A stretch of 64,000 nucleotides of DNA. Source: Candidatus Latescibacterota bacterium. GTDB taxonomy: Bacteria; Latescibacterota; UBA2968; GCA-2709665. Below are positions 1-64,000 of the stretch, one piece after another. A program made the translations under genes and the position numbers. The notes beneath the pieces were generated by a model. It made no database searches. It was not told the origin of the DNA and was given only the letters and a program-made list of their open reading frames with translations. The stretch's first letter is position 1; each line of letters opens with the position of its first letter. Location of the stretch: contig OZ252100.1 of NCBI GenBank assembly GCA_965248435.1, positions 2,272,001-2,336,000 on the forward strand, in the 5' to 3' direction.

Positions 1-1276
1 CGAACCCGGCGTCAGTGACCGTCCCGTAGCTCTGAGTAGTGCTACCGTCGGCAGCAGAATTGAAATCCCCCACCAGGATGACCGGAAGGTCCTCGTCGCT
101 CAAGACCTGAAGCAACTCGGCCGCTTGGGCCTCCTGGATGGGCGCGAAACTCTTCGTCTCCAGGTGTGTGCTCACGAACCGGACGGTCCTCCCGCGGATC
201 GTAGCATCAACTGCGGCCCAGCCTCGGAGGACGGTGATGGGCGCACCCCCACCCACAGGAACGGCGAGGTTGGTCGAGAAGTTCTCCACCTGGACGTTCG
301 CAACTTCGACGTCGGCCCGCGCAAGGATCACCTCGCGGTCCGTGAGTCGAAGATCGTCGAACAGCGGAGCGCCCTCATCGGTGAACCCGCTCACCATCGG
401 CAGTTCGATGTCGGCATTGGTCGTCGTCGCAACCGCACGATACGACAGACCTCGCGCATCCAGTTCCTCCAGTAGGATGGAGAGATAATCGAGCACAAAC
501 GCCGTTGCGGATGTCGGGTTCCCGGCCAGGAAGTCGCCCGGGGATTGGATGCGGAACTGCGAAACTTCCTGCAGCCCCACGAGGTGAGGTCGTGACGCAG
601 CGATCTCATCGGCGATGGCCCGCGCTCGCTCGGGAAAGTTGGTCGCCTGAATGCCCAGCCACCCCTCAGTCACAAGCCCGGGAATCGCCTCGGGCGAGGG
701 CGCAGAAAGAATGGGGTCGATCGGAGCGCCCAGGTAGAGATTCCTCGTCATGGCGATTACCGAGGTACCGGAGCCGACGTCTGCCGGTCCCTCTGTGGGC
801 AGCGAAAGGAAGTTCGGCTTTCCGCCGTTGAGAGGGATACTGCCCCAGCTTCCAACCTGCTCGCCAGACACAGGATCGGTTGCCCTAGCAACATAGTAAC
901 CTGAAACGCCGACATGCCTGAACTGTCCCGTCGTGGGTGTCTCGACCTCGATCACAGCCCGACCATTCGTATCGGTGGTTCCTTCCCACCGAAAATCGTG
1001 ACTTTGACCGGAGATCGAACGGGAGAGGGCCACTACCACGCCTTCGAGTGGGGCCTCGTCTCGGGTCACGGTCGCAACGACCTCAAGATGGGTCGACACC
1101 GGTCCCGAAGCCCGTTTCGCCAAACCGACGATCGAAGTCTCCTCGCCACCGCCCGGTCCGAGAACCGACATGCCTCCCCCGTCACTGCCACACCCGGTCA
1201 ACGCAACGGCGAAAGTAAACACCATCGCGAACGCATGCGGATCTTTAAACTGGTCCACAAACTGTTTTGGTTTCAT
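1..1276 (-). CDS. Lipoprotein with an N-terminal Ig-like domain and an endonuclease/exonuclease/phosphatase (EEP) domain; 3' end runs off the window
   Basis: Not in the ORF track; translated by hand. ATG at 1276 overlaps the MMPL stop (ATGA) and follows an AAGGAGGAG RBS. Reads MKPKQF...VALTG-C (lipobox), then the EEP motifs MTRNLYLG, VGLQEV, VSTHLE and VILVGDFNS. Confidence 0.85.
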   Translation of the reverse strand, partial: MKPKQFVDQFKDPHAFAMVFTFAVALTGCGSDGGGMSVLGPGGGEETSIVGLAKRASGPVSTHLEVVATVTRDEAPLEGVVVALSRSISGQSHDFRWEGTTDTNGRAVIEVETPTTGQFRHVGVSGYYVARATDPVSGEQVGSWGSIPLNGGKPNFLSLPTEGPADVGSGTSVIAMTRNLYLGAPIDPILSAPSPEAIPGLVTEGWLGIQATNFPERARAIADEIAASRPHLVGLQEVSQFRIQSPGDFLAGNPTSATAFVLDYLSILLEELDARGLSYRAVATTTNADIELPMVSGFTDEGAPLFDDLRLTDREVILARADVEVANVQVENFSTNLAVPVGGGAPITVLRGWAAVDATIRGRTVRFVSTHLETKSFAPIQEAQAAELLQVLSDEDLPVILVGDFNSAADGSTTQSYGTVTDAGF

Positions 1277-3696
1277 TTTTCTCCTCCTTCTTTAAGACGT
1301 AGGGTCACTGTCTCACCCCTCGCCGTACCTCCCTTGACGTTTTCAACGATGGCACCGGCAGGGGTCCCTACGGCATTCCTGAATTTCAATCTCGAATCCT
1401 GCGACAAGCTTTTGAGCGCCTTCAGCTGCCTGTGGTGATGCAGCGGCGGCGCTTTCTTCAAGGCAAAGGCTGTGAGCGGGGGAAGCAAGACCAGGCTCCC
1501 GAAAGCGCAAGTGAGCATCGTGAGAGAAACCAACAAGCCAAGATTCTGGATGGGGGAAAATCCCGAAAAGGCGAAGACGATGAATCCCAGCACGTTGGAC
1601 GCCACGTCGAAGAGGATCGCTTTGCCTGCGGTGAGCATCGTGCGCTGAGTGGCCTCCTCGATCGCATGCCCATTGGCTCGCTCTTCCTGGAGCCGCGTGA
1701 AAAAGTGGATTGCAAAGTCCACCCCGATCCCTACCGCCATCGACGTGATGATGGCCGTGGCCATGTTCAGACGGATGCCGCAGAAGCCCATGATCCCGAA
1801 GGTCAAGAGCGTGGCAATCGTGAGCGGAATCACGCTCAGGAGTCCCTTTGCGGCGGATCGGAACGCGAACATGCAGAAGGCAAAGACCAGGAAGATGGCC
1901 GCCGCGATGTTGTAGACCTTGCCGATGGCGACGTAGTGATTCTGAGCGATCCAGATCAGGACCGACCCGCCGAACGCCACACGGACGTCCTCTGGAAAGT
2001 GCACGCGGGCGAGATCCTGCAAACGGCGGTAGATTCTCAATTGTTCCTCGTGGTCTGTGGCCGTAATCATCACCGTGATGCGTGCTCGACGATAATCCTC
2101 ATCCACCCACGCCGTAAGTTCCCGTTCGCCGGCGGACCCAGAGAGGAGATCAAAGGCGGCCTCGATCTCTTGTTCTGAATCAGGAATCGAAAAAGGAACG
2201 GGATGCTGACGATGCACCGTCGAATGGAGATGCCGCAATGCGTCGATCACAGATTCCGAACGGCTCACATCAGGCACCTTTCCAGCGGCACGTTGAAAGC
2301 CGATGAGCGACTGCAAGAAGGTGGGATGTTTCACCACATTGGGTTCATCCCCTTCCACCATCACATTGAAATACCGGACTCCGGAGAAACGGTCGTTAAA
2401 GACCCGAGTCGCCTTCCGAACCGGATGACCTTCGGGGAAGAGTTCAACAGGGTCGAGGCCCAGCCGGATGCGTGTGATTCCGATGCCAGATGCTACGATC
2501 AGCAGGAGTGTCACGACCAGTACGAGGCGTCCGTGATTCAGAGAAAATCTTCCCAGGCTGAGGAGCAGCCGTTCGCCTATGCTTCGTGAGCGATGTTCCG
2601 GCTGTTTTGGAGGCTGCTTTAGGAGAGTGAGAATGGCGGGCAGCAGAACGATGGCCAGCAGCATGGCAGAGCCTATGCCCGCCGCTGCAAACATGCCGAA
2701 CTCCCGGATGGAATTGACCTGGAACAGGAGCAGGGTCAACGTGCCGATTCCCGAGGTGATTCCTGTCAACAGAACCGGCAGACCCAACCGCTGCAGCGCG
2801 TGACGGATGGCGGTTTCGCCACGATGGGATTCACTGTTGTATCGGTGGATGACGTGGATGCCATAGGAGCTTGCTGTGGCGACTAGGAGGATGGGGATCG
2901 TGGAGGTGACGACATTCAGTTCGAAACCGAGGTAGCCCATCAGTCCGAGCGTCCAGACGATGCTGATCAGGATGACAAGCAGGGGGAGTATGGTTCCTCG
3001 CAGGCTTCGGAAGGAAACAAAGAAGCCGAGAAGGACCAGGGCCACGGCCAGAGGCAGGAGGATGTGAAGGTCGCCTTCGATGCCGTCGTCGATTTCCTGA
3101 GCCACGATGAAGTCGCCCACCGTATACAGCCGTTCCGGCCCCTCAAATCTGTGGATGATTTCGCGAACCTGCCGGGCCACGGTTGCCTGGTCGGCGGTTC
3201 GAGAGACCCGGACGAGGATCTGGGTCGTAGATCCATCTTCCGAGACCAGGGATCGTGCAGGGGAGCCCTCCGCCAGGAGTTGCTTGCGATACGTGTCGAT
3301 GGCTTCGGGATGGGCCAGGAGAGTCGATAGAAGAGAGGCCTCTGCGTGTTGGCCGTCGTTCCGTGGCGCCGGCAACGTGGCAAGGCTGGCAATCCCGTCG
3401 GCAGCTACGCCTTGTACGGTTGCCAGGGCGCCTGAAATCTGTGCGATTTTTTCCAGGCTCGCGGGCGAAAAGAGGTCTTCGCTTTCGACGGCGACCATCA
3501 TGATCTGTTCGTTGCCAAATACCTCCTCGAAACGCGCATTCGTCCGGATGATCGGATCGCTTGCCGGGAGATCGCCCTCGTAGTTGTTCCGGGTTTCCAG
3601 GCGGGTCATGCCAAAGGCGGCGGCCAGAGTCACGAGCGAACAGCACAGGATGATGGATCTTGGATACTTTACGATGATGTTGGCGATGCGATTCAT
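1273..3696 (-). CDS. MMPL/RND-family exporter
   Basis: 807 aa with two repeats of TM + periplasmic domain + 5 TM; motifs ATASSYGIH and GIGVDFAIH. Confidence 0.92.
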   Translation of the reverse strand: MNRIANIIVKYPRSIILCCSLVTLAAAFGMTRLETRNNYEGDLPASDPIIRTNARFEEVFGNEQIMMVAVESEDLFSPASLEKIAQISGALATVQGVAADGIASLATLPAPRNDGQHAEASLLSTLLAHPEAIDTYRKQLLAEGSPARSLVSEDGSTTQILVRVSRTADQATVARQVREIIHRFEGPERLYTVGDFIVAQEIDDGIEGDLHILLPLAVALVLLGFFVSFRSLRGTILPLLVILISIVWTLGLMGYLGFELNVVTSTIPILLVATASSYGIHVIHRYNSESHRGETAIRHALQRLGLPVLLTGITSGIGTLTLLLFQVNSIREFGMFAAAGIGSAMLLAIVLLPAILTLLKQPPKQPEHRSRSIGERLLLSLGRFSLNHGRLVLVVTLLLIVASGIGITRIRLGLDPVELFPEGHPVRKATRVFNDRFSGVRYFNVMVEGDEPNVVKHPTFLQSLIGFQRAAGKVPDVSRSESVIDALRHLHSTVHRQHPVPFSIPDSEQEIEAAFDLLSGSAGERELTAWVDEDYRRARITVMITATDHEEQLRIYRRLQDLARVHFPEDVRVAFGGSVLIWIAQNHYVAIGKVYNIAAAIFLVFAFCMFAFRSAAKGLLSVIPLTIATLLTFGIMGFCGIRLNMATAIITSMAVGIGVDFAIHFFTRLQEERANGHAIEEATQRTMLTAGKAILFDVASNVLGFIVFAFSGFSPIQNLGLLVSLTMLTCAFGSLVLLPPLTAFALKKAPPLHHHRQLKALKSLSQDSRLKFRNAVGTPAGAIVENVKGGTARGETVTLRLKEGGEK

Positions 3697-3719
3697 ACGA
3701 CCCTCTCGAAGTTAAAGTT

Positions 3720-4721
3720 CTATTTTCCTCGACTGGAAGAAACAACGTGGATCCCACTACCTCTCCTCGGCACGCGGCGCAATGCGGCTATTGAGGCAGT
3801 CGGGCGATCGAGAGCAAATGAACGATTCACGCGTGGTCGATAGAAATGCCAACCGGACTTTCGAGGGGACTTCGTATCGACAATGGGAAGAAGCGCGGTG
3901 CCGGTGAGCCCGGGAGTGCCGGCTCCAGAATGCAGCACGCGTGAGCGCAGCACGCGTTTGCTCGTTTGGAGCAGCGATAGGATGATAATCAAGACGACCA
4001 TCGTGAAGAGGTAGACCGTTTGATCGGGCTGAGTCATTCCAAGCGATGTCCTCAACACGAAGAACCCGCCGATTGGAATCGACGCGTTGTCGATTCCACC
4101 TCCTGCGATGGCTTCCAGGGTCATAAGGGCGAGTCCTACGAGTGTGGCGGTTGCCATGGCCTCGATCGCGCCCCTGCCGGTGAACAGCACGATTGGAATG
4201 AGGGTGCACAAGACAGCGATGAAGAGGAAAGAGATGGAGCCCTCCAGGCTTTTCTCGCCGCCTACCGCGCCGTAGCGATGGGATCCGTATCGGGATCCCA
4301 CCAAGGCAGCGGCGGTGTCGGCAAAAGTCAGTATCAGGAGCGGAATCGTGAACAAAATCGGGTCCCCTTCGGACAAAACGAAAAGCAGACCTGTTGCTCC
4401 AGGGAAAAGCAGATCCCCGGAAGACTGCCTTTCCACTCCACCAATCACACGGCCGCAGCGCTGCCGCAGGCCTTTTACGGACCGGACTGCAACCAGTCCC
4501 ACGGTTGTCATTATGGCCAGGAGAACGACCGGCCAGACCGTGTGAAAGAGCCAAGGGAACGGGAGTGCCGTGATTCCGCCCCCTACGTGCATGAGCTTGC
4601 GCAAACACTCCGGATCGGGCTGGCGCCGCCGCTGAAACAAGCTCAATGTCACCATCAGTGTAGATACGCCGGCCAGTGTAGCAAGGATTCCGAACCAGGG
4701 GTAGAAGTCGTCTAAGCTCAT
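3720..4721 (-). CDS. Phytol/dolichol kinase-like membrane protein (CTP_transf_1 family)
   Basis: Motifs LRKLMH, DTAAALVG, KSLEGS and GIDN; multiple TM helices. Start placed at ATG 4721 after a GGAGAG RBS. Confidence 0.85.
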   Translation of the reverse strand: MSLDDFYPWFGILATLAGVSTLMVTLSLFQRRRQPDPECLRKLMHVGGGITALPFPWLFHTVWPVVLLAIMTTVGLVAVRSVKGLRQRCGRVIGGVERQSSGDLLFPGATGLLFVLSEGDPILFTIPLLILTFADTAAALVGSRYGSHRYGAVGGEKSLEGSISFLFIAVLCTLIPIVLFTGRGAIEAMATATLVGLALMTLEAIAGGGIDNASIPIGGFFVLRTSLGMTQPDQTVYLFTMVVLIIILSLLQTSKRVLRSRVLHSGAGTPGLTGTALLPIVDTKSPRKSGWHFYRPRVNRSFALDRPTASIAALRRVPRRGSGIHVVSSSRGK

Positions 4722-4768
4722 AGCGGTCTCTCCATAAATTTTAGTTTTACTGCGATGTTCTATGTGAT

Positions 4769-4784
4769 TGCAAGGGGCGTGCCA
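4769..4784 (-). promoter_or_regulatory. Sigma54 (-24/-12) promoter for the kinase-MMPL-EEP unit
   Basis: Minus strand reads TGGCACG-CCCC-TTGCA, a perfect consensus match, 48 nt upstream of the start codon. Confidence 0.85.
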
Positions 4785-4896
4785 TAGCAAGGATCATCTT
4801 CCATTCTAATGGTTAAGATTCTGTTATTACTGTTGATAGTCTCTTGTAGCCAGTACGGAATGAGGTACGGTTCAGCGTCTCTGGAAACGAGATTGC

Positions 4897-4930
4897 TTGC
4901 GCGACATTGCGGGAAGTTGCACGGTCCTGC
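4897..4930 (-). promoter_or_regulatory. Candidate upstream activator sequence (10-bp-phased GCAA repeats)
   Basis: Plus strand has TTGC at 4897, 4907 and 4917, and CTGC at 4927; about 113-145 bp upstream of the sigma54 site. Confidence 0.55.
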
Positions 4931-5048
4931 ACTTCTTCTGCCGCTTAGAATAGACCCTGTGGGAAGCGTAATCGTGATTGGCTGTGAGAAGGGTATGGCT
5001 TGGAGGATTCGGTGCTTCGCGGAAACAGAGGCGGTGCCCCGCGACCTT

Positions 5049-6155
5049 CTAGACGATCTCCTCCAGGACGAAATCGCCATAGAAGAAGGTCTTGTCGCGT
5101 TGATGTAGCCGGTAGGAGAACTGATCGAGGGAACGGAGTTGTGATGCGAGGTAGTCTGGTCGGCGACGGGGGGTCAGCAAGTTCCAGTAAGCGATGCGTC
5201 CGCCGGTGCGCCCGACGTAGATGAGCCTTTCCAGAATAAGATGGTGAGACTCGGGCGGCATGTACTCAAAGATGTTGCTCAGATTAAACCGATCGAAACT
5301 GTTCGCAGGCTGTTTCCTCAGGCAGTCCTCGACTGACTGGCAACGCCATTCTAGCGCCCTGAGATTGTTTCGTATCGCTTCGAAGTTCTCGGGTCGAAGG
5401 GCATAAGGCAACGCTGTCAGGTGCTTTCCAGTCAAGATCCACTGAAGGTATGGATTCCGAGCGGGATCCAGATCTATAATCCCGTGTCGCGTGCGCTCCA
5501 GGATGCGGTCCGCCACGGTACCCTCCACATATCTGAAAAAGTTTGGATCCCGACCCAGCCTCCCCATAACTCGCCGAGAAAAGAAGAGCTTGAAGAGACA
5601 CCTCCACCGCAACGTGTCCCAGTGCCGGCCGTAGAAGGCACGCCGTCTTTCGCTTGTGCGGCTTTCAAGAAGTTGGGCGATCCGATCCCTCGAATGAACC
5701 AGGGGAAGAACGCGGTTCCTGAAGAGGGCGAGGTAGCGCTCAAACTTTCCGCAATTACCGATTCCCCCGGCGATGGCATCCGGGTGGGCGTCCCAGAACC
5801 CGCGTGTCGCAGATGAGAGTTGCGAGCGACAGCGTCGGTAGAGAGAAGCACGATTTAGTCCAGAGGTAACTCCCATCAGTTCGAGAAGCTCTGGATGGCG
5901 CAGCTCCTGGTAGGCGGCGACACGAAGCTCGAGACACGCGATCTGGGCCGGGCTGAGGTCCAGGGCCAACAGCCGCTCTGGTCCCTTGCTCAACAAGGCC
6001 ATACAGTTGTCACCGGCGGAAGCGATGGAGAGGCAATGGTCGCCTGGCTGAATATCCAGACCTTCTAGAAGGATGTCGGCATCCTCCCAGCACTGGGCGT
6101 ACCTGATAATGGAGAAGTCGGCGTCGACGCACGCACCGCGGCATTCGGAAATCAT
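5049..6155 (-). CDS. DUF3419 / BtaA-like SAM-dependent (3-amino-3-carboxypropyl) transferase
   Basis: Motifs IRYAQCWED, SIASAGDN, DLSPAQ, GKFE and LSNIFEY; AGGAGG RBS. Confidence 0.88.
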   Translation of the reverse strand: MISECRGACVDADFSIIRYAQCWEDADILLEGLDIQPGDHCLSIASAGDNCMALLSKGPERLLALDLSPAQIACLELRVAAYQELRHPELLELMGVTSGLNRASLYRRCRSQLSSATRGFWDAHPDAIAGGIGNCGKFERYLALFRNRVLPLVHSRDRIAQLLESRTSERRRAFYGRHWDTLRWRCLFKLFFSRRVMGRLGRDPNFFRYVEGTVADRILERTRHGIIDLDPARNPYLQWILTGKHLTALPYALRPENFEAIRNNLRALEWRCQSVEDCLRKQPANSFDRFNLSNIFEYMPPESHHLILERLIYVGRTGGRIAYWNLLTPRRRPDYLASQLRSLDQFSYRLHQRDKTFFYGDFVLEEIV

Positions 6156-6167
6156 CGTCAAACCTCC

Positions 6168-8861
6168 TTAAGAGGGTTTGCGGTCGAGCAGCTCCACGAC
6201 TCCGGTCTGGCCATCCAACCTCATTCCCGTCTTCAGGATCCGAGTGAGGTCCCTGACGCCCACCACCGTGGGAAGTCCCATCTCTCGCGCGACGATAGCG
6301 GAGTGAGAAAGAAGGCCCCCCCGCTCCACCAGAAGTCCAGATGCCGAAGGAAAGAGCGGGATCCAACCCGGATCTGTTCTCAGGGCCACGAGAATCTCGC
6401 CATCCAATTCCATGCTTTCATCCGGGGAGAGGATCACTTTCACATTGCCTTCGACACGACCGGGACAGCAACCCGTGCCCTTCAGGCGGTTCCCGTCCAG
6501 GCCTTCGCCATCGGAGGCGTCCTCATTCGAGAAACAATCGTTCGACCAGTATACGGGGCCGTGCGTCGAGAACCGCCGAGCCGGTTCCAGTTTTTCGTAG
6601 CGAGCGTATTCGGCCTGTCGAAGGGCAACCAGGGCGCGCAGATCCTGGACGGTCAGGGAGCCTTCGACTGTGCCGTGAAGCTCCTCGAGGGTCAGATAGA
6701 AAATGTCCTCCGGGCGATCGATCATCGACCGAAGGGTATAGTCATTGCCGATTCCGTAAAACATCGCGCGAACCACCCCGTAAATTCGCGTCCTGCAAAA
6801 ACGCGTGGTTTCACGGTTCCTGACCGCTTTGCGGGCGTGCTTGAGCACCCGCAGATAAACGAAGCGTCTGGCGACCGTGAGCCCGCTACGAACGACCTTC
6901 TCTGCAGCCGTCCTGATCGCGCGCTCCCTTCCTTCCTGGGCCTCGAGCTCTGTAGATCCGGAGCGCAGGTAGTTCTTGAGACAGACGAAGAGGAAAGACG
7001 GATCCTGGTGTAAGTCCTTTTGCTCCAACTTCATTTCGTTCATGCAGCGGAAACCGTACTGCTCAACGTAATGGTCGATCTTGGTGAGAAATTCCGTGTA
7101 GCCCGATCTGTTCAGCACCTCGAGACACGTTTCCTCAGGCTCGGATTCGATCAAGCGCCTCAGCCCAGAGTCGCCTGCGACTTCGACGGCAAGCCGTATG
7201 AGCTCACGCGTAGGCTCTGCAGACTCGATGCTTCCTTCGCCGCACAGCAGATCGTTCTGCAGGCCGTCTCCAAGGTGTCCCAGCCACCTCGAAGTAAGCT
7301 TCTTCAGGAGACCAAAATGGATCATGCAGAGATAGTCATTGACGATGGGTGCCTTCCAGTGCCACAACAAACGAGCTTCCAACTCTCGAAAGTCCGCGAG
7401 TATCTGGTCCGCTCGCATGCGGGAGTAATCCTTCTTTCGGAACTCGCCGTAGACCTCGTGAAAATGGGAAAGGAATCGATTCACCATCGACTGAATGACG
7501 AAATGAAAGCCCAAGAACTTGAGGCCGGTAACTAGACGTCGCAATCGGGCGGCCATTCTTCCGTACTTTCCTCCTCCTGCAGTTCGGTCGGCCAGCTCCG
7601 CCTCCAGGCTCCGGTCGGTTCCCATCATCGTCTCCATAAACGCACGGTTGTGTCTGTATAGTGGCAGGACACTCGTCAGCCGATACCAGTTGAGGAGGTT
7701 GTAGTAGATCCTGCCATTGAAGCAGCCGAGCATGTTGCTGAGGAAGCGGTCCATCCTCCGAATTTGCTTTCGAGGGAGCAGCAAAATTTCACAGAACTGC
7801 TGGTATACCCGGTGGTATGCAAAACGGGCAAACGTGAACGTAAGCGGCAGAGTGATACCTCCGTAACTCTCAACGATGTTGGAGTTGTCCCAAATCTGGA
7901 ACAGGCCTTCACGACCCTGTAAGGCCGTGGTGACGGGCCGAGACTGAAGCAGATAGAGGCGCCCATCCTTCAAGCCCCATTCGATGTCCTGGGGGTGTCC
8001 GTAGAATCCCTCCACACTTTTTCCCATTGAGGCGAGCTGCACGAGCTCTTCCCGAGTGAGCGAAGGGCGCTCCTTTAGTCCCTCGGGCACGGATGTTTCT
8101 GTAACGCCTCCCCCCACATCTCTTCTCACCAGTTTCCGAGGCTTGGGCACGATTTCCTGACTGATGACCCGATCGTTTTCCTTGTCGAGTACAAACGTGT
8201 CGCCGTCAAACCGGCCCGAAACGAGCCCCTCACCGAGTCCGAAGACGGAGTTTATCGTAACCCTCGAACGATCATTCTTCACGGGATCACAGGTGAAGAG
8301 CACGCCGCTCCTGTCGGTCTCTATCATCTCCTGAAAGACCACTGCGACGTCGATGTCACCGGTGGGATCCACACAGCGTTGCGTTCTGTAGCTGAGACTG
8401 CGTTCCGAGTAGGCGGAGGCCCAGCACGCCTTGACCTTTTGCAGGGCCTCTTCTGGAGACTGGATGAAAAGAAAGCTGCTCAGTTGGCCGGCAAAAGAGT
8501 GGTCGTGCGAGTCCTCACCGACTGCCGAAGACCTCACTGCGATAGGGGCCGGATCGAAGAGGGCATAGGCTGCCCTAACTTCTTCCTCGACATCAGGGGG
8601 AAGCGGTGTTTGGAGTATGAGTTTCTGAATTTCGGCTGAAACCCTGGCGTGATCCTCAAGTTGCTTCAGATGGTCACCGATGGCGCGCTCCAGACCGGCG
8701 GCGCGTCGGAAGCGCCTGAACAGGTCTGCGCCCAGGATGACCCACCGCGGGACGGGGAACCCCTCCCGCGTCAGCAGGTAGAGATTGAAGCCTTTCCCTC
8801 CGGCCTCTCTTCGTGCGAAGGCCTGGGGAGTCTGTTCGGTGATGAGATTGGCAGGTGTCAT
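6168..8861 (-). CDS. PEP-utilising-type ATP-dependent phosphotransferase (rifampin phosphotransferase/PigC-like architecture)
   Basis: ATP-grasp motifs GGKG, AVRSSAVGED, SFAGQ, DIEW and LQSRPVT; large central domain; C-terminal His-swivel TDPGW...LLSHSAIVARE. Start at 8861 is coupled to the UbiA stop. Confidence 0.9.
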   Translation of the reverse strand: MTPANLITEQTPQAFARREAGGKGFNLYLLTREGFPVPRWVILGADLFRRFRRAAGLERAIGDHLKQLEDHARVSAEIQKLILQTPLPPDVEEEVRAAYALFDPAPIAVRSSAVGEDSHDHSFAGQLSSFLFIQSPEEALQKVKACWASAYSERSLSYRTQRCVDPTGDIDVAVVFQEMIETDRSGVLFTCDPVKNDRSRVTINSVFGLGEGLVSGRFDGDTFVLDKENDRVISQEIVPKPRKLVRRDVGGGVTETSVPEGLKERPSLTREELVQLASMGKSVEGFYGHPQDIEWGLKDGRLYLLQSRPVTTALQGREGLFQIWDNSNIVESYGGITLPLTFTFARFAYHRVYQQFCEILLLPRKQIRRMDRFLSNMLGCFNGRIYYNLLNWYRLTSVLPLYRHNRAFMETMMGTDRSLEAELADRTAGGGKYGRMAARLRRLVTGLKFLGFHFVIQSMVNRFLSHFHEVYGEFRKKDYSRMRADQILADFRELEARLLWHWKAPIVNDYLCMIHFGLLKKLTSRWLGHLGDGLQNDLLCGEGSIESAEPTRELIRLAVEVAGDSGLRRLIESEPEETCLEVLNRSGYTEFLTKIDHYVEQYGFRCMNEMKLEQKDLHQDPSFLFVCLKNYLRSGSTELEAQEGRERAIRTAAEKVVRSGLTVARRFVYLRVLKHARKAVRNRETTRFCRTRIYGVVRAMFYGIGNDYTLRSMIDRPEDIFYLTLEELHGTVEGSLTVQDLRALVALRQAEYARYEKLEPARRFSTHGPVYWSNDCFSNEDASDGEGLDGNRLKGTGCCPGRVEGNVKVILSPDESMELDGEILVALRTDPGWIPLFPSASGLLVERGGLLSHSAIVAREMGLPTVVGVRDLTRILKTGMRLDGQTGVVELLDRKPS

Positions 8862-9772
8862 GAAACCCAGTCCGCATATCGGGTGGTAAGAACGCCTGAG
8901 TATACAAACACGATGTAGGCCGACGATAAAGCGCGATAGAGCCTGCAGAAGAGTGAGCAATCCTTCGCTGCATAGAGCACTCCGGTCACTACGACCGGGG
9001 AGGAGACGACGGCGATGAAGAAGAGGAGCGAAGATCTGCCAGGCAGTACACCATTGAAAAGCCACAGGACCCAGGCCATCATGCCCAGCACAAGGGCGAC
9101 CGCACCGTAGCGGCCGAAGACCTTCGAGTAAGAGTCGGCACCCGGGCGCTCTTCGTCCGAGCTAAACGTCTTGCGACCGAACTCGAAAATGTTGAACAGA
9201 CACCAGCTGCCGAGGGCCAAACGGTAATGAGCCGCTGTCAATGACCACGGAAATCGGGAGGTCACCGCCGAAAAGATGGCTAGAGAAAGGAGAATGGAGA
9301 CTGCAGTGTGCGTCACCGCGTAGGTCGTCAAGCGCGGGCGAAGGTGTCGAGACAGGAAGAACTCCTTGTACATCAGGAGCGAGTAGCAGATCGCCATCAA
9401 CATGGCAATTCCCGAATGCGTTCCAAACGTGGAGAATACCGCCAGCTCCACGACGATGCAGACCACGATCCCGATTTGGAGGTCCCGATGGCTTACAAGA
9501 CCGCGGACCAGAGGGCGTCCACGGTTCAGTCGACTGTCGACGGCGAAGTCCTTGATCTCGTCATATAGGCGAAGCTTGAAGAAGAAGGCGAGAGTGGCCG
9601 CAACCAGAGCGGCGAACCGCGCGGGGTTAAAGGGCGGCACGTCTTGATCGCCAGATAGCGTCGCCCCGACAGCGTAATGGGCGGAGACAAACACGGTGAC
9701 CGTGAGAAGATAGGAGAGAGGTGAAAACCGTTCTCGCGCAAAAGTCATCCATCTGGAGAGTTCGTGGATCAT
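8858..9772 (-). CDS. UbiA-family prenyltransferase
   Basis: Motifs ERF, LRLYDEIKDFAVD and RPLVRGLVS; about 8 TM helices. Confidence 0.82.
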   Translation of the reverse strand: MIHELSRWMTFARERFSPLSYLLTVTVFVSAHYAVGATLSGDQDVPPFNPARFAALVAATLAFFFKLRLYDEIKDFAVDSRLNRGRPLVRGLVSHRDLQIGIVVCIVVELAVFSTFGTHSGIAMLMAICYSLLMYKEFFLSRHLRPRLTTYAVTHTAVSILLSLAIFSAVTSRFPWSLTAAHYRLALGSWCLFNIFEFGRKTFSSDEERPGADSYSKVFGRYGAVALVLGMMAWVLWLFNGVLPGRSSLLFFIAVVSSPVVVTGVLYAAKDCSLFCRLYRALSSAYIVFVYSGVLTTRYADWVS

Positions 9773-11503
9773 TGGGCTTGCTCCTCTTGCAGTTGAAGCC
9801 GGAGCAGATCGTATTCCACCTTGCTGTGATGCCGGGGATCCATAGGGATCATCTCTCGGAAGACGACCTCGTGGACTGGAAGACCATTCTTCGACATCAC
9901 ACGCTCGATCTCACGCCGCCACCCGGCCCCGTTACTGCCGGGGACCGCGCACGGATCACCGGGAACGATGACGCATACGCATCTTTCCCCGAGGGTCGGG
10001 TCGGGCATGCCCAGGTAGGCGGCGAGCCTAACAAAAGGAAGGTTCTTCATGATGATCTCCGCCTTGACAGGAAACACATACTTGCCATCCGTCTGTATGG
10101 CGTTGTGGACCCGACCAACGATCCATAGGTGGCCATGTCTGTCTATGCGCCCCAGGTCGCCGGTGCGGTGGTAAACGACACCGGTGGTGTCGCGGATCTT
10201 GGCCAGACGGAAGGCATTCGGATCGTTGTAATAGTCCGAACAGACGTGCTCACCCGCGACGATAAGCTCTCCAACCTCCCCGGGGCGCACTTCGAGATCC
10301 TCCCAGTCCTCTTCCGACTGCAGATCGATAGGGCCCCGAGTGATTTTCAGAAGCTTCCAGTCGAGCCCGGGGTGGATCGGACCCACGTCCACACCTTCGT
10401 CCACACCTTCGTCCACGCATTCGGAATCCGCCTTGTCAAGCGACTTCCCTGCCAGAAGCTCGCGGGCCTCGATGTGGGCGATGGGTTCCACCTCGGTAGA
10501 GCCATAAAGCACCAGCACATCAGAACCGGGAGCGGTAGTCGTGAAATCGATCAGGTCATCTCGGCTTATCGGCGCCCCACCTGTGATGCGATCGCCTGAG
10601 ATATTTGATGGATATTCGGTTCCGAAGGCAATAACGGGAGACTGAATTCAGCAGGGATGGCGAAAAAGTGGCACACGTAACATTGCAGGCCTTCATCTGA
10701 GCCAGCAATGTCAGAGGGTCGTGCTCACTGGGGGCCCCAAGGTCGATGGCAGGGATGACGGTCGTCGCCCCGGCGGCGATGTTGTTCAGGCAAAAGATCG
10801 GGAAGACGGGAAGGTCGACATCAGACGGCAGATAGGGAATAATCTCATTCAGGGCATAGTGCTGGCCCGCCAAGAAACGATGTGTCCGGTTGGCGCCCTT
10901 TGGCTGACCGGAGCTTCCCGTTGTGAAGGTGATGAGCGCCGTATCCTCCTGCGCAACTGGAGTGACAGCCGCTTCCGCTTCCGTCTCGATCAGCTCTTCG
11001 ATGCTGGCGGTGTATACCTTGTCTGTGGGGCCCGCCGAGACCTTGATGGGTATCGAGACCAGCCCGGGTTCGGCTTCATAAGCGAGAAACGCCTGGTCCA
11101 GGCTTACCATGGCCTTTGGCGTGGTCATTTGAGCGGTGACGCCCAGATTTCGGCGCCTGGCCCAGGAGTCCAGGAAAACAGGAATGGCGCCTATTCGCTG
11201 AAGAGCAAACATCACTGTGTACATTCCGACTGACATCGGGAGGAAAACGATTACGCGATCCCCTTTTTGAATGCTCAACTCGCGGAAGCCTGCCGCCATC
11301 CGACGGACGCCCCGGGCAAACTGATCCAGCGTAATGGACTCGTGATCGAGGAGATCGTCGAGTCGAAAGGACCAGCGACTTAGTTTTTCCCGGGGAACCC
11401 AGTGGAAGATGATATGCTCCGGGTCTTTCTCCAGATTGTGCTCTATAAAGGTGACGACGTTGTTGTCCGGTGTGTCACCCGCCCTGTACCCGATGGTGCT
11501 CAT
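9769..11503 (-). CDS. AMP-binding (ANL) enzyme, OleC-like; frameshifted near 10585-10592
   Basis: N-half has ITFTTGSSGQPKG. After a frame change the sequence continues ITGGAPIS...YGSTEVEP, HRTGDLG and PMDPRHHSKV. The two track ORFs (10556-11587 and 9769-10518) form one gene; AGGAGG RBS before ATG 11503. Confidence 0.85.
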
Positions 11504-11540
11504 GCTGCCTCCTTTGCAAGGACTCCTTGGTTCGCGGTGC

Positions 11541-12287
11541 TCATAGCTCGATTCCCAGCTTGCGTAGCGTTCGCACCTTTTTTCCATCTGGTGTCCTGGT
11601 GTAGATTGGACGCCTGCAGATATTGGGGATTCCTTCGGGCAGGGTTGCCTCCTGGTCGACTCGGTCGAATACGGTTGCGAGCGCCCCTGCTTCTTCGGGA
11701 CCTGTCCTGGACAGGTAGCTTAGATAATTGCGTTCGGCACCCGAAGAAACCTGATGCCGCACGAGGATCTTCCCCGTATCGATCTTCGGCTCCATCACGT
11801 GAATCGTGAAGCCCGCTGGCCGTCCTTCGGCAAGCGCATAAAGGTCACAGAGAACTCCGCGGTGTCTCGGGAGGATTCCGTGATGAATATTCACACATCC
11901 CAACCGAGGCGCGTTCAGGATCCTTGAGCGATAGATGCAGCGGGTCCTCACATTCACCACAAGATCGATATCCTGCGCTTCAATCCATTCAGCGACCCAG
12001 TCCTCATTCACACTCTTAGCCCGTAAAACCGGAAGGCAGTTTCTCTTGAAAAGGCGCTCGCGCTTCTTGAGGGGAAGCTCAGCAATGTTCCGTACCAGTG
12101 TTTTGGCGATCCCTCGAGCCCCCTGCCAATAGATGCCCCCGAGGCTGCCGACCAAGTTGATAGAATGCCCTCCGAGAAGCATGAGGCCGGCGAGGTGACG
12201 ACGCGAGCGCACAAACAGTTCCTTGAAAAATGGCTGATGGTTGTCGGGCACGTAAGTCAAAGCTGAGGTCACGATCAATGCTTTCAT
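11541..12287 (-). CDS. Formyltransferase family protein (Formyl_trans_N)
   Basis: Motifs NIHHGILPRHRG, GFTIH and IDTGKI. Confidence 0.85.
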   Translation of the reverse strand: MKALIVTSALTYVPDNHQPFFKELFVRSRRHLAGLMLLGGHSINLVGSLGGIYWQGARGIAKTLVRNIAELPLKKRERLFKRNCLPVLRAKSVNEDWVAEWIEAQDIDLVVNVRTRCIYRSRILNAPRLGCVNIHHGILPRHRGVLCDLYALAEGRPAGFTIHVMEPKIDTGKILVRHQVSSGAERNYLSYLSRTGPEEAGALATVFDRVDQEATLPEGIPNICRRPIYTRTPDGKKVRTLRKLGIEL

Positions 12288-12342
12288 GGCTTCGCCTAAT
12301 GCAGTTGTGAATTCCTTCCAGCGAGATCCGCTAATAGGGGAT

Positions 12343-12358
12343 TGCAAAGGGCGTACCA
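12343..12358 (-). promoter_or_regulatory. Sigma54 promoter for the formyltransferase-to-DUF3419 operon
   Basis: Minus strand reads TGGTACG-CCCT-TTGCA, 56 nt upstream of ATG 12287. Confidence 0.8.
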
Positions 12359-12462
12359 ATCGCGTTTACCCTCTCATCGAACTGTTCGTATCTGTTTCGT
12401 GAACAGCAATTTACAGAAATTGATTCTGAATACCTCCTCGCGGCGATAACGATGTGAACGAC

Positions 12463-12492
12463 TTGCGTGATGTTGCGCAAGACTTCGTGCAA
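12463..12492 (-). promoter_or_regulatory. Candidate upstream activator sequence
   Basis: Plus strand has TTGC at 12463 and 12473 (10-bp phase) inside TTGCGCAA/GTGCAA; about 105-120 bp upstream of the sigma54 site. Confidence 0.4.
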
Positions 12493-12494
12493 TC

Positions 12495-12529
12495 AAAAAA
12501 GGGCCCACACTTCGAAAAGTGTGAGCCCT
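12495..12529 (-). terminator. Intrinsic terminator of the enhancer-binding protein gene
   Basis: Hairpin GGGCTCACACTT-TTCG-AAGTGTGGGCCC followed by T6 on the minus strand. Confidence 0.8.
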
Positions 12530-12579
12530 CGATGCTCCGACTAAGCTCAGCCGATGTTGCGGCTTCTTTAAGTAGCTCT

Positions 12580-14595
12580 TTAGGCGATTATATCTGACTC
12601 CGACTGCGCTCGAAGCAAATCCCTTCCGTCCTGCGACAACTCGTAGACGCGAGCCGCCCCTCGCTTGTGCCAGTCCAGATAGCCGAGGTCGGTCAGCTTT
12701 CTCAGGTCGTTCTGAAACGTCCTTCGGGAATCTCCGCTTCCCGATGCAGGGGACGCGATACGATTCATCACCTCGTTTACCGCGGAACCCCCCTCCTGCC
12801 GATGAACGACCTCCAGAATCCGCCTCTGCCTCTGACTCAGGGATCGCAGAGGCGGAGCCGGCCTTCGGGTCTGCGTACCCAGCGCGTGAGAGATGTCTGA
12901 TTCCGTAAGGGTTGGGCCTTTGGCGTAAACGGCAACGGCGCGTTCGATTGAATTTATAAGATCCCTCACATTGCCCGGCCAGGCGTGGTTCATCAGCCGA
13001 TCGATCGCAGATCGCGAAAAGCCGCGGAGCACCTTGCCCGAACGCTGCGAGATCCGCTCGAGGAAGGTCTGAGCCAGCAGTGGGATATCCTCCGGGCGCT
13101 CCCTCAAAGGGGGCAACCGGAGAGGAAGGACATTCAGTCGGAAATAGAAGTCCTCTCGGAACTCACCCCGGGCAATCATCTCCTCCAGATCCCGGTTGGT
13201 CGCGGCGACGATCCTCACGTCGGTCTGAATCGTCTCAGTTCCCCCAACCCGTTCGAAGGCCTGTGTCTCCAGAACTCGCAGCAGCTTGATCTGAGTAACC
13301 TGCGGAATGTCTCCCACCTCGTCCAGGAACAGGGTTCCTTGGTGAGCCAGCTCGAACCGACCCGGCTTCGCACGGTCGGCGCCTGTAAACGCCCCCTTCT
13401 CATACCCGAACAGTTCGCTCTCTAGCAGCGTTTCGGAAAACGCAGCGCAGTTCACTGCCACAAAGGGTTTTTCCTGGCGTAAGCTGTTCTGGTGGACGGC
13501 CCTTGCGGCCAACTCTTTACCTGTCCCTGTCTCACCCAGGAGCAACACGGTTAGATCTGACGCGGCCACCTGTTGAATCGTCTGACGGACCTGACGCATC
13601 TGCGGACTGTCGCCGATCAACCCGTGAACCCGATCCTCACTTTCCAACGCGCGCACCCGCATCTCCAGCGTCTTGATCCGCTCGAGATAATACTCCAGAT
13701 CCTTCCGATGTATGGCCTCGAGAATCGTTTGCGAGCGGGCAAGAATCTCGCCGTCATCCTGCAGCCGGATCATACGCGTTTCCGGTCTCCAGGTCAGCGT
13801 CCACCCGCAGGAACAAGCCTTTGCGATTTCTGCCCGGGCGGGGTTGTCCAGCTCCTCAATCCGCCCGTGCATCTCAATGCGCGGATCCTCCGCAAACGTA
13901 TCCCCATATAGCTGAAGTGTGCCCTGGATATGGAGCGCGGTGTCCATGAAGAAGGCCCCGATGTCCTTTTCCAGCCCGAAAGGCTTGAGGCACGCCGCAA
14001 GCCGTTCACGGTTCGCATAGTGAAAGTGAATCTGAAGCTGGTTTTCCCCGTCGGCACGCATCTCGATATGGACAAGGTCGCCCGTAAAGATCTGGCTCAG
14101 GACCAACGGCCCCAGCCACTGCAACAGTACCCCGATGTTGCGCTGGTCGTGAGCCGGTGGCAAAGCGGTGATCAAGAGCCCAATGAGACTGATCCATTCC
14201 TTGTGGGGTTCAACGGCCACACCCCCACCGCCACGTCCCATCCCCACGCAAAAATATTCAGGTTTGGGGACATCGGAATAGGTCTTGGCGAATTCGAACA
14301 GGAACTGGACCACGTGGACAAACGTATAGCCCGGATGCGCCATCAACAGCTCGTACTCCTCTGGACTGGCAAGCGCACGGAGTTCCTCGGACAGGCGCTG
14401 CCCTGCGGCCGCATCCACCTCGTTCGTCAAATACCGCACCGTCGTCTGGGCCAGCCGATTCGTCACCACGATCGACTGTTCCTGGGGGCTGAGCGACGCA
14501 AGATCGGCGTTTAGACCCGTGATCTGTACCGCTTTTCGCAGCCGTTTGAGAAAATCAGATTCGGCGGCCGTCTGCGTGGACGACGGTTTTGCCAT
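12580..14595 (-). CDS. Sigma54-dependent transcriptional activator (bEBP) with an uncharacterised N-terminal domain and a winged-helix C-terminus
   Basis: Motifs [22 protein letters not shown] and WPGNVRDL. The C-terminus [10 protein letters not shown]...[12 protein letters not shown]...RGAARVY is wHTH-like rather than Fis-like. Start placed at ATG 14595. Confidence 0.92.
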
Positions 14596-14626
14596 GTGAG
14601 AGCTCCGGAAATGATGAAGAATCTGC

Positions 14627-14670
14627 GAAACTGTATGCAAGAAGATGCAATGATACGCAATCTCGCGCAA
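14627..14670 (+). promoter_or_regulatory. Candidate upstream activator sequence (four GCAA repeats at 10-bp period)
   Basis: GCAA at 14637, 14647, 14657 and 14667, plus GAAA at 14627; 122-165 bp upstream of the sigma54 site at 14792. Confidence 0.6.
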
Positions 14671-14791
14671 CGCCAAAAACGTCCCAGTGAATGAACCTCG
14701 TGGGACAGCGGATTCCGGATTCTGATCTATCTGACATAAAAATAACATCTTAAGAAAATTTATCTCCCTGCAGCAAGTTTTGGCAGCTGGG

Positions 14792-14807
14792 TGGCACGGC
14801 ACGTGCC
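14792..14807 (+). promoter_or_regulatory. Sigma54 promoter for the TonB-dependent receptor
   Basis: TGGCACG-GCAC-GTGCC, with GG-N10-GC spacing. Confidence 0.65.
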
Positions 14808-14976
14808 TATCCGGTCAACGGCCTATCGGGACTTGGACAGTCCACCCTCAGAGAAAGCGGATAATCCTCACAAAGACGAATCCCGAGTTTCCATCCCGAC
14901 GGCCCAATCTCGTGCAAAGCGATCAAAACATTGCTATAATACTAACGTCGGGCAAACCTCAGCGAAGAGGAGCGTC

Positions 14977-17875
14977 ATGAAAACCAGACTCATTTTCACC
15001 TTGCTCACACTCTGTATCGCGTTCGTAGAGGTCTCGGCCCAGGATGGGGGCGTCATCCGCGGGCGGGTCACAGATGCGGATACGGGTGAACCGCTCTCTG
15101 ACGTCAATATCACCGCCAAAGGCCCCGGGCTGCCTGAACCCGCCGGTACCGTAACGGACCCTGAGGGCAGGTACACGATCGACGGTCTACCCGCCGGCCT
15201 CTACGAACTGACCGTTTCCCACGTCGGATACGGAGGCGCGCACCGAAAAGGCGTGCGAGTCCAGATTGGAGCCACCGTCAGGCTCGATTTTTCGCTGGAG
15301 ATCAGACTCATCCCTGGTATGGAAATCACTGTAGAGGCGGTGTCTCTCGTCCCGGAACCAAACAAGGATGCCCCGGCCGGCACCTCAGTCGTGGATGGAA
15401 AACAGATCCGGGACCAGACCACGCTGAACCTGGCGGAGCCGATAAAGAATGAGCTCGCGGTCGACTACCACCAGACCGGTCTGGTGACTGGCAATACCGT
15501 CGTCAGGGGGTTCAACAACATATTCTCCGGCGCCCTCTTGACGCTCGTGGACAACCGGATCGGCCGAGTGCCGTCACTCCGCCTCAATGCCCACAACTTC
15601 ATACCGCTTACCCCCCTCGACATCGAGCGAATCGAGGTCGTTCGCGGCCCTGCATCGGCGCTCTACGGTCCCAACAGCGCCAACGGCGTGATGCACATCA
15701 TCACCCGCTCTCCCTTTCGCTCCGCAGGGACGACAATCAACATCGGCGGTGGGGAGCGGAGCCTGCGGAACTTTGCCTTCCGCCACGCGAACACCGTCAA
15801 CAACAAAGTGGGATACAAGATCTCCAGCCAGTATTACGCCGGCACCGACTGGAAATACGTGGACCCCGTGGAAGTCGAACGGAGAGGATCCAATCCACGC
15901 AGCTACGACGTCGAACGTACAACTTCGGAGATCCAGCTCGACTTCAGACCGACCGACGGGTTCAGCGCGATCATCTCAGGAGGTTTTACAGAGGCCAGCA
16001 ACATCGAGCTCACCGGTCTGGGCGCAGCCCAGGCAAAAGACTGGCGCTACACCTTTATTCAGGGCAGGCTGCAATTTCAGGAGTTCTTCACCCAGTTCTT
16101 CATGAACCGCAGCGACGCGGGCAAAACGACCCTCCTGCAAAGAGGGGATCTCATGGTGGACGAGTCGAGCCTGGCCGTTTTCCAGGCCAGGAATGCGACC
16201 AACCTGGGCAGGCACCAGCGATTCATCTACGGCTTCGATGTCCTGCGGACCCGACCCAAAACCGGAGGAACGATCAACGGGGAAAACGAAGATCGAGACG
16301 ATATCAACGAGTTCGGGTTCTACGTTCAGAGCAAGACGTCCCCGAGCGAAAAACTGGACCTCGTGCTGGCCGGCCGAATCGACCGGCACAACCACATCGA
16401 TGATCCGGTCTTTTCACCCCGTGCAGCGCTGGTCCTCAAACCCACAGAGGTACAGACCGTACGTCTCACCTACAACCGCGCCTTCAGCACACCGACCAGC
16501 AACAACCTCTTCCTGGACCTGGTTGCGAGCCCCGATGCCTTTGGCCTCGGGAAAAACTTTCAGCCGTCGCTCGGGTTCAATCCTGCCGTCGACGTCCGAG
16601 CACAGGCTGCCCTCGAAGGCTTTACATTCAAGCGGAATGCCAGCGGCCTCCCGATGTTTCGGTCCTCCTTTGCCCCCGCTGCCGGACTCTCCGCAGATCA
16701 GTTCATCCCTCTGCACGATCCCCAGTTCACGAACGTCATGTGGGGCATCGGACGGGGCGCGGTGCTCAACGGCTTTGTGCCGACGCTCAAGCAGCTCGCC
16801 ACGGGATCGATCGCCCAGCAGCTGATCGCCGGAGGGATGCCCGTCGACCAGGCACAGGCGGCTGGAGCCCAGCAGGCTGAGCTCTTAGCGGCGGCCTTCG
16901 AGGGCATCGTACCCGCCACCCTTCCGGGACTGAGGAATACCCTGGCGACCCTGAATCAGCAGACCCGGGGGTTCGACCCGATTTCAGACCTTAACGGCGC
17001 TGTCACAGAACTCCCCAAGATCAAGCCGACGATCACAGACGTTCGAAGTGGGGTTCAAGGGTCTGGTCGGCAGGAAGCTGCTTGTCGGTGCCGATCTCTA
17101 CCGGACACGAACAAGAGACTTTGTTGGACCGCTCCGTGTGGAAACGCCCAATGTCTTCCTGGATTCGAACACGCTGACCAGTGCCCTGTCGCAGTCATTC
17201 ACGCTAGCGCTGAATGATCCATCCGCTGCACAGCTGGCAGGGGCCCTGGCCGTGCTTGACGCACCCGGCCAGGGAGGCAACGGGAACGGCAGCGCGGTCG
17301 ATGAGCTGACCCGGCTCTTTGTCGCTGGCACGGACAACAACGGCGCCGCATTCATCCCGTATGGTACCGTCTCCCCGGAGCAGGCCTTCGACCCGGCTGC
17401 GGTCGTCCTCGCCTATCGAAACTTCGGCGAAGTGACCCTCTACGGTTTCGATCTGGGCTTCGAGCTTTATCCCAACCATCCCAACAACAACTGGGTCTTC
17501 AGCGGGAACTACTCCTATGTGAGTGAGAACCTGTTCAGGGACCTGGACGGGATCGCGGATATCGCGCTAAACGCGCCCCGTCACAAATTCAATTTTGGTG
17601 CAAACTATTCACGCCCTGGAACCGGACTTAGGTTGGGCGGCCGTGTCCGTTACAAGGACGCCTTCCCTATGAACTCGGGGGTTTACGTGGGCGATTTGGA
17701 AGCCTTCACAGTCCTGGATCTAAACGCGGCTTATGACCTGCCTATGAAGAACTCCAGTGCTGCGATTACGCTGAATCTCAACGCGAACAATGTATTGAAC
17801 AATGAACATCGGGAATTTGTCGGCGCGCCAGAGATCGGCCGGCTGGTATCCGGTGGGATAACCGTCGGCTTCTGA
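14977..17875 (+). CDS. TonB-dependent outer-membrane receptor with an N-terminal carboxypeptidase-regulatory-like domain; frameshifted near 17036-17040
   Basis: Signal peptide; plug motif IERIEVVRGPASALYG; C-terminal GITVGF. KPTIT continues in another frame as TFEVGFKG (ACAGACG where ACAGAGACG is expected). Confidence 0.9.
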
Positions 17876-17902
17876 AATAGCCAATACAAGGACCGTCAGC
17901 TC

Positions 17903-17937
17903 GCGCCCGGGTGGTGATCACCCGGGCGCTTTGTTTT
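17903..17937 (+). terminator. Intrinsic terminator
   Basis: GCGCCCGGGTG-GTGAT-CACCCGGGCGC-TTTGTTTT. Confidence 0.85.
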
Positions 17938-18039
17938 GCCTGATTTCAATATTCTGCGTCAGAGGAACTCCCGAACCAGGCGCGCTGTTCTTGATGGCGC
18001 CGGCATGCGGGAACACAACCTGGTGAATTGGTCGGCCTT

Positions 18040-18097
18040 CAGCGCGGGAATAAATTCCCACGCTGAGAGAAGCGAAAAGCCCTCCTACGTCGGGCTG
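18040..18097. repeat. Solo copy of the IS200-like element end (REP-like palindrome plus second hairpin)
   Basis: CAGCGCGGGAATAAATTCCCACGCTG...AAGCCCTCCTACGTCGGGCT resembles 20408-20463 and 21070-21125. Confidence 0.75.
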
Positions 18098-18227
18098 AAA
18101 AGATGCCCCGGCCTCAGACCGATGGTCTACTCAGGGTTTCTCTTATTCAGGGAGGTGATTTCTTATTATCTTCAATCAGAACCAACGGCAGATTCTTAAT
18201 CAGCGGAACCCTATGAGGTGAATCGAT

Positions 18228-20444
18228 ATGTCTCTCTCTGAGCTCAGCAAATCATACGGCACCGTCACCCTCGATCCCGATGGCGAAGTCGTCGCCGCGA
18301 GCTACGGCACCTGGCGCGTCACCTACACAGCGGGGTCTAAAGCTGTTGCAGCAGGAGGAACCATCCGGATCTACACCGACTCCGACACCGACCGGGGCAT
18401 CTGCCAGCTCGACGACCCTGGCGGCGCGGATTACACCACACTACGCGCGCCCAGGGCCGCACAGGCGGTCATCCTGGTTCAGAAGTACGCCGTCGTGGTC
18501 GCGATAGGCGGCGAGGGCCTGAAACCGGGTGAGCAGGTCGTCGTTACCTTCGGTGACCTGAGCGGAGGCGGACCTGGATTTCGATCTCAGACCTTTTTAG
18601 AGACGAGACACTACTTCCGCGTCGACGTGAATGTCGAGGGGGATGGGGAATATATCTCACTGCCGGACCCCCCCTATTTCAAGATCGTCGGAGGAGACAC
18701 CGAGTGGCTCACCGTTGTCGCGCCCTCGAAGGTCACGATCGGGCAGTCGTTTCGGATTATGGTGAAGGCAGAGGATGCGTGGGGCAATCCGGCATCGGCT
18801 TACCGCGGGACCGTCGAGCTCAGCGCAGAGGGCATGGAGCTGCCCGAGAAAAGCCTGACCTTCAACGCCGAAGATAACGGCGTGCGATGGGTCGACGGCT
18901 GCACCGCCTCGCGAGCTGGAATGTTCAGGATCACCACGGCCGACCGCGCGTTCACGGCAAGCAGCAACCCGATCGAATGCGCCGAGCAGCCCGGCGAGTA
19001 TGGCCTCTTCTGGGGCGACTTTCACGGCGGCCAGGTCACCCTGGCCGAGAAGATCCCCGACTTCTTCCGATACGCCAGGGACATCGCAGGGGTCAGCTTC
19101 GCCGGCTACCAGCGCAATGATCACGCCATCTCGACGGATGACTGGGCGCTGCAGCAGCGGACCGAGAGAGAACTCTATGAGGCCGGCCGGTTCGTCCCCG
19201 TGCCCGGGTATGAGTGGTCCCCGCCGTCAGAGCGAGGCGGTCATCACAACGTCTTCTTCAGGCGACAGGACCAGCCCATTCACCGCTGTGACCACTCCAG
19301 GCTGGAAGACAAATCAGACGCGGACACCGACCTCTATCACATCCTCGATCTCTATCGCAACTATCGGATGGCCGATGTGATCATCACGCCTCACGTCGGC
19401 GGTGTCGCCTCGGACCTGAGCTACCACGAGCCAACCCTGGAACCGGCCATCGAGGTGACCTCAACCCACGGCTCGTTCGAGTGGTTCCTGAAGGAGGCGC
19501 TGGAGCGTCGTTACAAGGTCGGGTTTCTCGGCGGGAGTGACAGCTTTACCGGGAGGCCAGGCGGGGATCGTCCCGGCTACCAATTGAGGCGTTACGCCAA
19601 GTCCGGTTTGGCCGGTGTCTACGCGAGGGAACTGACGGTTGACGGCCTGCTCGAGGCGCTCAGGGCCCGCCGCTGCTATGGGACGACGGGCGTCAGGATC
19701 CTCTTACACACGGAAGCAGACGGCCACCCGATGGGTGAGGAATATACGACAACATCCAATCCGGAGATTTCGGTCGGTGTGACCGGCACCGCGCCTCTGG
19801 AATCGGTCGAACTGTTCCGCGGATTGGAGAAAATCTACAGCCACACCATATCGACGCCGCGCTCAGACAATCGCGTGCGCATCCTGTGGGAAGGGGCCAG
19901 TCAGAAGAGCAGTTACTCGGCAGCGGTATGGGACGGGTGTTTGAATGTGGCGGGACGGAAGATCGCGTCTGTGGAAAAGGTGCGCTTCGACAGTCCGCGT
20001 TCTCATATTCTGGACGAGAAAGAGGACGGTCTGAGCTGGCACTCCATAACGTGCGGATATCGGAGCGGAATGATCCTGGAGCTGGATGGAAATGGGGATG
20101 CCGAACTGGAAATTGTGATCGACACATCCCTGTTTACTTCGATGTCGTCGATCCCTGCGGAGAACGTCGCATTCAGCGTAAGCCTCCAGGAACTTGCGGC
20201 GGGGCCGAAAGAGGTCGAAATCGGCGAGTTGGACCGCAAGGTCACCGTCTCGTTTGCGCCTGGGGCGGGGGGAACGGAGACGGCGGAATTCACCTTTAGA
20301 GATGAATCGCCCGATCCTGGGATCAATCCTTACTGGGTACGCGTCGTCCAGACAGATATGGAGATGGCCTGGAGCAGTCCGATCTTCGTGGATTATGTTG
20401 CGCCGGTCAGCGCGGGAATAAATTCCCGCGCTGCAGATGCATGA
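18228..20444 (+). CDS. DUF3604 domain protein (PHP-like metallohydrolase)
   Basis: Motifs WGDFHG, NDH, GYEWS, GHHNV, PHVGG, GFLGGSD, RRCYGTTG and MAWSSPI. Confidence 0.82.
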   Translation: MSLSELSKSYGTVTLDPDGEVVAASYGTWRVTYTAGSKAVAAGGTIRIYTDSDTDRGICQLDDPGGADYTTLRAPRAAQAVILVQKYAVVVAIGGEGLKPGEQVVVTFGDLSGGGPGFRSQTFLETRHYFRVDVNVEGDGEYISLPDPPYFKIVGGDTEWLTVVAPSKVTIGQSFRIMVKAEDAWGNPASAYRGTVELSAEGMELPEKSLTFNAEDNGVRWVDGCTASRAGMFRITTADRAFTASSNPIECAEQPGEYGLFWGDFHGGQVTLAEKIPDFFRYARDIAGVSFAGYQRNDHAISTDDWALQQRTERELYEAGRFVPVPGYEWSPPSERGGHHNVFFRRQDQPIHRCDHSRLEDKSDADTDLYHILDLYRNYRMADVIITPHVGGVASDLSYHEPTLEPAIEVTSTHGSFEWFLKEALERRYKVGFLGGSDSFTGRPGGDRPGYQLRRYAKSGLAGVYARELTVDGLLEALRARRCYGTTGVRILLHTEADGHPMGEEYTTTSNPEISVGVTGTAPLESVELFRGLEKIYSHTISTPRSDNRVRILWEGASQKSSYSAAVWDGCLNVAGRKIASVEKVRFDSPRSHILDEKEDGLSWHSITCGYRSGMILELDGNGDAELEIVIDTSLFTSMSSIPAENVAFSVSLQELAAGPKEVEIGELDRKVTVSFAPGAGGTETAEFTFRDESPDPGINPYWVRVVQTDMEMAWSSPIFVDYVAPVSAGINSRAADA

Positions 20445-20966
20445 AGTCCTCCTTCGTCGGACTCGCTTCTAAACTAATCCGAAGCAACATTCTCAAAAGC
20501 TGGCTGGACATTTCCTTTCTGGTGCCGTTGCTTTTGCCTATGAACGTAGGCCACGATCCTTTGAAGGTCCCTTTTTCCGAACGTCAGTGCTGCATAGCCC
20601 CCTTGCCACCTAAAGACGGTTTCCAGATCGAGTTGGCTGTTACAGAAGTGAGATGTAGAGCCCTTCAGCTTTTGAACCACCTCAGATACCGATATGGTAG
20701 GGCCCAGTCTGATAACGATATGTAAATGGTCCTCCATCCCGTTCACCGCGAACAGTCGATATCCGTATTCCCAGCATTTGTGAACGACATATTTATAAAG
20801 CTTCTCCTGGAGCTGTCGAGCGATGAATGGGTGCCTTCTCCACGTCGACCAGACCAGGTGATAAAATAGTTCTGTGTGAGCCTTTGACATGAAGACAATG
20901 GGCCATTGAATAGTCCGGCTTGTCCGGACTTCTCGCTGTTCCAGCGTGGAAATTTATTTCCACGCG
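20408..20966 (-). mobile_element. IS200-like/RAYT-like element bounded by palindromes
   Basis: Palindromes at 20408-20433 and 20942-20966, each with an inner AGTCC..GGACT hairpin, flank a Y1 transposase gene. Confidence 0.8.
20474..20890 (-). CDS. tnpA: IS200/IS605-family Y1 (HUH) transposase
   Basis: Motifs YHLVWST, EDHLH (HUH), LKG and FRWQGGY...YV..Q..HQ. Confidence 0.92.
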   Translation of the reverse strand: MSKAHTELFYHLVWSTWRRHPFIARQLQEKLYKYVVHKCWEYGYRLFAVNGMEDHLHIVIRLGPTISVSEVVQKLKGSTSHFCNSQLDLETVFRWQGGYAALTFGKRDLQRIVAYVHRQKQRHQKGNVQPAFENVASD

Positions 20967-21069
20967 AACGGCGGTGCAAGAAAAAATACCACGGACACGT
21001 TTGCTGCCGGCGAGGGCCGCAGGCTGGATCACCTCAATGGGATCATCGTGCGAAAAGACCGGCAGCCCT

Positions 21070-21225
21070 CAGCGCGGGAATGAATTCCCGCGCTGCAGAT
21101 TCATGAAGTCCTCCTTCGTCGGACTCGCTTCTGTGTGAGCCTTTGACATTGAAACAATTGGATCTCGAGTAGTCCGGCTTGTCCGGACTACTCGCTGTTC
21201 CAGCGTGGAAATTTATTTCCACACT
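21070..21225. mobile_element. Non-autonomous internal-deletion derivative (MITE/REPIN-like) of the adjacent element
   Basis: Both palindromic ends are retained; the left end is fused at TTCT to the first about 17 nt of tnpA (GTGTGAGCCTTTGACAT). Confidence 0.85.
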
Positions 21226-21314
21226 AAAAGGGCAGTGCAAAACGAATGCCACAGGCAGCTGGGCTGCCCGTGGCATTTGCAATCTGTCGGAACCACCGAG
21301 TCCGTGACCGAAAT

Positions 21315-22208
21315 TCACACCCCCTTCACAGCCACGAGGTCCCCCATTTCCATTCCATTCAAGAGTTGAGCCTGAATCTCGTCCGTCGTCTGATTGATCG
21401 CCGTCGGCCCTTCGCCTCCCAGAAGCGGATCCACAACGGTGCGCAGTGGCCGCTTTCCCGCTGGGGTTTGAACCACGTTTAGAATCGCATCCGCGACCAG
21501 CTGCGCATCCGGGGCGTCGTCTCCCCCGAGGGCTTCGCTAAATCCACCCCACATCTGCTCAGGGATCTTCCCAAGCTCTCCGTAGCTGGCCACCCTCGCT
21601 TCGTCTGCCACCATCTCCATATTCGACAGAAACGAGGTCTTGAATCCTCCCGGCTCTACGATCACCACATCGATTCCAGCGCCGGAAAGCTCGTACCGGT
21701 AGCTCTCGGCCAGCCCCTCGAGGGCGAATTTTGACGCCGTGTAAGGTCCTGAAAACGGGATCACGATCCTGCCCATGATGCTGGAGACGTGGACCAGCAG
21801 GCCGGAGCCCTGTTCACGCATGCTCGGCAGCACGGCACGATTCAACCGTTGAATCTCAAAGACGTTCACCTCGAAGATCTTCTCGAACTGCGCCATCGTC
21901 GCAGCCTCGGTAAAGCCGCCGATTCCGTATCCGGCGTTGTTGACCACAACGTCGATGGAGTCGGCCAGTTCCAGCGCCTGCGCAACAGCCGATTCGGTCG
22001 AGGCGTCGTCTGTGACATCCAGTTCCAGCACGTGCAGCGCGCCCTTCTTTCCTTCCGCGAAGGTCTTGAGTTCCTCGGCGCGAGGCGCGTTCCTGCCTTC
22101 CGGCTCCCGCATCGTCGCGAAAACCGTATACCCCGCTTCGAGCAGACTCTGTGTCGTCAACTGCCCGAACCCGGTGCCGCTTCCTGTAACCAGTACAGCG
22201 TCGCTCAT
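21315..22208 (-). CDS. SDR family oxidoreductase
   Basis: Motifs TGSGTGFG, NNAG and YTASK; AGGAGG RBS. Confidence 0.93.
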   Translation of the reverse strand: MSDAVLVTGSGTGFGQLTTQSLLEAGYTVFATMREPEGRNAPRAEELKTFAEGKKGALHVLELDVTDDASTESAVAQALELADSIDVVVNNAGYGIGGFTEAATMAQFEKIFEVNVFEIQRLNRAVLPSMREQGSGLLVHVSSIMGRIVIPFSGPYTASKFALEGLAESYRYELSGAGIDVVIVEPGGFKTSFLSNMEMVADEARVASYGELGKIPEQMWGGFSEALGGDDAPDAQLVADAILNVVQTPAGKRPLRTVVDPLLGGEGPTAINQTTDEIQAQLLNGMEMGDLVAVKGV

Positions 22209-22236
22209 GATTCCTCCTGGTTTGATATTGGTTCCG

Positions 22237-23001
22237 TCAAATCTCTCTGAATAGCCAGCGTACGGCGTTCTGCTGGATCTTTTCGTATTCGGGATTCCAC
22301 AGTGCGGCGATGGTATGCCCCGGGGCCAGGTAGCAGACACGGCCCTGCCCGTAATCGTAAGCCCAGCCCGCTTCGCACGTCGTACCGAGATCCTTGTGGG
22401 TCAAGCCGTCCTCATTCACGCTCCGCATGAACAGGTGCTTCGGGTCTTTCTCATAGGTCATAAAATGCTGCTCGTCGGTAACGACGAAATCGCGGACACC
22501 CCGAGTGATCGGGTGGTCTTGGTTTGTGATTTCAACTTTATAGGGTCTGGTCGCAGTGTGACCCTGAGTCACGGCGCCCAGGACATCTCGAAACGCATCA
22601 TCCTCCGCCGCGGTGTAAGTCGTGTTGTGATACAACAGTGCCGATCCTCCGTTTGACACGAATGTCTTGACCGCCTCACCCTGTTCCGGGGTGATCCAGA
22701 CCACGCGCTTCGCTTCGCGCGCGGTCACCGGCGGTTCGCTGACGATCGAAACGGTTTCGCCGCCGCGCGAGTACGTCAACGCCTTCTCGCCGTAACCTTC
22801 CGGCCAGATAAAAGGGTCTCGAAAAATGATCAGCAGCGTGTAATCACTCAGCGTGTCCGCGTTGAGGAGTGTAACCTCTTCGGTGAAGTCGATGCTCAGG
22901 CCCAGGTCCTTCACCAGCGTCTTCTTCAGCCCTGTGCGAATGTAGTCGGAGTTGTGATACCGGTCTCCGATCAGCGCGAAAGCGGTGGCCTTTTTATTCA
23001 T
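22237..23001 (-). CDS. ThuA-like (class I glutamine amidotransferase-like) domain protein
   Basis: Motifs HPITRGV..F...DEQH and YGQGRVCYLAPGH. Confidence 0.85.
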   Translation of the reverse strand: MNKKATAFALIGDRYHNSDYIRTGLKKTLVKDLGLSIDFTEEVTLLNADTLSDYTLLIIFRDPFIWPEGYGEKALTYSRGGETVSIVSEPPVTAREAKRVVWITPEQGEAVKTFVSNGGSALLYHNTTYTAAEDDAFRDVLGAVTQGHTATRPYKVEITNQDHPITRGVRDFVVTDEQHFMTYEKDPKHLFMRSVNEDGLTHKDLGTTCEAGWAYDYGQGRVCYLAPGHTIAALWNPEYEKIQQNAVRWLFREI

Positions 23002-23027
23002 AGCTCGTCAAATGTCCGTTCGAAAAG

Positions 23028-23176
23028 GACCCCTCCCTCGGTCCTCCCCTAAAGGGGAGGGAAGGTAGCGGTCATCTATCATGAGGTATTCAACTTCCTG
23101 CTTCCTTAGAAAGCTCACTATGATCCTCACGGCTCCCCCCTTCCCTTCAGGGAAGGGGGGTCGGGGGGGTTAGGTC
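23028..23176. repeat. REPIN-like paired G/C-rich hairpin element
   Basis: CCTCCCCT-AA-AGGGGAGG and CCCCCCTTCCC-TTCA-GGGAAGGGGGG in inverted arrangement. Confidence 0.65.
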
Positions 23177-23192
23177 CGATCCCGGAACAACA

Positions 23193-24212
23193 TTAAACCA
23201 CGCCTACTTCTTCAGCGGCTCGCCGCTGCATCGCCTTCATATAGGCTATCGAATAGGCGGTCCCGACGCGCGGGTCCCCGGCCATCAGGGGGATGTGGTC
23301 CGGGATCAGCACGCCTTTGAATCCCATCTCCGTCAGCGCCTTCACGGCCTTGTACATGTCGTAATACCCGTCGTCGATAAACGCCTCGGTGAAATGCGGC
23401 AGGGGTTGGTTCACCGTGCGGAAATGGACCTCGAAGATCTTCCCCTGCGCACCGAAATATTTTACTGTCTCTATGACGTCTTTCCCCATCCTCTCGCCAC
23501 CCTCGAGCCAGCACCCCGTGCAAAGGCACATCCCGATGTTCGGGCTGTCCGCGACTTCCAGCGCCCGCTTAAACCCATCAAAGCTGCTGAAGATATTCCG
23601 CGGAATTCCGCCCAGCTCGATCCCCGGCGGATCGTCAGGGTGAATCCCGACCATCACGCCCGCATCTTCCGCCGCAGGCCTGATCTGTTTGACGAAATAC
23701 TCATAATTGTCCCAGAGCTCTGCTTCGGAATACGTCCGGCCGTGTGACAAGCCCTCCTGCTTGGGCTTCCCGTCCAGGCCGATCGCCTCCCCCAGCCTCG
23801 TCTCGTCGAACGCCCGGGCCGGCGCACCGCCGCGTGTCTGCTCATTCGGCGTGCACCAGACCCCGTTCGCCACGTGCGAATGGGTCGTATAAGGAATTCC
23901 CGCCCTGCCCAGCTCCCCCAGATTTCGCTTGTAGTCCTCGATCCGCTCATCCCGGTTCGGGAGGTTCAGAATGATCGCGTCCATATCACTCACACCGTGG
24001 CTGGCGCCATAGATCTGGATGCCTGCCGCCTCGAACACCTCCCGCCTGCCCATGTAGTAGTCGTAGGTCGCCTCCTTTACGCCGCCCCACAGTACGGTGT
24101 ATTTCACACCCATCTGCTGCGCAAACTGCAGTTCCGCCTCGGTCGGCTCGGGCGGCATCTGTACTGCGACCTTGACTCCCGGCTCAAGGGCGATGTGGCT
24201 CTTCGGGGCCAT
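23193..24212 (-). CDS. Mannonate dehydratase (UxuA)-like protein
   Basis: Motifs LWDNYEYF, IHPDDPP, VHFR and LIPDH; AAGGAGG RBS. Confidence 0.85.
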   Translation of the reverse strand: MAPKSHIALEPGVKVAVQMPPEPTEAELQFAQQMGVKYTVLWGGVKEATYDYYMGRREVFEAAGIQIYGASHGVSDMDAIILNLPNRDERIEDYKRNLGELGRAGIPYTTHSHVANGVWCTPNEQTRGGAPARAFDETRLGEAIGLDGKPKQEGLSHGRTYSEAELWDNYEYFVKQIRPAAEDAGVMVGIHPDDPPGIELGGIPRNIFSSFDGFKRALEVADSPNIGMCLCTGCWLEGGERMGKDVIETVKYFGAQGKIFEVHFRTVNQPLPHFTEAFIDDGYYDMYKAVKALTEMGFKGVLIPDHIPLMAGDPRVGTAYSIAYMKAMQRRAAEEVGVV

Positions 24213-24391
24213 GGGCTCCTCCTTGTTACCTTCATCCGAATAATTCCACTCAAAGTAGCATCTCCAACCCTGATGATCAACAGGAAAGGGCTGCGTCTGG
24301 CGAAGCGCATCCTTGACTTGTGCCATTTTTGCACGCATCATACACACCCGCCCGCGCCCAACATCACCAAGGAGTTAGAGGAGAATCTGCC

Positions 24392-24631
24392 ATGAAAGCC
24401 TTTGACGATCTGGCCCACCTGAGTGATGAAGAGATGCAGAACTGGCTGTGCAAGGTCGACACAAAGGATCTGGCGATCGCCCTGAAGCAGGCCAGTGATG
24501 ATGTAAAGAGAAAGATCTTTGAAAACGTCTCTGAGCGGGTCCGCGGATTCATCGAGCAAGGAATGGAGGACTCCGGAAATGTGCCGGAAAATGAAATAGA
24601 GGAAGTCCAGAATCGAATCCTACAGCTGTAG
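24392..24631 (+). CDS. Stand-alone FliG C-terminal domain protein
   Basis: FDDLAHLSD...DLAIALK...KIFENVSER...EIEEVQNRI matches the FliG_C pattern; GAGGAG RBS. Confidence 0.75.
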   Translation: MKAFDDLAHLSDEEMQNWLCKVDTKDLAIALKQASDDVKRKIFENVSERVRGFIEQGMEDSGNVPENEIEEVQNRILQL

Positions 24632-24818
24632 GGTCGACTTCCCGCTCTGAGGAAGACACAGAGCCTCATAGGGTAGATCGAATGACGAATATCGAACCGC
24701 AGAATGTCGAATGATGAAGGAAGGTGACTTCCTATCGAACGAAGGCCCCCGGAGAATGCCGCCGAGCCTTGCTGGGCGAGCCGCTTCGTAATTGTGTGAA
24801 TGGACTACAAAGCGAGTA

Positions 24819-25002
24819 GGCCCTCACCCCCTCTCCCGCACGCAGGAGAGGGAAGCAGGCCAATCAGAACGTATTTCCCTCTCTCATTTATGGGAGAGGC
24901 CTGCCCCGGACTTGCCTGCCCCGGACCTTGATCCGGGGATCCGGGGGATGCCGAGCCCTTCGGCAGGCTCAGGGTAAACTCCGCGAGGCAGGGTGAGGGC
25001 CT
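24819..25002. repeat. REPIN-like element containing nested short palindromic insertions
   Basis: Ends GGCCCTCACC...GGTGAGGGCC; contains a CCTGCCCCGGACTTGATCCGGGG unit inserted into a copy of itself. Confidence 0.65.
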
Positions 25003-25092
25003 TTAAGCGACTCAACTCACCCTGTAATCAGGGATTCAGAAAGTAATCAGTTGGGAGGAAGAGGATAAGACGGGTCGGATAAAGGAAGGATA

Positions 25093-26163
25093 TTATCCGG
25101 GGACGGTATCCGGGCGTTCCGTTTGAATCTCATCAAACCATGCCCGAAATACCGCTTCATAGGGAGCACTCGCGACGCCCTTTTCCGTGATAATCGACGT
25201 CACGAACTCGCTTGGCGTCACATCGAACGCCGGATTGTAGACCTTCACGCCCTCCGGCACGGTCAATCGGCCAAGTCCCCTCGTAATCTCCTCCGGTTTG
25301 CGCTCCTCGATCGGGATCTCCTCGCCGTCAGGAAGCGACATATCGATCGTAGAGAGCGGGGCCGCGACGTAGAACGGGACGTCGTGCTCCCGGGCCAGGA
25401 TGGACAGGCCATAGGTCCCGATCTTGTTCGCGACGTCCCCGTTCGCAGCGATCCGGTCCGCGCCCACGATGATCGCGTCGATGCGCCTCTGCCGAAGCAC
25501 CGTGCCAGCCATATTGTCACAAATTACGGTCACATCCACCCCGTTCTGCTGTAGCTCCCAGGCAGTCAACCGCGACCCCTGAAGCAGCGGCCGGGTCTCG
25601 TCGGCGAACACGGCGACCTGCTTGCCGCCTTCCAGCGCAGCGTAGATCACGGCGAGCGCCGTGCCGTAGTCTGCTGTGGCCAGGCCGCCTGCATTGCAGT
25701 GTGTCAAAACGGTTGCCTTATCCCCGAGGAGCTGCGCGCCGTTCCGGCCGATTTCGCGGCACACCTTCCGGTCCTCCCCGTAGATCTGTTGGGCTTCATT
25801 CAGAAGACAATCCCTGATCTCTTCTGCGGTGGATTCAAGACATCCCTCCAGAACCCTCTCCATTCGGCTGAGCGCCCAGAACAGATTGACCGCGGTCGGA
25901 CGCGTTTCGGAGAGCCGCTTGATCCCCGCCCGGATTTGCCCGGCCGGCTCACCCCCCCCGGCAATCGCCTCCTGCGCCGCAATCACGACGCCGTAGGCCG
26001 CTGCAACACCGATCGCGGGTGCTCCGCGTACTCTGAGGCTTTCGATCGCTTCAGCGACCGTCTCCACGTCTTTACATTCGATGTAGACTTCATCCTCGGG
26101 GAGCTTCGTCTGATCGATAAGACGCAAAGCGCCTTCATTCCAGACGAGCGTCGCAACAGGCAT
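25093..26163 (-). CDS. mtnA: S-methyl-5-thioribose-1-phosphate isomerase
   Basis: Motifs DQTKLP, VRGAPAIG, RPTAVNL, THCNAG, DETRP, ANKIGTY and NPAFDVTP. Confidence 0.96.
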   Translation of the reverse strand: MPVATLVWNEGALRLIDQTKLPEDEVYIECKDVETVAEAIESLRVRGAPAIGVAAAYGVVIAAQEAIAGGGEPAGQIRAGIKRLSETRPTAVNLFWALSRMERVLEGCLESTAEEIRDCLLNEAQQIYGEDRKVCREIGRNGAQLLGDKATVLTHCNAGGLATADYGTALAVIYAALEGGKQVAVFADETRPLLQGSRLTAWELQQNGVDVTVICDNMAGTVLRQRRIDAIIVGADRIAANGDVANKIGTYGLSILAREHDVPFYVAAPLSTIDMSLPDGEEIPIEERKPEEITRGLGRLTVPEGVKVYNPAFDVTPSEFVTSIITEKGVASAPYEAVFRAWFDEIQTERPDTVPG

Positions 26164-26185
26164 GAGGAGTCCTTTATACGGAAGG

Positions 26186-26587
26186 TTAAGGCTGCTCTGT
26201 CTGGAGAAGGGAGGCGTCCTCCTCGATCCTTTCGATAGGCACATCGCCCCAAAGGCGCTCGAGTCTGTAGAACGCCCGGGAGCTGGACTGGAAGATATGT
26301 ACCACTACATCGACAAAGTCGAAAAGCACCCACTTTCGGGTCTCGATCCCCTCGGTTTGCCAGGGTCGGTAACCGGCCTCCTTCATTCCCTCTATCAATC
26401 CGTCCGCGAGCGCCTTGACGTGCGTGTCCGAGTTCCCCGTGCAGATCAGGAAGAAATCTGTAAAGTCCGCGGCCCCCGTCAGGTTGAGGACCAGGATGTC
26501 CTCTCCCTTCTTGGCCTGGAGGTGCTCGATGCAGCGATCCAGGACCCCCCTGCTCGAGTCTTTAGATTTTGTTTTGGGTTGCTTCAT
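26186..26587 (-). CDS. rsfS: Ribosome silencing factor
   Basis: Motifs KKGEDI, DFFLICTG, WVLFDFVDVVVHIF and FYRLERLW. Confidence 0.95.
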   Translation of the reverse strand: MKQPKTKSKDSSRGVLDRCIEHLQAKKGEDILVLNLTGAADFTDFFLICTGNSDTHVKALADGLIEGMKEAGYRPWQTEGIETRKWVLFDFVDVVVHIFQSSSRAFYRLERLWGDVPIERIEEDASLLQTEQP

Positions 26588-27000
26588 TGGGATTGAGGCA
26601 GCGTCAGTCGTTTGTAGTCTCTGCCGACGATGACGGTAACCTGCTCGATTCTGAAAGGGTCGGGAATAATCTGCTGGATCTGATTCCGTGTCCCGAGAGC
26701 TTCTGCTACCCGTCTCGCGTATTCCGGATTCCCCACTCGATCGATTACAAGGGTCTCGGGATAGTTGAAACTTTCGGCGTTGTCCACAGTCATCACGTCA
26801 AATCCGATCGCGCGGAGGTATCTGCCCACCTGGCGTGCCACACCATCCGTTCCGCACCCATTCCGCACCTCCACGTGAATCTCCTTGCCTCCTCGCGGTT
26901 CGGGTGGAGACGGGGTGGTCTCTCGGTGCAGCCGGAATGAATATCCGAAAAAAAACGCCGCTGCGATAAGTGGACCAAATATCCAGATTCGGCGAATCAT
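26584..27000 (-). CDS. LytR C-terminal domain protein
   Basis: N-terminal TM; motifs VEVRNGCGTDGVA and VTVIVGRDY. Confidence 0.9.
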   Translation of the reverse strand: MIRRIWIFGPLIAAAFFFGYSFRLHRETTPSPPEPRGGKEIHVEVRNGCGTDGVARQVGRYLRAIGFDVMTVDNAESFNYPETLVIDRVGNPEYARRVAEALGTRNQIQQIIPDPFRIEQVTVIVGRDYKRLTLPQSQ

Positions 27001-27018
27001 TGTTCAGACACAAAGCAG

Positions 27019-27060
27019 AGCGGGACATCGCACGGAATTCCACCGCGAAGATGTCCCGCT
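27019..27060. other. Intergenic stem-loop
   Basis: 11-bp inverted repeat AGCGGGACATC...GATGTCCCGCT. Confidence 0.5.
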
Positions 27061-27121
27061 AGAAGTGACAACCCGGCCGCGAACTTGCTCGCAATCCTGT
27101 TCGCCCTCCCAACTCCTCCAG

Positions 27122-27619
27122 TTAGTATCTCATGCCCCAGTAGCCGTAGCTGGGGACATTGCTGAAATGGAGCTCGATCAAAATATTGGATTTGGGCTGA
27201 TACAAGATGCCCACGTGGGGCACAATGATTTTCGTCTGCTCAGCACGACTCGATCCGAAGGCAGGCTTCCCCCCATACAACTGGTTCTGAACCCCGACCT
27301 GCGCCTGTATGGTCAGGGGCTTGGCCGCCTTGTAAGTCATCGTGTTCAGATAATACTGATTCATTCCGCTCCGCGCGCCCGACTGGAAGGAGACGCCCAC
27401 CGTATGGCGAATCTTGAACCGATTCGGATCCAGGAACCCCTTGAACCCTGCAACCGGATCCAGCTGGAGCGAGCCAACCCCCTGTGTCATCATCGAGGCA
27501 GACTCCGACAGCGGCTCCGTCTGAATACCCACTTTCGCCTCTGCCAGGGAGGCGGAAAGGACCAAATTAAGCAGAAAAACCAGGATCATTTTGGGCACGA
27601 TGCGATCACCTCTTTCCAT
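27122..27619 (-). CDS. Hypothetical exported, beta-strand-rich protein
   Basis: Signal peptide (MILVFLLNLVLSASLAEA) followed by amphipathic strands; start codon uncertain. Confidence 0.7.
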   Translation of the reverse strand: MERGDRIVPKMILVFLLNLVLSASLAEAKVGIQTEPLSESASMMTQGVGSLQLDPVAGFKGFLDPNRFKIRHTVGVSFQSGARSGMNQYYLNTMTYKAAKPLTIQAQVGVQNQLYGGKPAFGSSRAEQTKIIVPHVGILYQPKSNILIELHFSNVPSYGYWGMRY

Positions 27620-27920
27620 TGTATGACGATAAAACGTACCACAATTTCACAGGAATGTCAAGCAACGCCACAGAGCCACTCAACCGGCTCCTTCTCTTAA
27701 AAGACGCCCGGCAAGTGCCTGTGTTCCCACTATCTTAGAGGATTTAATTCACCGATCTTACGATTACGATCCACGATCTCAGGAGTTTTGAAAGCCGTCC
27801 CAGGACAGGCAAAACCCAAATCGTCGCTCAGCATTCGGCTTTCAAAACTCCGCTGCTCAGACTTCGGCCGACTTCCTTTTTGTGCGCTGAATTTGAATCC
27901 ACGAACGACGATCCACGGCT

Positions 27921-29042
27921 TCATCCTCGCTTCATCAGCTCAATGAATTCATCAAAAAGGTAGGCAGCATCGTGAGGGCCAGCCGAAGCTTCGGGGTGAT
28001 ACTGTACGCCGAGCACGGGAAGTTCCTTGTGACGCAGGCCTTCGACCGTGTCGTCGTTCAAATTGATGTGCGTCAGTTCGACGACATCCTCGTCGATCGA
28101 ACCCAGATCGAGCGCAAACCCGTGATTCTGGGTGGTGATCTCCACCTTTCCGGTGGATAGTCGCTTCACGGGCTGGTTCGCGCCGCGGTGTCCGAATTTC
28201 ATCTTGTAAATCTGGCCTCCGAGTGCAAGGCCCAGGAACTCGTGCCCCAGGCAGATCCCGAACGTCGGCCGTTCCTGAAGTAGTTTCCTCGTGTTTTCAA
28301 TCGCATACGTCACCGGGTCCGGGTCCCCCGGGCCATTCGAAAGAAAGACGCCATCCGGATCGATCTCCAGCAGCTGTTCCGGGGGCGCATCCGCTGGAAA
28401 GACAGTAACGTCGCATCCCCGCTCCACCAGGTGTCTTAGGATGTTCTGTTTAATGCCGAAATCGTAAGCGGCCACCTTGAACCTGGCCCTGCTCTGGATT
28501 CGGCTCGCCTCGTCCTTCAGAACATCGTAGAGCCCTTCGGTCCAGTGATAGGGTTCCCGGCAGGTCACCTCGCTGACGAGGTCCTTCCCGACAAGGCCGG
28601 GAGAGGCCTTTGCCTTCGCGATCAAACTCTCAGGATCCAGGTCTTCCGTAGAAAGCACACTCTTCATCGCGCCCTGGTTTCGAATGTGACGGGTCAGGGC
28701 TCGGGTATCGATCCCCTGAATGCCCGGAATGCCGTGGCGAGCAAGATAGTCTCCAAGTGATTCACAAGACCGCCAGTTGCTCGGCACCGGGCAATGCTCC
28801 TTCATCACGAATCCTTCCACCTGAGGGCCATGCGATTCCACATCCGCCGTGTTCACGCCGTAATTTCCGATCAGTGGGTAGGTCATCGTCACGATCTGTC
28901 CCTTGTAAGACGGATCCGTGAGGATCTCCTGATAGCCCGTCATGCTCGTGTTGAACACGACCTCTCCATAACATTCACCCGGCGCGCCGACCGAACTGCC
29001 TTCATAAATCGTCCCGTCTTCCAGGGCCAGCATCGCTTTCAT
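27921..29042 (-). CDS. carA: Carbamoyl-phosphate synthase small subunit
   Basis: Motifs GEVVFNTSMTGYQE, SNGPGDP, GICLGH and QYHPEAS. Confidence 0.97.
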   Translation of the reverse strand: MKAMLALEDGTIYEGSSVGAPGECYGEVVFNTSMTGYQEILTDPSYKGQIVTMTYPLIGNYGVNTADVESHGPQVEGFVMKEHCPVPSNWRSCESLGDYLARHGIPGIQGIDTRALTRHIRNQGAMKSVLSTEDLDPESLIAKAKASPGLVGKDLVSEVTCREPYHWTEGLYDVLKDEASRIQSRARFKVAAYDFGIKQNILRHLVERGCDVTVFPADAPPEQLLEIDPDGVFLSNGPGDPDPVTYAIENTRKLLQERPTFGICLGHEFLGLALGGQIYKMKFGHRGANQPVKRLSTGKVEITTQNHGFALDLGSIDEDVVELTHINLNDDTVEGLRHKELPVLGVQYHPEASAGPHDAAYLFDEFIELMKRG

Positions 29043-29104
29043 CGCGGAACGCCTTTCAATCCAAAATAAGCAATCGGTTGCAGACCTGGTTTATCTTTCC
29101 GGTC

Positions 29105-29190
29105 GAGCACAAGGTTCGCCCCGCCCCACTATTGTTTCTAGCCCGGTACCCGTGTTTGTCTTCCCGGTACCCGGTACTAAACCCCCTCGG
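29105..29190. repeat. Dispersed repeat, CCCGGTACCCGTGTTT family (copy 1)
   Basis: Related copies at about 39491, 44583 and 46019; degenerate copy at about 56615-56665. Confidence 0.6.
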
Positions 29191-29202
29191 CTTGTCTCGA
29201 TG

Positions 29203-30504
29203 CTAGTCCTCGTGCCGGAAGGTGACTCGTCCTCCAAGTACTGTGTACATGACCTGTCCCTGCAAGGACCAACCGTGAAAAGGCGTATTGCGCGACTTTG
29301 AACGGGATTGGAGGGCATCGACGGTCCAAGTCTTCGAGGGATCGATCACCGTCACGTCCGCGCGCACGCCCGACGACAGCGTCGCATCGCTCGATCCGAG
29401 CAGGCGGGCCGGAGCAACCGTAAGCTTCGAGATGGCATCGCTGAGGGAGAGCACGCCGGGTTGGATCAACATCTTGAACACGAGCCCCACCGCCGTCTCG
29501 AGACCGAGGATACCGTTCGGGGCTTCAGAAAATGCCCGGAGCTTCTCCTGGCTCGCATGGGGGGCGTGGTCCGTTGCGATCATATCGACCGTCCCATCCG
29601 CGAGACCTTCCAGCACGGCTTCACGGTCATCGGCGCTTCGCAGCGGCGGACTCATCTTCGCCGCGGTTCCGTAAACGCGTACATCTTCGTCCGTGAGCGT
29701 AAAGTGGTGGGGCATCGCCTCACACGTTACCGAAAGGCCCTCTCGTTTGGCATCCCGCACCAGATCCACAGATCTCCGCGCGCTGACGTGGAGGATGTGC
29801 AGCCGACCGCCCACCTCACGAACGAGATTTATATCCCGCTCCACCATTCCGGCTTCCCCCTCCGACGGCATCCCCTCGATTCCAAGTTCCCGGGAGACGA
29901 TGCCCTCGTGCATGTGCCCGCCTCGCGTGAGCTCGAGAAGTTCGCAGTGAGGACAGACGAAAAAGCCGAGCGCTTCAGATCGTTTGAGGAGTTCCCGCAT
30001 CGGCGGTTCGGGGATCGGCAGTCCGTCGTCCGAAAACCCGACCGCCCCGGCCTCCAGAAGCGCTTCGGTATCCGTAATCTCTTTGCCATCCAAATTTCGG
30101 GTGGCACACGCAACCGGATAGACGCGCGCGTCGGCCGATAGAGCTTTCTCTACAATCTCCCGGATGATTTGGGGCGAATCGGCGGGCGGATCCGTGTTGG
30201 GCATACAGGCAACAGACGTGAATCCCCCTGCAGCCGCTGCGCGGCAGCCCGTTTCGAGCGTCTCCTTGTCCGGAAACCCGGGGTCCCGCAGGTGCACGTG
30301 CGCGTCGATCAGCCCTGGAACCACCAGACTGCCCGTGACATCCGCCGTTTCACAACCCGAAGGCGCTTCAATCTCCGCCGCGACGCGCGAAACGTGGCCC
30401 TCCTGAATCAGAAGATCTGCCTTCCGATCTACGCCGTTCGCTGGATCCAGGATGCGGCCGTTTCGCAGCAGCAAGCCGTTCTCTGTCTTCTCCGACGATC
30501 CCAT
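29203..30504 (-). CDS. pyrC: Dihydroorotase (type I)
   Basis: Motifs DAHVHLRDPG, MPNT, KMSPPLR, TDHAPH and SKSRNTPF. Confidence 0.95.
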   Translation of the reverse strand: MGSSEKTENGLLLRNGRILDPANGVDRKADLLIQEGHVSRVAAEIEAPSGCETADVTGSLVVPGLIDAHVHLRDPGFPDKETLETGCRAAAAGGFTSVACMPNTDPPADSPQIIREIVEKALSADARVYPVACATRNLDGKEITDTEALLEAGAVGFSDDGLPIPEPPMRELLKRSEALGFFVCPHCELLELTRGGHMHEGIVSRELGIEGMPSEGEAGMVERDINLVREVGGRLHILHVSARRSVDLVRDAKREGLSVTCEAMPHHFTLTDEDVRVYGTAAKMSPPLRSADDREAVLEGLADGTVDMIATDHAPHASQEKLRAFSEAPNGILGLETAVGLVFKMLIQPGVLSLSDAISKLTVAPARLLGSSDATLSSGVRADVTVIDPSKTWTVDALQSRSKSRNTPFHGWSLQGQVMYTVLGGRVTFRHED

Positions 30505-30612
30505 CAAATGATCTTTCTCAGCAAACACATGACGCTTCGTTCGAGCGACAAGTTACCCGGGGGATCGAACACTGTCAAGAGGATCGGTGAAGATTTCTCC
30601 ACGGACGGCCGT

Positions 30613-32313
30613 TCAAGATCTCTTCAAAAAGCCTCTGAGGGAACGACCGACGCCATCCGCCGTCAGGACATCTTCTGGAATCGGCCAACCGTGCCTCCGA
30701 AGGCTGTCCGCGATGGCGATGGCTTCTGGCCAATCCAGGGAAAGTCCGCGCAGCCGGTCCCGGTCCGCGAAGGCGGCCCGAGTATCAGCTTCGAACGCGA
30801 GCCGTCCCCCGTCAAGCGCCGCGACCCGTTCCCCCAGCCGAGAAACAAGCCCCATGTCGTGAGAGACCAGGATCACCGTGCTCCCCTGCGACTGCAATGC
30901 ACGCAGCAAATCTTCAACCTCCTCGGCCCCTGCAGGGTCAAGCCCGGCGGTCGGTTCGTCCAGCACGAGCACGTCGGGACGCATCGCTAACACCCCGGCC
31001 GTGGCGACACGCCGCTTTTCACCAGAACTGAGCGCGAAAGGGGATCTTTCCAAAAACGCATCGGGCTGGAGGCCCACGTCGATCAAGGCCTGTCGTACCC
31101 TCGCGTCGATGTCATCAAGCGCCAGATTGCAGGGTCCGAACGCGACGTCATCGTAGACCGTCTCCGCGAAGAGCTGGGCCTCGGGGAACTGGAACAGAAG
31201 CGCGACGCGACGCCTCAACGGGCTCAGATCTTTCGTCTTTCCTACTTCCACACCACAAACGGTCAGTTCGCCCGACGTTGGCAAGAGCAGGCCATTCAGG
31301 TGTTGGAGAAGCGTCGACTTTCCGGATCCGCTGGGTCCGATCAGACAGAACAGACTACCCTCGGCAACATCCAAATCCAGATCGACGACGGCCGGACACG
31401 ACGTGGAGAGTCCCGGATTGTAGACGTGGCAGAGCTTTCGAGCGCTGACTACGGGGGAACGAGAAGGAAGCGGCGGAGACACCGTCTGCTGAGGAAGAGG
31501 TTCAGGAGGAGGCTCGGGGAGTTGACCAAGGAGGTCATCGGCAGATAGCGGGATCGGGGGAGGGAGACCGGTCTGGAACGCGATCTCCGCCGCTGTGGGT
31601 GGGGCCAGCCCCATCTTCCTGAGGGTGTCAACCCGGCCGTAGACCTCGGCCGGCGAGCCATCCGCTGCGACACGGCCACGGTCAAACACCAGAATTCGGT
31701 CTGCGAAGAGGGCTTCTTCGGGATCCTGCGTGACCAGCAGAGGCGTGACTTCGCCCGATCGATGCAGATCCTTTAAGAGCTCCCGGAGCGCGATCCGCGC
31801 CGCCGGATCCAGAAGCGCAGTCGGCTCATCCAGGAGAAGGTAGCGAGGGCGCATGGCCACAACAGATGCAATGGCCAGCCGCTGGCGTTCGCCGCCGGAC
31901 AGCAGGTGAGGAGGATGCTTACGGTCCTGAAGGAGGCCGAACCGCTCCAGGACCTCGTCCACCCGCATCTGCATCGCGTCCGTCGCTACGCCGAGATTTT
32001 CAAGGCCGAAGGCGACCTCACGTTCCACTTGAGCGGAGACGATCTGGTCGTCAGGGTTCTGGAAGACCATCCCGACGCGGCGCCTTACCGCCTGCACCGC
32101 ATCCTGAACCGACAGCCCGTCTACCAGAACATCGCCCCGGGTCGGCCTGAGCAGCCCATTCAAACAGCGCAGGAACGTCGTCTTCCCGGAGCCGTTCGCG
32201 CCGATCAGGGCGACCCACTCGCCTTCGCGGAGCGAAAGGTCGATCCCCTTCAGCACCTCGGCGCGCGCGCCGTCTGGATCGTATGAAAATCGGAGGTTTC
32301 GGACCTGTATCAA
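30613..32313 (-). CDS. Fused EcfA-EcfA' ECF transporter ATPase
   Basis: Two ABC domains: GANGSGKT/FQNPDDQ/LSGGE and GPSGSGKS/FQFPEAQ/LSSGE. Confidence 0.9.
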   Translation of the reverse strand: MIQVRNLRFSYDPDGARAEVLKGIDLSLREGEWVALIGANGSGKTTFLRCLNGLLRPTRGDVLVDGLSVQDAVQAVRRRVGMVFQNPDDQIVSAQVEREVAFGLENLGVATDAMQMRVDEVLERFGLLQDRKHPPHLLSGGERQRLAIASVVAMRPRYLLLDEPTALLDPAARIALRELLKDLHRSGEVTPLLVTQDPEEALFADRILVFDRGRVAADGSPAEVYGRVDTLRKMGLAPPTAAEIAFQTGLPPPIPLSADDLLGQLPEPPPEPLPQQTVSPPLPSRSPVVSARKLCHVYNPGLSTSCPAVVDLDLDVAEGSLFCLIGPSGSGKSTLLQHLNGLLLPTSGELTVCGVEVGKTKDLSPLRRRVALLFQFPEAQLFAETVYDDVAFGPCNLALDDIDARVRQALIDVGLQPDAFLERSPFALSSGEKRRVATAGVLAMRPDVLVLDEPTAGLDPAGAEEVEDLLRALQSQGSTVILVSHDMGLVSRLGERVAALDGGRLAFEADTRAAFADRDRLRGLSLDWPEAIAIADSLRRHGWPIPEDVLTADGVGRSLRGFLKRS

Positions 32314-33602
32314 GCCACTACTTCACCGACAAGCTGGCCAAACGCCTCCTGCGGAGGCAGGTTGCCGTCCGGCCCGACGTCGAGCGGCCGGGGCTCGCTC
32401 ATCACTTCGAGATCGGAACGCTGCTCCGTCTCCGCCAGATAGGAAATGGACGCCTCGATCTCCCCCAGGTCGAGCGTATTCCGGATCCAGAGGACCTTCG
32501 CCTCGTGCGGTTCCACGAGGCCGATCGACCGCAGCGCAACCTCAAGCACTTCTCTGTCGGTCGGATAGTGCATCGGCGTAGAGGCGGCAGAAACGTGTTG
32601 ACCCGTCATCGCATTGATATAGGTCGCGTTTTTGTCCATCTTGCCCACCAGCCGATCGGTCGTGAACTCCGCGAGACCGATGCCGGTCGCGTTGCCGTGG
32701 GTCGCTTCGGTCAAGTCTCGCACGAAGATGCGCAGTAATCGCGGCCGCTCATCCCCCAGGGCAGTCCTGTCATTCCGTTTACGACCGATCACATTCGTGT
32801 CCATGCCTGTACCGCTGATGTTCTTGCCCATCTCGTCGATAATCAGTAGATCGGCTTCTTCGAACGGCAGCTTGGGACACCAGACCTTGGCCTGCTTCTG
32901 AAGTTCCTTCTCTCCCTCCTCAAAGTCATCCGAGTCCAGCACGGTGATCTGTGCAGTCTCGTCGTAGCCGTTTTCCAGAATCGCCACGCCGAACGCGATC
33001 GGCATCTTCTCTCTGACGATCCTGCCGACGATTCGCACGATCTTATCGAAAGAATGGTGAATGATGGCCCGGTGATAGACGAGTGCGCCTTTGTGCTTTC
33101 CCAGGCCGATGAGCATCATCTTCATCAGTCCGCTCTCTATCTCACCTGCGAATCCGGTGTGCGGTTTGACGCGGTTGATCACGACGACGTGGTCCGCCTC
33201 GGAAGCGTTCTTGTCGAAGTAGACCGGCACCCCGAAGTCCGTCGTATCGATCTGGATGACCTCCATCGAGGAGCGGATTGGGATTCCCATCGTGCCTTCC
33301 GTGATCCCGTAACCGGCAAGCACATCGATCTGGCCCACCGCTGTTCCGCCCCCGTGGCTGCCCATCGCCGGCACGATGTAGGGCTGCGCGCCCAGGGCCT
33401 GCACTTCCTCGACCACGGTCTTGACGATCGTGTCGATGTTCGCGATCCCCCGGCTGCCCACCGCAAGCGCGACGGAGTCTCCCGAATGGATCTTCTGGCC
33501 GGGCCGAATCGTTTTAATCTCATCACGCACCGCCTGGGGGACGTCGCTCAGGGTCGGGGCGTCCAGAATCTGGCGGACACGGAACATTTCCGGGTATTCC
33601 AT
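32310..33602 (-). CDS. Lactate racemase domain (LarA/DUF2088-like) protein
   Basis: Motifs VGSRGI, PAMGSHGG, NRVKPHT, SGLMKM and GKNISGTGMD. Confidence 0.85.
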   Translation of the reverse strand: MEYPEMFRVRQILDAPTLSDVPQAVRDEIKTIRPGQKIHSGDSVALAVGSRGIANIDTIVKTVVEEVQALGAQPYIVPAMGSHGGGTAVGQIDVLAGYGITEGTMGIPIRSSMEVIQIDTTDFGVPVYFDKNASEADHVVVINRVKPHTGFAGEIESGLMKMMLIGLGKHKGALVYHRAIIHHSFDKIVRIVGRIVREKMPIAFGVAILENGYDETAQITVLDSDDFEEGEKELQKQAKVWCPKLPFEEADLLIIDEMGKNISGTGMDTNVIGRKRNDRTALGDERPRLLRIFVRDLTEATHGNATGIGLAEFTTDRLVGKMDKNATYINAMTGQHVSAASTPMHYPTDREVLEVALRSIGLVEPHEAKVLWIRNTLDLGEIEASISYLAETEQRSDLEVMSEPRPLDVGPDGNLPPQEAFGQLVGEVVA

Positions 33603-33634
33603 GAATGAGCCTCCTGAGACTTTGGGATCACGCG

Positions 33635-34783
33635 CTACGTGGATGCTTCGTAAAGATCGATCACATCATTCAGGGTGGTCTTACGGGGATTCACTTTGAT
33701 GTTGCCGCTTTTCATGGCGTCTTCAGCAAGAATCGGGATCTGTTCGACCTTGACACCGACCTCGGTCAGGCGTTCGGGAATCTCGACGTCGCGCTCCAGC
33801 GCCTCAACCGCCTCCACGGCGCACGACGCGGCCTCCATAGGCGTCAACCCTTCGACGTCCACCCCCATCGCCGCAGCGATCTCGGCAAACGCTTCAGGGC
33901 AGGCGATCAGGTTGAACGCCATCACCCGGGGCAACAGGATAGCATTGGCCACACCGTGCGGGACCCCGAAGTGTCCGCTCACGGGGTGAGACATAGCGTG
34001 AACGTTTCCGAGCCGGGTCTGCGAAAAGGCCATTCCCGCCATCGTGCTTGCGATCAGCATCCGCTGCGTGGCCCCGTGGTTGGAATCGCTCGAGGCCGCT
34101 TGTCCAAGGTAGTCCGAAATCAGCGAGATCGCGTGAAGCGCCAGCCCCTGAGAAATCGGGTTGGCCGCAAGAGAGACGTAAGATTCCACCGCGTGAGTCA
34201 GCGCATCCATACCGGTCGCCGCGGCGACCGGCAGAGGCAGCGCCACCGCCATATCCGAGTCCAGGATACCCAGATCGGGAAGGATTTCCGGTCCTATCAC
34301 GGCGGCCTTGTAAAGATTCTCGTCTGTAATGACAGCGAATGGCGTGACCTCACTGCCTGTCCCGTAAGTCGTAGGCACACAGAGCAAAAACGGACCGCGT
34401 TCCCTTACCTTTTTGGGCCAGAAGTAATCTTCGACGCGGCCGCCGTTAACGATGATGACGGCCGCTCCCTTGGCCGTGTCCATCGAGCTCCCGCCGCCCA
34501 GCGCGATCAGGCAGTCACACCCCTCGGCCTCGTAGCGCTCCGCACAGGCGTGCACCACGCGAACGGGCGGGTTGGCCTCCACCCCATCGTATACGGCAGA
34601 CGCGACCCCCTCCGAATCCAGAAGCGAGGTGAGCCGTCCCACAAGACCCGCCTCGACGAGCCCCTGATCGGTCACCACGAGTGGCTTTTTAAGACCTTTT
34701 TTAGCCAGGGCACCGGGCGTTTCTGCCACCGCACCTCGGCCTGAGATCAGGCGGGTTGGAGAAAAAAAGCTGAAGGGTTCCAT
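33635..34783 (-). CDS. Iron-containing alcohol dehydrogenase
   Basis: Motifs GGGSSMD, PTTYGTGSE, DALTHAVE, VHAMSH and PHGVAN. Confidence 0.95.
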   Translation of the reverse strand: MEPFSFFSPTRLISGRGAVAETPGALAKKGLKKPLVVTDQGLVEAGLVGRLTSLLDSEGVASAVYDGVEANPPVRVVHACAERYEAEGCDCLIALGGGSSMDTAKGAAVIIVNGGRVEDYFWPKKVRERGPFLLCVPTTYGTGSEVTPFAVITDENLYKAAVIGPEILPDLGILDSDMAVALPLPVAAATGMDALTHAVESYVSLAANPISQGLALHAISLISDYLGQAASSDSNHGATQRMLIASTMAGMAFSQTRLGNVHAMSHPVSGHFGVPHGVANAILLPRVMAFNLIACPEAFAEIAAAMGVDVEGLTPMEAASCAVEAVEALERDVEIPERLTEVGVKVEQIPILAEDAMKSGNIKVNPRKTTLNDVIDLYEAST

Positions 34784-34888
34784 ATCGATCTCTCAGAGTA
34801 TCCAGAATCGGCCAAATGCACCCATAAATCATAGGCATTTTCGCGGTTCTACACAAGATCGTTCAAAGGCAGCGCATCGCGAGACCCG

Positions 34889-35461
34889 TTATGAACCGTC
34901 AGTCTGCAGCAGCTGCAAGACCTCCCCCAAACCCTCCGCCGATGGCGTGTGATCGAGCGTCGGCTTCCCGTTCGTCAGGTAGATACATCTCACTCCCGTG
35001 CGACGACAGGCCTCGACGTCGTATCGACTGTCTCCGATCTTGGTCGCCTCTTCCGGCTGGACGCCAAGCGCCTGGAGCGCCTTCTCGATCAGATCCCCAG
35101 AGGGTTTGAGTTCTCCGTCGTCCCTGCTGAGTGCTACATCGAATTCCAAACCGAACCTTCGGATCACCGTTTGCATCGCCTCTTTATGGTTGTTCGTCAC
35201 GAGCGCGATCCCGATCCCCTTCGAACGCAGGTAATCCACCAGCTCATTCAGCCCCTCGTTCGGCGCTGCCCGCTCGGCGGCTTCTCGCTCGGTCTTCCTC
35301 AGCTCCTCATTCGCCCATGCCGAGCGCTCGGACGGAAGGCTGTCGATGTGTTCGAGGATCGTCCGCTCCGGGACCGCCCCGATCTTCTCCCGAAGCGCCT
35401 TCCAGTCGATGTAGGGGACGGTCACCGTACCGTCCATATCGAGAATCACGCCCTTTAACAC
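34889..35461 (-). CDS. HAD-family hydrolase
   Basis: Motifs DMDGT, VTNN, KP and IGDSRYD. Confidence 0.9.
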   Translation of the reverse strand: MLKGVILDMDGTVTVPYIDWKALREKIGAVPERTILEHIDSLPSERSAWANEELRKTEREAAERAAPNEGLNELVDYLRSKGIGIALVTNNHKEAMQTVIRRFGLEFDVALSRDDGELKPSGDLIEKALQALGVQPEEATKIGDSRYDVEACRRTGVRCIYLTNGKPTLDHTPSAEGLGEVLQLLQTDGS

Positions 35462-35518
35462 AACCTAACCTCTATCAGTCGACTGATTTCGGAAGCCACG
35501 AAACACGTCACCGGTTCC

Positions 35519-35636
35519 GACCCACCCCTAAATCCCCTCCAAGGAGGGGACTTTTCGTATTTCATCCGGGTAGGAGGGAAGGTCACCAAGATCCCCTCCC
35601 GGGAGGGGTGCCCGACGGAGTCGGGCGGGGTGGGTC
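35519..35636. repeat. REPIN-like paired hairpin element
   Basis: GACCCACCCC...TCCCCTCCAAGGAGGGGA...CCCCTCCCGGGAGGGG...GGGGTGGGTC. Confidence 0.65.
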
Positions 35637-35680
35637 ATATCCGCAATCCCAGATCCGCAATCGCAATTGAGACACGTCTT

Positions 35681-36709
35681 CTACATCACCTTGGTGATTT
35701 CGTCACGTTCGAAAGTCGGCAAATCGATCAGTGAGCCGTCCCGGGCGACCTTCAGTCCGAAGCTCCGATCCTCCACGCGGCCAATTATCTCGCATCGGAT
35801 GCCCTCGGCGCGGATGGCGTCCCTCACCTGATCCGCATCGGCTTCGGCAACGCCAATCAGCAGCGCCCCGGAGGATATCACGCCCAGAGGATCGAGTCCA
35901 CATACGGCACATAGCCGGCGCGTCTCGTCTGAGGCGAACAGCGCCTCGGCCTCCAGTGAGAGACCGACGTCCGAAGCCGTCGCCAGTTCACGGAGTGCCG
36001 TGGCCACGCCGCCTTCGGTCGGGTCGTGCATGGCGTGCACTCGCGCTGAGTCGCAGGCGATTCGGGCCTCTTGCAAAATGCTGATCCCGGGATCGTGGAG
36101 GTAGTTCCGGGCACGGGCCAGTGTCTCAGCGTCGATTCCCTTCTCGGCAAGCACAACCGCAATCTCCCTGGCCAGGATGGCCGTGGCTTCCACCCCCAGT
36201 CCTTTGGTCATCAAAAGACGGTCCCCCACTTCGAGTCCGGAGGACCGGACGAGATCTTCCCGGCCGACCTCCCCCAGCATCTGACCGATCACGATCGGAC
36301 GATCGAGTCCCACCGTGATCTCCGTGTGCCCCCCGCAGAAGGAGACATCGATCTCACGTGCGGCGGAATGGATCGACTCAAAAATCGCTTCGATCTGCGG
36401 ATCATCGGTTCGCCCTTCCGGCAACAGCAACGTGGCCAGAAACCACCTGGGACGAGCACCCATCGTCGCGAGGTCGTTCGCATTCACGTGGATCGCATAA
36501 AACCCGATTTCGTCCGTCGCGAACGTAATCGGGTCCGTCTTCGCGACCAGACAGGTCTCGCCGAACTCGATGACCGTTGCGTCTTCCCCGATACTCGGAC
36601 CGACAAGGACTCGCTCACCCGCATCCGTGTAACGACTCAGAAGCCTGGAAAGCGTATCCAGCGGGAGCTTCCCTGGAGGGTGAAATCGCTTCAATGCGAA
36701 GTCCTTCAA
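35681..36709 (-). CDS. AIR synthase-related (PurM/HypE-like) protein
   Basis: Motifs GKLP, GEDA, KTDPIT, NANDLA, GGHTE and MHDPTEGG. Confidence 0.88.
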   Translation of the reverse strand: MKDFALKRFHPPGKLPLDTLSRLLSRYTDAGERVLVGPSIGEDATVIEFGETCLVAKTDPITFATDEIGFYAIHVNANDLATMGARPRWFLATLLLPEGRTDDPQIEAIFESIHSAAREIDVSFCGGHTEITVGLDRPIVIGQMLGEVGREDLVRSSGLEVGDRLLMTKGLGVEATAILAREIAVVLAEKGIDAETLARARNYLHDPGISILQEARIACDSARVHAMHDPTEGGVATALRELATASDVGLSLEAEALFASDETRRLCAVCGLDPLGVISSGALLIGVAEADADQVRDAIRAEGIRCEIIGRVEDRSFGLKVARDGSLIDLPTFERDEITKVM

Positions 36710-37077
36710 GTCTCGGAATCCAGGAAGACCGTCTGCCGATCCCCGTCAGAAAACGAAATGATCGCGCGGAGTGGTTCCCGTCCCGTGTTCACTGCGTTGT
36801 GAACGACGCCTTTGGGGACGCGGATCGTGTCCCCGGCCTCCATGCGGAAGACCTCCTCTCCCACCGCGTGTTCGCACTGCCCTGACAGCACGTGAAGAAG
36901 CTCTTCGCAGTTGGGATGGTAATGGGGGGGGTTCTGGGAACCCGGATTGATTGTTGCGATCCCGAAGGTCTGCTGCGCATCCTCGTTCAGCCGCTGACTC
37001 ATCAGCCACTTGAGGGCGCCCCAATCATACTGCTCTGTCGCTACTTCGCTCAAGCGTGTCACAGGCCCCGATTCCAT
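36706..37077 (-). CDS. Cupin domain protein
   Basis: HYHPNCEE...GD...P.GVVH cupin motifs. Confidence 0.9.
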   Translation of the reverse strand: MESGPVTRLSEVATEQYDWGALKWLMSQRLNEDAQQTFGIATINPGSQNPPHYHPNCEELLHVLSGQCEHAVGEEVFRMEAGDTIRVPKGVVHNAVNTGREPLRAIISFSDGDRQTVFLDSET

Positions 37078-37317
37078 CTCGCCTCCAGCGCGAAAAGACC
37101 GCTACAAACCTGGATAATTTCAATCTCTGAGCACACGATAGCCCATTTGGCATGACCTGTCAACACGTAAACTGGCTGAGAAAAACCAGCTGACGGGTGC
37201 AAATTCGCCATTTCCGCGCGTATCGATTCGGGCCTGTCGGCCCTCCCGAATCTCGGCCTTGTGAATATCCCGCCTCAGATCCGGCCCATACGATTTCGAC
37301 GGGTTCGGAATGCGATC

Positions 37318-37333
37318 TGGCATACCATTTGCG
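37318..37333 (+). promoter_or_regulatory. Sigma54 promoter with no downstream CDS
   Basis: TGGCATA-CCAT-TTGCG (GG-N10-GC). Confidence 0.7.
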
Positions 37334-37343
37334 AATACATCCC

Positions 37344-37426
37344 AGTGATCAGAATGGCGGTGGCCCGACCTGCCGCCGTTCCCTCAACTGGGAACCGGCG
37401 TCCCCCGACTGCCGGTTCCCTTTTTT
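37344..37426 (+). ncRNA. Candidate sigma54-dependent small RNA (about 83 nt)
   Basis: Lies between the -24/-12 promoter and the terminator GGGAACCGGC...GCCGGTTCCC-T6. Two hairpins, both with CCCGAC at the loop. The 5' end is inferred. Confidence 0.6.
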
Positions 37427-37435
37427 GTGGCAAAG

Positions 37436-37465
37436 AAAAACCCGGAGGAGATGCTCCGGGTTTTC
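37436..37465 (-). terminator. Intrinsic terminator for the nucleotidyltransferase gene (convergent with the sRNA)
   Basis: AAAACCCGGAG-CATCTC-CTCCGGGTTTTT on the minus strand. Confidence 0.75.
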
Positions 37466-37505
37466 TCTGTTTCTGCTCGTTCTGCAGGGGCCAGACTGCA
37501 CCTCC

Positions 37506-38272
37506 CTATCTACTGGTTCTCATGCACCGTTCAATTGTGTCGCGAACAAAGTCCAGCGTTTGCTCCAGATCTATTTCCTCCTCATTGCGCCACGATAGAG
37601 ACGCTTCGATCAATCTCGTTCGCTCCTTAGCAGCAGATTCCATCGCCCATCTTGCGGCAACCGGCTTTGAGACAATCTCTCCATTTTGGACTGTATAGAG
37701 TGCCCTGCACATCGTGAGAACGGCATACGCTCGATACTCACTGGTACGCAGAAAAGTGGGTTCCTTAAGCATGGGAGACCACCACTCGCCAAGCGTTCCC
37801 CTGGCAGCTCCCCGCAGTTCGTCCGGCCCCACCGGATCGATTAGCGTCTTCGGGTCTGGGCCCGCCAAGCAAACTCCCTTTTCTCGGAGAACGTGGAGGT
37901 GAATCACCCAGTCAATCCCGTGATTCCCCACGCCGAATTCCCAATCTACACCGATCGAGGGATACCGTGCCTGCGGATCATATCGCCTGAGCGCTCGCCG
38001 CGGAACATAGAAACCCTCCAGCTTCTTCGCCCATTTCAGACTGCTCGCTGAGATTCGATCGTGCATCCCCTTCAGATCGGAGATTGTTTCAGTTGAAAGT
38101 TCCTCCTGCGTGGCGACAACAAAATCGATATCACTCCGCAGGAGATCGAAATCCCGGTTGCGAGCGATCCGAATAGATACACGCCAAGAAGGCGATCCCC
38201 CAAAGTCGTCTGTACATCTGATTGAATGATTTGAAGTATCGCATTGACATCATTGTAAGGGGTAGGATTCAT
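37506..38272 (-). CDS. Nucleotidyltransferase plus DUF4111 (AadA-like) protein; frameshift near 38153
   Basis: GVYLFGSLATG continues in another frame as DFDLLRSDIDFVV (one G missing from a G run); C-terminal YAVLTMCRALY..SKP.AARWA. Confidence 0.8.
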
Positions 38273-38289
38273 AGCAGAAGTCTTCGGGA

Positions 38290-38880
38290 CTACGATTCCC
38301 GTGCCTTCCAGAACTCGTGTGCGGATTTCGCGAGGTCTCTGTGGTTGCGGTGCCAATTCTCTACCTTGTCATAAAACCAGTATCTAAGATCCAGCCCTTC
38401 ATTCGACAGACGCATCTCACCGCCAGTTACTCTACAATAGTAGACAACTGAGATCATCGAATGCGGGCCATTCTCCTCGCTGGGAAACCGAGCGAATACG
38501 TCCACTAGAGATACACACTCGACCTCTAACCCTGTCTCTTCCCGTGTTTCCCGCACCGCAGCTTCTGCCGGGCTTTCATTCAGCTCGACCCAACCACACG
38601 GCAGGCACCATTTCTCATCGTCTGAACGCTGCATGAGCAAGATTCGGCCCTCCTGATCGAAGATGGCTGCATCCGCGCCGACTTTGGGCGTAGCGACTCC
38701 CAACTCCATACAGAGCCGCTCACGCGCCCCTTCTGACGGTACACTGACAGACGCCCCGTAGTACTCGCTCACCAGCTCGATCAAACGCTCATATCGTTGG
38801 CGATCGTAGTCATTGCCCGCGAACTCGAGTCCGTTGCGCGCGATGCCTCTCAACTCATCAAGAAGTGGCAATATGTCCAA
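38290..38880 (-). CDS. Nudix hydrolase with a Nudix_N domain
   Basis: Nudix box G.VELNESPAEAAVRETREETG; N-terminal IARNGL...YDRQRY...TPKVG. Confidence 0.9.
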   Translation of the reverse strand: MDILPLLDELRGIARNGLEFAGNDYDRQRYERLIELVSEYYGASVSVPSEGARERLCMELGVATPKVGADAAIFDQEGRILLMQRSDDEKWCLPCGWVELNESPAEAAVRETREETGLEVECVSLVDVFARFPSEENGPHSMISVVYYCRVTGGEMRLSNEGLDLRYWFYDKVENWHRNHRDLAKSAHEFWKARES

Positions 38881-38940
38881 TTCGCAAGATATCCTTTGCG
38901 TGCTTCTTGAAGTTCCTGCCTTACGACGATATACGTTCGC

Positions 38941-39432
38941 CTAAGCGTCAATCTTAAGCGATCGAAAAGCCCTTTTAGGTCTGTCATAGTCGAGATACGA
39001 CATCGGAGCATCGTTCAAGCGTAACGATACGTCATGTGGAGACAGGGGTCGGTTAGCCAGATAAATCTTCGCTTGCATAATGAGGTCGTTCATTGAGCCT
39101 GTAACTGCTCGATTGAGTGCTTTGGAGAACGATATCGTATCCATTGAGGGGGCGATCAGTCTCTCGAAAATAAACCTGTGTCCATCGTCTCGGATAAATT
39201 CACCCATGTAGTCTGTGATCTGATCCAAAAACTGAAAATCGGTGGTGATGTCTCTCCCATACATCACCATTGAATACAGAGAAGCACTGTTCGTAATCAG
39301 AATGTATTGGGTACGATCAGCCGTAAACAAGTGTGTGGACCAATCGGCAAACGGGTTAGAATCGGCAGGCAAAGACAGTTGAGGTGTAAAGTGAATCTTT
39401 TTGCTAATCTTGGCCGAGACTCTGATTATCAT
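38941..39432 (-). CDS. Hypothetical protein, DUF6933-like
   Basis: Pattern W..HLF..DR....L.TN..SLYS...NRAVTGSMND; family recalled from memory. Confidence 0.65.
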   Translation of the reverse strand: MIIRVSAKISKKIHFTPQLSLPADSNPFADWSTHLFTADRTQYILITNSASLYSMVMYGRDITTDFQFLDQITDYMGEFIRDDGHRFIFERLIAPSMDTISFSKALNRAVTGSMNDLIMQAKIYLANRPLSPHDVSLRLNDAPMSYLDYDRPKRAFRSLKIDA

Positions 39433-39528
39433 CCTTGTTCCACATTGCCGTCGTGTTCCATCAAGGGCAACTCACTATTGATTTTGCCATACCCGCTACC
39501 CGTGTTTTGCTTTCCAGGTATCTGGTTC

Positions 39529-39990
39529 TTACTCTGCGTCTCTGCGGTGGTGTTTGGTTTTCGAACGGCGAGCGACCGGTTTCTCCTCTGGATGCGGGGG
39601 GGGTCGCCTGCCGGTCTTCGGCGGGATTTTGTGCTCTTCCGTGATCCAGCCTTTCATTACGCGATCCCAAATCCGCCGTCCCCTGACGCTCCGCCTACCG
39701 TGCCTGGTAGTGGAAGCTATGAGATTGCCTACACCCAGTAGCCGTCGATAATCAGACCAGCTTAATTGTGCCCCCGGGGGCACAATTGGAAACCTGCTGT
39801 ACCGGTCGATCACCTCGTAGATAACCCGCCTTCGAAGTCCAATCCGCCCCTCGAACTCCCCGACTACGTAGGCCCCGTACTCCCGGTTTTTCCCCTCCTC
39901 GAGAATCTCTACCGCCCGCTCCGCCAAGGCGTCTAGTCTGCGAACCGTAACCATAGTTGCCATTGAACAGCCCAAAATCAAGTACACCAA
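39529..39990 (-). pseudogene. Truncated DUF1016 (YhcG) N-terminal fragment
   Basis: EYG..VV...FPIV....QLSWSDYRRLLGV, then runs into repeat-derived sequence; no PDDEXK domain. Confidence 0.55.
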
Positions 39991-40026
39991 CTCGAGTTTA
40001 CTGTTGGAAAACGGCTAGATATACGC

Positions 40027-40059
40027 AAAAAGGAGAGCCCAACCAAAATGTCGGGCTCT
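40027..40059 (-). terminator. Intrinsic terminator after the toxin-antitoxin pair
   Basis: AGAGCCCGAC-ATTTTG-GTTGGGCTCT-CCTTTTT on the minus strand. Confidence 0.7.
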
Positions 40060-40099
40060 ATCAGGTGCTCGGCAAGAGTATATCGCTTCGTGTCGATAC

Positions 40100-40477
40100 T
40101 CAGATGTCGAATTCGTACCAGGTGTTTCTAATAGATCGTGTCATATGGCGAGCATTTGCAGCATCATCTTGAATCCGTTTCAGCACAACTTTGTCCATGT
40201 CCTCTTCGATAACGTAAGACTCTAAACTCAAAACGGTCTCAAGATGCTTGATCGAATAGATCTTTGCCGCGGAATAGGCGATAACAGAATCGTGCTTAAT
40301 AAAAGGATGCTCGCCAGATTTCAAAATCGTTGTGCAGTCGGACTTACCGCGGCGTGTAGTTATAGATACCACTACAACCTCGTTATTGGCATTTGGACCT
40401 GTTAGCACAACGTGTAAGTGTCTCTTCTGCCCAGGCACAGTGGAATCCAAGAAACACAGTCCCGGCTTGATGACCAT
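40100..40477 (-). CDS. PemK/MazF-like putative toxin
   Basis: HLHVVL...VVVVSITT...HPFIKHDS pattern; lies directly downstream of the Panacea gene. Confidence 0.6.
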   Translation of the reverse strand: MVIKPGLCFLDSTVPGQKRHLHVVLTGPNANNEVVVVSITTRRGKSDCTTILKSGEHPFIKHDSVIAYSAAKIYSIKHLETVLSLESYVIEEDMDKVVLKRIQDDAANARHMTRSIRNTWYEFDI

Positions 40478-40481
40478 GATC

Positions 40482-41033
40482 CTATCCCAAGTGTTTCTCT
40501 TCCAGTGCCCTCGTCTCCAATTCTTCTATGATTTCGCGCCTATCTTCTTCCTTTACATCCAGCGCTCTCAGAATATCATCAAGAGTTATTTCCTCTGCAC
40601 CGCCACCAGGAGGACTACGCCACTCGGAAAAGCCGTGTGTGAGCTCGCTCATCTCCCATTTCGTTGTGCTTTTATACTCATCGAAAACTTCTCTGGCCAG
40701 TTCAACTTCAGCGTCGGATAGTTGGTCGTCTGGTGTCTCTCTCAATGGCCTTAGGGCATGCTGTTCCACTTCAGAAATGTATTGCCTCCAATATTCTCCT
40801 ATCGGGGGCCACGTTTCATTCTTGATGAGATCGTAGGTATTGCTCAGCACAGGACCAAGCTTCATCGAAACGTACCTGTCAAACGTAATGGGAAACTCCC
40901 ATCGCTTGAGAGCTTCGCGGTCTATGATGTACAAAAGCTTAAGAAGCTTAATCGTACTCATCTGGCCACCAGCCATCTTGAGTAAAACGCCGGCCAACTG
41001 AGTCGTTTTTCCTTCTCTAAATTCCGGCAGCAT
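40482..41033 (-). CDS. Panacea domain (DUF4065) antitoxin
   Basis: Motifs KLLKLLYIID, PIT.D.Y..MKLGPV and LTH.FSEW. Confidence 0.85.
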   Translation of the reverse strand: MLPEFREGKTTQLAGVLLKMAGGQMSTIKLLKLLYIIDREALKRWEFPITFDRYVSMKLGPVLSNTYDLIKNETWPPIGEYWRQYISEVEQHALRPLRETPDDQLSDAEVELAREVFDEYKSTTKWEMSELTHGFSEWRSPPGGGAEEITLDDILRALDVKEEDRREIIEELETRALEEKHLG

Positions 41034-41508
41034 GACACCCCCTGGATAGAGTCTGTCTCCCATGTTTAACGTATCGCTGATTCATCGCCCGATCTTTAGT
41101 GCACAAGGAGACAATATTCGCGCGCCACTCTATGCTTGGGTAATGCGCAAGAAAACTCAGGAATATCCAAGTTCTGGAAATATTTACCAATCTTCAAGGA
41201 AAAGGTAGTAGCTTCCGGCTGGCTTTCGAATTCACGGGGACAATTCGTACTTTGTGGGATAGCCCTAAGTAAGCCTCAGCAATCAGGTTACACATACAAG
41301 GACCATTACTACATATCATACTCTCAATTAACGCTTTCGTCAACCATTCGCACCCAACTTTACGTCTGCCAACCACTTACGTACACGGCTCGATTCTTGA
41401 TAATGTTCCCAATTTCTTGCGCTATCCATGCCAACAAGCAAACGCGCTGCCACGTCTCAACTCAAAGCTCGGCAAGTTCAATACGTTATTCGGCTAGACT
41501 CTGGATTT

Positions 41509-41940
41509 CTAGCTAAGCCGACGCCGAAGTCGATGCACGATGGGCAGAAAGATGAGGTACGAAAGTATGTGTGCGTAAACGACTGTTATAAGGATTGTAG
41601 CAAGTCCCAGTGGAGGCAACTTGGGATTTTCAAGAAACTTCGGGGTGTTCAGGAGATGGACAAGGCCGACCAGGAACCCGATCCAACCGGCGGCCAAAAC
41701 GAAGGTTCGGGCTTGTGCCCAAGAGTTGGCGGCTTCACGACTTTCTTCATCACTTAGATTTGAAGAGAAGGCGCCTTTCAACATCGTCCCGATCCCAGCA
41801 CGAGACTGCAGGAGCGCGCCAATCGTAAGGCCCGCGACGGCGATGACCGAGGGAATGTCAGTGAAATATCTGGGAGTTCCACCCATGTACGTACTAAGCA
41901 CGATGATAACGAGCGTAATGACGAGCCCCAGGATAGGCAT
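41509..41940 (-). CDS. Short MotA/PomA-like 4-TM membrane protein
   Basis: DIPSVIAVAGLTIGALL, GWIGFLVGLVHLL and LATILITVVYA...IFLPI match MotA TM2-TM4; AAGGAGG RBS. Confidence 0.6.
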   Translation of the reverse strand: MPILGLVITLVIIVLSTYMGGTPRYFTDIPSVIAVAGLTIGALLQSRAGIGTMLKGAFSSNLSDEESREAANSWAQARTFVLAAGWIGFLVGLVHLLNTPKFLENPKLPPLGLATILITVVYAHILSYLIFLPIVHRLRRRLS

Positions 41941-41987
41941 TTGTTCCTCCTTTGAATTGAAAACGTGAACCTCCTACATCAAGACAT

Positions 41988-42617
41988 CTATGCGTTCTTT
42001 CGAGCGTCTTCGATAAGTTCGGGAAGCCCCCTGATCCCGAGTACTCTCCTCAATGCCCTTACTCGACGATATATTGGATCGGCTTCGGGATCGGGGCGAG
42101 GAAATCCCTGTGGATCTTCGATGTATTCAGCGAGCCCGTGGATACCGATCCTCTTTCTAAGGTCCAGGAGGCCGCGTGCGATCGGGTCGAGGCCACGCTT
42201 TTGTTCGGCATGATGGATCACCTCAGAGATGCTTCTGATCCCAATTGCCTTTCGACCTGACTCGTCGGAGCCGACAAGGATCACCGCGACCAAGGTTGCC
42301 GCGGCCAGCGCCGGACGCCAAACACGGTCGGACCAGAGGGAGCCCTTGAGAGTCGTCCAAATGTTCTGATTCGCTTCCTCACCCTTTTGCGCTTCTGCGA
42401 GGACAGATTCGACCACTGTCAGTGGTGGATCGGTTCCCGGAAGCGAACCATACGCCTTCAGGGCAGACTCGATCCCGAGCATCTCCTGTCGACAGTTAGA
42501 ACAGGTCAGCAGGTGCGCTTCCCAACGTTCGCGTTCTTCGACCGATAGCTCGTTGCTCAGCATCAGCCAGACATCTCGAGAAAATCTTTCGCAGAAAGCT
42601 TGGCCCTCTTGATTCAT
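41988..42617 (-). CDS. Zinc-binding anti-sigma factor (zf-HC2) with a TM helix
   Basis: HLLTCSNC (HxxxCxxC) and one TM; coupled to the ECF sigma gene. Confidence 0.82.
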   Translation of the reverse strand: MNQEGQAFCERFSRDVWLMLSNELSVEERERWEAHLLTCSNCRQEMLGIESALKAYGSLPGTDPPLTVVESVLAEAQKGEEANQNIWTTLKGSLWSDRVWRPALAAATLVAVILVGSDESGRKAIGIRSISEVIHHAEQKRGLDPIARGLLDLRKRIGIHGLAEYIEDPQGFPRPDPEADPIYRRVRALRRVLGIRGLPELIEDARKNA

Positions 42618-43198
42618 TTCGGGTCCTTTCTACAATCTGCATCCGGGTCAACCACGTGCTTCAGTGCACTTCGCAGCTTGGCCGCCGCATATCGCATATG
42701 GCTGATTACGGTATTCAATGGCTCCCGTGTCAGCTCGGCGATCTCCCTGAACCGAAGCGCTCCGTGCTGACGAAGAAGGAAAACTCGTCGCTGCTTCTCA
42801 GGTAAGGCCGCTAATGCAGCTTCAATTGCTTCTCTTAGTTCCGCGCGCTCCAGTTTCTCGTCTGATCCTATAAGCGGGTCTTCGGCCGCATCGACAGCCC
42901 CCTGATCCTGCACAATCCATTCTCTCTGCCGATAGCCGCGCCTCCACGCGTCCGTCGCGACGCGATTCGCGATACCGAATAGCCAGCTGTCAAACTTTCC
43001 CTGTTCCCTGTAGGTCGGAAGGCCCTTCAAGACCTTAATGAAGGTCTCCTGGAAGAGGTCTTCCGCGGTCTCCGGACTTCCCGACATTCGCAGGAGAAAG
43101 GTGTAAATAGGCCGCTGGTACCTTTTCACGAGGGCTTCGAACGCATCCGATTCGCCCTGCAGAAACCTTCCGATCAGGCTTGAATCGTCTAGATTCAT
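42614..43198 (-). CDS. ECF RNA polymerase sigma factor
   Basis: AEDLFQETF, FDSWLFGIA.N and region 4 FREIAE...NTV.S.M.YA. Confidence 0.95.
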   Translation of the reverse strand: MNLDDSSLIGRFLQGESDAFEALVKRYQRPIYTFLLRMSGSPETAEDLFQETFIKVLKGLPTYREQGKFDSWLFGIANRVATDAWRRGYRQREWIVQDQGAVDAAEDPLIGSDEKLERAELREAIEAALAALPEKQRRVFLLRQHGALRFREIAELTREPLNTVISHMRYAAAKLRSALKHVVDPDADCRKDPK

Positions 43199-43265
43199 TC
43201 AGGTTCCACAAGTGAGAGTCTACTTAGATAAACGCAGAACAATCGAATTTATTGTATCAGCTTCG

Positions 43266-43321
43266 AAAAAGAAGAAACCCCGAAGACTAACACCCAAACG
43301 GGTCCAGTTAGTCCTCGGGGT
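43266..43321 (-). terminator. Long-stem terminator after the LLM gene
   Basis: ACCCCGAGGACTAAC...GTTAGTCTTCGGGGT-TTCTTCTTTTT on the minus strand. Confidence 0.65.
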
Positions 43322-43363
43322 CTGGCAAATCCGGGGTGAGCGCGGGCCGGGGATGTTAGCCCA

Positions 43364-44374
43364 TTACCGGAAGCGCGGCATGACGTGCTCTGCGAACAGC
43401 TTCATCGAGTCGACAGCCTGATCGTGGCTGATCTCGCCCCACTTGAACCAGCACAGCACTTCGCCTACCCCCATTGCCTGCAGCTCCGAGATCTGATCTG
43501 CGACTTCTTCCGGCGATCCGGCCGCAACCCGTTCCTTGATCTGCCGGCTGATCTCCTCCTGATCAGGCTCCTGATCCCTTTCCCCTTCTGATCTCAGCCA
43601 TCTCACGATCTGCATCTGCCAGGCTGTGGCTGCTTCAACGGTTTTCCGGTTCCAATCGGGATCCGTCGACACAAAAACGTGACGCTGAGCGCCCACGTGC
43701 TTCAAACAGAGATCGACCTGAGCCCGGGGATGGTCAGTCTGGCTAAGGGCCGATCGATAAGTCTCGACCTTAGACTTGACGGCCTCCAGGGCACCGAGAA
43801 CCAACAGCCGATGTCCCGCCTGGGCCGCCTCCACGATCGACTTAGACTGATTGGCGGTAACCACGATCGGCGGATGAGGCACCTGATAGGGCTTGATCGA
43901 GATCGCTGCATCCTTGAACTGGAAGCCTGCTCCATCGTAGTCGAATCGATCCTGAGTCCATGCCCGCTCTACGATCTCCAGAATCTCTTTATGCATCGCG
44001 TGCCGACGGCCGAAGTCGACACCGTAAATGGAGAATTCAAATGGCGAGTATCCCGGGCCGAAACCGGCCATCACACGGCCTTCACTCAGATGGTCGACCA
44101 ATGCGATCTCCTCGGCCAGGCGGATCGGGTGATGCAGCGGAGTGACGTTGACGGCAAACCCGATCCCCAGGCGGCGAGTCTTCATGGCGACTGCCGCTGC
44201 CAATACCGAAGGCGAAGGCGATAGACCGTACTCCGAGCCGTGGTGCTCGGTCAACCAGACGTGGTCGAACCCCAACTGCTCAGACAGTTCGATCTCGCGC
44301 AGGGTCTCTTGAATAATCTCGTGGCTTTCGATGCCCCGTCGGTGAGACATGATCTTGAATGTGCTGAACAGCAT
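43364..44374 (-). CDS. LLM-class flavin-dependent oxidoreductase
   Basis: Motifs VWLTEHH, HPIRLAEE..LVD.LS.GR and FAEHVMP. Confidence 0.93.
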   Translation of the reverse strand: MLFSTFKIMSHRRGIESHEIIQETLREIELSEQLGFDHVWLTEHHGSEYGLSPSPSVLAAAVAMKTRRLGIGFAVNVTPLHHPIRLAEEIALVDHLSEGRVMAGFGPGYSPFEFSIYGVDFGRRHAMHKEILEIVERAWTQDRFDYDGAGFQFKDAAISIKPYQVPHPPIVVTANQSKSIVEAAQAGHRLLVLGALEAVKSKVETYRSALSQTDHPRAQVDLCLKHVGAQRHVFVSTDPDWNRKTVEAATAWQMQIVRWLRSEGERDQEPDQEEISRQIKERVAAGSPEEVADQISELQAMGVGEVLCWFKWGEISHDQAVDSMKLFAEHVMPRFR

Positions 44375-44580
44375 TTAGGGCTCCGATGATATTGAAGCCT
44401 GGGGGTCGGCCTGCTCAAAGCCTAAAATAAAAAGAAAACCCGCTGCCGAGGGGGACTCAACGTCGGGTTCAGATTCTGACCAAAGCGATCTCGCCCAAGA
44501 CTATAATTGATCCCGTCGCTTTATCTTAAGGAACGTCACTTTCGGTTGCGAAACAGCGAGCGACGAACGACGGTCCTACG

Positions 44581-44632
44581 GTACCCGGTACCCGTGTTTT
44601 GATTTCACGGGGCGACCCAGCGTCGCCCCCAA
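44581..44632. repeat. Dispersed repeat (GGTACCCGTGTTTTG plus GGGGCGAC..GTCGCCCC hairpin)
   Basis: Near-identical to 46019-46070. Confidence 0.65.
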
Positions 44633-44678
44633 ACCGTAAGATCCCTGTAACCTATCTACCTATCCCGGTACTCGGCTA

Positions 44679-45953
44679 CTAAGTCTGCTTCACCGATCTC
44701 TTCCTGAGCGTAATAAACTCGGGCGCCTCACGAACGCATTCGCCCAGGATCCCGATCGACCGCCAGAGTGCGCGAAAGCCCGTGCATTTGACATCGGCTC
44801 CAGGTCCCTCGGCGACGGAATACCCATCGTCATCGGCTACGGTATGCTCCCACCCCTTGAACAGCCGGCCCCACTCGCTCTGCAGGACCAGGGACATCTG
44901 CTTCTTCGCGAAGAACGGGTACCAGAAACTGTCGTGGTAGAGCACACTCGCGATGTAGGCCCACGGTGCCAGGACCGTCTTGAGCGTCCACTCGATCGGC
45001 CGCTTTAGCGGACCCCAGTAGATTTTGTGCTGCATCCTGGATGCGAACGTCATCTTCTTGTAAGGTCCGACGAAGCCCCAGTCCTGCTCAGCCGCCTCCA
45101 CGTCACCTGCGATCTCGATCTCCTTCGGATCGCCGCATCCCAGCCCCAGCTCGTGGGCCAGCCGGATGTACTTGATCGATAGCGGATCCATCCCCATCAT
45201 CCTGGCCGAGACGGCGTCGATGGCCACCTGATCCTCACTCGCCAGAATCACGTCTTTGACATAGGGGATCATACAGCGTGGCCCAGGGCCATCCCCGGCA
45301 AAGGTCCCGTCCATCACTGCGAAGACACCCCGGTGGATTCTTTTCTGAATCATGAGCAGATCTACGAGCGTCTCGTGGATCACGGGGTGCGTCCAGTGCC
45401 GCCGCTCATTCAACAGCCCGCCGAAGGCGTTCTTCATCGCGCCCGTGGTCGTCGTAAAGACATGCGTTTTCACTGTCGGAAGGTGAATGATGTTCTTTCC
45501 AATGAAGCGCCTCGGGATGAAGAATCCCTTGGGGTAGACCTCGTTGAGACAGAGGAATCGGTCCGCGAGATCGCCGACTGCATCCCGAATGTGAATCCAC
45601 TCCTCACCTTCATAAAGGTGGATGTTCCGCAGCCCGTGGGCCTCTACCACGTCGATCTGTTTGTTTTCCCGCTCCCCCAACCGCGCGTCGATCACCACGG
45701 TGCGATTGTGGCACGCGTAGAACAGGTCCGGGTCATAGCCGTCGCGCTTCATCCCTCGGATCACGCCCTCGAGCTGCCAGGGCGTCGTGGAGCAGCCGGG
45801 GAAGAAGAAGTGCCAGGACACGTTCACCTTCAGCGTCGTCTCCACCTCCCGGTCGATCACATCCTGATAGCCGGCCAGGTTCAGCAGGCGATGATAGTCG
45901 GCCAGGATCGTTTTCGGGCTGGTCTTTAGAACCGCGACCTTGCTTTTTCCCAC
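44679..45953 (-). CDS. DUF362 domain protein (Fe-S binding)
   Basis: Motifs LKVNVSW, LPTVKTH, TGAMKNAFG, GDGP and DQVAIDA; GTG start inferred. Confidence 0.85.
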   Translation of the reverse strand: MGKSKVAVLKTSPKTILADYHRLLNLAGYQDVIDREVETTLKVNVSWHFFFPGCSTTPWQLEGVIRGMKRDGYDPDLFYACHNRTVVIDARLGERENKQIDVVEAHGLRNIHLYEGEEWIHIRDAVGDLADRFLCLNEVYPKGFFIPRRFIGKNIIHLPTVKTHVFTTTTGAMKNAFGGLLNERRHWTHPVIHETLVDLLMIQKRIHRGVFAVMDGTFAGDGPGPRCMIPYVKDVILASEDQVAIDAVSARMMGMDPLSIKYIRLAHELGLGCGDPKEIEIAGDVEAAEQDWGFVGPYKKMTFASRMQHKIYWGPLKRPIEWTLKTVLAPWAYIASVLYHDSFWYPFFAKKQMSLVLQSEWGRLFKGWEHTVADDDGYSVAEGPGADVKCTGFRALWRSIGILGECVREAPEFITLRKRSVKQT

Positions 45954-45960
45954 GTGTGTC

Positions 45961-46070
45961 AAATCCCCCTTAATCCCCCTTTTCCAAAGGGGGAAGGTCA
46001 TTTCTTATCCCTACGCTTCCCGGTACCCGTGTTTTGCTTTCCCCGGGGCGACGCGTGCGTCGCCCCTACA
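45961..46070. repeat. Cluster of REP-like repeats
   Basis: AAATCCCCCTTAATCCCCCTTTTCCAAAGGGGG, followed by GGTACCCGTGTTTTG and GGGGCGACGCGTGCGTCGCCCCTAC. Confidence 0.65.
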
Positions 46071-46127
46071 CCGCCGATCTTTTATGATATCCGGTACCCG
46101 ATTCCTCTGCGGTGAAACTTTGGCTCA

Positions 46128-47042
46128 TCACGTAAGATAGAGCACTGCAACAAGCGTAATCAACCAGAGACCGCCATTGATCAACAGCGGGAGATCTCGC
46201 ATAATCGTCGATGAAGGATTTCCCCCTTCACCCTTTGTATAGACGAGGTAGAGATAGCGGAGCAGTCCGTAGATCACGAACGGAATCGTCAGATTCAGAT
46301 ACTGCGTCCCCAACTTCTCCATCACCTCCGGAGACATCGTGTAGAGCGCGTAGGTGACCAGCGCCCCGGCCGTCACTACCGAGATCATCTGATCCAGGAA
46401 CCTGAGCGAGTACTCTTCCAGGCTCCGACGATGGTCCGGCGCGTCCGCGTCCAGAAGCACGAGCTCCTGGCGACGCTTCACAAACCCCAGAAACAGCGCA
46501 AGCAGCATCGTGCAGAGGATAAACCACGAAGAGATGGCCACTTCGATCGCGAATGCCCCACCGACGGCGCGAAGCAGAAACCCTGCGGCCACAATCATCA
46601 CGTCCAGGATGACGAGTCTCTTCAAGTAAAGCGAATAGGCGACGTTCAGGACTGCATAACTGAACACGACCCAGCCGAACTGGACGTTGAGCCGAAACGA
46701 GCCGAGGAGCGCGAGGACCACGATGACAAAAGCCCCCACAGAGGCCCACCGGATGCTCAGTTTTCCCGAGGCGATCGGCCGATGTTGTTTCTCTGGATGC
46801 CTCCGGTCACGTTCCAGGTCCCGGATGTCATTAAAGATGTAAACCGTCCCGGAGATCAGACAGAATAGAAGGAAGGCGAGCGCGCTGCGGGCGGCAAAGG
46901 AAGGATCAAACAGGTGGCCGGAAAAGATGAGTGCGGCGAGGACGAACAGATTTTTTGACCACTGCTGGGGCCTCATGGCCGTTAAAAAGGCGAACAACGA
47001 AACCCCTCCCGTTACGTTGGCCTGGTAGACTCGTTTCTTCAC
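46128..47042 (-). CDS. Decaprenyl-phosphate phosphoribosyltransferase-like UbiA protein
   Basis: Motifs MRPQQWSKN, YIFND..D...DR.HP.K..RPIASG, KRRQE and EGGNPS. Confidence 0.9.
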   Translation of the reverse strand: MKKRVYQANVTGGVSLFAFLTAMRPQQWSKNLFVLAALIFSGHLFDPSFAARSALAFLLFCLISGTVYIFNDIRDLERDRRHPEKQHRPIASGKLSIRWASVGAFVIVVLALLGSFRLNVQFGWVVFSYAVLNVAYSLYLKRLVILDVMIVAAGFLLRAVGGAFAIEVAISSWFILCTMLLALFLGFVKRRQELVLLDADAPDHRRSLEEYSLRFLDQMISVVTAGALVTYALYTMSPEVMEKLGTQYLNLTIPFVIYGLLRYLYLVYTKGEGGNPSSTIMRDLPLLINGGLWLITLVAVLYLT

Positions 47043-47167
47043 TTATGAGCGGGGAAACATAGTATCAACAACAATGCCGCCCGAAGATGCTGATGTTATT
47101 CCTGTGTCGTATTCTCTTCGGCCTCTGCGTCTCTGCGGTAAGATTTCGGACGTATCGCGTCTTCACG

Positions 47168-50100
47168 CTAAATCGAGATCCCGAAGTAGTACCTCCGACT
47201 GTCTACAGGTATCCTCGCGCCGGTTACACGGTCACGAATAAAATCGCTCGTCGGCTTGGCAAACTGAAAGTAGCCGAAAACGGGGAACACATAGTTTGCG
47301 GTCATCTGGAACCTGAGCTCGAATCCCCAATCTGTAAGGAACTTGTCTTTGTCGATGTCCTTAACGACGTCCCTGAACCTGGCCGAATTTCCTGTGGCTC
47401 CGGTCTCCACGAAGATGGAACCGTAGAGCTTGTCGAAGGCAAATGGGGCCAGCTCCTTGTCGATCCTCTGGAAGATCGGGAAGGTGAATGTCGCTCTCCC
47501 ATAGACCACCTTGCCCCCTGAGAGGGAGAAATAGGGGTAGCCCCTCAGCGTGCCCAACCCCCCGAGGTAGTACCTCAGCGGAAAATAGAAAGAGCCTTCG
47601 AGCGTGCCCCCGTTCTGCACGGGGTCCTTAATCTCCTTGTCTTTGTAGCCCACGAAACCCTGAAGGCCAAGCGTCGCCCGTCCGGGAAAAGGAATGAACT
47701 CGTTCCATGAAAAGATATACTCGTTGATGCCCAGCTTCTTGTTGTCCGAACGGAAAATGCTCGGTGTCGGATCCGTCGCCGTCGGGTCGGGGATCTGATT
47801 CTGATCGAGATCGGTAGACAGGGCCAGGGAATCCGTCACCGTCGCGTTGATTCGGCTGTACCTGAAGGTGACGGAGCGTCCCTGTCTGGGATTCAGGAAC
47901 ATATCCTTTGTCGGTTTGAAGCTCGCGTAGCGCCAGCCGACGATAAGGTTGTTGCTCCGGAAATAGGTCAGGTCATGATAAAACGAATCTTCAAAATCCC
48001 GGGGATCCTGAACGAATCCAGGGACCTGGTCCGTGATGTCCTGATTCACACCCTGGGCATTCCGCTGAAATAGGCGGGTACTGTCGAGGAGTGTCTGCTT
48101 TACGAGCAGGTTCTCCGAATAGCGGCGGTGGTTGTAAGCAAGCGAGAGCATCTGACCGCGCCCCACGCCCATCTCGAATCCCAGCGTAAAATCGTTGAAC
48201 ACATCTTTGAACTCGTCCTCTTGCTGCAGTGTCAAGTTGAGCTGCTGAGTCGTGTTCGGAATAATGACCTGCTGAGAGTCGATCACCGTAATCAGCGTCC
48301 CCGAAGACGTATCCTGTTGGCTGAGCACGGTCCCCCGTTCGAGCAGGCTGTTGATCGTGGTTTTGTTGAAGCTGGTAAAGAACGTCGGTCGATACGATTT
48401 GTGTTCCGTCTCCAGCGCACGCAGACCCTTTTCATAGTAGAAGTACAGATCCGAATTCAGGTCAGTCCGCCTCCGGAGGTTCTTCCCCACACTGAACCCG
48501 GCCACGATCACGTCGCTCCCGAAAAACTCCCCCCAGGCGGCCTGCGCCCCAACGCTGATCTGATCCAGACCGAACCGGTTTCCGATAAACGTGGGTCCAA
48601 GGACCAGAATCGGGATGATCCCGACACCCTTCGTCGTTATCCGTCCGCCATATCGGCCGATGCTGTAGAGGTCGCTCAGCTTCTCCCCCGTGTAGATGCC
48701 CCGGTAGTCCCTGGGAAGGGCCTCCGCAACCTCGACGGGAACGGCCGCGGACCTCTGAATCCGGTAAAGGCTGTAGTTCGCGGCGTGAAATCCAGCGTAA
48801 ATAATCTCCTCTCCATCTGGGGAAACCGTGGGCACGAATGCCCCGCCGATGACGTTCGTGATCTGTTCCTGCCGGCCGGTCACCAGGTCGTAGGAATAGA
48901 GGTTGAAGATGCCCGTGCGGTCCGAGCTGAAAACGAACCCACTGCCGTCCGGGAGCCAGACCGGATCCCGTTCGTCCGCTGACGAGCTGACCAGCGCTTC
49001 GAATCCGGCATCGCTCGCGTAAGCCACACTGTCGGGGAAGACCGCCAGGCTGTCATCCTCCGCCTCTTTGTCCTTATTACGCTTGCGGTGTTTGGGCCTG
49101 GGCGTCGCGTCCGGATCGATGATGGCGATGTCCCGATCTTCTCCCCTGAACACCGTGAAAAGAATGCGCTTTCCATCCGGAGACCACTTGGGCCCAAAGT
49201 ACTGCGTCCCGTTGTTGTTTTGCGTCAGATGGCGAACACGTGTGCTGTCGATCCGGAGAATCCCCAGGCTGTTCGTCCCGCCCCGATTTCCCACGAAGGC
49301 CACCTCCGTCCCGCCGGGCGAAATCGACGGGTCCTTCCCCCGAAGCCCAATCGTGACTCGCTTCTCCTTCTTCCGCTCCAGGTCGTAGGAGAAGAGATCC
49401 CACCGGCCGCCGACCGACCTGACGAAGAAAAGACCTTTTCCATCAGGGGCCCACGAGAACCGGGTGGACAGCAGCCCGAACGGCTTGTCGTTCCATTCGG
49501 CCACGGTATCGGTCCTGCGCGTGGAGAGATCCATGATCACCAGCTTGTTCAGCCTGTAATCTTCTCCGTCATTGGTAATAAATGCGACCTTCGATCCGTC
49601 AGGGGAATACGTCGGATAGAATTCATACGACCCCTTGTCAAAGATCAGTTCCCCTTCCCGCTCGCCCACCCTACCCACTGAGTCAGCTACCGCCCCGTAT
49701 TTTTCCTCCAGGTGCGCCACCCAGTCGTCGTAGACGCGATCCGCCGAGATCCCGAACGCCTTCTTCACGGACGATTTGAAGTTGACGATAGGTCGATGGT
49801 CCAACAAGGCCCGGACCCTTTCATCGCCATAGCTCTGTTCCATGTAGTTCAGGAGAGCGTACCCCTGATTGTAGACCATCTCGCTGTGGAAGCCGTCTTT
49901 TCCCGAGAAACTGTTCATGCCGGTGTAAGTATGAAGATCATTTTCCAGGGTCGCCATTCGAAGCAGCATATCCCGATGCGTGTCCCAGGAATCCCCTCCG
50001 AATTTTTTCGATTCGAACTGCGCGACGCCCTCGACGTACCAAATTGGAACCGCCGTATGGTAGATGGGAAGCACGAAACGATAATCCGGGTTGCTGTTCG

Positions 50101-50692
50101 ATTGGCTGGCCGCCAGAATACCCAATTCGAAGGGCATGCTCGTATGAGCCGCTTTCAACGTAATGATGTGCGCAAGTTCGTGCGTGAACACGTTCCGCAC
50201 CCAGTCGCTCGAACCCCGCTGCTCGATGTCGAACGGGGAGGCATAGAACATGATGAAGCTGTTGCTGGGCATAGCGAAGGCATTGCCCAGGACGTCCGAT
50301 CCGTCGTTCACGAAGACGTGAATCGGGGCGAACCGCTCCACGGATCCTGGATAATGTTGTGTGATCTGTTCGAACGCGTCGTCGGCAATCTCGGCCACTC
50401 TACGTGCCGTGGTCTCGGCGCCCCCGAAATTGATCAAGAAGTACTTTGTCCGAATCTGCCTGGCCCCGGGGGACCCCAGGCCAAGAAACGAGGGGAAAAA
50501 TTCATACACGATATCATCGTCGAGGTCCAGTTTTGAATTCGGTCGGTTCAACGGCACATCTGACAGATCCAGGATCGGACCGACCTTGCCGGCACGACCG
50601 TGGAGCTGGGCGCAGGCAGTGTCCCTTAAGCCAAACAGGCACAGGAGACCGAACAAGAAGATGGCGGTGGTCAACGGTTGGGAGCGATTCAC
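47168..50692 (-). CDS. Large outer-membrane protein: zinc metallopeptidase-like domain + TolB-like PD40 propeller + Omp85/BamA-like barrel
   Basis: Signal peptide; THELAH...W.VEG.A; repeated SPDG motifs; LGG..TLRGY lid-lock-like motif; C-terminal YFGISI. Confidence 0.78.
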   Translation of the reverse strand: MNRSQPLTTAIFLFGLLCLFGLRDTACAQLHGRAGKVGPILDLSDVPLNRPNSKLDLDDDIVYEFFPSFLGLGSPGARQIRTKYFLINFGGAETTARRVAEIADDAFEQITQHYPGSVERFAPIHVFVNDGSDVLGNAFAMPSNSFIMFYASPFDIEQRGSSDWVRNVFTHELAHIITLKAAHTSMPFELGILAASQSNSNPDYRFVLPIYHTAVPIWYVEGVAQFESKKFGGDSWDTHRDMLLRMATLENDLHTYTGMNSFSGKDGFHSEMVYNQGYALLNYMEQSYGDERVRALLDHRPIVNFKSSVKKAFGISADRVYDDWVAHLEEKYGAVADSVGRVGEREGELIFDKGSYEFYPTYSPDGSKVAFITNDGEDYRLNKLVIMDLSTRRTDTVAEWNDKPFGLLSTRFSWAPDGKGLFFVRSVGGRWDLFSYDLERKKEKRVTIGLRGKDPSISPGGTEVAFVGNRGGTNSLGILRIDSTRVRHLTQNNNGTQYFGPKWSPDGKRILFTVFRGEDRDIAIIDPDATPRPKHRKRNKDKEAEDDSLAVFPDSVAYASDAGFEALVSSSADERDPVWLPDGSGFVFSSDRTGIFNLYSYDLVTGRQEQITNVIGGAFVPTVSPDGEEIIYAGFHAANYSLYRIQRSAAVPVEVAEALPRDYRGIYTGEKLSDLYSIGRYGGRITTKGVGIIPILVLGPTFIGNRFGLDQISVGAQAAWGEFFGSDVIVAGFSVGKNLRRRTDLNSDLYFYYEKGLRALETEHKSYRPTFFTSFNKTTINSLLERGTVLSQQDTSSGTLITVIDSQQVIIPNTTQQLNLTLQQEDEFKDVFNDFTLGFEMGVGRGQMLSLAYNHRRYSENLLVKQTLLDSTRLFQRNAQGVNQDITDQVPGFVQDPRDFEDSFYHDLTYFRSNNLIVGWRYASFKPTKDMFLNPRQGRSVTFRYSRINATVTDSLALSTDLDQNQIPDPTATDPTPSIFRSDNKKLGINEYIFSWNEFIPFPGRATLGLQGFVGYKDKEIKDPVQNGGTLEGSFYFPLRYYLGGLGTLRGYPYFSLSGGKVVYGRATFTFPIFQRIDKELAPFAFDKLYGSIFVETGATGNSARFRDVVKDIDKDKFLTDWGFELRFQMTANYVFPVFGYFQFAKPTSDFIRDRVTGARIPVDSRRYYFGISI

Positions 50693-50864
50693 AGGCTTAC
50701 CTCTCTAAAGAGTGGTTCTCAGGTAGTGGTTTAAATCTCAAAGAATATACGTGATAGGTCAAGAAAGACAACCCGTCGGTCAACGATCAACGATTCCTGG
50801 CTTTTGCGGTACCCGACCGGTTTGCGATCGACGATCCACGAACAACGATCCACGACGATGAGAC

Positions 50865-51854
50865 CTAAGGCGCGCCTTGTCCTGTCCGTAGAATGCAGGC
50901 CACGCTATGGTCCGATTCGACTTCGAGGAGGTCGGGGACCACCCGGCTGCAGGCCTCCTCCTTTTCCGGACACCTCGGATGAAACGGACACCCAGAGGGG
51001 ACGTTGGCAGGGCTCGGAACATCCCCGCTCAGCACGGTCCGCGATCGCTTCCTGCGGGGATCCGGAACCGGAACCGCCGACAGCAGGGCCATGGTATACG
51101 GATGCTGCGGATTCGTGTAGAGCTGCTTGCTGTCGGCAATCTCCACAATCCGCCCCAGGTACATCACCGCGACGCGATCTGAGATGTGGCGGACAACGCT
51201 CAGGTCGTGTGCAACGAAGAGATAGGTCAGGCCCAATCGGGCCTGCAGGTCCTGCAGCAGGTTGATGATCTGGGCCTGAATCGACACGTCGAGGGCGGAG
51301 ACAGGCTCGTCTGCGACAATAAACCGGGGGTTCACGGCCAGGGCCCGCGCAATTCCGATGCGCTGACGCTGTCCCCCGCTGAATTCGTGTGGATATCGCC
51401 GGGCGTAGTCGGGCCGAAGGCCCACGGTGTCCAAAAGCTCGGCGATCCTCGAGCGCAGAGCCCGTCCCCTGGCCAGCTTGTGGATCTTCAGCGCCTCCGA
51501 TAACATTCCGCCGACGGTCATCCGCGGATTCAGCGAACTGTAGGGGTCCTGAAAGATGATCTGCATCTGTCTTCGGATCGCCCGAAGGCCCTTTCGGCTC
51601 AGTGCCCGGACGTCTGTCCCGTCAAACTTGATTCGTCCCTCGGTCGGTTCGATCAGCCTCAGGATGGACCGACCGGCCGTCGTCTTCCCGCAGCCCGACT
51701 CGCCCACCAGCCCAAGGGTCTCGCCCTCACGGATCGAAAGGGATACCCCATCCACGGCCCGAACGTGGCCTGAAACCCTCGAAAAGACCCCACTCGTGAT
51801 CGGAAAGTGTTTCTTCAGATTCCTCACTTCGACGAGCGAGTCCCCGGTCGTCAA
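50865..51854 (-). CDS. oppF: Oligopeptide ABC transporter ATP-binding subunit
   Basis: Motifs [30 protein letters not shown] and GCPFHPRC; TTG start coupled to the oppD stop. Confidence 0.9.
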
Positions 51855-52864
51855 ATCGAACCCTCTTGAGCGTGATGGGGTGCGGGATACCCCTCGGACA
51901 TCCAGCACGCCACGGGGTGCCCACCTTCCACATCCAGCAGGGCCGGCTCAGATTCCGTGCAGATGGCTTCTGCTGACGGGCACCTCGGAGAAAAGCGACA
52001 TCCCTCAGGAAAGGCGATCGCATCGGGCACTGTGCCCGGGATCACCAGGAGCCGATCCTGTTCTTCGGTGAGCTTGGGAATCGACTTGAGCAGCCCCTGC
52101 GTGTAAGGATGCCGGGGCTCCACAAAGATCTCTTCCACGCCACCCGTTTCCACGATCTTTCCGGCATACATCACCGCCACGCGGTCCGCGACCTCCGCAA
52201 TCACCCCGAGGTCGTGGGTGATCATCAAGACAGCCATTCCGAATTCTTCTTTGAGCGCGTCCAGCAGCTCAAGGATCTGGGCCTGGATCGTCACGTCCAG
52301 GGCTGTCGTTGGCTCATCGGCGATCAGCACATCGGGATTGCACGACAACGCCATCGCGATCATCACGCGCTGTCGCATCCCGCCTGAGAGTTGATGCGGA
52401 TACTCTTCGGCACGTTGCGCGGGGTCAGGAATCCCGACCCGGTGAAGCATCTCCACCGTCTTTTCACGAGCCGCCTGTCGCTCGAGCCCCTGGTGGAGCA
52501 TCACCGCCTCATCGATCTGGAATCCGCAGGTAAAGACTGGATTGAGGCTCGTCATCGGCTCTTGAAAAATCATCGCGATGTCGTTTCCGCGCACCTCCCG
52601 CATCTCCCCCTCGCTCAGCTTCAGCAGGTCTCTTCCCTTAAAATGGATCGTCCCCTCCGCGATTTGCCCCGGCGGCTCGGGGATCAGCCGCATCATGCTC
52701 AGTGAGGTTACGCTTTTCCCACAGCCCGATTCTCCCACCAGACCCAGGGTCTCCCCCTTGTCCAGGGTGAAGGAAACGCCGTCGACCGCGCGTGCGACCC
52801 CGTCGTCGGTGTAGAAATAAGTCTTAAGGTTTTCGACATTTAAGAGCGGTTCAGACATGGTCAT
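51851..52864 (-). CDS. oppD: Oligopeptide ABC transporter ATP-binding subunit
   Basis: Motifs [26 protein letters not shown] and GCRFSPRC. Confidence 0.9.
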
Positions 52865-52945
52865 ACTCGGATCTGCAGGAAGGACAATATGAGTTAAACT
52901 CCCGGCCCTGGGCCGTGTTCCCGATTCGTGTCTCGTAACCAGCAG

Positions 52946-53049
52946 GTTTCGAGTTTCTAGTCTCTAGTTTCTGGTTCACATCACATCAGTTGTGAATCCG
53001 CCGACAGATTTGCCATTGACTCGAAACCCGAAACTCAAAACTCGAAACT
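52946..53049. repeat. Inverted heptamer tandem arrays
   Basis: GTTTCGA-like x4 at 52946-52973 faces TCGAAAC-like x4 at 53021-53048. Confidence 0.7.
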
Positions 53050-53053
53050 GCTC

Positions 53054-53788
53054 CTAAAACAAGGGAATCTCCAATTTCAACCAGCCTTCCAGGAGAAAGA
53101 TCACCCTTCCGATAAGCAGGGAGAGTCGCGCCATAATCGTATACCCGAAGGAAGCGCCGAAGGAGACCATCAGGAACCAGATCCCGACTCGGGATGTGAC
53201 ACCGACCGCACCGGTATGTTCTACGGAGAAGAAGAAATAGATCAGGACACTCACCACACCGATCAGGATGATGAGCAGGTTCAGCCCTTCTACGCTCAGG
53301 CTGAGCGGGCTGAGTGTAGGCTGAATCTGGGCAAGAATTTTTGCGGAGATGGTCCTGGGGATGCTGAAACCGGCACCCAGCCCGACAACAAAGGCGAAGG
53401 CGATGCGACTCAGCCATCCAAACCGGATTGAAAATCGTGTCAGCATCAAAAGGCCCAGAATCGTCGGAACGGCCAACAACCAGGCCGATCCGTCGGCCGC
53501 ATCCTCACCCAGGCCGAACACCGTCTTGATGATCTCGCCGAAAAGTGTCGGATACCAGACCTGGCCGAACGTGTAACCCGCCGCGACACCAACGTAAAGA
53601 TGCTCAGCAAACTTGAAGAGGGGATTGTCCCTGTAGAGGAAGCTGTAAAGGGCAAGCGTCACGCCGGCGGCGACGATAACACCGAATCCGTTCCAATCGG
53701 CTTCTACCGTTCCGTTGATCAGCAGAACCCCGTTGACGAGGACCAGAAATCCGATGAATCCGGCAATGAGGCTGGCGTCTCGACTCAT
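53054..53788 (-). CDS. Hypothetical polytopic membrane protein (GlmL/DUF6754-associated)
   Basis: About 7 TM; YSFLYRDNPLFKFAEHLYVG and MVSFGASFG.TIMAR. Confidence 0.8.
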   Translation of the reverse strand: MSRDASLIAGFIGFLVLVNGVLLINGTVEADWNGFGVIVAAGVTLALYSFLYRDNPLFKFAEHLYVGVAAGYTFGQVWYPTLFGEIIKTVFGLGEDAADGSAWLLAVPTILGLLMLTRFSIRFGWLSRIAFAFVVGLGAGFSIPRTISAKILAQIQPTLSPLSLSVEGLNLLIILIGVVSVLIYFFFSVEHTGAVGVTSRVGIWFLMVSFGASFGYTIMARLSLLIGRVIFLLEGWLKLEIPLF

Positions 53789-54627
53789 CCTCCACCCCCG
53801 CCGGCCGGCCCATCAGAACGCCGGCTCAAGAAGTACATCACGTTGCCCAAGACGATGAACGCGACGATAACGACGTGCGTCACAGACTGAGGCCGCATGC
53901 CGGTCGTAGCCGTTCCCGCGTGCTTCACGAGGCTCTCATACTCTGCCGCGCCCGCCAGTCCGCCGATGAGGCCGACGAGCTGCTTCGACTGAAGGTAGGG
54001 AAAGAGATCGGGCGCCATCACCGCTGTACATCCTGCTCCAAACGGGAACTTGTATTTCTCCTGTCCGTAGGGGATCCACCACTCGTCAACCGAACTTCCT
54101 GCAGCCAGGTCGACAACGAAGCTGAAGTCCCTGAGCGTTCGGATGTCGCGGGTAACTTTCAGACTGTCTGCCCGTGCACCGCCGACATCTCGCGGAAAGG
54201 CGCTCTGGAAATCCTGGCCCATGTTGATCACGACGATGGCGGCTCCCGGCTTGTAGCCCATAAAGGCGTAGTCCACCCCGTAGACCTTGTTGAACTCCTC
54301 GGCCGTCGTGTCCAGGGCCTGCTTGGCCAGTCCGGGCGCATCCGGCCACAGGCAGACCACCACGACCTTGATGTCCCGGCTGAAGAGGTGTCGCAGCAGG
54401 GCCAGGGCCATCGGCTGGAGTTCGGGCTCCGATCCCGGACCGTAGTTGAAAGCCAGAAGCACGGGACCCCCCTCCTCCGCCACCCGTTCAACCTCCCTGT
54501 AGATCGACCGAACCGTGGAGGTGGCCTTGATCGGGAAGGAGAACTCTACGAGCAGTGAGATCAGGACGCCGAGGAAGACAAACACGAAAATGATCCTGCG
54601 ATCCAGATTCATCAACCGTTCTGTCAT
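53785..54627 (-). CDS. Hypothetical membrane-anchored protein with a soluble central domain
   Basis: N- and C-terminal TM; G..GGLAGAAEYE; ATGA-coupled on both sides. Confidence 0.8.
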   Translation of the reverse strand: MTERLMNLDRRIIFVFVFLGVLISLLVEFSFPIKATSTVRSIYREVERVAEEGGPVLLAFNYGPGSEPELQPMALALLRHLFSRDIKVVVVCLWPDAPGLAKQALDTTAEEFNKVYGVDYAFMGYKPGAAIVVINMGQDFQSAFPRDVGGARADSLKVTRDIRTLRDFSFVVDLAAGSSVDEWWIPYGQEKYKFPFGAGCTAVMAPDLFPYLQSKQLVGLIGGLAGAAEYESLVKHAGTATTGMRPQSVTHVVIVAFIVLGNVMYFLSRRSDGPAGGGGG

Positions 54628-55280
54628 TCCTCGCCTCCCCCGAGATACGCCCGCTCGATCCCGAAGATGATCCGCAGGGAGGTCGCAATCGCCCCCAGGC
54701 TGACCCCCAGCAGGATGCCCCGCTTGGCCGCGAGATTCGGGACTGCCATCAACCACTGCGAGGCCTGCGGAATCAGGTCAGAGATGTAGGCCCCGATCGG
54801 CACCCGACCCAGCATGACCACCACGGCAGCGACGAGGAGGATCGCTGCCTCGGGCGTTCTCGCACGAAACGTCCGGTAGGCTGCCGAAGCGATAAAGAAC
54901 GCCAGGATCGAGAACATCGTGGCGCCTGCCGGCACGTGCACGTAGAGGAAGAGCCATTGGTAGCCGCCCGCCCTCGCTTGAGGCGCAAAGGGCCCGGTCC
55001 CGTCATTGTAAAGGACAAACAACAACATCAGGGCGAAACCGACGTGGACGAAAATGCTATATCCCCATCCGGCCTGCCGCCTCCGAATGCGATCCCAATG
55101 GAGTTTCAGCAGGCTGAAGAGACCCAGGAAGAAAGCAAACGCGAAGATGATCCGAAGCCAGAGGGATAGGGTCTTTTCGAGGTTCTGGGCAATCCCGTGA
55201 GGGATGTAATAGATGGCGATCCCTATAACTCCGAAGCAAAAAGCAATGGCCAGAGGGAGCGTACGTCTCAAAAAGAGCAT
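54624..55280 (-). CDS. Hypothetical polytopic membrane protein
   Basis: About 6 TM; ATMFSILAFFIASAAYRTFRAR. Confidence 0.8.
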   Translation of the reverse strand: MLFLRRTLPLAIAFCFGVIGIAIYYIPHGIAQNLEKTLSLWLRIIFAFAFFLGLFSLLKLHWDRIRRRQAGWGYSIFVHVGFALMLLFVLYNDGTGPFAPQARAGGYQWLFLYVHVPAGATMFSILAFFIASAAYRTFRARTPEAAILLVAAVVVMLGRVPIGAYISDLIPQASQWLMAVPNLAAKRGILLGVSLGAIATSLRIIFGIERAYLGGGEE

Positions 55281-55292
55281 GCGATCGATCCC

Positions 55293-56510
55293 CTAAAACG
55301 GAGTGAGCACGTGGGTCAAGAAAGGCAAATCGAACGTTGCCAACACAGTACCCGCGATCAGGACGAAGAGCAGGATCGCCTTGCCAACATCCTGGCCCTT
55401 CAGACTCCCCAGCAGCCTGGGTTCGCGGGCCAGGTAGGCGCTGGCAGCGTAGAGTTCCTCGCCCATCAGGGTGTAGTCACACGTCGTCACGAAGAACGGA
55501 AGCTGCGTGTAGGAGTCTGTCCCGGCGATCTGGATGGCTCCTATAGAGGCCCCGGTCTCGGCAAGAAGAAGCGATTCGGCGTAGAAATAGCCCATCATGA
55601 TGTTCGCTGCAGGCTGCTCGCGAACCATCATCCCATCCACGGCCGCCGCGTAGCTGAACTGCTCCGTCCCCGCCAGGAAAACGTTGTCTGAGTTGTAAGC
55701 ATCCGGGCGCCCCGCACTCAGATAGGCCTCCTTGACCACCTCCTGGCTCACCGCCAGAACCACGGGATCATAATTTGCCACACGCAAAGCCGTGTCGTAC
55801 TCCGCGGTCCTCAGGGCGACGCGCCCCAGGATATTCACCGCTGCGATCGTCGAGATGCTGTCCATGCCCGTCAGGCCGTGCGCGAACAGCACCGGCTTGC
55901 CCATCTCGGTCGCTCGGCCAAGGGCTTCGTCCAGCGCCTCGAGACCGGCGATACGCCGGATGCTCAGTTCCCTGCGTCTGGCCAGGCTGATGTAGGCCAG
56001 AATGATTACCGAGAAGACGGTGCCCAGGATAAAGTTGTTCAGCTTCGCCCAATTGAAGAGGTTCCCATACGCCTCCGCCTGGACGACGGCGCTCTGCGCA
56101 CCCTCTCCACGGATACCGATCCGAAAAGTGTAGGGCTTGTTATTTTCGAGATCCGTTTTCGAAGGCGGGTCGACCGGGACGGTATATTTCCCAACGTGGA
56201 CGAAGTGGTAGTCCCTGTTCTCTTCGCTGTAGCCGAACAGGCCTGGCGCTTCTGACATCAGGCTGCCTGCAGCGTCCACCTCCGCAGCGAGATAGAACGG
56301 CCCGTCGGGCACCTCGGCGATCATGATCTCGTAGACCCTGCCGGCTGGTGCAGCCGCATCGCGTCGCCAGGTGAGCGTGATGTGCTTCCCCGCATCGTTC
56401 GGCGTATCGAAGGCCTTCACCTCGGTCGGGGGCGACACCTGGGCGTTCGCTTCACCCACAAACGAAAACAGCGCCAGCAAGATCGCCACACACTTTGCTC
56501 GATCAATCAC
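55293..56510 (-). CDS. DUF6754 domain protein with an N-terminal fibronectin-III-like domain
   Basis: Signal peptide and FN3-like region; IRRIAGL.A..EA.GRATEMG.P and LMGEELYAA.AYL; family name recalled from memory. Confidence 0.75.
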   Translation of the reverse strand: MIDRAKCVAILLALFSFVGEANAQVSPPTEVKAFDTPNDAGKHITLTWRRDAAAPAGRVYEIMIAEVPDGPFYLAAEVDAAGSLMSEAPGLFGYSEENRDYHFVHVGKYTVPVDPPSKTDLENNKPYTFRIGIRGEGAQSAVVQAEAYGNLFNWAKLNNFILGTVFSVIILAYISLARRRELSIRRIAGLEALDEALGRATEMGKPVLFAHGLTGMDSISTIAAVNILGRVALRTAEYDTALRVANYDPVVLAVSQEVVKEAYLSAGRPDAYNSDNVFLAGTEQFSYAAAVDGMMVREQPAANIMMGYFYAESLLLAETGASIGAIQIAGTDSYTQLPFFVTTCDYTLMGEELYAASAYLAREPRLLGSLKGQDVGKAILLFVLIAGTVLATFDLPFLTHVLTPF

Positions 56511-56670
56511 GCCGATCCTCTTCCTCGTTTATTGTCTTTGTTCTTCTCTCATGAACTACGATCTCTCGCGGTGCTCGTATTTGATCTCCCGGTAACCAGC
56601 TTTTCACTGGTTTGGGCGAACACAAGGTTCGGACGATACCCGGACTTTACGGTTCCCGGTACCCGACTTC

Positions 56671-57798
56671 TTACTCAGCGATCAGTTCCACATTCGCCCG
56701 GGGAATCACCGCAACGCCGCCGTCATCGAACTCGACCTCGAGCACGCGCACCTTCGCCCCCGAATCCACCTCTTGAAGCTCCGCAGGCAGCGCCGTCACC
56801 TTCCCGATCCTGCCGAAGTAGGGCGCCCGAATCGCTCGCAGAACGGCCCCAACAGAAAGCCCCTTCCCTGACTCGGAACGAGCTGTTGCAGTCATCTCCT
56901 TTACATCTATATCAGGGATAATGATCTCTGGCCGCATCACGCCGGCCCGGATCTGTGTGGCTCCCGAAATCGAGGCCTCTCTTCCCGTGCGATCCTTCAG
57001 GAGTTCAAACGTCCGCTTCGCCATCGCGATTTCGCCGAACCCTTCGGTCACGATCGCCGCGAGCCCGATCTCCTCTGCACCCGTGATGGCCACCCCGAGG
57101 TCTGCACCGAGTAGGGAACGCAGGTCCTGATCCCGAATGCCGCCGCCGATCACCCCGACGGCACCCACTTCCTGCGCACGGCGGATGCCGTCGAGCGTGA
57201 GCAGACCCCCCGCCACGACAATCCTTCCCTCGCATTCGGTATCGATCTGGGCTGCATCGAGAGCCTGATCAGAGGCGTCAGCCAGGACGTGGAGGGGACC
57301 CCAGTATTCTCCACCCACCCCGAAGATCCCCTGAATAAAGGCGCCCGATGTCCCGATGACAACACCTTCGTCTGGTATCACTTCGACGACGTTGCCATCC
57401 ACATAGGCGTGGACCTGAACCGGGCGGGGAGGCTCGCGCAGGAGCACCTGACCTGTGATGGCTGAGACGCTCTCCACCTTTCCCGTGATCGGAGACGACA
57501 CCGTCGTCTTGAACCACTTGATGAAGGGACAGGTCTCGGCGAGCGGCTCACCTTTCTCTACCGGATCCCCTTCTCCCTTCAGCATGTAAGAAGGCAGTTC
57601 GGACGGTGTCGCGCCGAGCCGGTTGACTAGGTTGAGCGTCGTCACATTTCCTGGAAGCTCGGTCTTTGCCACCACTTGATCTCTGCGAACCCGCTCGCCT
57701 TCGGAAACCAGGATTTCCCCCTTTAAGGGGAGCTGCCTGCGCCTTCGCAGAGCGGCCTGTGGTGTGACCCGGAGACCGGGCGTGTAGGTGTGTGCCAC
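56671..57798 (-). CDS. Hypothetical soluble protein with barrel-sandwich-hybrid-like repeats and a C-terminal KOW-like domain
   Basis: GEILVSEGERV, K.EGD.VEKGE.LA, IQGIFGVG, TEGFG and R.IRAPYFG.IG.V. Confidence 0.8.
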   Translation of the reverse strand: MAHTYTPGLRVTPQAALRRRRQLPLKGEILVSEGERVRRDQVVAKTELPGNVTTLNLVNRLGATPSELPSYMLKGEGDPVEKGEPLAETCPFIKWFKTTVSSPITGKVESVSAITGQVLLREPPRPVQVHAYVDGNVVEVIPDEGVVIGTSGAFIQGIFGVGGEYWGPLHVLADASDQALDAAQIDTECEGRIVVAGGLLTLDGIRRAQEVGAVGVIGGGIRDQDLRSLLGADLGVAITGAEEIGLAAIVTEGFGEIAMAKRTFELLKDRTGREASISGATQIRAGVMRPEIIIPDIDVKEMTATARSESGKGLSVGAVLRAIRAPYFGRIGKVTALPAELQEVDSGAKVRVLEVEFDDGGVAVIPRANVELIAE

Positions 57799-57801
57799 GA
57801 C

Positions 57802-58878
57802 TTACTCAAACCTCATTTTTGGATCAAGCGCGTCCCGAAGCCCATCTCCAAGCAGGTTGTACATCGTAACGGTCAGAAAAATGGCAAACCCGGGGACCAC
57901 CACGAGCCACCACGCGGAGGCATTGCTCCTTGCACCCGCAAGCAGAGATCCCCACGTGATGGCCTCAGCCGGGACGCCGATCCCCAGAAAGCTCAGGCCC
58001 GACTCCGCCAGAATGGCCCCGGCGACTCCGAAGGCAGCGGGGATCAATACGGGGGCGATCGCATTTGGGAGAATGTGCACGAACATGATTCGGGTGCTCG
58101 AATACCCCAGACCCCCTGCCGCCGTCACAAAATCGAATCCTCGAACCTGCAGGAACTGCGCTCGCGTCAATCGGGCGATCCCCACCCACCCCGTAAACCC
58201 GATGATGATCATAATAAAAAAGAGGCTCGGAGGGAAGAATGCCGCAGCGGTAATGATCAGGAAGAACGTGGGAATCGCCTGCCAGAGCTCAAATAACCTG
58301 GATAGCAGAAGGTCCACCCACCCCCCGAAGTAGCCGGCCAGCGCGCCGAGTAGAACGCCGATAAACATCGAGATCCCGACCGATACGAGGCCGATCGTCA
58401 AGGCATAACGGGCTCCGTGAATCAATCCTGAGAGGACGTCCCGCCCCAGCCGGTCGGTCCCCATGAAGTGTTCACGGTTTGGAGACTGGTACTTTTCGTT
58501 CAAATGGATCTCGTTCGGCGCGTAGGGGACGGGCGGAAAGATCGCCCGCGACGTCTTCAGACGTTTGAAGTTTCGCCGTTTCCTCAGTTCTGCAGGCCAG
58601 TCCACCAGACCGAGATGCACGCCGTACTGACGGAACGCAGGGAAGTAGACATTTCCCTTGTATTCCATGTAGTAAGGTTTGTTGCCGGCAAGAAGATCTG
58701 CGCCTCCGGCGACCAGGGTAAGCCCGCAAATTGCAATCAGGCCAATCACTCCCAGTCTGTTCTTCCGGAACTGCTTCCACACCAACTTGGAATACGACTG
58801 TGTTTCACGGCCTTCTTCGTACCCGCCCGTGGCGTCAGAAGCCTCCTCGTGATGCTCGTGCTCAATCAATTCAGACAC
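57802..58878 (-). CDS. oppC: Oligopeptide ABC transporter permease
   Basis: Motifs H.MGTD.LGRD, HILPN, ESGLSFLG and GDGLRDALDP. Confidence 0.9.
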   Translation of the reverse strand: MSELIEHEHHEEASDATGGYEEGRETQSYSKLVWKQFRKNRLGVIGLIAICGLTLVAGGADLLAGNKPYYMEYKGNVYFPAFRQYGVHLGLVDWPAELRKRRNFKRLKTSRAIFPPVPYAPNEIHLNEKYQSPNREHFMGTDRLGRDVLSGLIHGARYALTIGLVSVGISMFIGVLLGALAGYFGGWVDLLLSRLFELWQAIPTFFLIITAAAFFPPSLFFIMIIIGFTGWVGIARLTRAQFLQVRGFDFVTAAGGLGYSSTRIMFVHILPNAIAPVLIPAAFGVAGAILAESGLSFLGIGVPAEAITWGSLLAGARSNASAWWLVVVPGFAIFLTVTMYNLLGDGLRDALDPKMRFE

Positions 58879-58881
58879 CGG

Positions 58882-60183
58882 CTACCCCTGAAGTCCGGAA
58901 AATTCAATGCGCGGATCCACGACCTTCAAAAGAATGTCCGCAGCAAGTATCCCGATCAGCGTCAGCGCTGACCCGATCGTAAACATCGCCATCACGACCG
59001 GATAGTCTCTCACGAGCACCGACTGAAAGCCCAGATACCCGAGGCCCGGGATCGTAAAGATCGTCTCGATGAATACCGATCCCGCGATCAGGCCCGGCAG
59101 CAGGTAGGCAAGGATGGTCACGATCGGAATAAGCGAATTGCGCAGCACGTGCTGCAGGACGACCACCTTTTCCGACAGCCCCTTTGCGCGTGCAGTGCGT
59201 ACGTAGTCCAGTCGTAAGTTTTCCAGCATGCTGGTCCGCATGAAGCGCGAGATCCCGGCGAAGCTCGAGTAGCTCGACGCCAGGATTGGCAGGATGAGAT
59301 GGTGGACGTGATCTTTCAACAAGCGCCACGCCCCCCAATCGGATGTCGCCTGAAGCGACTGGATCCCGGAAGCCGGGAACCAGTAGAAGAACTCCTTGTT
59401 GCAGAAGAAAATGATTAGGAGCATCCCGACCCAGAAGGAGGGCATAGACCAGAGCACGAACGTCCCGGCCGTGAGGACCCGATCGGTCAGCTCATTCTGC
59501 CGGACGGCCGACCAGACGCCGATCGGCAGGCCGATGATATAGGCAACGAAGAGGCTGATCAGGCTGATCTCTATCGTGATCGGAAGCCGTTCACTGATTC
59601 TCTGGATTACGGGGCGTTGGTCCTTGAAGGACCGGCCGAAGTTGAGCGTGACAAATCGTCTTCCAAGTAGCGTGAAAAGTTCCAGCCCCGGTCCATCGTA
59701 ACGGTAATTAGACTCGAGTTTAACCGTTCTGCCCTGCCAGAACGACGAAGTGATGAGTTCCTCGACCCGATCGGGAGCGTGCTTCCCGAAGTGTTCCAGA
59801 AATCTCGCCTTGCGCGCGTCCTCTTTCAGTCGACCGAGCGCCTCACGCACTTCGGGCGTCAGGTCGCCCATCACTCGGTCCACCTGCAGTGCGGTCCGGT
59901 CGAATCCACTGAGTCGCTCCACCCGCAGCAGCAGGTTCGACAACCAGCTCAGGTACTGAACGTGGATCGGCTTGTCCAGTCCAAGCTGCCGCCTGAGATC
60001 TTGCCGGGTCTTTTCGACGTCCGACGGTTCATCCGTGGAGATTCCCTCGCCTCCGGCAATCCCCCCCAGAAAGAGATCCACCGGGTCTCCCGGGGCCAGG
60101 TGCATAATCAGGAAGGAAATGAGCGTGATGCCGATCAATGTCGGAATCAGCAGCAGAATACGCTGGATGATATACTGAATCAT
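58882..60183 (-). CDS. oppB: Oligopeptide ABC transporter permease with an extended periplasmic loop
   Basis: Motifs APGDP, GLDKP, DYVRTARAKGL, RDYPVV and DPRI. Confidence 0.9.
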   Translation of the reverse strand: MIQYIIQRILLLIPTLIGITLISFLIMHLAPGDPVDLFLGGIAGGEGISTDEPSDVEKTRQDLRRQLGLDKPIHVQYLSWLSNLLLRVERLSGFDRTALQVDRVMGDLTPEVREALGRLKEDARKARFLEHFGKHAPDRVEELITSSFWQGRTVKLESNYRYDGPGLELFTLLGRRFVTLNFGRSFKDQRPVIQRISERLPITIEISLISLFVAYIIGLPIGVWSAVRQNELTDRVLTAGTFVLWSMPSFWVGMLLIIFFCNKEFFYWFPASGIQSLQATSDWGAWRLLKDHVHHLILPILASSYSSFAGISRFMRTSMLENLRLDYVRTARAKGLSEKVVVLQHVLRNSLIPIVTILAYLLPGLIAGSVFIETIFTIPGLGYLGFQSVLVRDYPVVMAMFTIGSALTLIGILAADILLKVVDPRIEFSGLQG

Positions 60184-60204
60184 GGGTTATCGTTCGATGC
60201 CCGT

Positions 60205-62076
60205 TTACTGATAAAGCCTGTCTGCTGTGTCCACCCACCACTCCTGTGTGTCGCTCCCGCCAGGGTACCAGTTGACGCCCTGGAAGCGGCGGCTATATGC
60301 GCTGGCAACGCGCGACTTCCACAGAAACGTGTAGGGCTGCTCTGCGTGTACGATCTCCTGAAATCGCCTGTATAGGGCGATCCGTTTGTCCATATCGAAC
60401 TCGCGTCGATACGTTTCCAGTATTTGATCCACTTCATCACTTTTAAAACTGACAAAGTTCGAGCCCCGACCTTTGGCTTGAGACGAATGCCAGATCTGGT
60501 AGGCATCCGGGGGAAAGCGAACGGTCCCCGTCCACCCGAGTGTGAGGGCCGCGAACTCTTTGTTTTTGACTCGGTCCAGAAAGATCGACCAGTCCAGCTC
60601 GCGAACATCGCAGACGATACCGATGTCCTCGAGCTCACTTTGCAAGGTGAGCGCAATATCCTTCCTCATCTGGTTGCCGGAGTTGACCAGAAACTCGAAC
60701 TTGAATGGCGTTTTCTCACCATCGATTTCCTTGTCCAGAATACCGTCGTTGTCGCTGTCGGCCCAGCCCGCATCTTCCAGCAGCCGAAGGGCCAGGTCCG
60801 GATCGTAGGCGTAGGGTTCCAGCTCGTGGTTGTACTCCGGACGAAACTTGTGAATCGGCCCCTCCACCGTTTCCCCGAGGCCGAACAGGAGGTTCTTGAC
60901 CATGCCCTCCCGGTCCAGGAGATGCGTCATGGCCGTTCGAACCTGTCGGTCACGGAAGATAGGATGGACGTTGTTCCATCCGATGTAGGTGTAACCCCCC
61001 GAGTATTCAATACCCTTCAGCAAACGCTCCACGAAACCGGAAGACCAGCTCTTTTCCTTGAACTCCAGGGGCCGCAGTCTGTGGATGTCCAGATTCCCGT
61101 TCGTCAGCTCGACAAACGCCGCGTCTGTATTGTTGATGATCTTGAAGACGATTCTGTACACGTAACCCGTCGCGGGAAGTCCTTCTACCTCTTCCCCCCA
61201 GTACTCGGGGTTGCGTGTGAGCACCACCTTCTGTCCTGTAACCACATCCTGATCCCAATCCTTTACCAGGTAGGGCCCGGATCCCAGCATCTGCTGATTA
61301 AAACTCTGGTTGAACCCCTCCGCGAACTTCGTCACGCGGTCTTTGTGCGGTCCAGCCTCCCACGTACCATCGATCAGGCTGCGCACAGCAACCGGGTCCA
61401 TCAGACCGTCGGGATCGTAAAAATGTTTTGGCAGAATCTCGAATGAACCGAGTGAAAGATCGTTCCGAAAGTAGGGTTCCCTGCAAACGAAGCTGATCCT
61501 GGACGGGCCATCCCTGCGAACGTCCTGAACCGCGGCATAATAGTTGCGCATGTGAGGCGCGAGCACGCGCGGATTGTGAATCACTTTCATGCTGAAGACC
61601 ACGTCCTCGACCGTCAGTGGTCTGCCATCTGCAAAGCGCACATTGTCACGCAGTTCGAACGTGTAGGTCAGACGGTCTTCAGAGATCTGCGGGTATGCCC
61701 TGGCGACCATCCCTTTCATTTCAAATGGGGGATCGTTCTCCGCGTAAAGCAAGGAATCGAAAATATACCGGTGGACCGTCGAGGCTCCGGAATCGTTAGA
61801 CGTGTAAGGGTTGAAGTTCTCCGGATCGGACAGGAAGTGAAGTACCAGCCAGTCTCCATAAGTCGGAGCGTTCTGTCCTTCGTATCTCAGCGGCGCCGGT
61901 TCGGTCCCATCCAGGACGATAATGTCCTTTGTCCCGGAAAGGATGCCCTGGACCTTCTTCCAAGAAGCAGCGGCATCGGTAAATTCGGGGGACGGCGCTT
62001 CGGAGCTGCAGGAGAGTAAAAGACAGGCAATCGCGATCGAAAAAAATGAAAGGAATCTATTTGGCAGTGCCGTCAT
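60205..62076 (-). CDS. oppA: Peptide ABC transporter substrate-binding lipoprotein (family 5)
   Basis: Lipobox LLS-C; YTFELR.NVRFADG.PLT.EDV.FS and GSGPY. Confidence 0.9.
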   Translation of the reverse strand: MTALPNRFLSFFSIAIACLLLSCSSEAPSPEFTDAAASWKKVQGILSGTKDIIVLDGTEPAPLRYEGQNAPTYGDWLVLHFLSDPENFNPYTSNDSGASTVHRYIFDSLLYAENDPPFEMKGMVARAYPQISEDRLTYTFELRDNVRFADGRPLTVEDVVFSMKVIHNPRVLAPHMRNYYAAVQDVRRDGPSRISFVCREPYFRNDLSLGSFEILPKHFYDPDGLMDPVAVRSLIDGTWEAGPHKDRVTKFAEGFNQSFNQQMLGSGPYLVKDWDQDVVTGQKVVLTRNPEYWGEEVEGLPATGYVYRIVFKIINNTDAAFVELTNGNLDIHRLRPLEFKEKSWSSGFVERLLKGIEYSGGYTYIGWNNVHPIFRDRQVRTAMTHLLDREGMVKNLLFGLGETVEGPIHKFRPEYNHELEPYAYDPDLALRLLEDAGWADSDNDGILDKEIDGEKTPFKFEFLVNSGNQMRKDIALTLQSELEDIGIVCDVRELDWSIFLDRVKNKEFAALTLGWTGTVRFPPDAYQIWHSSQAKGRGSNFVSFKSDEVDQILETYRREFDMDKRIALYRRFQEIVHAEQPYTFLWKSRVASAYSRRFQGVNWYPGGSDTQEWWVDTADRLYQ

Positions 62077-62136
62077 ATGATCTCCCTCCCTTGGCTATCG
62101 ATTTCGTTAGGCCAGGCCTCGATACGCGCGGCGCAT

Positions 62137-63924
62137 CTATCCTGGATACAACCCCAGATTTTCGTGCCACATTTGATTCATTTTCAGGCGAGTTTCAGAA
62201 TCTTCAGGTAATGCGATTGGCCGGCCCCGGCCATCCAGGATGACCCCGACAATACCCCCGCTTACTCGCGTCTGCAAATCCTCGCCCTGTCCCGCGCCCC
62301 CATTCCAACGCCGCGCCGGCCTCAGGGTTGCCTCCGCCTCTGCACCTTCCGGGAGAGGCAGAAGCTTCAAATCACCTACTTTCAGTTCCCCCGACACCAC
62401 ACCCTCAGGTAGATCGATCTCGTAGGTCGCACACACCTCACCCGGTTTTCCCACCCCCGCGGGGGCGATACACGTGCCTAGATCGACCAGGCAATCACGC
62501 TCAAATACCTCTGTCGCGGCACCCTCATCGACCGTAGACAACACGCCCAAGTGCGGCATCATGAAGATGCTGTCCACGGCAAGGCGCGTAATCCCCTCCG
62601 GCTGGAAAGCATCGATCATCATCGCGGCGGCCTGAGCCCGGCGGGGTGCGTGAGACAGCACTCCCCCGCTCCCGATCAACAGGTCCAGCGCCATCATATC
62701 GATAAGGCTTCCCCCCGTTCCCGACTGGTCGAACACGTCGGAAAGCGTCCGCTCCGTCTGAACGCCTTTCAGACCCACCGCGAGTGCCAGGTGCTGTACG
62801 AACGCCAGCCGAAGTGCCTCCCGGGCGATCGCCTGCTCAATCTGCAGATCCTCCAGGGTCTGCGGAACGGTCGTCGGCCGGATCATCTTGTTCTTGATCC
62901 GATCGCGGAGATCGGTCTCGTCCATTCGGAATGGCATCCAGCGACTCACGCCTTCGACGCCGGCTTCTGCGAGGACGTTCGAAATGCTGTAGGACATCCC
63001 CAGGTTCGCACTCACCGTTCGGTTGAACGTCTCCCCGAACACGCTGAAGACATCCGTTGTGGCCCCACCGATATCCACGCCGATGAGGCTGATGCCCTGC
63101 CGCCGGGCAACGGTTTGCATGATCAGCCCGAACGCGCCCGGAGTCGGCATAATTGGAGCGTCGGTCCAGCCCATCAGTTTTCGGTAGCCTGGGGCCTGTG
63201 CCATCACGTGGTCCAGAAACAGATCGTGGATCACCTGCCTGGCCGGTCCCAGGTTTTCCCGCTCCAGCACCGGACGCAGATTTTCGGTCACGGTCAGCGC
63301 GGTCCTCTCCCCCAGCACCCGCTCGATCTCCGGGGTGGCGTCTCGATTCCCGGCAAAAATGACGGGAAGGTTGAACCCGGTTCCGAATCTCGGCTTCGGA
63401 TCAGCAGCCGCGATGAACTCCGCAAGCTCCACGACGTGACTGATCGTTCCCCCGTCCGTTCCTCCCGAAAGCAGGACCATGTCCGGCCTGAGCTGCCTGA
63501 TGCGTTCGATCTTCTGGTGCGGGAGTCTGCCATCGTTCGATGCCAGAACGTCCATGACGATCGCCCCAGCACCCAGCGCTGTCCGCTGCGCACTTTCGGC
63601 CGTCATGGTCGCGACAACGCCGGCGACCATCATCTGGAGACCTCCGCCGGCGCTGCTCGTAGAGATGTAAACGTCCGCGCCTCGTCCCTCGCTGCTCGGC
63701 GAAATGATCTTTTCGCCGTCCAGGATTTGCCGACCCGAAAGCTCCTCCACTTCCTGAATCGCGTTCAACACGCCGCGAGTCACGTCCTCGAAAGGGGCCT
63801 CAACAGTCGTGGGGGCCTCACCGCGATAAGTTTGCCGGTAGGCCCCCTCTATTTTTTCGATCAGAATCGCCTTGGTGGTCGTGCTGCCGCAGTCCGTGGC
63901 AATCACAACGTTCAGATCACTCAT
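62137..63924 (-). CDS. Glutamate mutase L (GlmL/MutL)-like ASKHA ATPase
   Basis: Motifs TDCGSTTTKA, TSSAGGGL, LLSGGTDGG, MPTP, VDIGGATTDVFS and IGSGGVL. Confidence 0.85.
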   Translation of the reverse strand: MSDLNVVIATDCGSTTTKAILIEKIEGAYRQTYRGEAPTTVEAPFEDVTRGVLNAIQEVEELSGRQILDGEKIISPSSEGRGADVYISTSSAGGGLQMMVAGVVATMTAESAQRTALGAGAIVMDVLASNDGRLPHQKIERIRQLRPDMVLLSGGTDGGTISHVVELAEFIAAADPKPRFGTGFNLPVIFAGNRDATPEIERVLGERTALTVTENLRPVLERENLGPARQVIHDLFLDHVMAQAPGYRKLMGWTDAPIMPTPGAFGLIMQTVARRQGISLIGVDIGGATTDVFSVFGETFNRTVSANLGMSYSISNVLAEAGVEGVSRWMPFRMDETDLRDRIKNKMIRPTTVPQTLEDLQIEQAIAREALRLAFVQHLALAVGLKGVQTERTLSDVFDQSGTGGSLIDMMALDLLIGSGGVLSHAPRRAQAAAMMIDAFQPEGITRLAVDSIFMMPHLGVLSTVDEGAATEVFERDCLVDLGTCIAPAGVGKPGEVCATYEIDLPEGVVSGELKVGDLKLLPLPEGAEAEATLRPARRWNGGAGQGEDLQTRVSGGIVGVILDGRGRPIALPEDSETRLKMNQMWHENLGLYPG

Positions 63925-64000
63925 CTCTCTCGTGTTCCAGCTCCAGGATTTTGTCGACAAGGAACTCGATACTCGGGCGTTTCTCCAGGAACCGGATAAA
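63917..64000 (-). CDS. 3' end of an upstream gene (partial)
   Basis: Open frame FIRFLEKRPSIEFLVDKILELEHERDE* overlapping the GlmL-like start. Confidence 0.5.
   Translation of the reverse strand, partial: FIRFLEKRPSIEFLVDKILELEHERDE

Follow-up and report, generated by a model that had tools for sequence, protein, structure and literature searches.

A widespread, uncharacterised bacterial gene cluster, probably for an unusual membrane lipid, and its partly eroded copy in a Latescibacterota genome

The cluster described here belongs to a family that is widespread in bacteria but uncharacterised, and its product is probably an unusual membrane lipid with an amino-acid-like head group. The copy in the window (the whole 64,000-nt stretch of Candidatus Latescibacterota DNA that was analysed) spans 3720-12358, would serve the biosynthesis of a lipid or lipid-linked metabolite, and lies within about 24 kb that are missing at the syntenic site of a same-genus genome (G001). 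We regard the family-level pathway set out below, together with the two-unit layout of this genome, as the best explanation, with a probability of about 0.45; the sequence of the steps, what they act on and the transfer of a 3-amino-3-carboxypropyl (acp) group are what we infer.

Gene content and predicted control

Gene calls and profile searches confirmed the genes of the original prediction in their places:

14791-17217 and 17048-17875, plus strand: TonB receptor, in two frames
12580-14802 (exact start uncertain), minus strand: sigma-54 enhancer-binding protein (the activator), Sigma54_activat 243 bits
12493-12530, minus strand: hairpin with T-run, 3' of the activator gene, as read from the sequence
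12343-12358, minus strand: sigma-54-type -24/-12 promoter motif TGGTACgccctTTGCA, 57 nt upstream of the formyltransferase ATG
11541-12287, minus strand: formyltransferase-like protein, Formyl_trans_N (Pfam, 55 bits); 248 aa, start MKALIV
9769-11503, minus strand: acyl-AMP/CoA ligase, whole feature, PRK09274-like with OleC-like second; 1-nt frameshift
10556-11587 and 9769-10518, minus strand: the two frames of this AMP-binding ligase (NCBIfam)
8858-9772, minus strand: divergent UbiA-superfamily intramembrane transferase (Pfam UbiA, 35.4 bits)
6168-8861, minus strand: Rph/PigC-type His-phosphotransferase (PPDK_N 273 bits, PEP-utilizers 74 bits)
5049-6155, minus strand: DUF3419 (BtaA-family) SAM-fold protein (Pfam, 231 bits)
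4769-4784, minus strand: sigma-54-type -24/-12 promoter motif TGGCACgccccTTGCA, perfect, 49 nt upstream of the memX ATG
3720-4721, minus strand: memX, short-form CdsA/CarS/polyprenol-kinase-like membrane protein (predicted fold; no Pfam match)
1273-3696, minus strand: MMPL/HAE3 RND transporter (Pfam and NCBIfam)
1-1276, continuing past the window edge, minus strand: EEP-domain lipoprotein with lipobox (Pfam)

Six of these form the conserved set: the formyltransferase-like protein, the ligase, UbiA, the phosphotransferase, DUF3419 and the CdsA/polyprenol-kinase-like memX. The predicted stop/start overlaps exist as ATGA at the ligase/UbiA, UbiA/phosphotransferase and MMPL/EEP junctions, whereas the remaining junctions are short gaps with ribosome-binding sites. 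The gap from memX to MMPL is 24 nt, and in this genome the arrangement of the genes is read as co-transcription of MMPL and EEP with memX; the EEP gene is entire in L095, at 518 aa.

The memX-upstream motif is a perfect TGGCAC-N5-TTGCA; the genome has just 16 perfect TGGCAC-N5-TTGC[AT] sites, this one included. The motif at 12343-12358 is its twin with one mismatch, and across the whole 5.67 Mb genome the extended motif TGGYACGCCCYTTGCAAT is confined to that place and 4767-4784. These two near-identical predicted promoter motifs, the adjacent activator and the presence of rpoN (199.5 bits) support the proposed sigma-54 control at the level of sequence, and similar motifs stand upstream of cluster genes in other loci (L049/L096, L061, L105, L107, L042, L109, L112, L155). 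The predicted promoters would drive two units, one from the formyltransferase to DUF3419 and the other memX-MMPL-EEP, and the activator probably serves both; the hairpin with T-run sits between the activator gene and the formyltransferase operon and sets them apart. For the N-terminal region of the activator, about 380 aa, the best Pfam match is RadC at E 0.012, under its cutoff, and none reaches E 0.01.

Conservation in other genomes

The synteny check named by the original prediction found the gene set in other genomes from many phyla. Two sets of loci were compared, each defined by its query gene and each composed of related loci. Among the 80 genome loci retrieved with DUF3419, the phosphotransferase is present in 69, UbiA in 62, memX in 61 and the ligase in 54; UbiA and the phosphotransferase occur together in 62, and all five tested genes in 47, across many phyla. 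The 80 metagenome loci retrieved with the formyltransferase (80/80 by construction) hold the ligase in 70 cases, UbiA in 56 and the phosphotransferase in 51, with DUF3419-like genes in 58/80 and memX-like genes in 26/80 by blastp clustering, so that this set has the same core as the first. Because the genes co-occur in other genomes, the set is more than a chance neighbourhood. A literature search found no paper on the cluster, in line with the earlier statement that no characterised pathway has this enzyme set.

Alternative genes fill the same slots and never occur together in the 66 loci, related to one another, that extend at least 8 kb on both sides. The reductase slot holds an HMGR-like gene in 33 loci, a FAR-type gene in 19, both in 0 and neither in 14; the kinase-like slot holds memX in 44, DAGK_cat in 18, both in 0 and neither in 4; the amine-cap slot holds Fmt in 27, GNAT in 37, both in 0 and neither in 2. 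The 14 loci with no nearby reductase count against the pathway proposed below. The commonest order, HMGR-UbiA-PPDK-DUF3419-memX-GNAT-ligase, is complete in 15 loci. Other genes seen in relatives encode a PlsC acyltransferase, an SRPBCC protein, a LolA-like protein and a MacB-type ABC exporter, and in many relatives an alpha/beta hydrolase is fused to the ligase or directly precedes it. The HMGR-like gene is also found in cyanobacterial loci.

Properties of the individual proteins

The formyltransferase belongs to a distinct family of about 248 aa, with 103 of 114 matches sharing its length and single-domain layout; N133, H135 and D148 are invariant in the family alignment (A3). It adjoins the ligase in related loci, as either the formyltransferase or GNAT does in every related locus carrying one. 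This adjacency would fit equally well if the ligase's substrate were the amino-acid head group, and in that respect counts against the pathway. The ligase was described as an OleC-like adenylating enzyme; it is indeed an AMP-binding ligase, but PRK09274 is its best NCBIfam match, and OleC comes second and below cutoff. OleC beta-lactone synthetase is rejected as its identity, the two halves scoring 110.8 and 86.2 bits against a cutoff of 900, and a profile search found no OleA-type thiolase in the window cluster.

UbiA passes its Pfam cutoff (35.4 against 34.2 bits). The family profile (A4) matches DGGGP synthase 6m31 best (E 3.4e-6), and the AF2 model (pLDDT 94.4) retrieves 4od4, 6m31/7bpu (TM 0.62-0.67) and 4tq4 in Foldseek, all with probability 1.00; as modelled, the window protein has the UbiA fold. 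The superfamily canonically has two Asp-rich motifs. Here the first motif region reads R68-D71-E72-K74-D75-D79, and the position of the second instead holds invariant E197, R200, K201 and E208, an ExxRK...E pattern. UbiA enzymes use prenyl diphosphates, normally allylic ones; a saturated alkyl diphosphate would be atypical as their donor, which is a further point against the pathway.

The phosphotransferase matches two Pfam domains alone, PF01326 (residues 87-382) and PF00391 (residues 888-955), which is to say an ATP-grasp domain (PPDK_N) and a C-terminal swivelling His domain without the TIM barrel. The protein passes NF004881 (1057.8 bits, cutoff 883), a family whose product name at NCBI is 'phosphoenolpyruvate synthase', yet it lacks the TIM-barrel domain; PpsA was rejected, there being no PEP-utilizers_C match and TIGR01418 scoring 297.9 against a cutoff of 739.75. 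The label 'RPH/PigC-like' holds for the two-domain layout and the strong profile similarity, but not for family membership, since the scores stay below the equivalog cutoffs (RedH 418 against 1350, PigC 374.6 against 1300, Rph 355.4 against 999).

The DUF3419 protein matches PF11899 at full length (231.3 bits; residues 15-366 align with positions 5-382 of the 385-position profile) and is 56-65% identical to homologues in many phyla. BtaB had been called missing and is so: no methyltransferase gene lies within 1-14802, and the DUF3419 neighbours are the phosphotransferase and memX. The conserved domain of memX covers about 235 aa and the last 89 or so are unconserved (alignments A1 and A2); against 446-aa homologues the match is confined to homologue residues ~3-240, and short forms are also found in L049, L055, L028, L054 and L071. 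A Pfam search admitting matches up to E 10 assigned the window protein to no family. Among 25 relatives, 2 gave a weak DUF92 match, which in L019 falls in a C-terminal extension that the window protein lacks. The AF2 model (pLDDT 92.7) has CdsA 4q2e as its top Foldseek hit (probability 0.99, E 9e-3, TM 0.32-0.35), and in VIA CdsA again leads (Z 8.1 over 167 aligned residues) before CarS (Z 6.7), values below about 13 being weak for helical bundles. The earlier name 'phytol/dolichol kinase-like' thus survives as a predicted-fold resemblance with middling scores, not as a sequence-family match; a motif resemblance to CTP-dependent polyprenol kinases is presumably also present. The lack of a Pfam match and the middling Z of 8.1 weigh against the pathway as well.

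Proposed pathway

The slots of the relatives suggest that an acid is turned into an alcohol and this into a phosphate ester; UbiA transfer would follow, and then a SAM-derived amino head group whose amine is capped. The ligase would activate a long-chain acid, and a reductase (FAR-type, or else an FcrA-like HMGR homologue) would make the alcohol from the thioester. The membrane lipid-kinase slot, occupied by memX or a DAGK-type kinase, together with the phosphotransferase may convert the alcohol to a phosphate or diphosphate ester, from which the DGGGPS-like UbiA would move the alkyl or prenyl group onto an acceptor. DUF3419 would then add a SAM-derived group, most likely acp, as BtaA does, and the amine would be capped by the formyltransferase, or by GNAT in other variants. 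Export would proceed via an exporter adjoining the cluster, here the MMPL protein, presumably recruited into the memX operon.

A narrower version of this pathway, which we hold to be quite improbable, makes the family a third bacterial ether-lipid route. Fatty alcohol from the ligase and an FcrA- or FAR-type reductase would become an alkyl diphosphate through a lipid kinase using CTP or ATP together with the Rph-like dikinase; UbiA would form the ether bond, and an N-formyl- or N-acetyl-homoserine head group derived from SAM would come last. If true, both the ether-lipid class and such use of UbiA and PEP-utiliser enzymes would be undescribed so far.

Origin and state of the window copy

The window copy is horizontally acquired and partly eroded; the cluster was found in 0 of 21 same-family genomes. 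The TonB receptor, once counted as part of the cluster, is native flank, 80% DNA-identical to G001, which lacks the cluster. The activator is absent from G001 at the syntenic site, and 0 of 160 related loci carry an activator, so that it is no conserved partner. Nor are EEP and MMPL, the supposed transport of the cluster, with EEP in 0/160 related loci and MMPL in 2/160, both weak matches at 22-23% identity; the closest MMPL relative (66% aa) belongs to a TonB-receptor operon in a genome (G004) without the cluster. The original prediction is therefore partly supported: co-occurrence stands and sigma-54 control has support in the sequence, while the TonB receptor and the transport and activator genes do not hold up as conserved partners.

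A 1-nt frameshift at about 10587-10592 interrupts the ligase; tblastn with two ligase homologues (L049, L005) places the frame change at 10592/10587. Contigs from two probable source runs (X3, X5) match the window, frameshift included, whereas a contig of a near-identical strain from another study (X7) has 1 nt fewer at 10589 and no frameshift. A cluster-type HMGR has no match anywhere in the genome (tblastn with two cluster HMGR-like proteins, E up to 1e-3), and no cluster-type FAR homologue was found there either. The first two steps, acid activation and reduction, would thus be impaired in this genome, and the broken ligase and absent reductases count against the pathway here; together they mean that the copy uses alcohol from elsewhere or is decaying.

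That the cluster came by transfer, is being lost in this strain and makes nothing here is unlikely in our judgement, although the reproduced frameshift, the missing reductase, the unconserved tail of the short memX and the absence from same-family genomes all fit such a remnant. The five remaining genes have open reading frames that retain the residues invariant in their families, both sigma-54 motifs are intact, short memX forms occur in the five loci named above, and 14 of the 66 complete loci likewise lack a reductase. A second assembly, moreover, holds the formyltransferase at 98% identity and the flanking DUF3604 at 92%, probably on one contig, since both representatives report a longest contig of 49,367 nt.

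Alternative functions

In the original prediction the kinase-like protein and the phosphotransferase turn a salvaged polyprenol into a prenyl diphosphate; UbiA transfers it, an acp group is added and N-formylated, and the product is exported. The modelled resemblance of memX to CTP-dependent polyprenol kinases (its motif part being presumed) and CdsA, the use of prenyl diphosphates by UbiA enzymes, and the need of this genome for a ready-made alcohol are consistent with it. However, one of the two reductases is present in 52 of the 66 complete loci, and most relatives pair the ligase with a fatty-acyl-type reductase, a pairing that points to alcohol made from acid rather than to salvage; a DAGK-type kinase and PlsC, seen in certain variants, suggest lipids of the acyl or alkyl kind, and nothing polyprenol-specific was found. 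We consider the scheme distinctly unlikely.

Very unlikely is a diffusible secondary metabolite, as opposed to a membrane lipid, made by an OleC-like beta-lactone ligase or a PigC-like condensing phosphotransferase. OleB-OleC fusions (OleBC) exist, and the alpha/beta hydrolase fused to or preceding the ligase recalls OleB with OleC, the ligase's next-best NCBIfam matches after PRK09274 are OleC families, and the phosphotransferase reaches 418 bits for RedH and 375 for PigC; yet all these scores lie far under the family cutoffs, the clusters showed no OleA-type thiolase, and two integral-membrane enzymes stand beside lipid-handling partners (LolA-like, PlsC, SRPBCC).

That the HMGR-like enzyme of the relatives makes mevalonate for isoprenoid precursors is highly improbable: it scores 379 bits for Pfam HMG-CoA_red in L019 and shares an operon with UbiA and a polyprenol-kinase-like protein, but the same protein falls under the NCBIfam HMGR cutoff (324.8 against 441.8 bits), is replaced by the FAR-type reductase in other variants and never joins it, occurs in loci of cyanobacteria, which use the MEP route, and has no further mevalonate-pathway genes beside it. 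The FcrA precedent, as described in PMC11948995, also speaks against it.

Comparison with known systems

The amino-acid-headed membrane lipid remains our preferred reading, and its steps can be set beside several known systems. BtaA takes 3-amino-3-carboxypropyl from SAM and attaches it to a lipid hydroxyl. The cluster shares a full-length DUF3419 domain with the BtaA/BtaB betaine-lipid (DGTS) pathway, but has no BtaB-type methyltransferase, the partners being UbiA, the His-phosphotransferase, the ligase and the formyltransferase or GNAT. By TM-score, archaeal DGGGP synthase (6m31/7bpu, 0.62-0.67) comes closest to the UbiA model, although the latter is only 10% identical and its second Asp-rich motif is replaced; the predicted fold of memX is nearest to CdsA and CarS, with the middling scores given above. 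Unlike the archaeal ether-lipid set, the cluster lacks GGGP synthase, and its alcohol seemingly comes from acid via ligase and reductase. The phosphotransferase resembles Rph, PigC and RedH in layout and profile, but falls in NF004881 instead.

Bacterial class-I HMGR homologues include FcrA, an HMGR-related fatty acyl-CoA reductase that together with FadD supplies wax-ester and ether-lipid precursors, according to PMC11948995. Relatives of the cluster likewise pair the ligase with an HMGR-like gene or a FAR-type reductase; they differ in having no WS/DGAT or AGPS partner, the window has no such reductase, and no named FcrA is among the best 120 homologues of the cluster HMGR-like gene. The myxobacterial ether-lipid enzyme ElbD, with the domains cited for it in that source, serves acid activation, FAR-type reduction and PlsC-type acylation, and has no counterpart to UbiA, the phosphotransferase or DUF3419. 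The clusters showed no carrier-protein domain, but this functional set of ElbD is present as separate genes in some of their variants.

Gene Layout and Recurrence of the Core Genes

All of the genes named in the original prediction are present in the window, where the cluster occupies positions 3720-12358 of the minus strand.

Genes of the cluster and its surroundings (window positions)
14791-17875, plus: TonB receptor with a CarboxypepD_reg domain, in two frames, divergent, start at 14932
12580-14802, upstream of the cluster: sigma-54 activator
11541-12287, minus: formyltransferase-like gene
10556-11587 and 9769-10518, minus: acyl-AMP/CoA ligase, in two frames
8858-9772, minus: UbiA
6168-8861, minus: PPDK_N and PEP-utilizers protein (phosphotransferase)
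5049-6155, minus: DUF3419
3720-4721, minus: memX, a membrane protein without Pfam match
1273-3696, minus: MMPL/HAE3 transporter
Extending beyond the window, minus: EEP-domain lipoprotein, 518 aa in L095 (the adjoining stretch to the left)

Stop and start codons overlap as ATGA at the ligase/UbiA, UbiA/phosphotransferase and MMPL/EEP junctions, and the remaining junctions have short gaps and ribosome-binding sites. To follow these genes in other organisms, one genome per species was scanned with the DUF3419 protein, and the best 80 of 267 relatives, belonging to many phyla and 49-65% identical in DUF3419, were compared with the window proteins by tblastn. Contig ends cut many of these loci. The phosphotransferase was found in 69 of the 80, UbiA in 62, memX in 61 and the ligase in 54; the formyltransferase was found in two (L005 and L049), MMPL in one (23% identity), and EEP, the activator and the TonB receptor in none. 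In a second set, 80 loci from a metagenome scan with an alignment of the formyltransferase family, the ligase is present in 70, UbiA in 56 and the phosphotransferase in 51, and blastp clustering places DUF3419-like genes in 58/80 and memX-like genes in 26/80; MMPL again appears once (22% identity), and EEP, the activator and the TonB receptor are absent from all 80. The expectation that the core genes travel together is thus borne out, five of them occurring jointly in 47 of the 80 DUF3419-fetched loci with the metagenome set in agreement, but the wider membership that had been proposed is not, as MMPL is seen in 2/160 loci (22-23% identity) and EEP, the activator and the TonB receptor in 0/160.

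The commonest order, complete in 15 loci, is HMGR-like, UbiA, phosphotransferase, DUF3419, memX (~446 aa), GNAT and ligase. The arrangement nearest to that of the window is found in L049/L096 (47-63% identity), where an HMGR-like gene precedes the formyltransferase. Core genes also occur in cyanobacteria, Chloroflexota, Acidobacteriota, Verrucomicrobiota, Planctomycetota, Gemmatimonadota, Geobacteraceae and Bdellovibrio-type predators, and their cultured carriers include Alkalilimnicola ehrlichii, Brevibacillus laterosporus and Desulfobulbus rhabdoformis. Additional genes in metagenome-set variants encode a DAGK_cat/YegS-type lipid kinase and a NAD_binding_4 ('male sterility') thioester reductase, and in some variants a PlsC acyltransferase, an SRPBCC protein and a MacB-type ABC exporter with a LolA-like protein. 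The Bdellovibrio-type variant carries a conserved 711-aa protein (L097:6827-8962 (+)) with homologues in 24 metagenome loci, which matches no Pfam family and gives a weak Rossmann-like signal at residues 476-579. About 1.2 kb upstream of the Alkalilimnicola ehrlichii cluster is a gene for a LuxR-type regulator that contains an autoinducer-binding domain (L019:2972-3739 (-)); no conservation of this neighbour was seen.

Either/Or Slots and the Proposed Pathway

Three gene positions are filled in the relatives by one of two families. They were counted in 66 loci with at least 8 kb on either side of the query gene and carrying both UbiA and the phosphotransferase; these loci are mutually related, and each of the two sets is defined by its own query gene.

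Occupancy of the either/or slots in 66 related loci
Reductase: HMGR-like 33, FAR-type 19, both 0, neither 14
Kinase-like: memX 44, DAGK-type 18, both 0, neither 4
Amine cap: formyltransferase 27, GNAT 37, both 0, neither 2

The presence of two unrelated reductase families in one slot beside the ligase points to a conversion of acid to thioester to alcohol. FcrA is among the bacterial class-I HMGR homologues (Grossi et al., PMC11948995). The HMGR-like protein of L019 scores 324.8 bits, below the NCBI HMGR cutoff of 441.8, and no named FcrA is present among the 120 matches listed of more than 7,998 in the homologue search.

The best-supported view of the cluster is a modular lipid pathway. An acid would be converted to an alcohol, which would be phosphorylated before a DGGGPS-like enzyme transfers it; a SAM-derived amino group would then be added and formylated or acetylated, and the finished product would be exported. 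Gene order allows a different reading: the ligase always has the formyltransferase or the GNAT as its neighbour, so that its substrate, like that of the reductase, may be the capped amino-acid head group and not the tail. For each step of the modular pathway, the three slots provide directly testable predictions.

Properties of the Individual Proteins

The phosphotransferase has the Rph/PigC layout, an ATP-grasp domain followed by a C-terminal swivel domain, and because the TIM barrel is absent the NF004881 name 'phosphoenolpyruvate synthase' is doubtful for this protein. UbiA is divergent, with a first motif RxxDExKDxxxD and invariant E, R, K and E at the position of the second motif. Its profile matches DGGGP synthase best (E 3.4e-6), and the top TM-scores of its model (pLDDT 94.4) are also to DGGGP synthase (0.62-0.67), with the PRPP-using membrane transferase 8j8j among the further structural matches; the single sequence gave no match to PDB sequences.

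The conserved domain of memX comprises ~235 aa, and its model (pLDDT 92.7) has CdsA as the top match in Foldseek and VIA, closely followed by CarS, at middling scores; the memX profile found no match among PDB sequences. Its pattern 'D-x3-A-x2-G ... K-S-x-E-G-S' has a probable likeness to dolichol and phytol kinases. The window and five other loci have a short form of memX. In the long form a weak match to DUF92 (VTE6 family) arises from a C-terminal extension of ~200 aa (L019:11835-12455 (+)), which the window copy lacks, and not from the N-terminal CdsA-like domain. A homology between memX and UbiA, apparent in clustering, came from a fused ORF and was discarded (direct BLASTP E 1.4). The formyltransferase, which retains the invariant N, H and D, is a member of a separate family of ~248 aa that includes proteins of Bdellovibrionales, Halobacteriovorax marinus, Oligoflexia and Verrucomicrobiota. 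For the N-terminal region of the activator, a Pfam search with E up to 0.01 gave no match.

Regulation

The memX ATG is preceded, at a distance of 49 nt, by a perfect sigma-54-type motif, TGGCACgccccTTGCA, and the formyltransferase ATG, at 57 nt, by the motif TGGTACgccctTTGCA; in front of the latter motif lie the hairpin and T-run in which the activator gene ends. The whole genome contains 16 perfect TGGCAC-N5-TTGC[AT] sites, and the extended 18-nt motif is found genome-wide at the memX and formyltransferase sites only. Similar motifs are present in relatives before the HMGR-like gene (L049/L096, L061), ~55 nt before the formyltransferase (L105, L107) and before memX (L042, L109, L112, L155); none is found upstream of the TonB receptor or the MMPL in G001 (same genus, cluster absent) or G004 (same family, cluster absent). 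Sigma-54 control is therefore supported by the two promoter motifs, an rpoN gene in the genome and the adjacent activator, but the view of the activator as dedicated to the cluster is weakened, as none of the 160 related loci has one within reach.

Counted over the window as a whole, sites resembling the sigma-54 motif are not enriched when at most two mismatches are allowed (41 vs 49.6 expected); when at most one is allowed there are 7 vs 3.33 expected, a number reached in 4/100 shuffles. Upstream activator sites common to both promoters are not significant, 20/300 shuffles reaching the observed score. The TonB receptor start also has a weaker motif ahead of it, TGGCACggcacGTGC (14792-14806 (+)), at a distance of ~126 nt and still within the island, before the G001-like sequence begins; it may indicate the same control for the receptor or may be due to chance.

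Origin and Possible Decay of the Window Copy

A search for DUF3419 found it in none of 21 same-family genomes, and the sister family yields distant DUF3419 matches alone (23-27% identity, 3/31 genomes). G001 has no counterpart to the stretch that begins ~8.8 kb to the left of the window and ends at 14967. To the right of 14967, the TonB receptor and then a DUF3604 gene are 80% identical to G001 in DNA; the receptor, which changes frame between ~16973 and 17061 and has intact counterparts of 981 aa (G001) and 996 aa (G004), is a native flank outside the cluster. MMPL is 74% identical in DNA and 66% in protein to a G004 gene located between the intact 996-aa receptor and a DAGK_cat gene, in a neighbourhood free of cluster genes. 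MMPL thus seems to be a gene of the lineage that the cluster recruited, and not one co-transferred with it.

Several neighbouring genes were observed in passing. The G004 MMPL operon (L094, G004:C1:4313000-4332999, 4565-15558 (-)) encodes the TonB receptor, MMPL, DAGK_cat lipid kinase, a 608-aa kinase-like protein, an Omp85-like protein and an ATG22/MFS transporter, forming a second lipid-looking unit unrelated to the cluster. On its left side, the strain-specific stretch (L095, G000:C1:2258001-2274000, 5215-13612) encodes GH127, DUF6785/DUF6784, an unassigned 504-aa protein, a BNR-repeat protein and a GHL10-like protein, which serve glycan degradation (glycoside-hydrolase-type) and have no relation to the cluster. 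The flanking DUF3604/CehA-McbA-like metallohydrolase (window 18228-20444 (+)) is accompanied, ~75 kb away, by a paralogue of 41% identity (G000:C1:2194886-2197042). Its named homologues (59% identity) come from Candidatus Poribacteria, which gives a faint indication of the host's lineage.

In this strain the first two steps of the proposed pathway are missing or broken. The genome has no homologue of the HMGR-like protein, the cluster-type GNAT, PlsC or the 711-aa protein, its only FAR match is marginal, and the ligase changes frame at 10587-10592. The contigs of the probable source runs X3 and X5 are identical to the window, the 99% identical contig of run X7, from another study, has one base fewer at 10589, exactly at the frameshift, and no homopolymer is present there; a genuine frameshift of recent date is therefore likely. 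The X7 contig and a short contig of run X8 also lack 12 in-frame bases at 10386, in the C-terminal half of the ligase; the X8 matches cover 17 of 30 bins, with the frameshift site outside these. In a second assembly the formyltransferase (98% identical) and DUF3604 (92%) are probably on one contig, since the longest contig given for both representatives measures 49,367 nt.

Significance and Comparison with Known Systems

Solving the cluster would assign functions to DUF3419 proteins without BtaB and to many proteins that currently bear the names 'phosphoenolpyruvate synthase' and 'HMG-CoA reductase', and could reveal a new class of membrane lipid relevant to lipid biomarkers. No published description of this gene set was found in the literature searched, which lies mostly outside subscription journals. 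Two candidate matches were set aside: in the available portions of the texts, the UbiA and HMGR neighbourhoods of the Lipocone preprint are different ones, and the chlorosphaerolactylate paper merely lists a DUF3419 gene beside its cluster. A likeness to a known system is seen in many metagenome-set variants, where an alpha/beta hydrolase is located before the ligase or fused to it (L173:10744-13140 (+), L097:10744-11490 (+)), an arrangement that recalls OleB-OleC fusions.

Follow-up and report, generated by a model that had tools for sequence, protein, structure and literature searches.

We describe here a family of small RNAs (sRNAs) in Latescibacterota that is almost certainly genuine and has not been described previously and that, judging from its promoters and the sites upstream of them, very likely depends on sigma-54 and an activator. 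The family comprises 12 distinct complete loci and one fragment, found in eight of the 53 genomes of one order and on five metagenome contigs. Every complete locus carries a sigma-54 box followed by two to five hairpins, in which the stems vary in a compensating manner and the loop, CCCCGAC, is nearly invariant. The reading that we put forward, with caution, is that of a new Hfq-independent trans-acting sRNA, which would be dependent on an enhancer-binding protein and would work through its repeated loops.

The member locus analysed in most detail lies in a 64-kb window, by which we mean the whole stretch of 64,000 nucleotides that was studied. The features of this locus and of its immediate neighbours are as follows.

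36706-37077, minus strand: divergent cupin gene (Pfam Cupin_2, E 8.8e-20), the conserved left neighbour
37163-37135, minus strand: sigma-70-like promoter of the cupin gene, from a promoter scan
37172-37189, plus strand: upstream box A, an imperfect dyad that precedes the promoter by about 146 nt; a putative enhancer-binding-protein site
37196-37210, plus strand: upstream box B, which lies at -122 relative to the promoter; putatively the second site for an activator
37318-37333, plus strand: sigma-54-type promoter, with the -24 GG at 37319-37320 and the -12 GC at 37331-37332, spaced 10 nt
37352-37381, plus strand: hairpin 1, with 12 pairs and the 6-nt loop CCCGAC at 37364-37369
37382-37389, plus strand: linker between the hairpins, the letters and length of which differ in relatives
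37390-37426, plus strand: hairpin 2 and intrinsic terminator, with the stem at 37390-37420, an apical CCCGAC at 37404-37409 and T6 at 37421-37426
37437-37464, minus strand: second terminator hairpin, which serves the convergent gene and lies outside the sRNA
37506-38066, minus strand: convergent gene for a nucleotidyltransferase-like protein with an AadA_C domain

The promoter 16-mer closely matches the sigma-54 consensus TGGCAC-N5-TTGCW given in PMC4253122, and the -24/-12 box of the original prediction is thus confirmed at 37318-37333. From the usual spacing after such a promoter, the transcription start is predicted to lie near 37344, and hairpin 1 starts about 20 nt past the 16-mer. The segment 37390-37420 together with T6 has the build of an intrinsic terminator, a GC-rich stem followed by a T run; a simple terminator scan missed it because its loop is longer than 8 nt. 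No plus-strand gene is found downstream of the hairpins in the window, where the next features are the terminator of the neighbour and then the convergent gene itself. The terminated non-coding stretch, the two hairpins with CCCGAC at the apex and the separate convergent terminator, all of which had been proposed from the sequence at the outset, were each recovered, the positions of the hairpins included. The proposal that the linker at 37382-37389 is anti-Shine-Dalgarno-like fared less well: relatives do not conserve the linker, and a role for it is unsupported.

The 85-nt stretch of the locus folds with an energy of -44.8 kcal/mol, compared with -26.1 +/- 3.0 kcal/mol for shuffled sequences (z = -6.2), and none of the 200 shuffles was as stable. 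Hairpins with CCCGAC in the loop and at least six pairs number 171 in the genome; those with at least 11 pairs number five, including both hairpins of the window. A 29-position hairpin covariance model, R1, was built from ten hairpins of three other genomes, with the window left out. In the 5.67-Mb genome to which the window belongs, R1 ranked hairpin 2 (E 0.018) and hairpin 1 (E 0.032) as the top two matches, the next match having an E value of 2.5; the window is therefore part of the family, with a single copy of the locus in the genome. Of all family members, the two window hairpins score lowest. A look-alike of hairpin 1 at C1:5169976 was rejected, as it lies within coding sequence and is without a promoter.

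BLAST against 61 related genomes returned weak matches, three of which proved on inspection to be sigma-54 boxes with CCCCGAC hairpin arrays. When the 53 genomes of the order were searched with R1 at E <= 0.1, nine genomes scored, and eight of these hold true members (G000, G004, G008, G036, G038, G045, G048 and G050, where G denotes a genome and, below, L a locus), representing seven of the 11 genera; the member in G045 is a fragment at a contig end. The ninth match, in G017, was rejected as a plain terminator. Outside the order, a model search with stricter filters found no true member among 151 genomes sampled across the phylum, and the only two matches, in G098 and G087, were rejected, both being in coding DNA. 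Metagenomic members were sought on 17 contigs fetched via a neighbouring gene, here called gene X; ten of these contigs, some of them short, were covered by the model search alone. Seven of the 17 have a cluster of R1 matches shortly beyond gene X, on the strand opposite to it. After the removal of duplicates (L266 equals L269, and L263 is a copy of the G008 locus), these yielded five new loci, L261, L266, L272, L273 and L274. A degenerate pattern of hairpin 1 run over genome contigs was far less selective: 119 of the at least 120 matches were due to chance, mostly in high-GC genomes such as those of Streptomyces, and the sole real one among the matches listed was L125, a record of G004. Within the range of these searches, the family is confined to a single order of Latescibacterota and to related contigs from metagenomes.

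Conservation is concentrated in the promoter, the upstream boxes, the pairing of the stems and the letters of the loops. The -24 part of the promoter is kept in 12 of the 12 complete loci and the -12 GC in 11 of them, GA replacing GC in the G004 locus, while the 5-nt spacer varies. A 10-mer of box B recurs at -122/-121 in G000, G004 and G048 (loci L001, L003 and L018), which represent three genera, and L266 carries two copies of it. Boxes related to box A are found at -142 to -147 in L003, L016 and L018 and, by reading of the sequence, in L261 too.

With regard to the stems, 93.6% of the cells pair in an ungapped alignment of ten hairpins, compared with 63.5% in shuffles (0 of 500 reaching the observed value) and 24-55% in controls in which the alignment was slid, and both sides change in ten of the 11 pairs. 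In an alignment of 38 R1 matches, which was fitted to R1 and hence carries a bias toward pairing, 94.1% of the cells pair and both sides change in all 11 pairs; 35 of these matches are true hairpins, one is a palindromic hairpin read on its reverse strand, and two are the terminator of the neighbour, once on each strand. Orthologous first hairpins differ in their stems with pairing kept, and in the last hairpin, the terminator, both the sequence and the structure of the stem are conserved across genera. The original prediction had made its own standing depend on the conservation of promoter and hairpins; with the promoter present in 12 of 12 loci and compensatory changes in the stems, there is little room for doubt that this is a real conserved sRNA gene.

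The 35 motif hairpins are spread over 13 loci. Two are present in G000, G008, L261 and L274, as well as in the truncated locus of G038, two to three in G036, G004 and G048, four in L266, L272 and L273, and five in G050. In the minimum-energy fold of the G050 RNA, all five motifs are displayed in 7-nt loops (z = -6.9). The loop reads CCCCGAC in most hairpins, a few differing in the first letter or having only 6 nt, and both hairpins of the window carry the 6-nt form CCCGAC. Relatives conserve neither the 5' leader nor the linkers, and no conserved single-stranded region beyond the loops was found among the family loci. Because they hold the only conserved unpaired letters, the loops are in all likelihood the working part of the RNA and its functional element.

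The gene order around the sRNA points to an origin beside genes of nitrogen control. In seven of the 12 loci (G050, G004, G036, L261, L272, L273 and L274) the sRNA directly follows glnE, starting 120-230 nt past its stop codon on the same strand, the glnE genes of L272 and L274 being partial or frameshifted. In G038 the sRNA lies 2.3 kb after glnE with one gene between them, and its array is cut after two hairpins beside an ISL3 transposase; in G008 it directly follows the PII gene. In the remaining three loci (G000, G048 and L266) the sRNA adjoins the cupin gene, and PII-glnE no longer stands between them. Throughout the order, PII-glnE usually has the cupin gene as its divergent neighbour. 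The G050 locus runs from ABC-F through Lar_N, HAD, AIRS and cupin to PII, glnE and the sRNA, and the left flank of the window (ABC-F, Lar_N, HAD, AIRS, cupin) is syntenic with it. From this shared flank, and from the position of the cupin gene beside PII-glnE across the order, we infer an ancestral layout in which AIRS and the cupin gene read leftward, PII, glnE and the sRNA read rightward with the sRNA directly 3' of glnE, and gene X converges on the sRNA. In G000, PII-glnE is now located at C1:4501714-4505285 and ends in a plain terminator, and in the window gene X has been replaced. Of four sequencing runs compared as assembled contigs, one contains the whole stretch and may be the source of this DNA, and the other three contain short, near-identical pieces over 36702-37120 only; a search for RNA runs that contain this DNA found none.

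Traces of loss are also evident. The sRNA is present in none of the 21 genomes of genus g6, all of which have glnE, a terminator and gene X in succession. In genus g2, the promoter and sRNA are deleted from G002, where the upstream boxes, box A as a remnant, are kept behind glnE, and nothing is left at this position in G006. In G001, of the same genus as the window, the last hairpin survives immediately behind glnE as a degenerate remnant. As the sRNA has been lost in many lineages, it is dispensable. In-frame TAGs that had drawn attention in the cupin matches of genus g6 are simply the stop codons of those genes.

The machinery for sigma-54-dependent transcription is encoded in the genome, which has one copy of rpoN (Sigma54_DBD, E 9.5e-59), 24 matches to Sigma54_activat, about 21 of them strong, and 46 matches to a strict sigma-54 promoter pattern, with approximately 16 expected by chance according to our own arithmetic. 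An activator of the NtrC family is suggested by the promoter together with the boxes and their spacing, and dependence of the sRNA on sigma-54 together with such an activator is considered highly probable. An enhancer-binding protein at the two boxes (37172-37210) would activate sigma-54 RNA polymerase at 37318-37333, and transcription would then proceed from about 37344 to the hairpin 2 terminator (37426), yielding a non-coding transcript of roughly 83 nt. Among the 56 sigma-54-like promoters in the genome, two have the exact 8-mer of box B upstream, namely that of the sRNA and that at C1:1326730(-); at the latter an exact copy and a copy with a single mismatch are present, at similar distances. 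This second promoter, which has glnD beside it and glnA nearby, stands directly behind a gene for a 455-aa NtrC/AtoC-like response regulator; this regulator is therefore the first candidate activator, although the statistics are thin. A sigma-54-like box is missing from all 11 regions upstream of glnA, PII and amt genes in this genome, and two of these regions share a different box pair, so that the classical NtrC regulon is not evident in this genome. The ancestral home behind PII and glnE suggests that the inducing signal may be nitrogen or carbon/nitrogen status, which we regard as a possibility, based on the PII/glnE neighbourhood of nine of the 12 loci and on analogy.

Comparison with known RNAs places the family outside those described. 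Rfam 15 gave no match at the gathering threshold either in the 64-kb window or in ten related loci, and in a permissive scan the best score was 20.9 bits, compared with thresholds of 35-80, with the matches falling on terminators. A match to a known Rfam family had been named in the original prediction as an outcome that would refute it, and none was seen; its central proposal of a novel sigma-54-dependent sRNA is supported by the promoter in 12 of 12 loci, the compensating hairpins and the lack of an Rfam family.

Among classical examples, Qrr and GlmY/GlmZ are stand-alone sigma-54-dependent sRNA genes with a -24/-12 promoter and an upstream activator site; they differ from the present family in being without a repeated identical loop and in their chaperone dependence, and they gave no Rfam match in the window. 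CsrB, RsmY and RsmZ titrate CsrA, and CrcZ, which is sigma-54-dependent, titrates Hfq/Crc. These RNAs resemble the family in their arrays of hairpins or motifs, varying copy number and single short recognition motif; however, their motifs (GGA and A-rich, respectively) are absent here, the loops being CCCCGAC without GGA as would be needed for a CsrA sponge, and neither Hfq (PF17209) nor CsrA (PF02599) was found in the 97.5%-complete genome. Targets of ANTAR proteins have two hexaloop hairpins in which the first loop letter is A and the fourth is G. By these criteria, a role as an ANTAR-protein target was rejected, as the family loop has 7 nt and starts with C.

Two sRNAs of the same build have been studied well. 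NrsZ of Pseudomonas aeruginosa, according to PMC4253122, is NtrBC/RpoN-dependent and induced by nitrogen limitation, has three stem-loops with one loop motif together with spacer hairpins, is processed into modules, and is encoded behind ntrC in a tail-to-tail intergenic region; its loop motif is needed for the activation of rhlA. A sigma-54 promoter, repeated stem-loops with one loop motif, a tail-to-tail location behind a nitrogen-regulation gene and, in all likelihood, action through the loop motif are common to NrsZ and the present family. The loop motif is a different one, however, the two show no sequence relation (there being no Rfam match), and they belong to different phyla. NrsZ lies behind ntrC, whereas the family lies behind glnE or PII; induction by nitrogen limitation is reported for NrsZ, whereas here it is only presumed; and, unlike in the setting of NrsZ, Hfq is missing from the present genome. 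NfeR1, also named alpha-r14 or 'cuckoo', of rhizobia is described in PMC10746234 as an Hfq-independent RNA whose three hairpins differ in their stems yet carry the same motif. Nitrogen stress induces NfeR1, LsrB acts as its activator and NtrC as its repressor, and it pairs with ntrB; its motifs are redundant, and each is a 9-nt anti-Shine-Dalgarno sequence (PMC10746234). On this account NfeR1 is like the family in its identical, ultraconserved, C-rich unpaired motif on several hairpins with differing stems; it differs in not being driven by sigma-54 and in having no homology to the family, and its motif is anti-Shine-Dalgarno, whereas that of the family is not complementary to the Shine-Dalgarno sequence.

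Given that NrsZ and NfeR1, the two well-studied sRNAs of the same build, act by pairing, we tentatively favour, by analogy, pairing of the loops with mRNA over titration of a protein. The exposed loops would pair with mRNA sites containing GUCGGGG by kissing or seed pairing in an Hfq-independent manner, and the several loops would act redundantly, as in NrsZ and NfeR1. Candidate targets were sought in one genome on an ad hoc gene model of 4857 genes, 4855 start regions of which were scanned; a crude ORF-based scan was dropped as too noisy. The loop complement is not enriched at start codons in this set, with 23 sites in the 4855 start regions, a count that ranks 20th of 42 letter permutations. 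No common function was found among the 16 annotated genes of the 23 that bear the complement, which include those for FliF, a DegT aminotransferase, an RpoS-like sigma factor, an IS110 transposase, a NirD-like Rieske protein and IscU. Ranking by duplex energy was led by the leader of a three-copy IS110 element and several unrelated genes.

A 10-nt loop complement is present in the leader of the RpoS-like sigma-factor gene, which stands behind an NtrC-family activator. This leader was rejected as a target, as the site is absent from the orthologues in G004, G008, G036, G038 and G048, the sixth such leader, in G050, being cut by a contig end. The complementary 6-mer occurs within 200 nt upstream of two of 15 nitrogen genes, which is about the background level of 6.5%. 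No complementary sites were found within or before gene X or, by reading of the sequence, in the leader of the cupin gene. A link to tRNAs was dismissed as chance: the ends of three tRNA-Pro match the loop letters and three other tRNAs hold the complement, with approximately one chance match expected per 6-mer across the 49 tRNAs.

The original prediction had offered a protein sponge and an RBS-pairing regulator as candidate functions, and titration deserves consideration as the main alternative. The hairpin array would then be a decoy, the identical loops of which titrate an RNA-binding protein that recognizes the CCCCGAC heptaloop. A nearly invariant loop on freely varying stems, a copy number that ranges from two to five between species and the lack of a conserved single-stranded region outside the loops would all be expected of such an array, and the target searches, which showed neither an excess of complementary sites at start codons nor any conserved target, are in keeping with it. 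Nevertheless, we judge it less likely than pairing. The proteins known to be titrated in this way, CsrA and Hfq, were those not found in the 97.5%-complete genome. R1 finds no further such hairpins in the genome (next E 2.5), and hence there are no obvious mRNA sites on which a protein released from the decoy would act. The locus is also without a linked candidate protein, gene X being present where the sRNA is absent as well, and the same-build sRNAs NrsZ and NfeR1 act by pairing. A broader version of this idea, which seems doubtful, would place the heptaloop array, as the decoy arm, within a global system built on an RNA-binding protein, CsrB-like but independently invented, in a phylum without Hfq and CsrA; a nitrogen- or carbon-sensing sigma-54 activator would induce the RNA, and its two to five identical loops would sequester the protein.

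The locus might also act in cis, either as a complex 3' end and terminator of glnE or as a promoter that gives antisense RNA against the convergent gene. Its position directly after glnE in seven of 12 loci would fit the former, and the latter could draw on G008, in which the last hairpin is without a good T run and read-through into gene X is possible. Yet the locus has its own conserved promoter and upstream boxes, it is intact without glnE in G000, G048 and L266, gene X too has been replaced in the window, most members have a strong terminator ahead of the convergent gene, and where glnE needs just a terminator a single plain hairpin is found; an action in cis is thus highly improbable. Still harder to credit is a chance arrangement, a REP-type repeat or a small protein-coding gene. 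Bacteria commonly have hairpin-rich intergenic repeats, and two Table-11 ORFs on the plus strand, 37197-37598 and 37261-37698, cross the hairpins. However, the genome contains one copy of the locus, its position is conserved between genera, its changes are compensatory, and the varying number of hairpins means that no reading frame is kept; the two ORFs, moreover, run through two terminators and are antisense to a gene.

In conclusion, loop-mediated pairing with mRNA remains our preferred, if provisional, account of a family that is new in itself but follows a known design, that of modular sRNAs in which one loop motif recurs, and is not a new kind of system. To our knowledge, Latescibacterota (WS3) has no cultured members, and full-text searches found no literature on RNA-based regulation in this phylum or on such an RNA. 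The family is the third independent case, after NrsZ and NfeR1, of one motif carried by many hairpins beside nitrogen control, which suggests that this design is a recurrent solution. With its defined promoter class, likely activator sites, single 7-nt functional element and conserved PII-glnE home, it offers an entry point to post-transcriptional control in bacteria without Hfq and CsrA.

The convergent neighbour of the small RNA gene, here called gene X, is conserved and lies at the following positions in four loci:

L003, 388-1419
L004, 1588-2814
L016, 278-1414
L018, 350-1384

Its product of 340-400 amino acids is assigned to no Pfam or NCBIfam family. The sequence gives a weak APH-like match, and it contains an invariant D-x-N-A-R-N stretch suggestive of a kinase-like fold. 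Gene X is also found in places without the small RNA. In the relative G038 (locus L017, G038:C1:5404933-5407961), the copy of the small RNA ends within its third hairpin and is adjoined by an ISL3 transposase gene, and this copy has probably been disrupted by the ISL3 insertion. In another relative, G004 (locus L306, G004:C1:3689700-3699700), a DDE transposase gene and a RelE-like gene are inserted between the PII and cupin genes. In the window itself, a further inverted repeat (37225-37253) follows the upstream boxes and precedes the small RNA promoter; it might be a site for a bending protein, or nothing at all.

The window contains other strict sigma-54-like boxes, which are listed here together with the features downstream of the second box and an activator gene:

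21251-21236, - strand, second strict sigma-54-like box (promoter-pattern match)
21227-21129 and 20968-20870, - strand, copies of a 99-nt module downstream of this box
about 4784, - strand, third strict sigma-54-like box, 63 nt upstream of a 333-codon ORF
about 13120-13620, - strand, activator gene (744 aa)

The two 99-nt modules are 88% identical and have two hairpins each; an 11-codon ORF separates one module from the other. No Rfam match was obtained for this module region (20870-21251), which could encode another sigma-54-driven structured RNA.

The loop letters of the small RNA, followed by CA, form the 3' terminus of all three tRNA-Pro genes of the genome:

C1:128910-128986, tRNA-Pro
C1:140582-140658, tRNA-Pro
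C1:2594819-2594895, tRNA-Pro

In tRNA-His, a tRNA-Met and tRNA-Leu(GAG), the loop complement is found where the variable loop meets the T stem. As about one match per 6-mer is expected by chance, these tRNA matches are probably coincidence. In three identical IS110-family transposase genes (C1:1444512, 2066514 and 3861699), a 10-nt stretch complementary to the loop of hairpin 2 lies 38 nt upstream of the start codon, and the predicted duplex scores highest in the genome, with the exception of one other gene.

With regard to nitrogen-related regulation, a cluster in the same genome (locus L198, C1:1320001-1332000) contains glnD, a divergent NtrC-family activator gene and then a predicted sigma-54 box, with glnA nearby. 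This box is predicted to drive genes for a PtsN-like IIA protein and an RpoS-like sigma factor, a type with 6-15 paralogues per genome in the order. The leaders of amt (C1:4018586) and PII (C1:537325) share two similar inverted boxes, and no sigma-54 box is present upstream of either gene; taken together, these leader features hint that the ammonium uptake genes of this organism may be under a different regulator.
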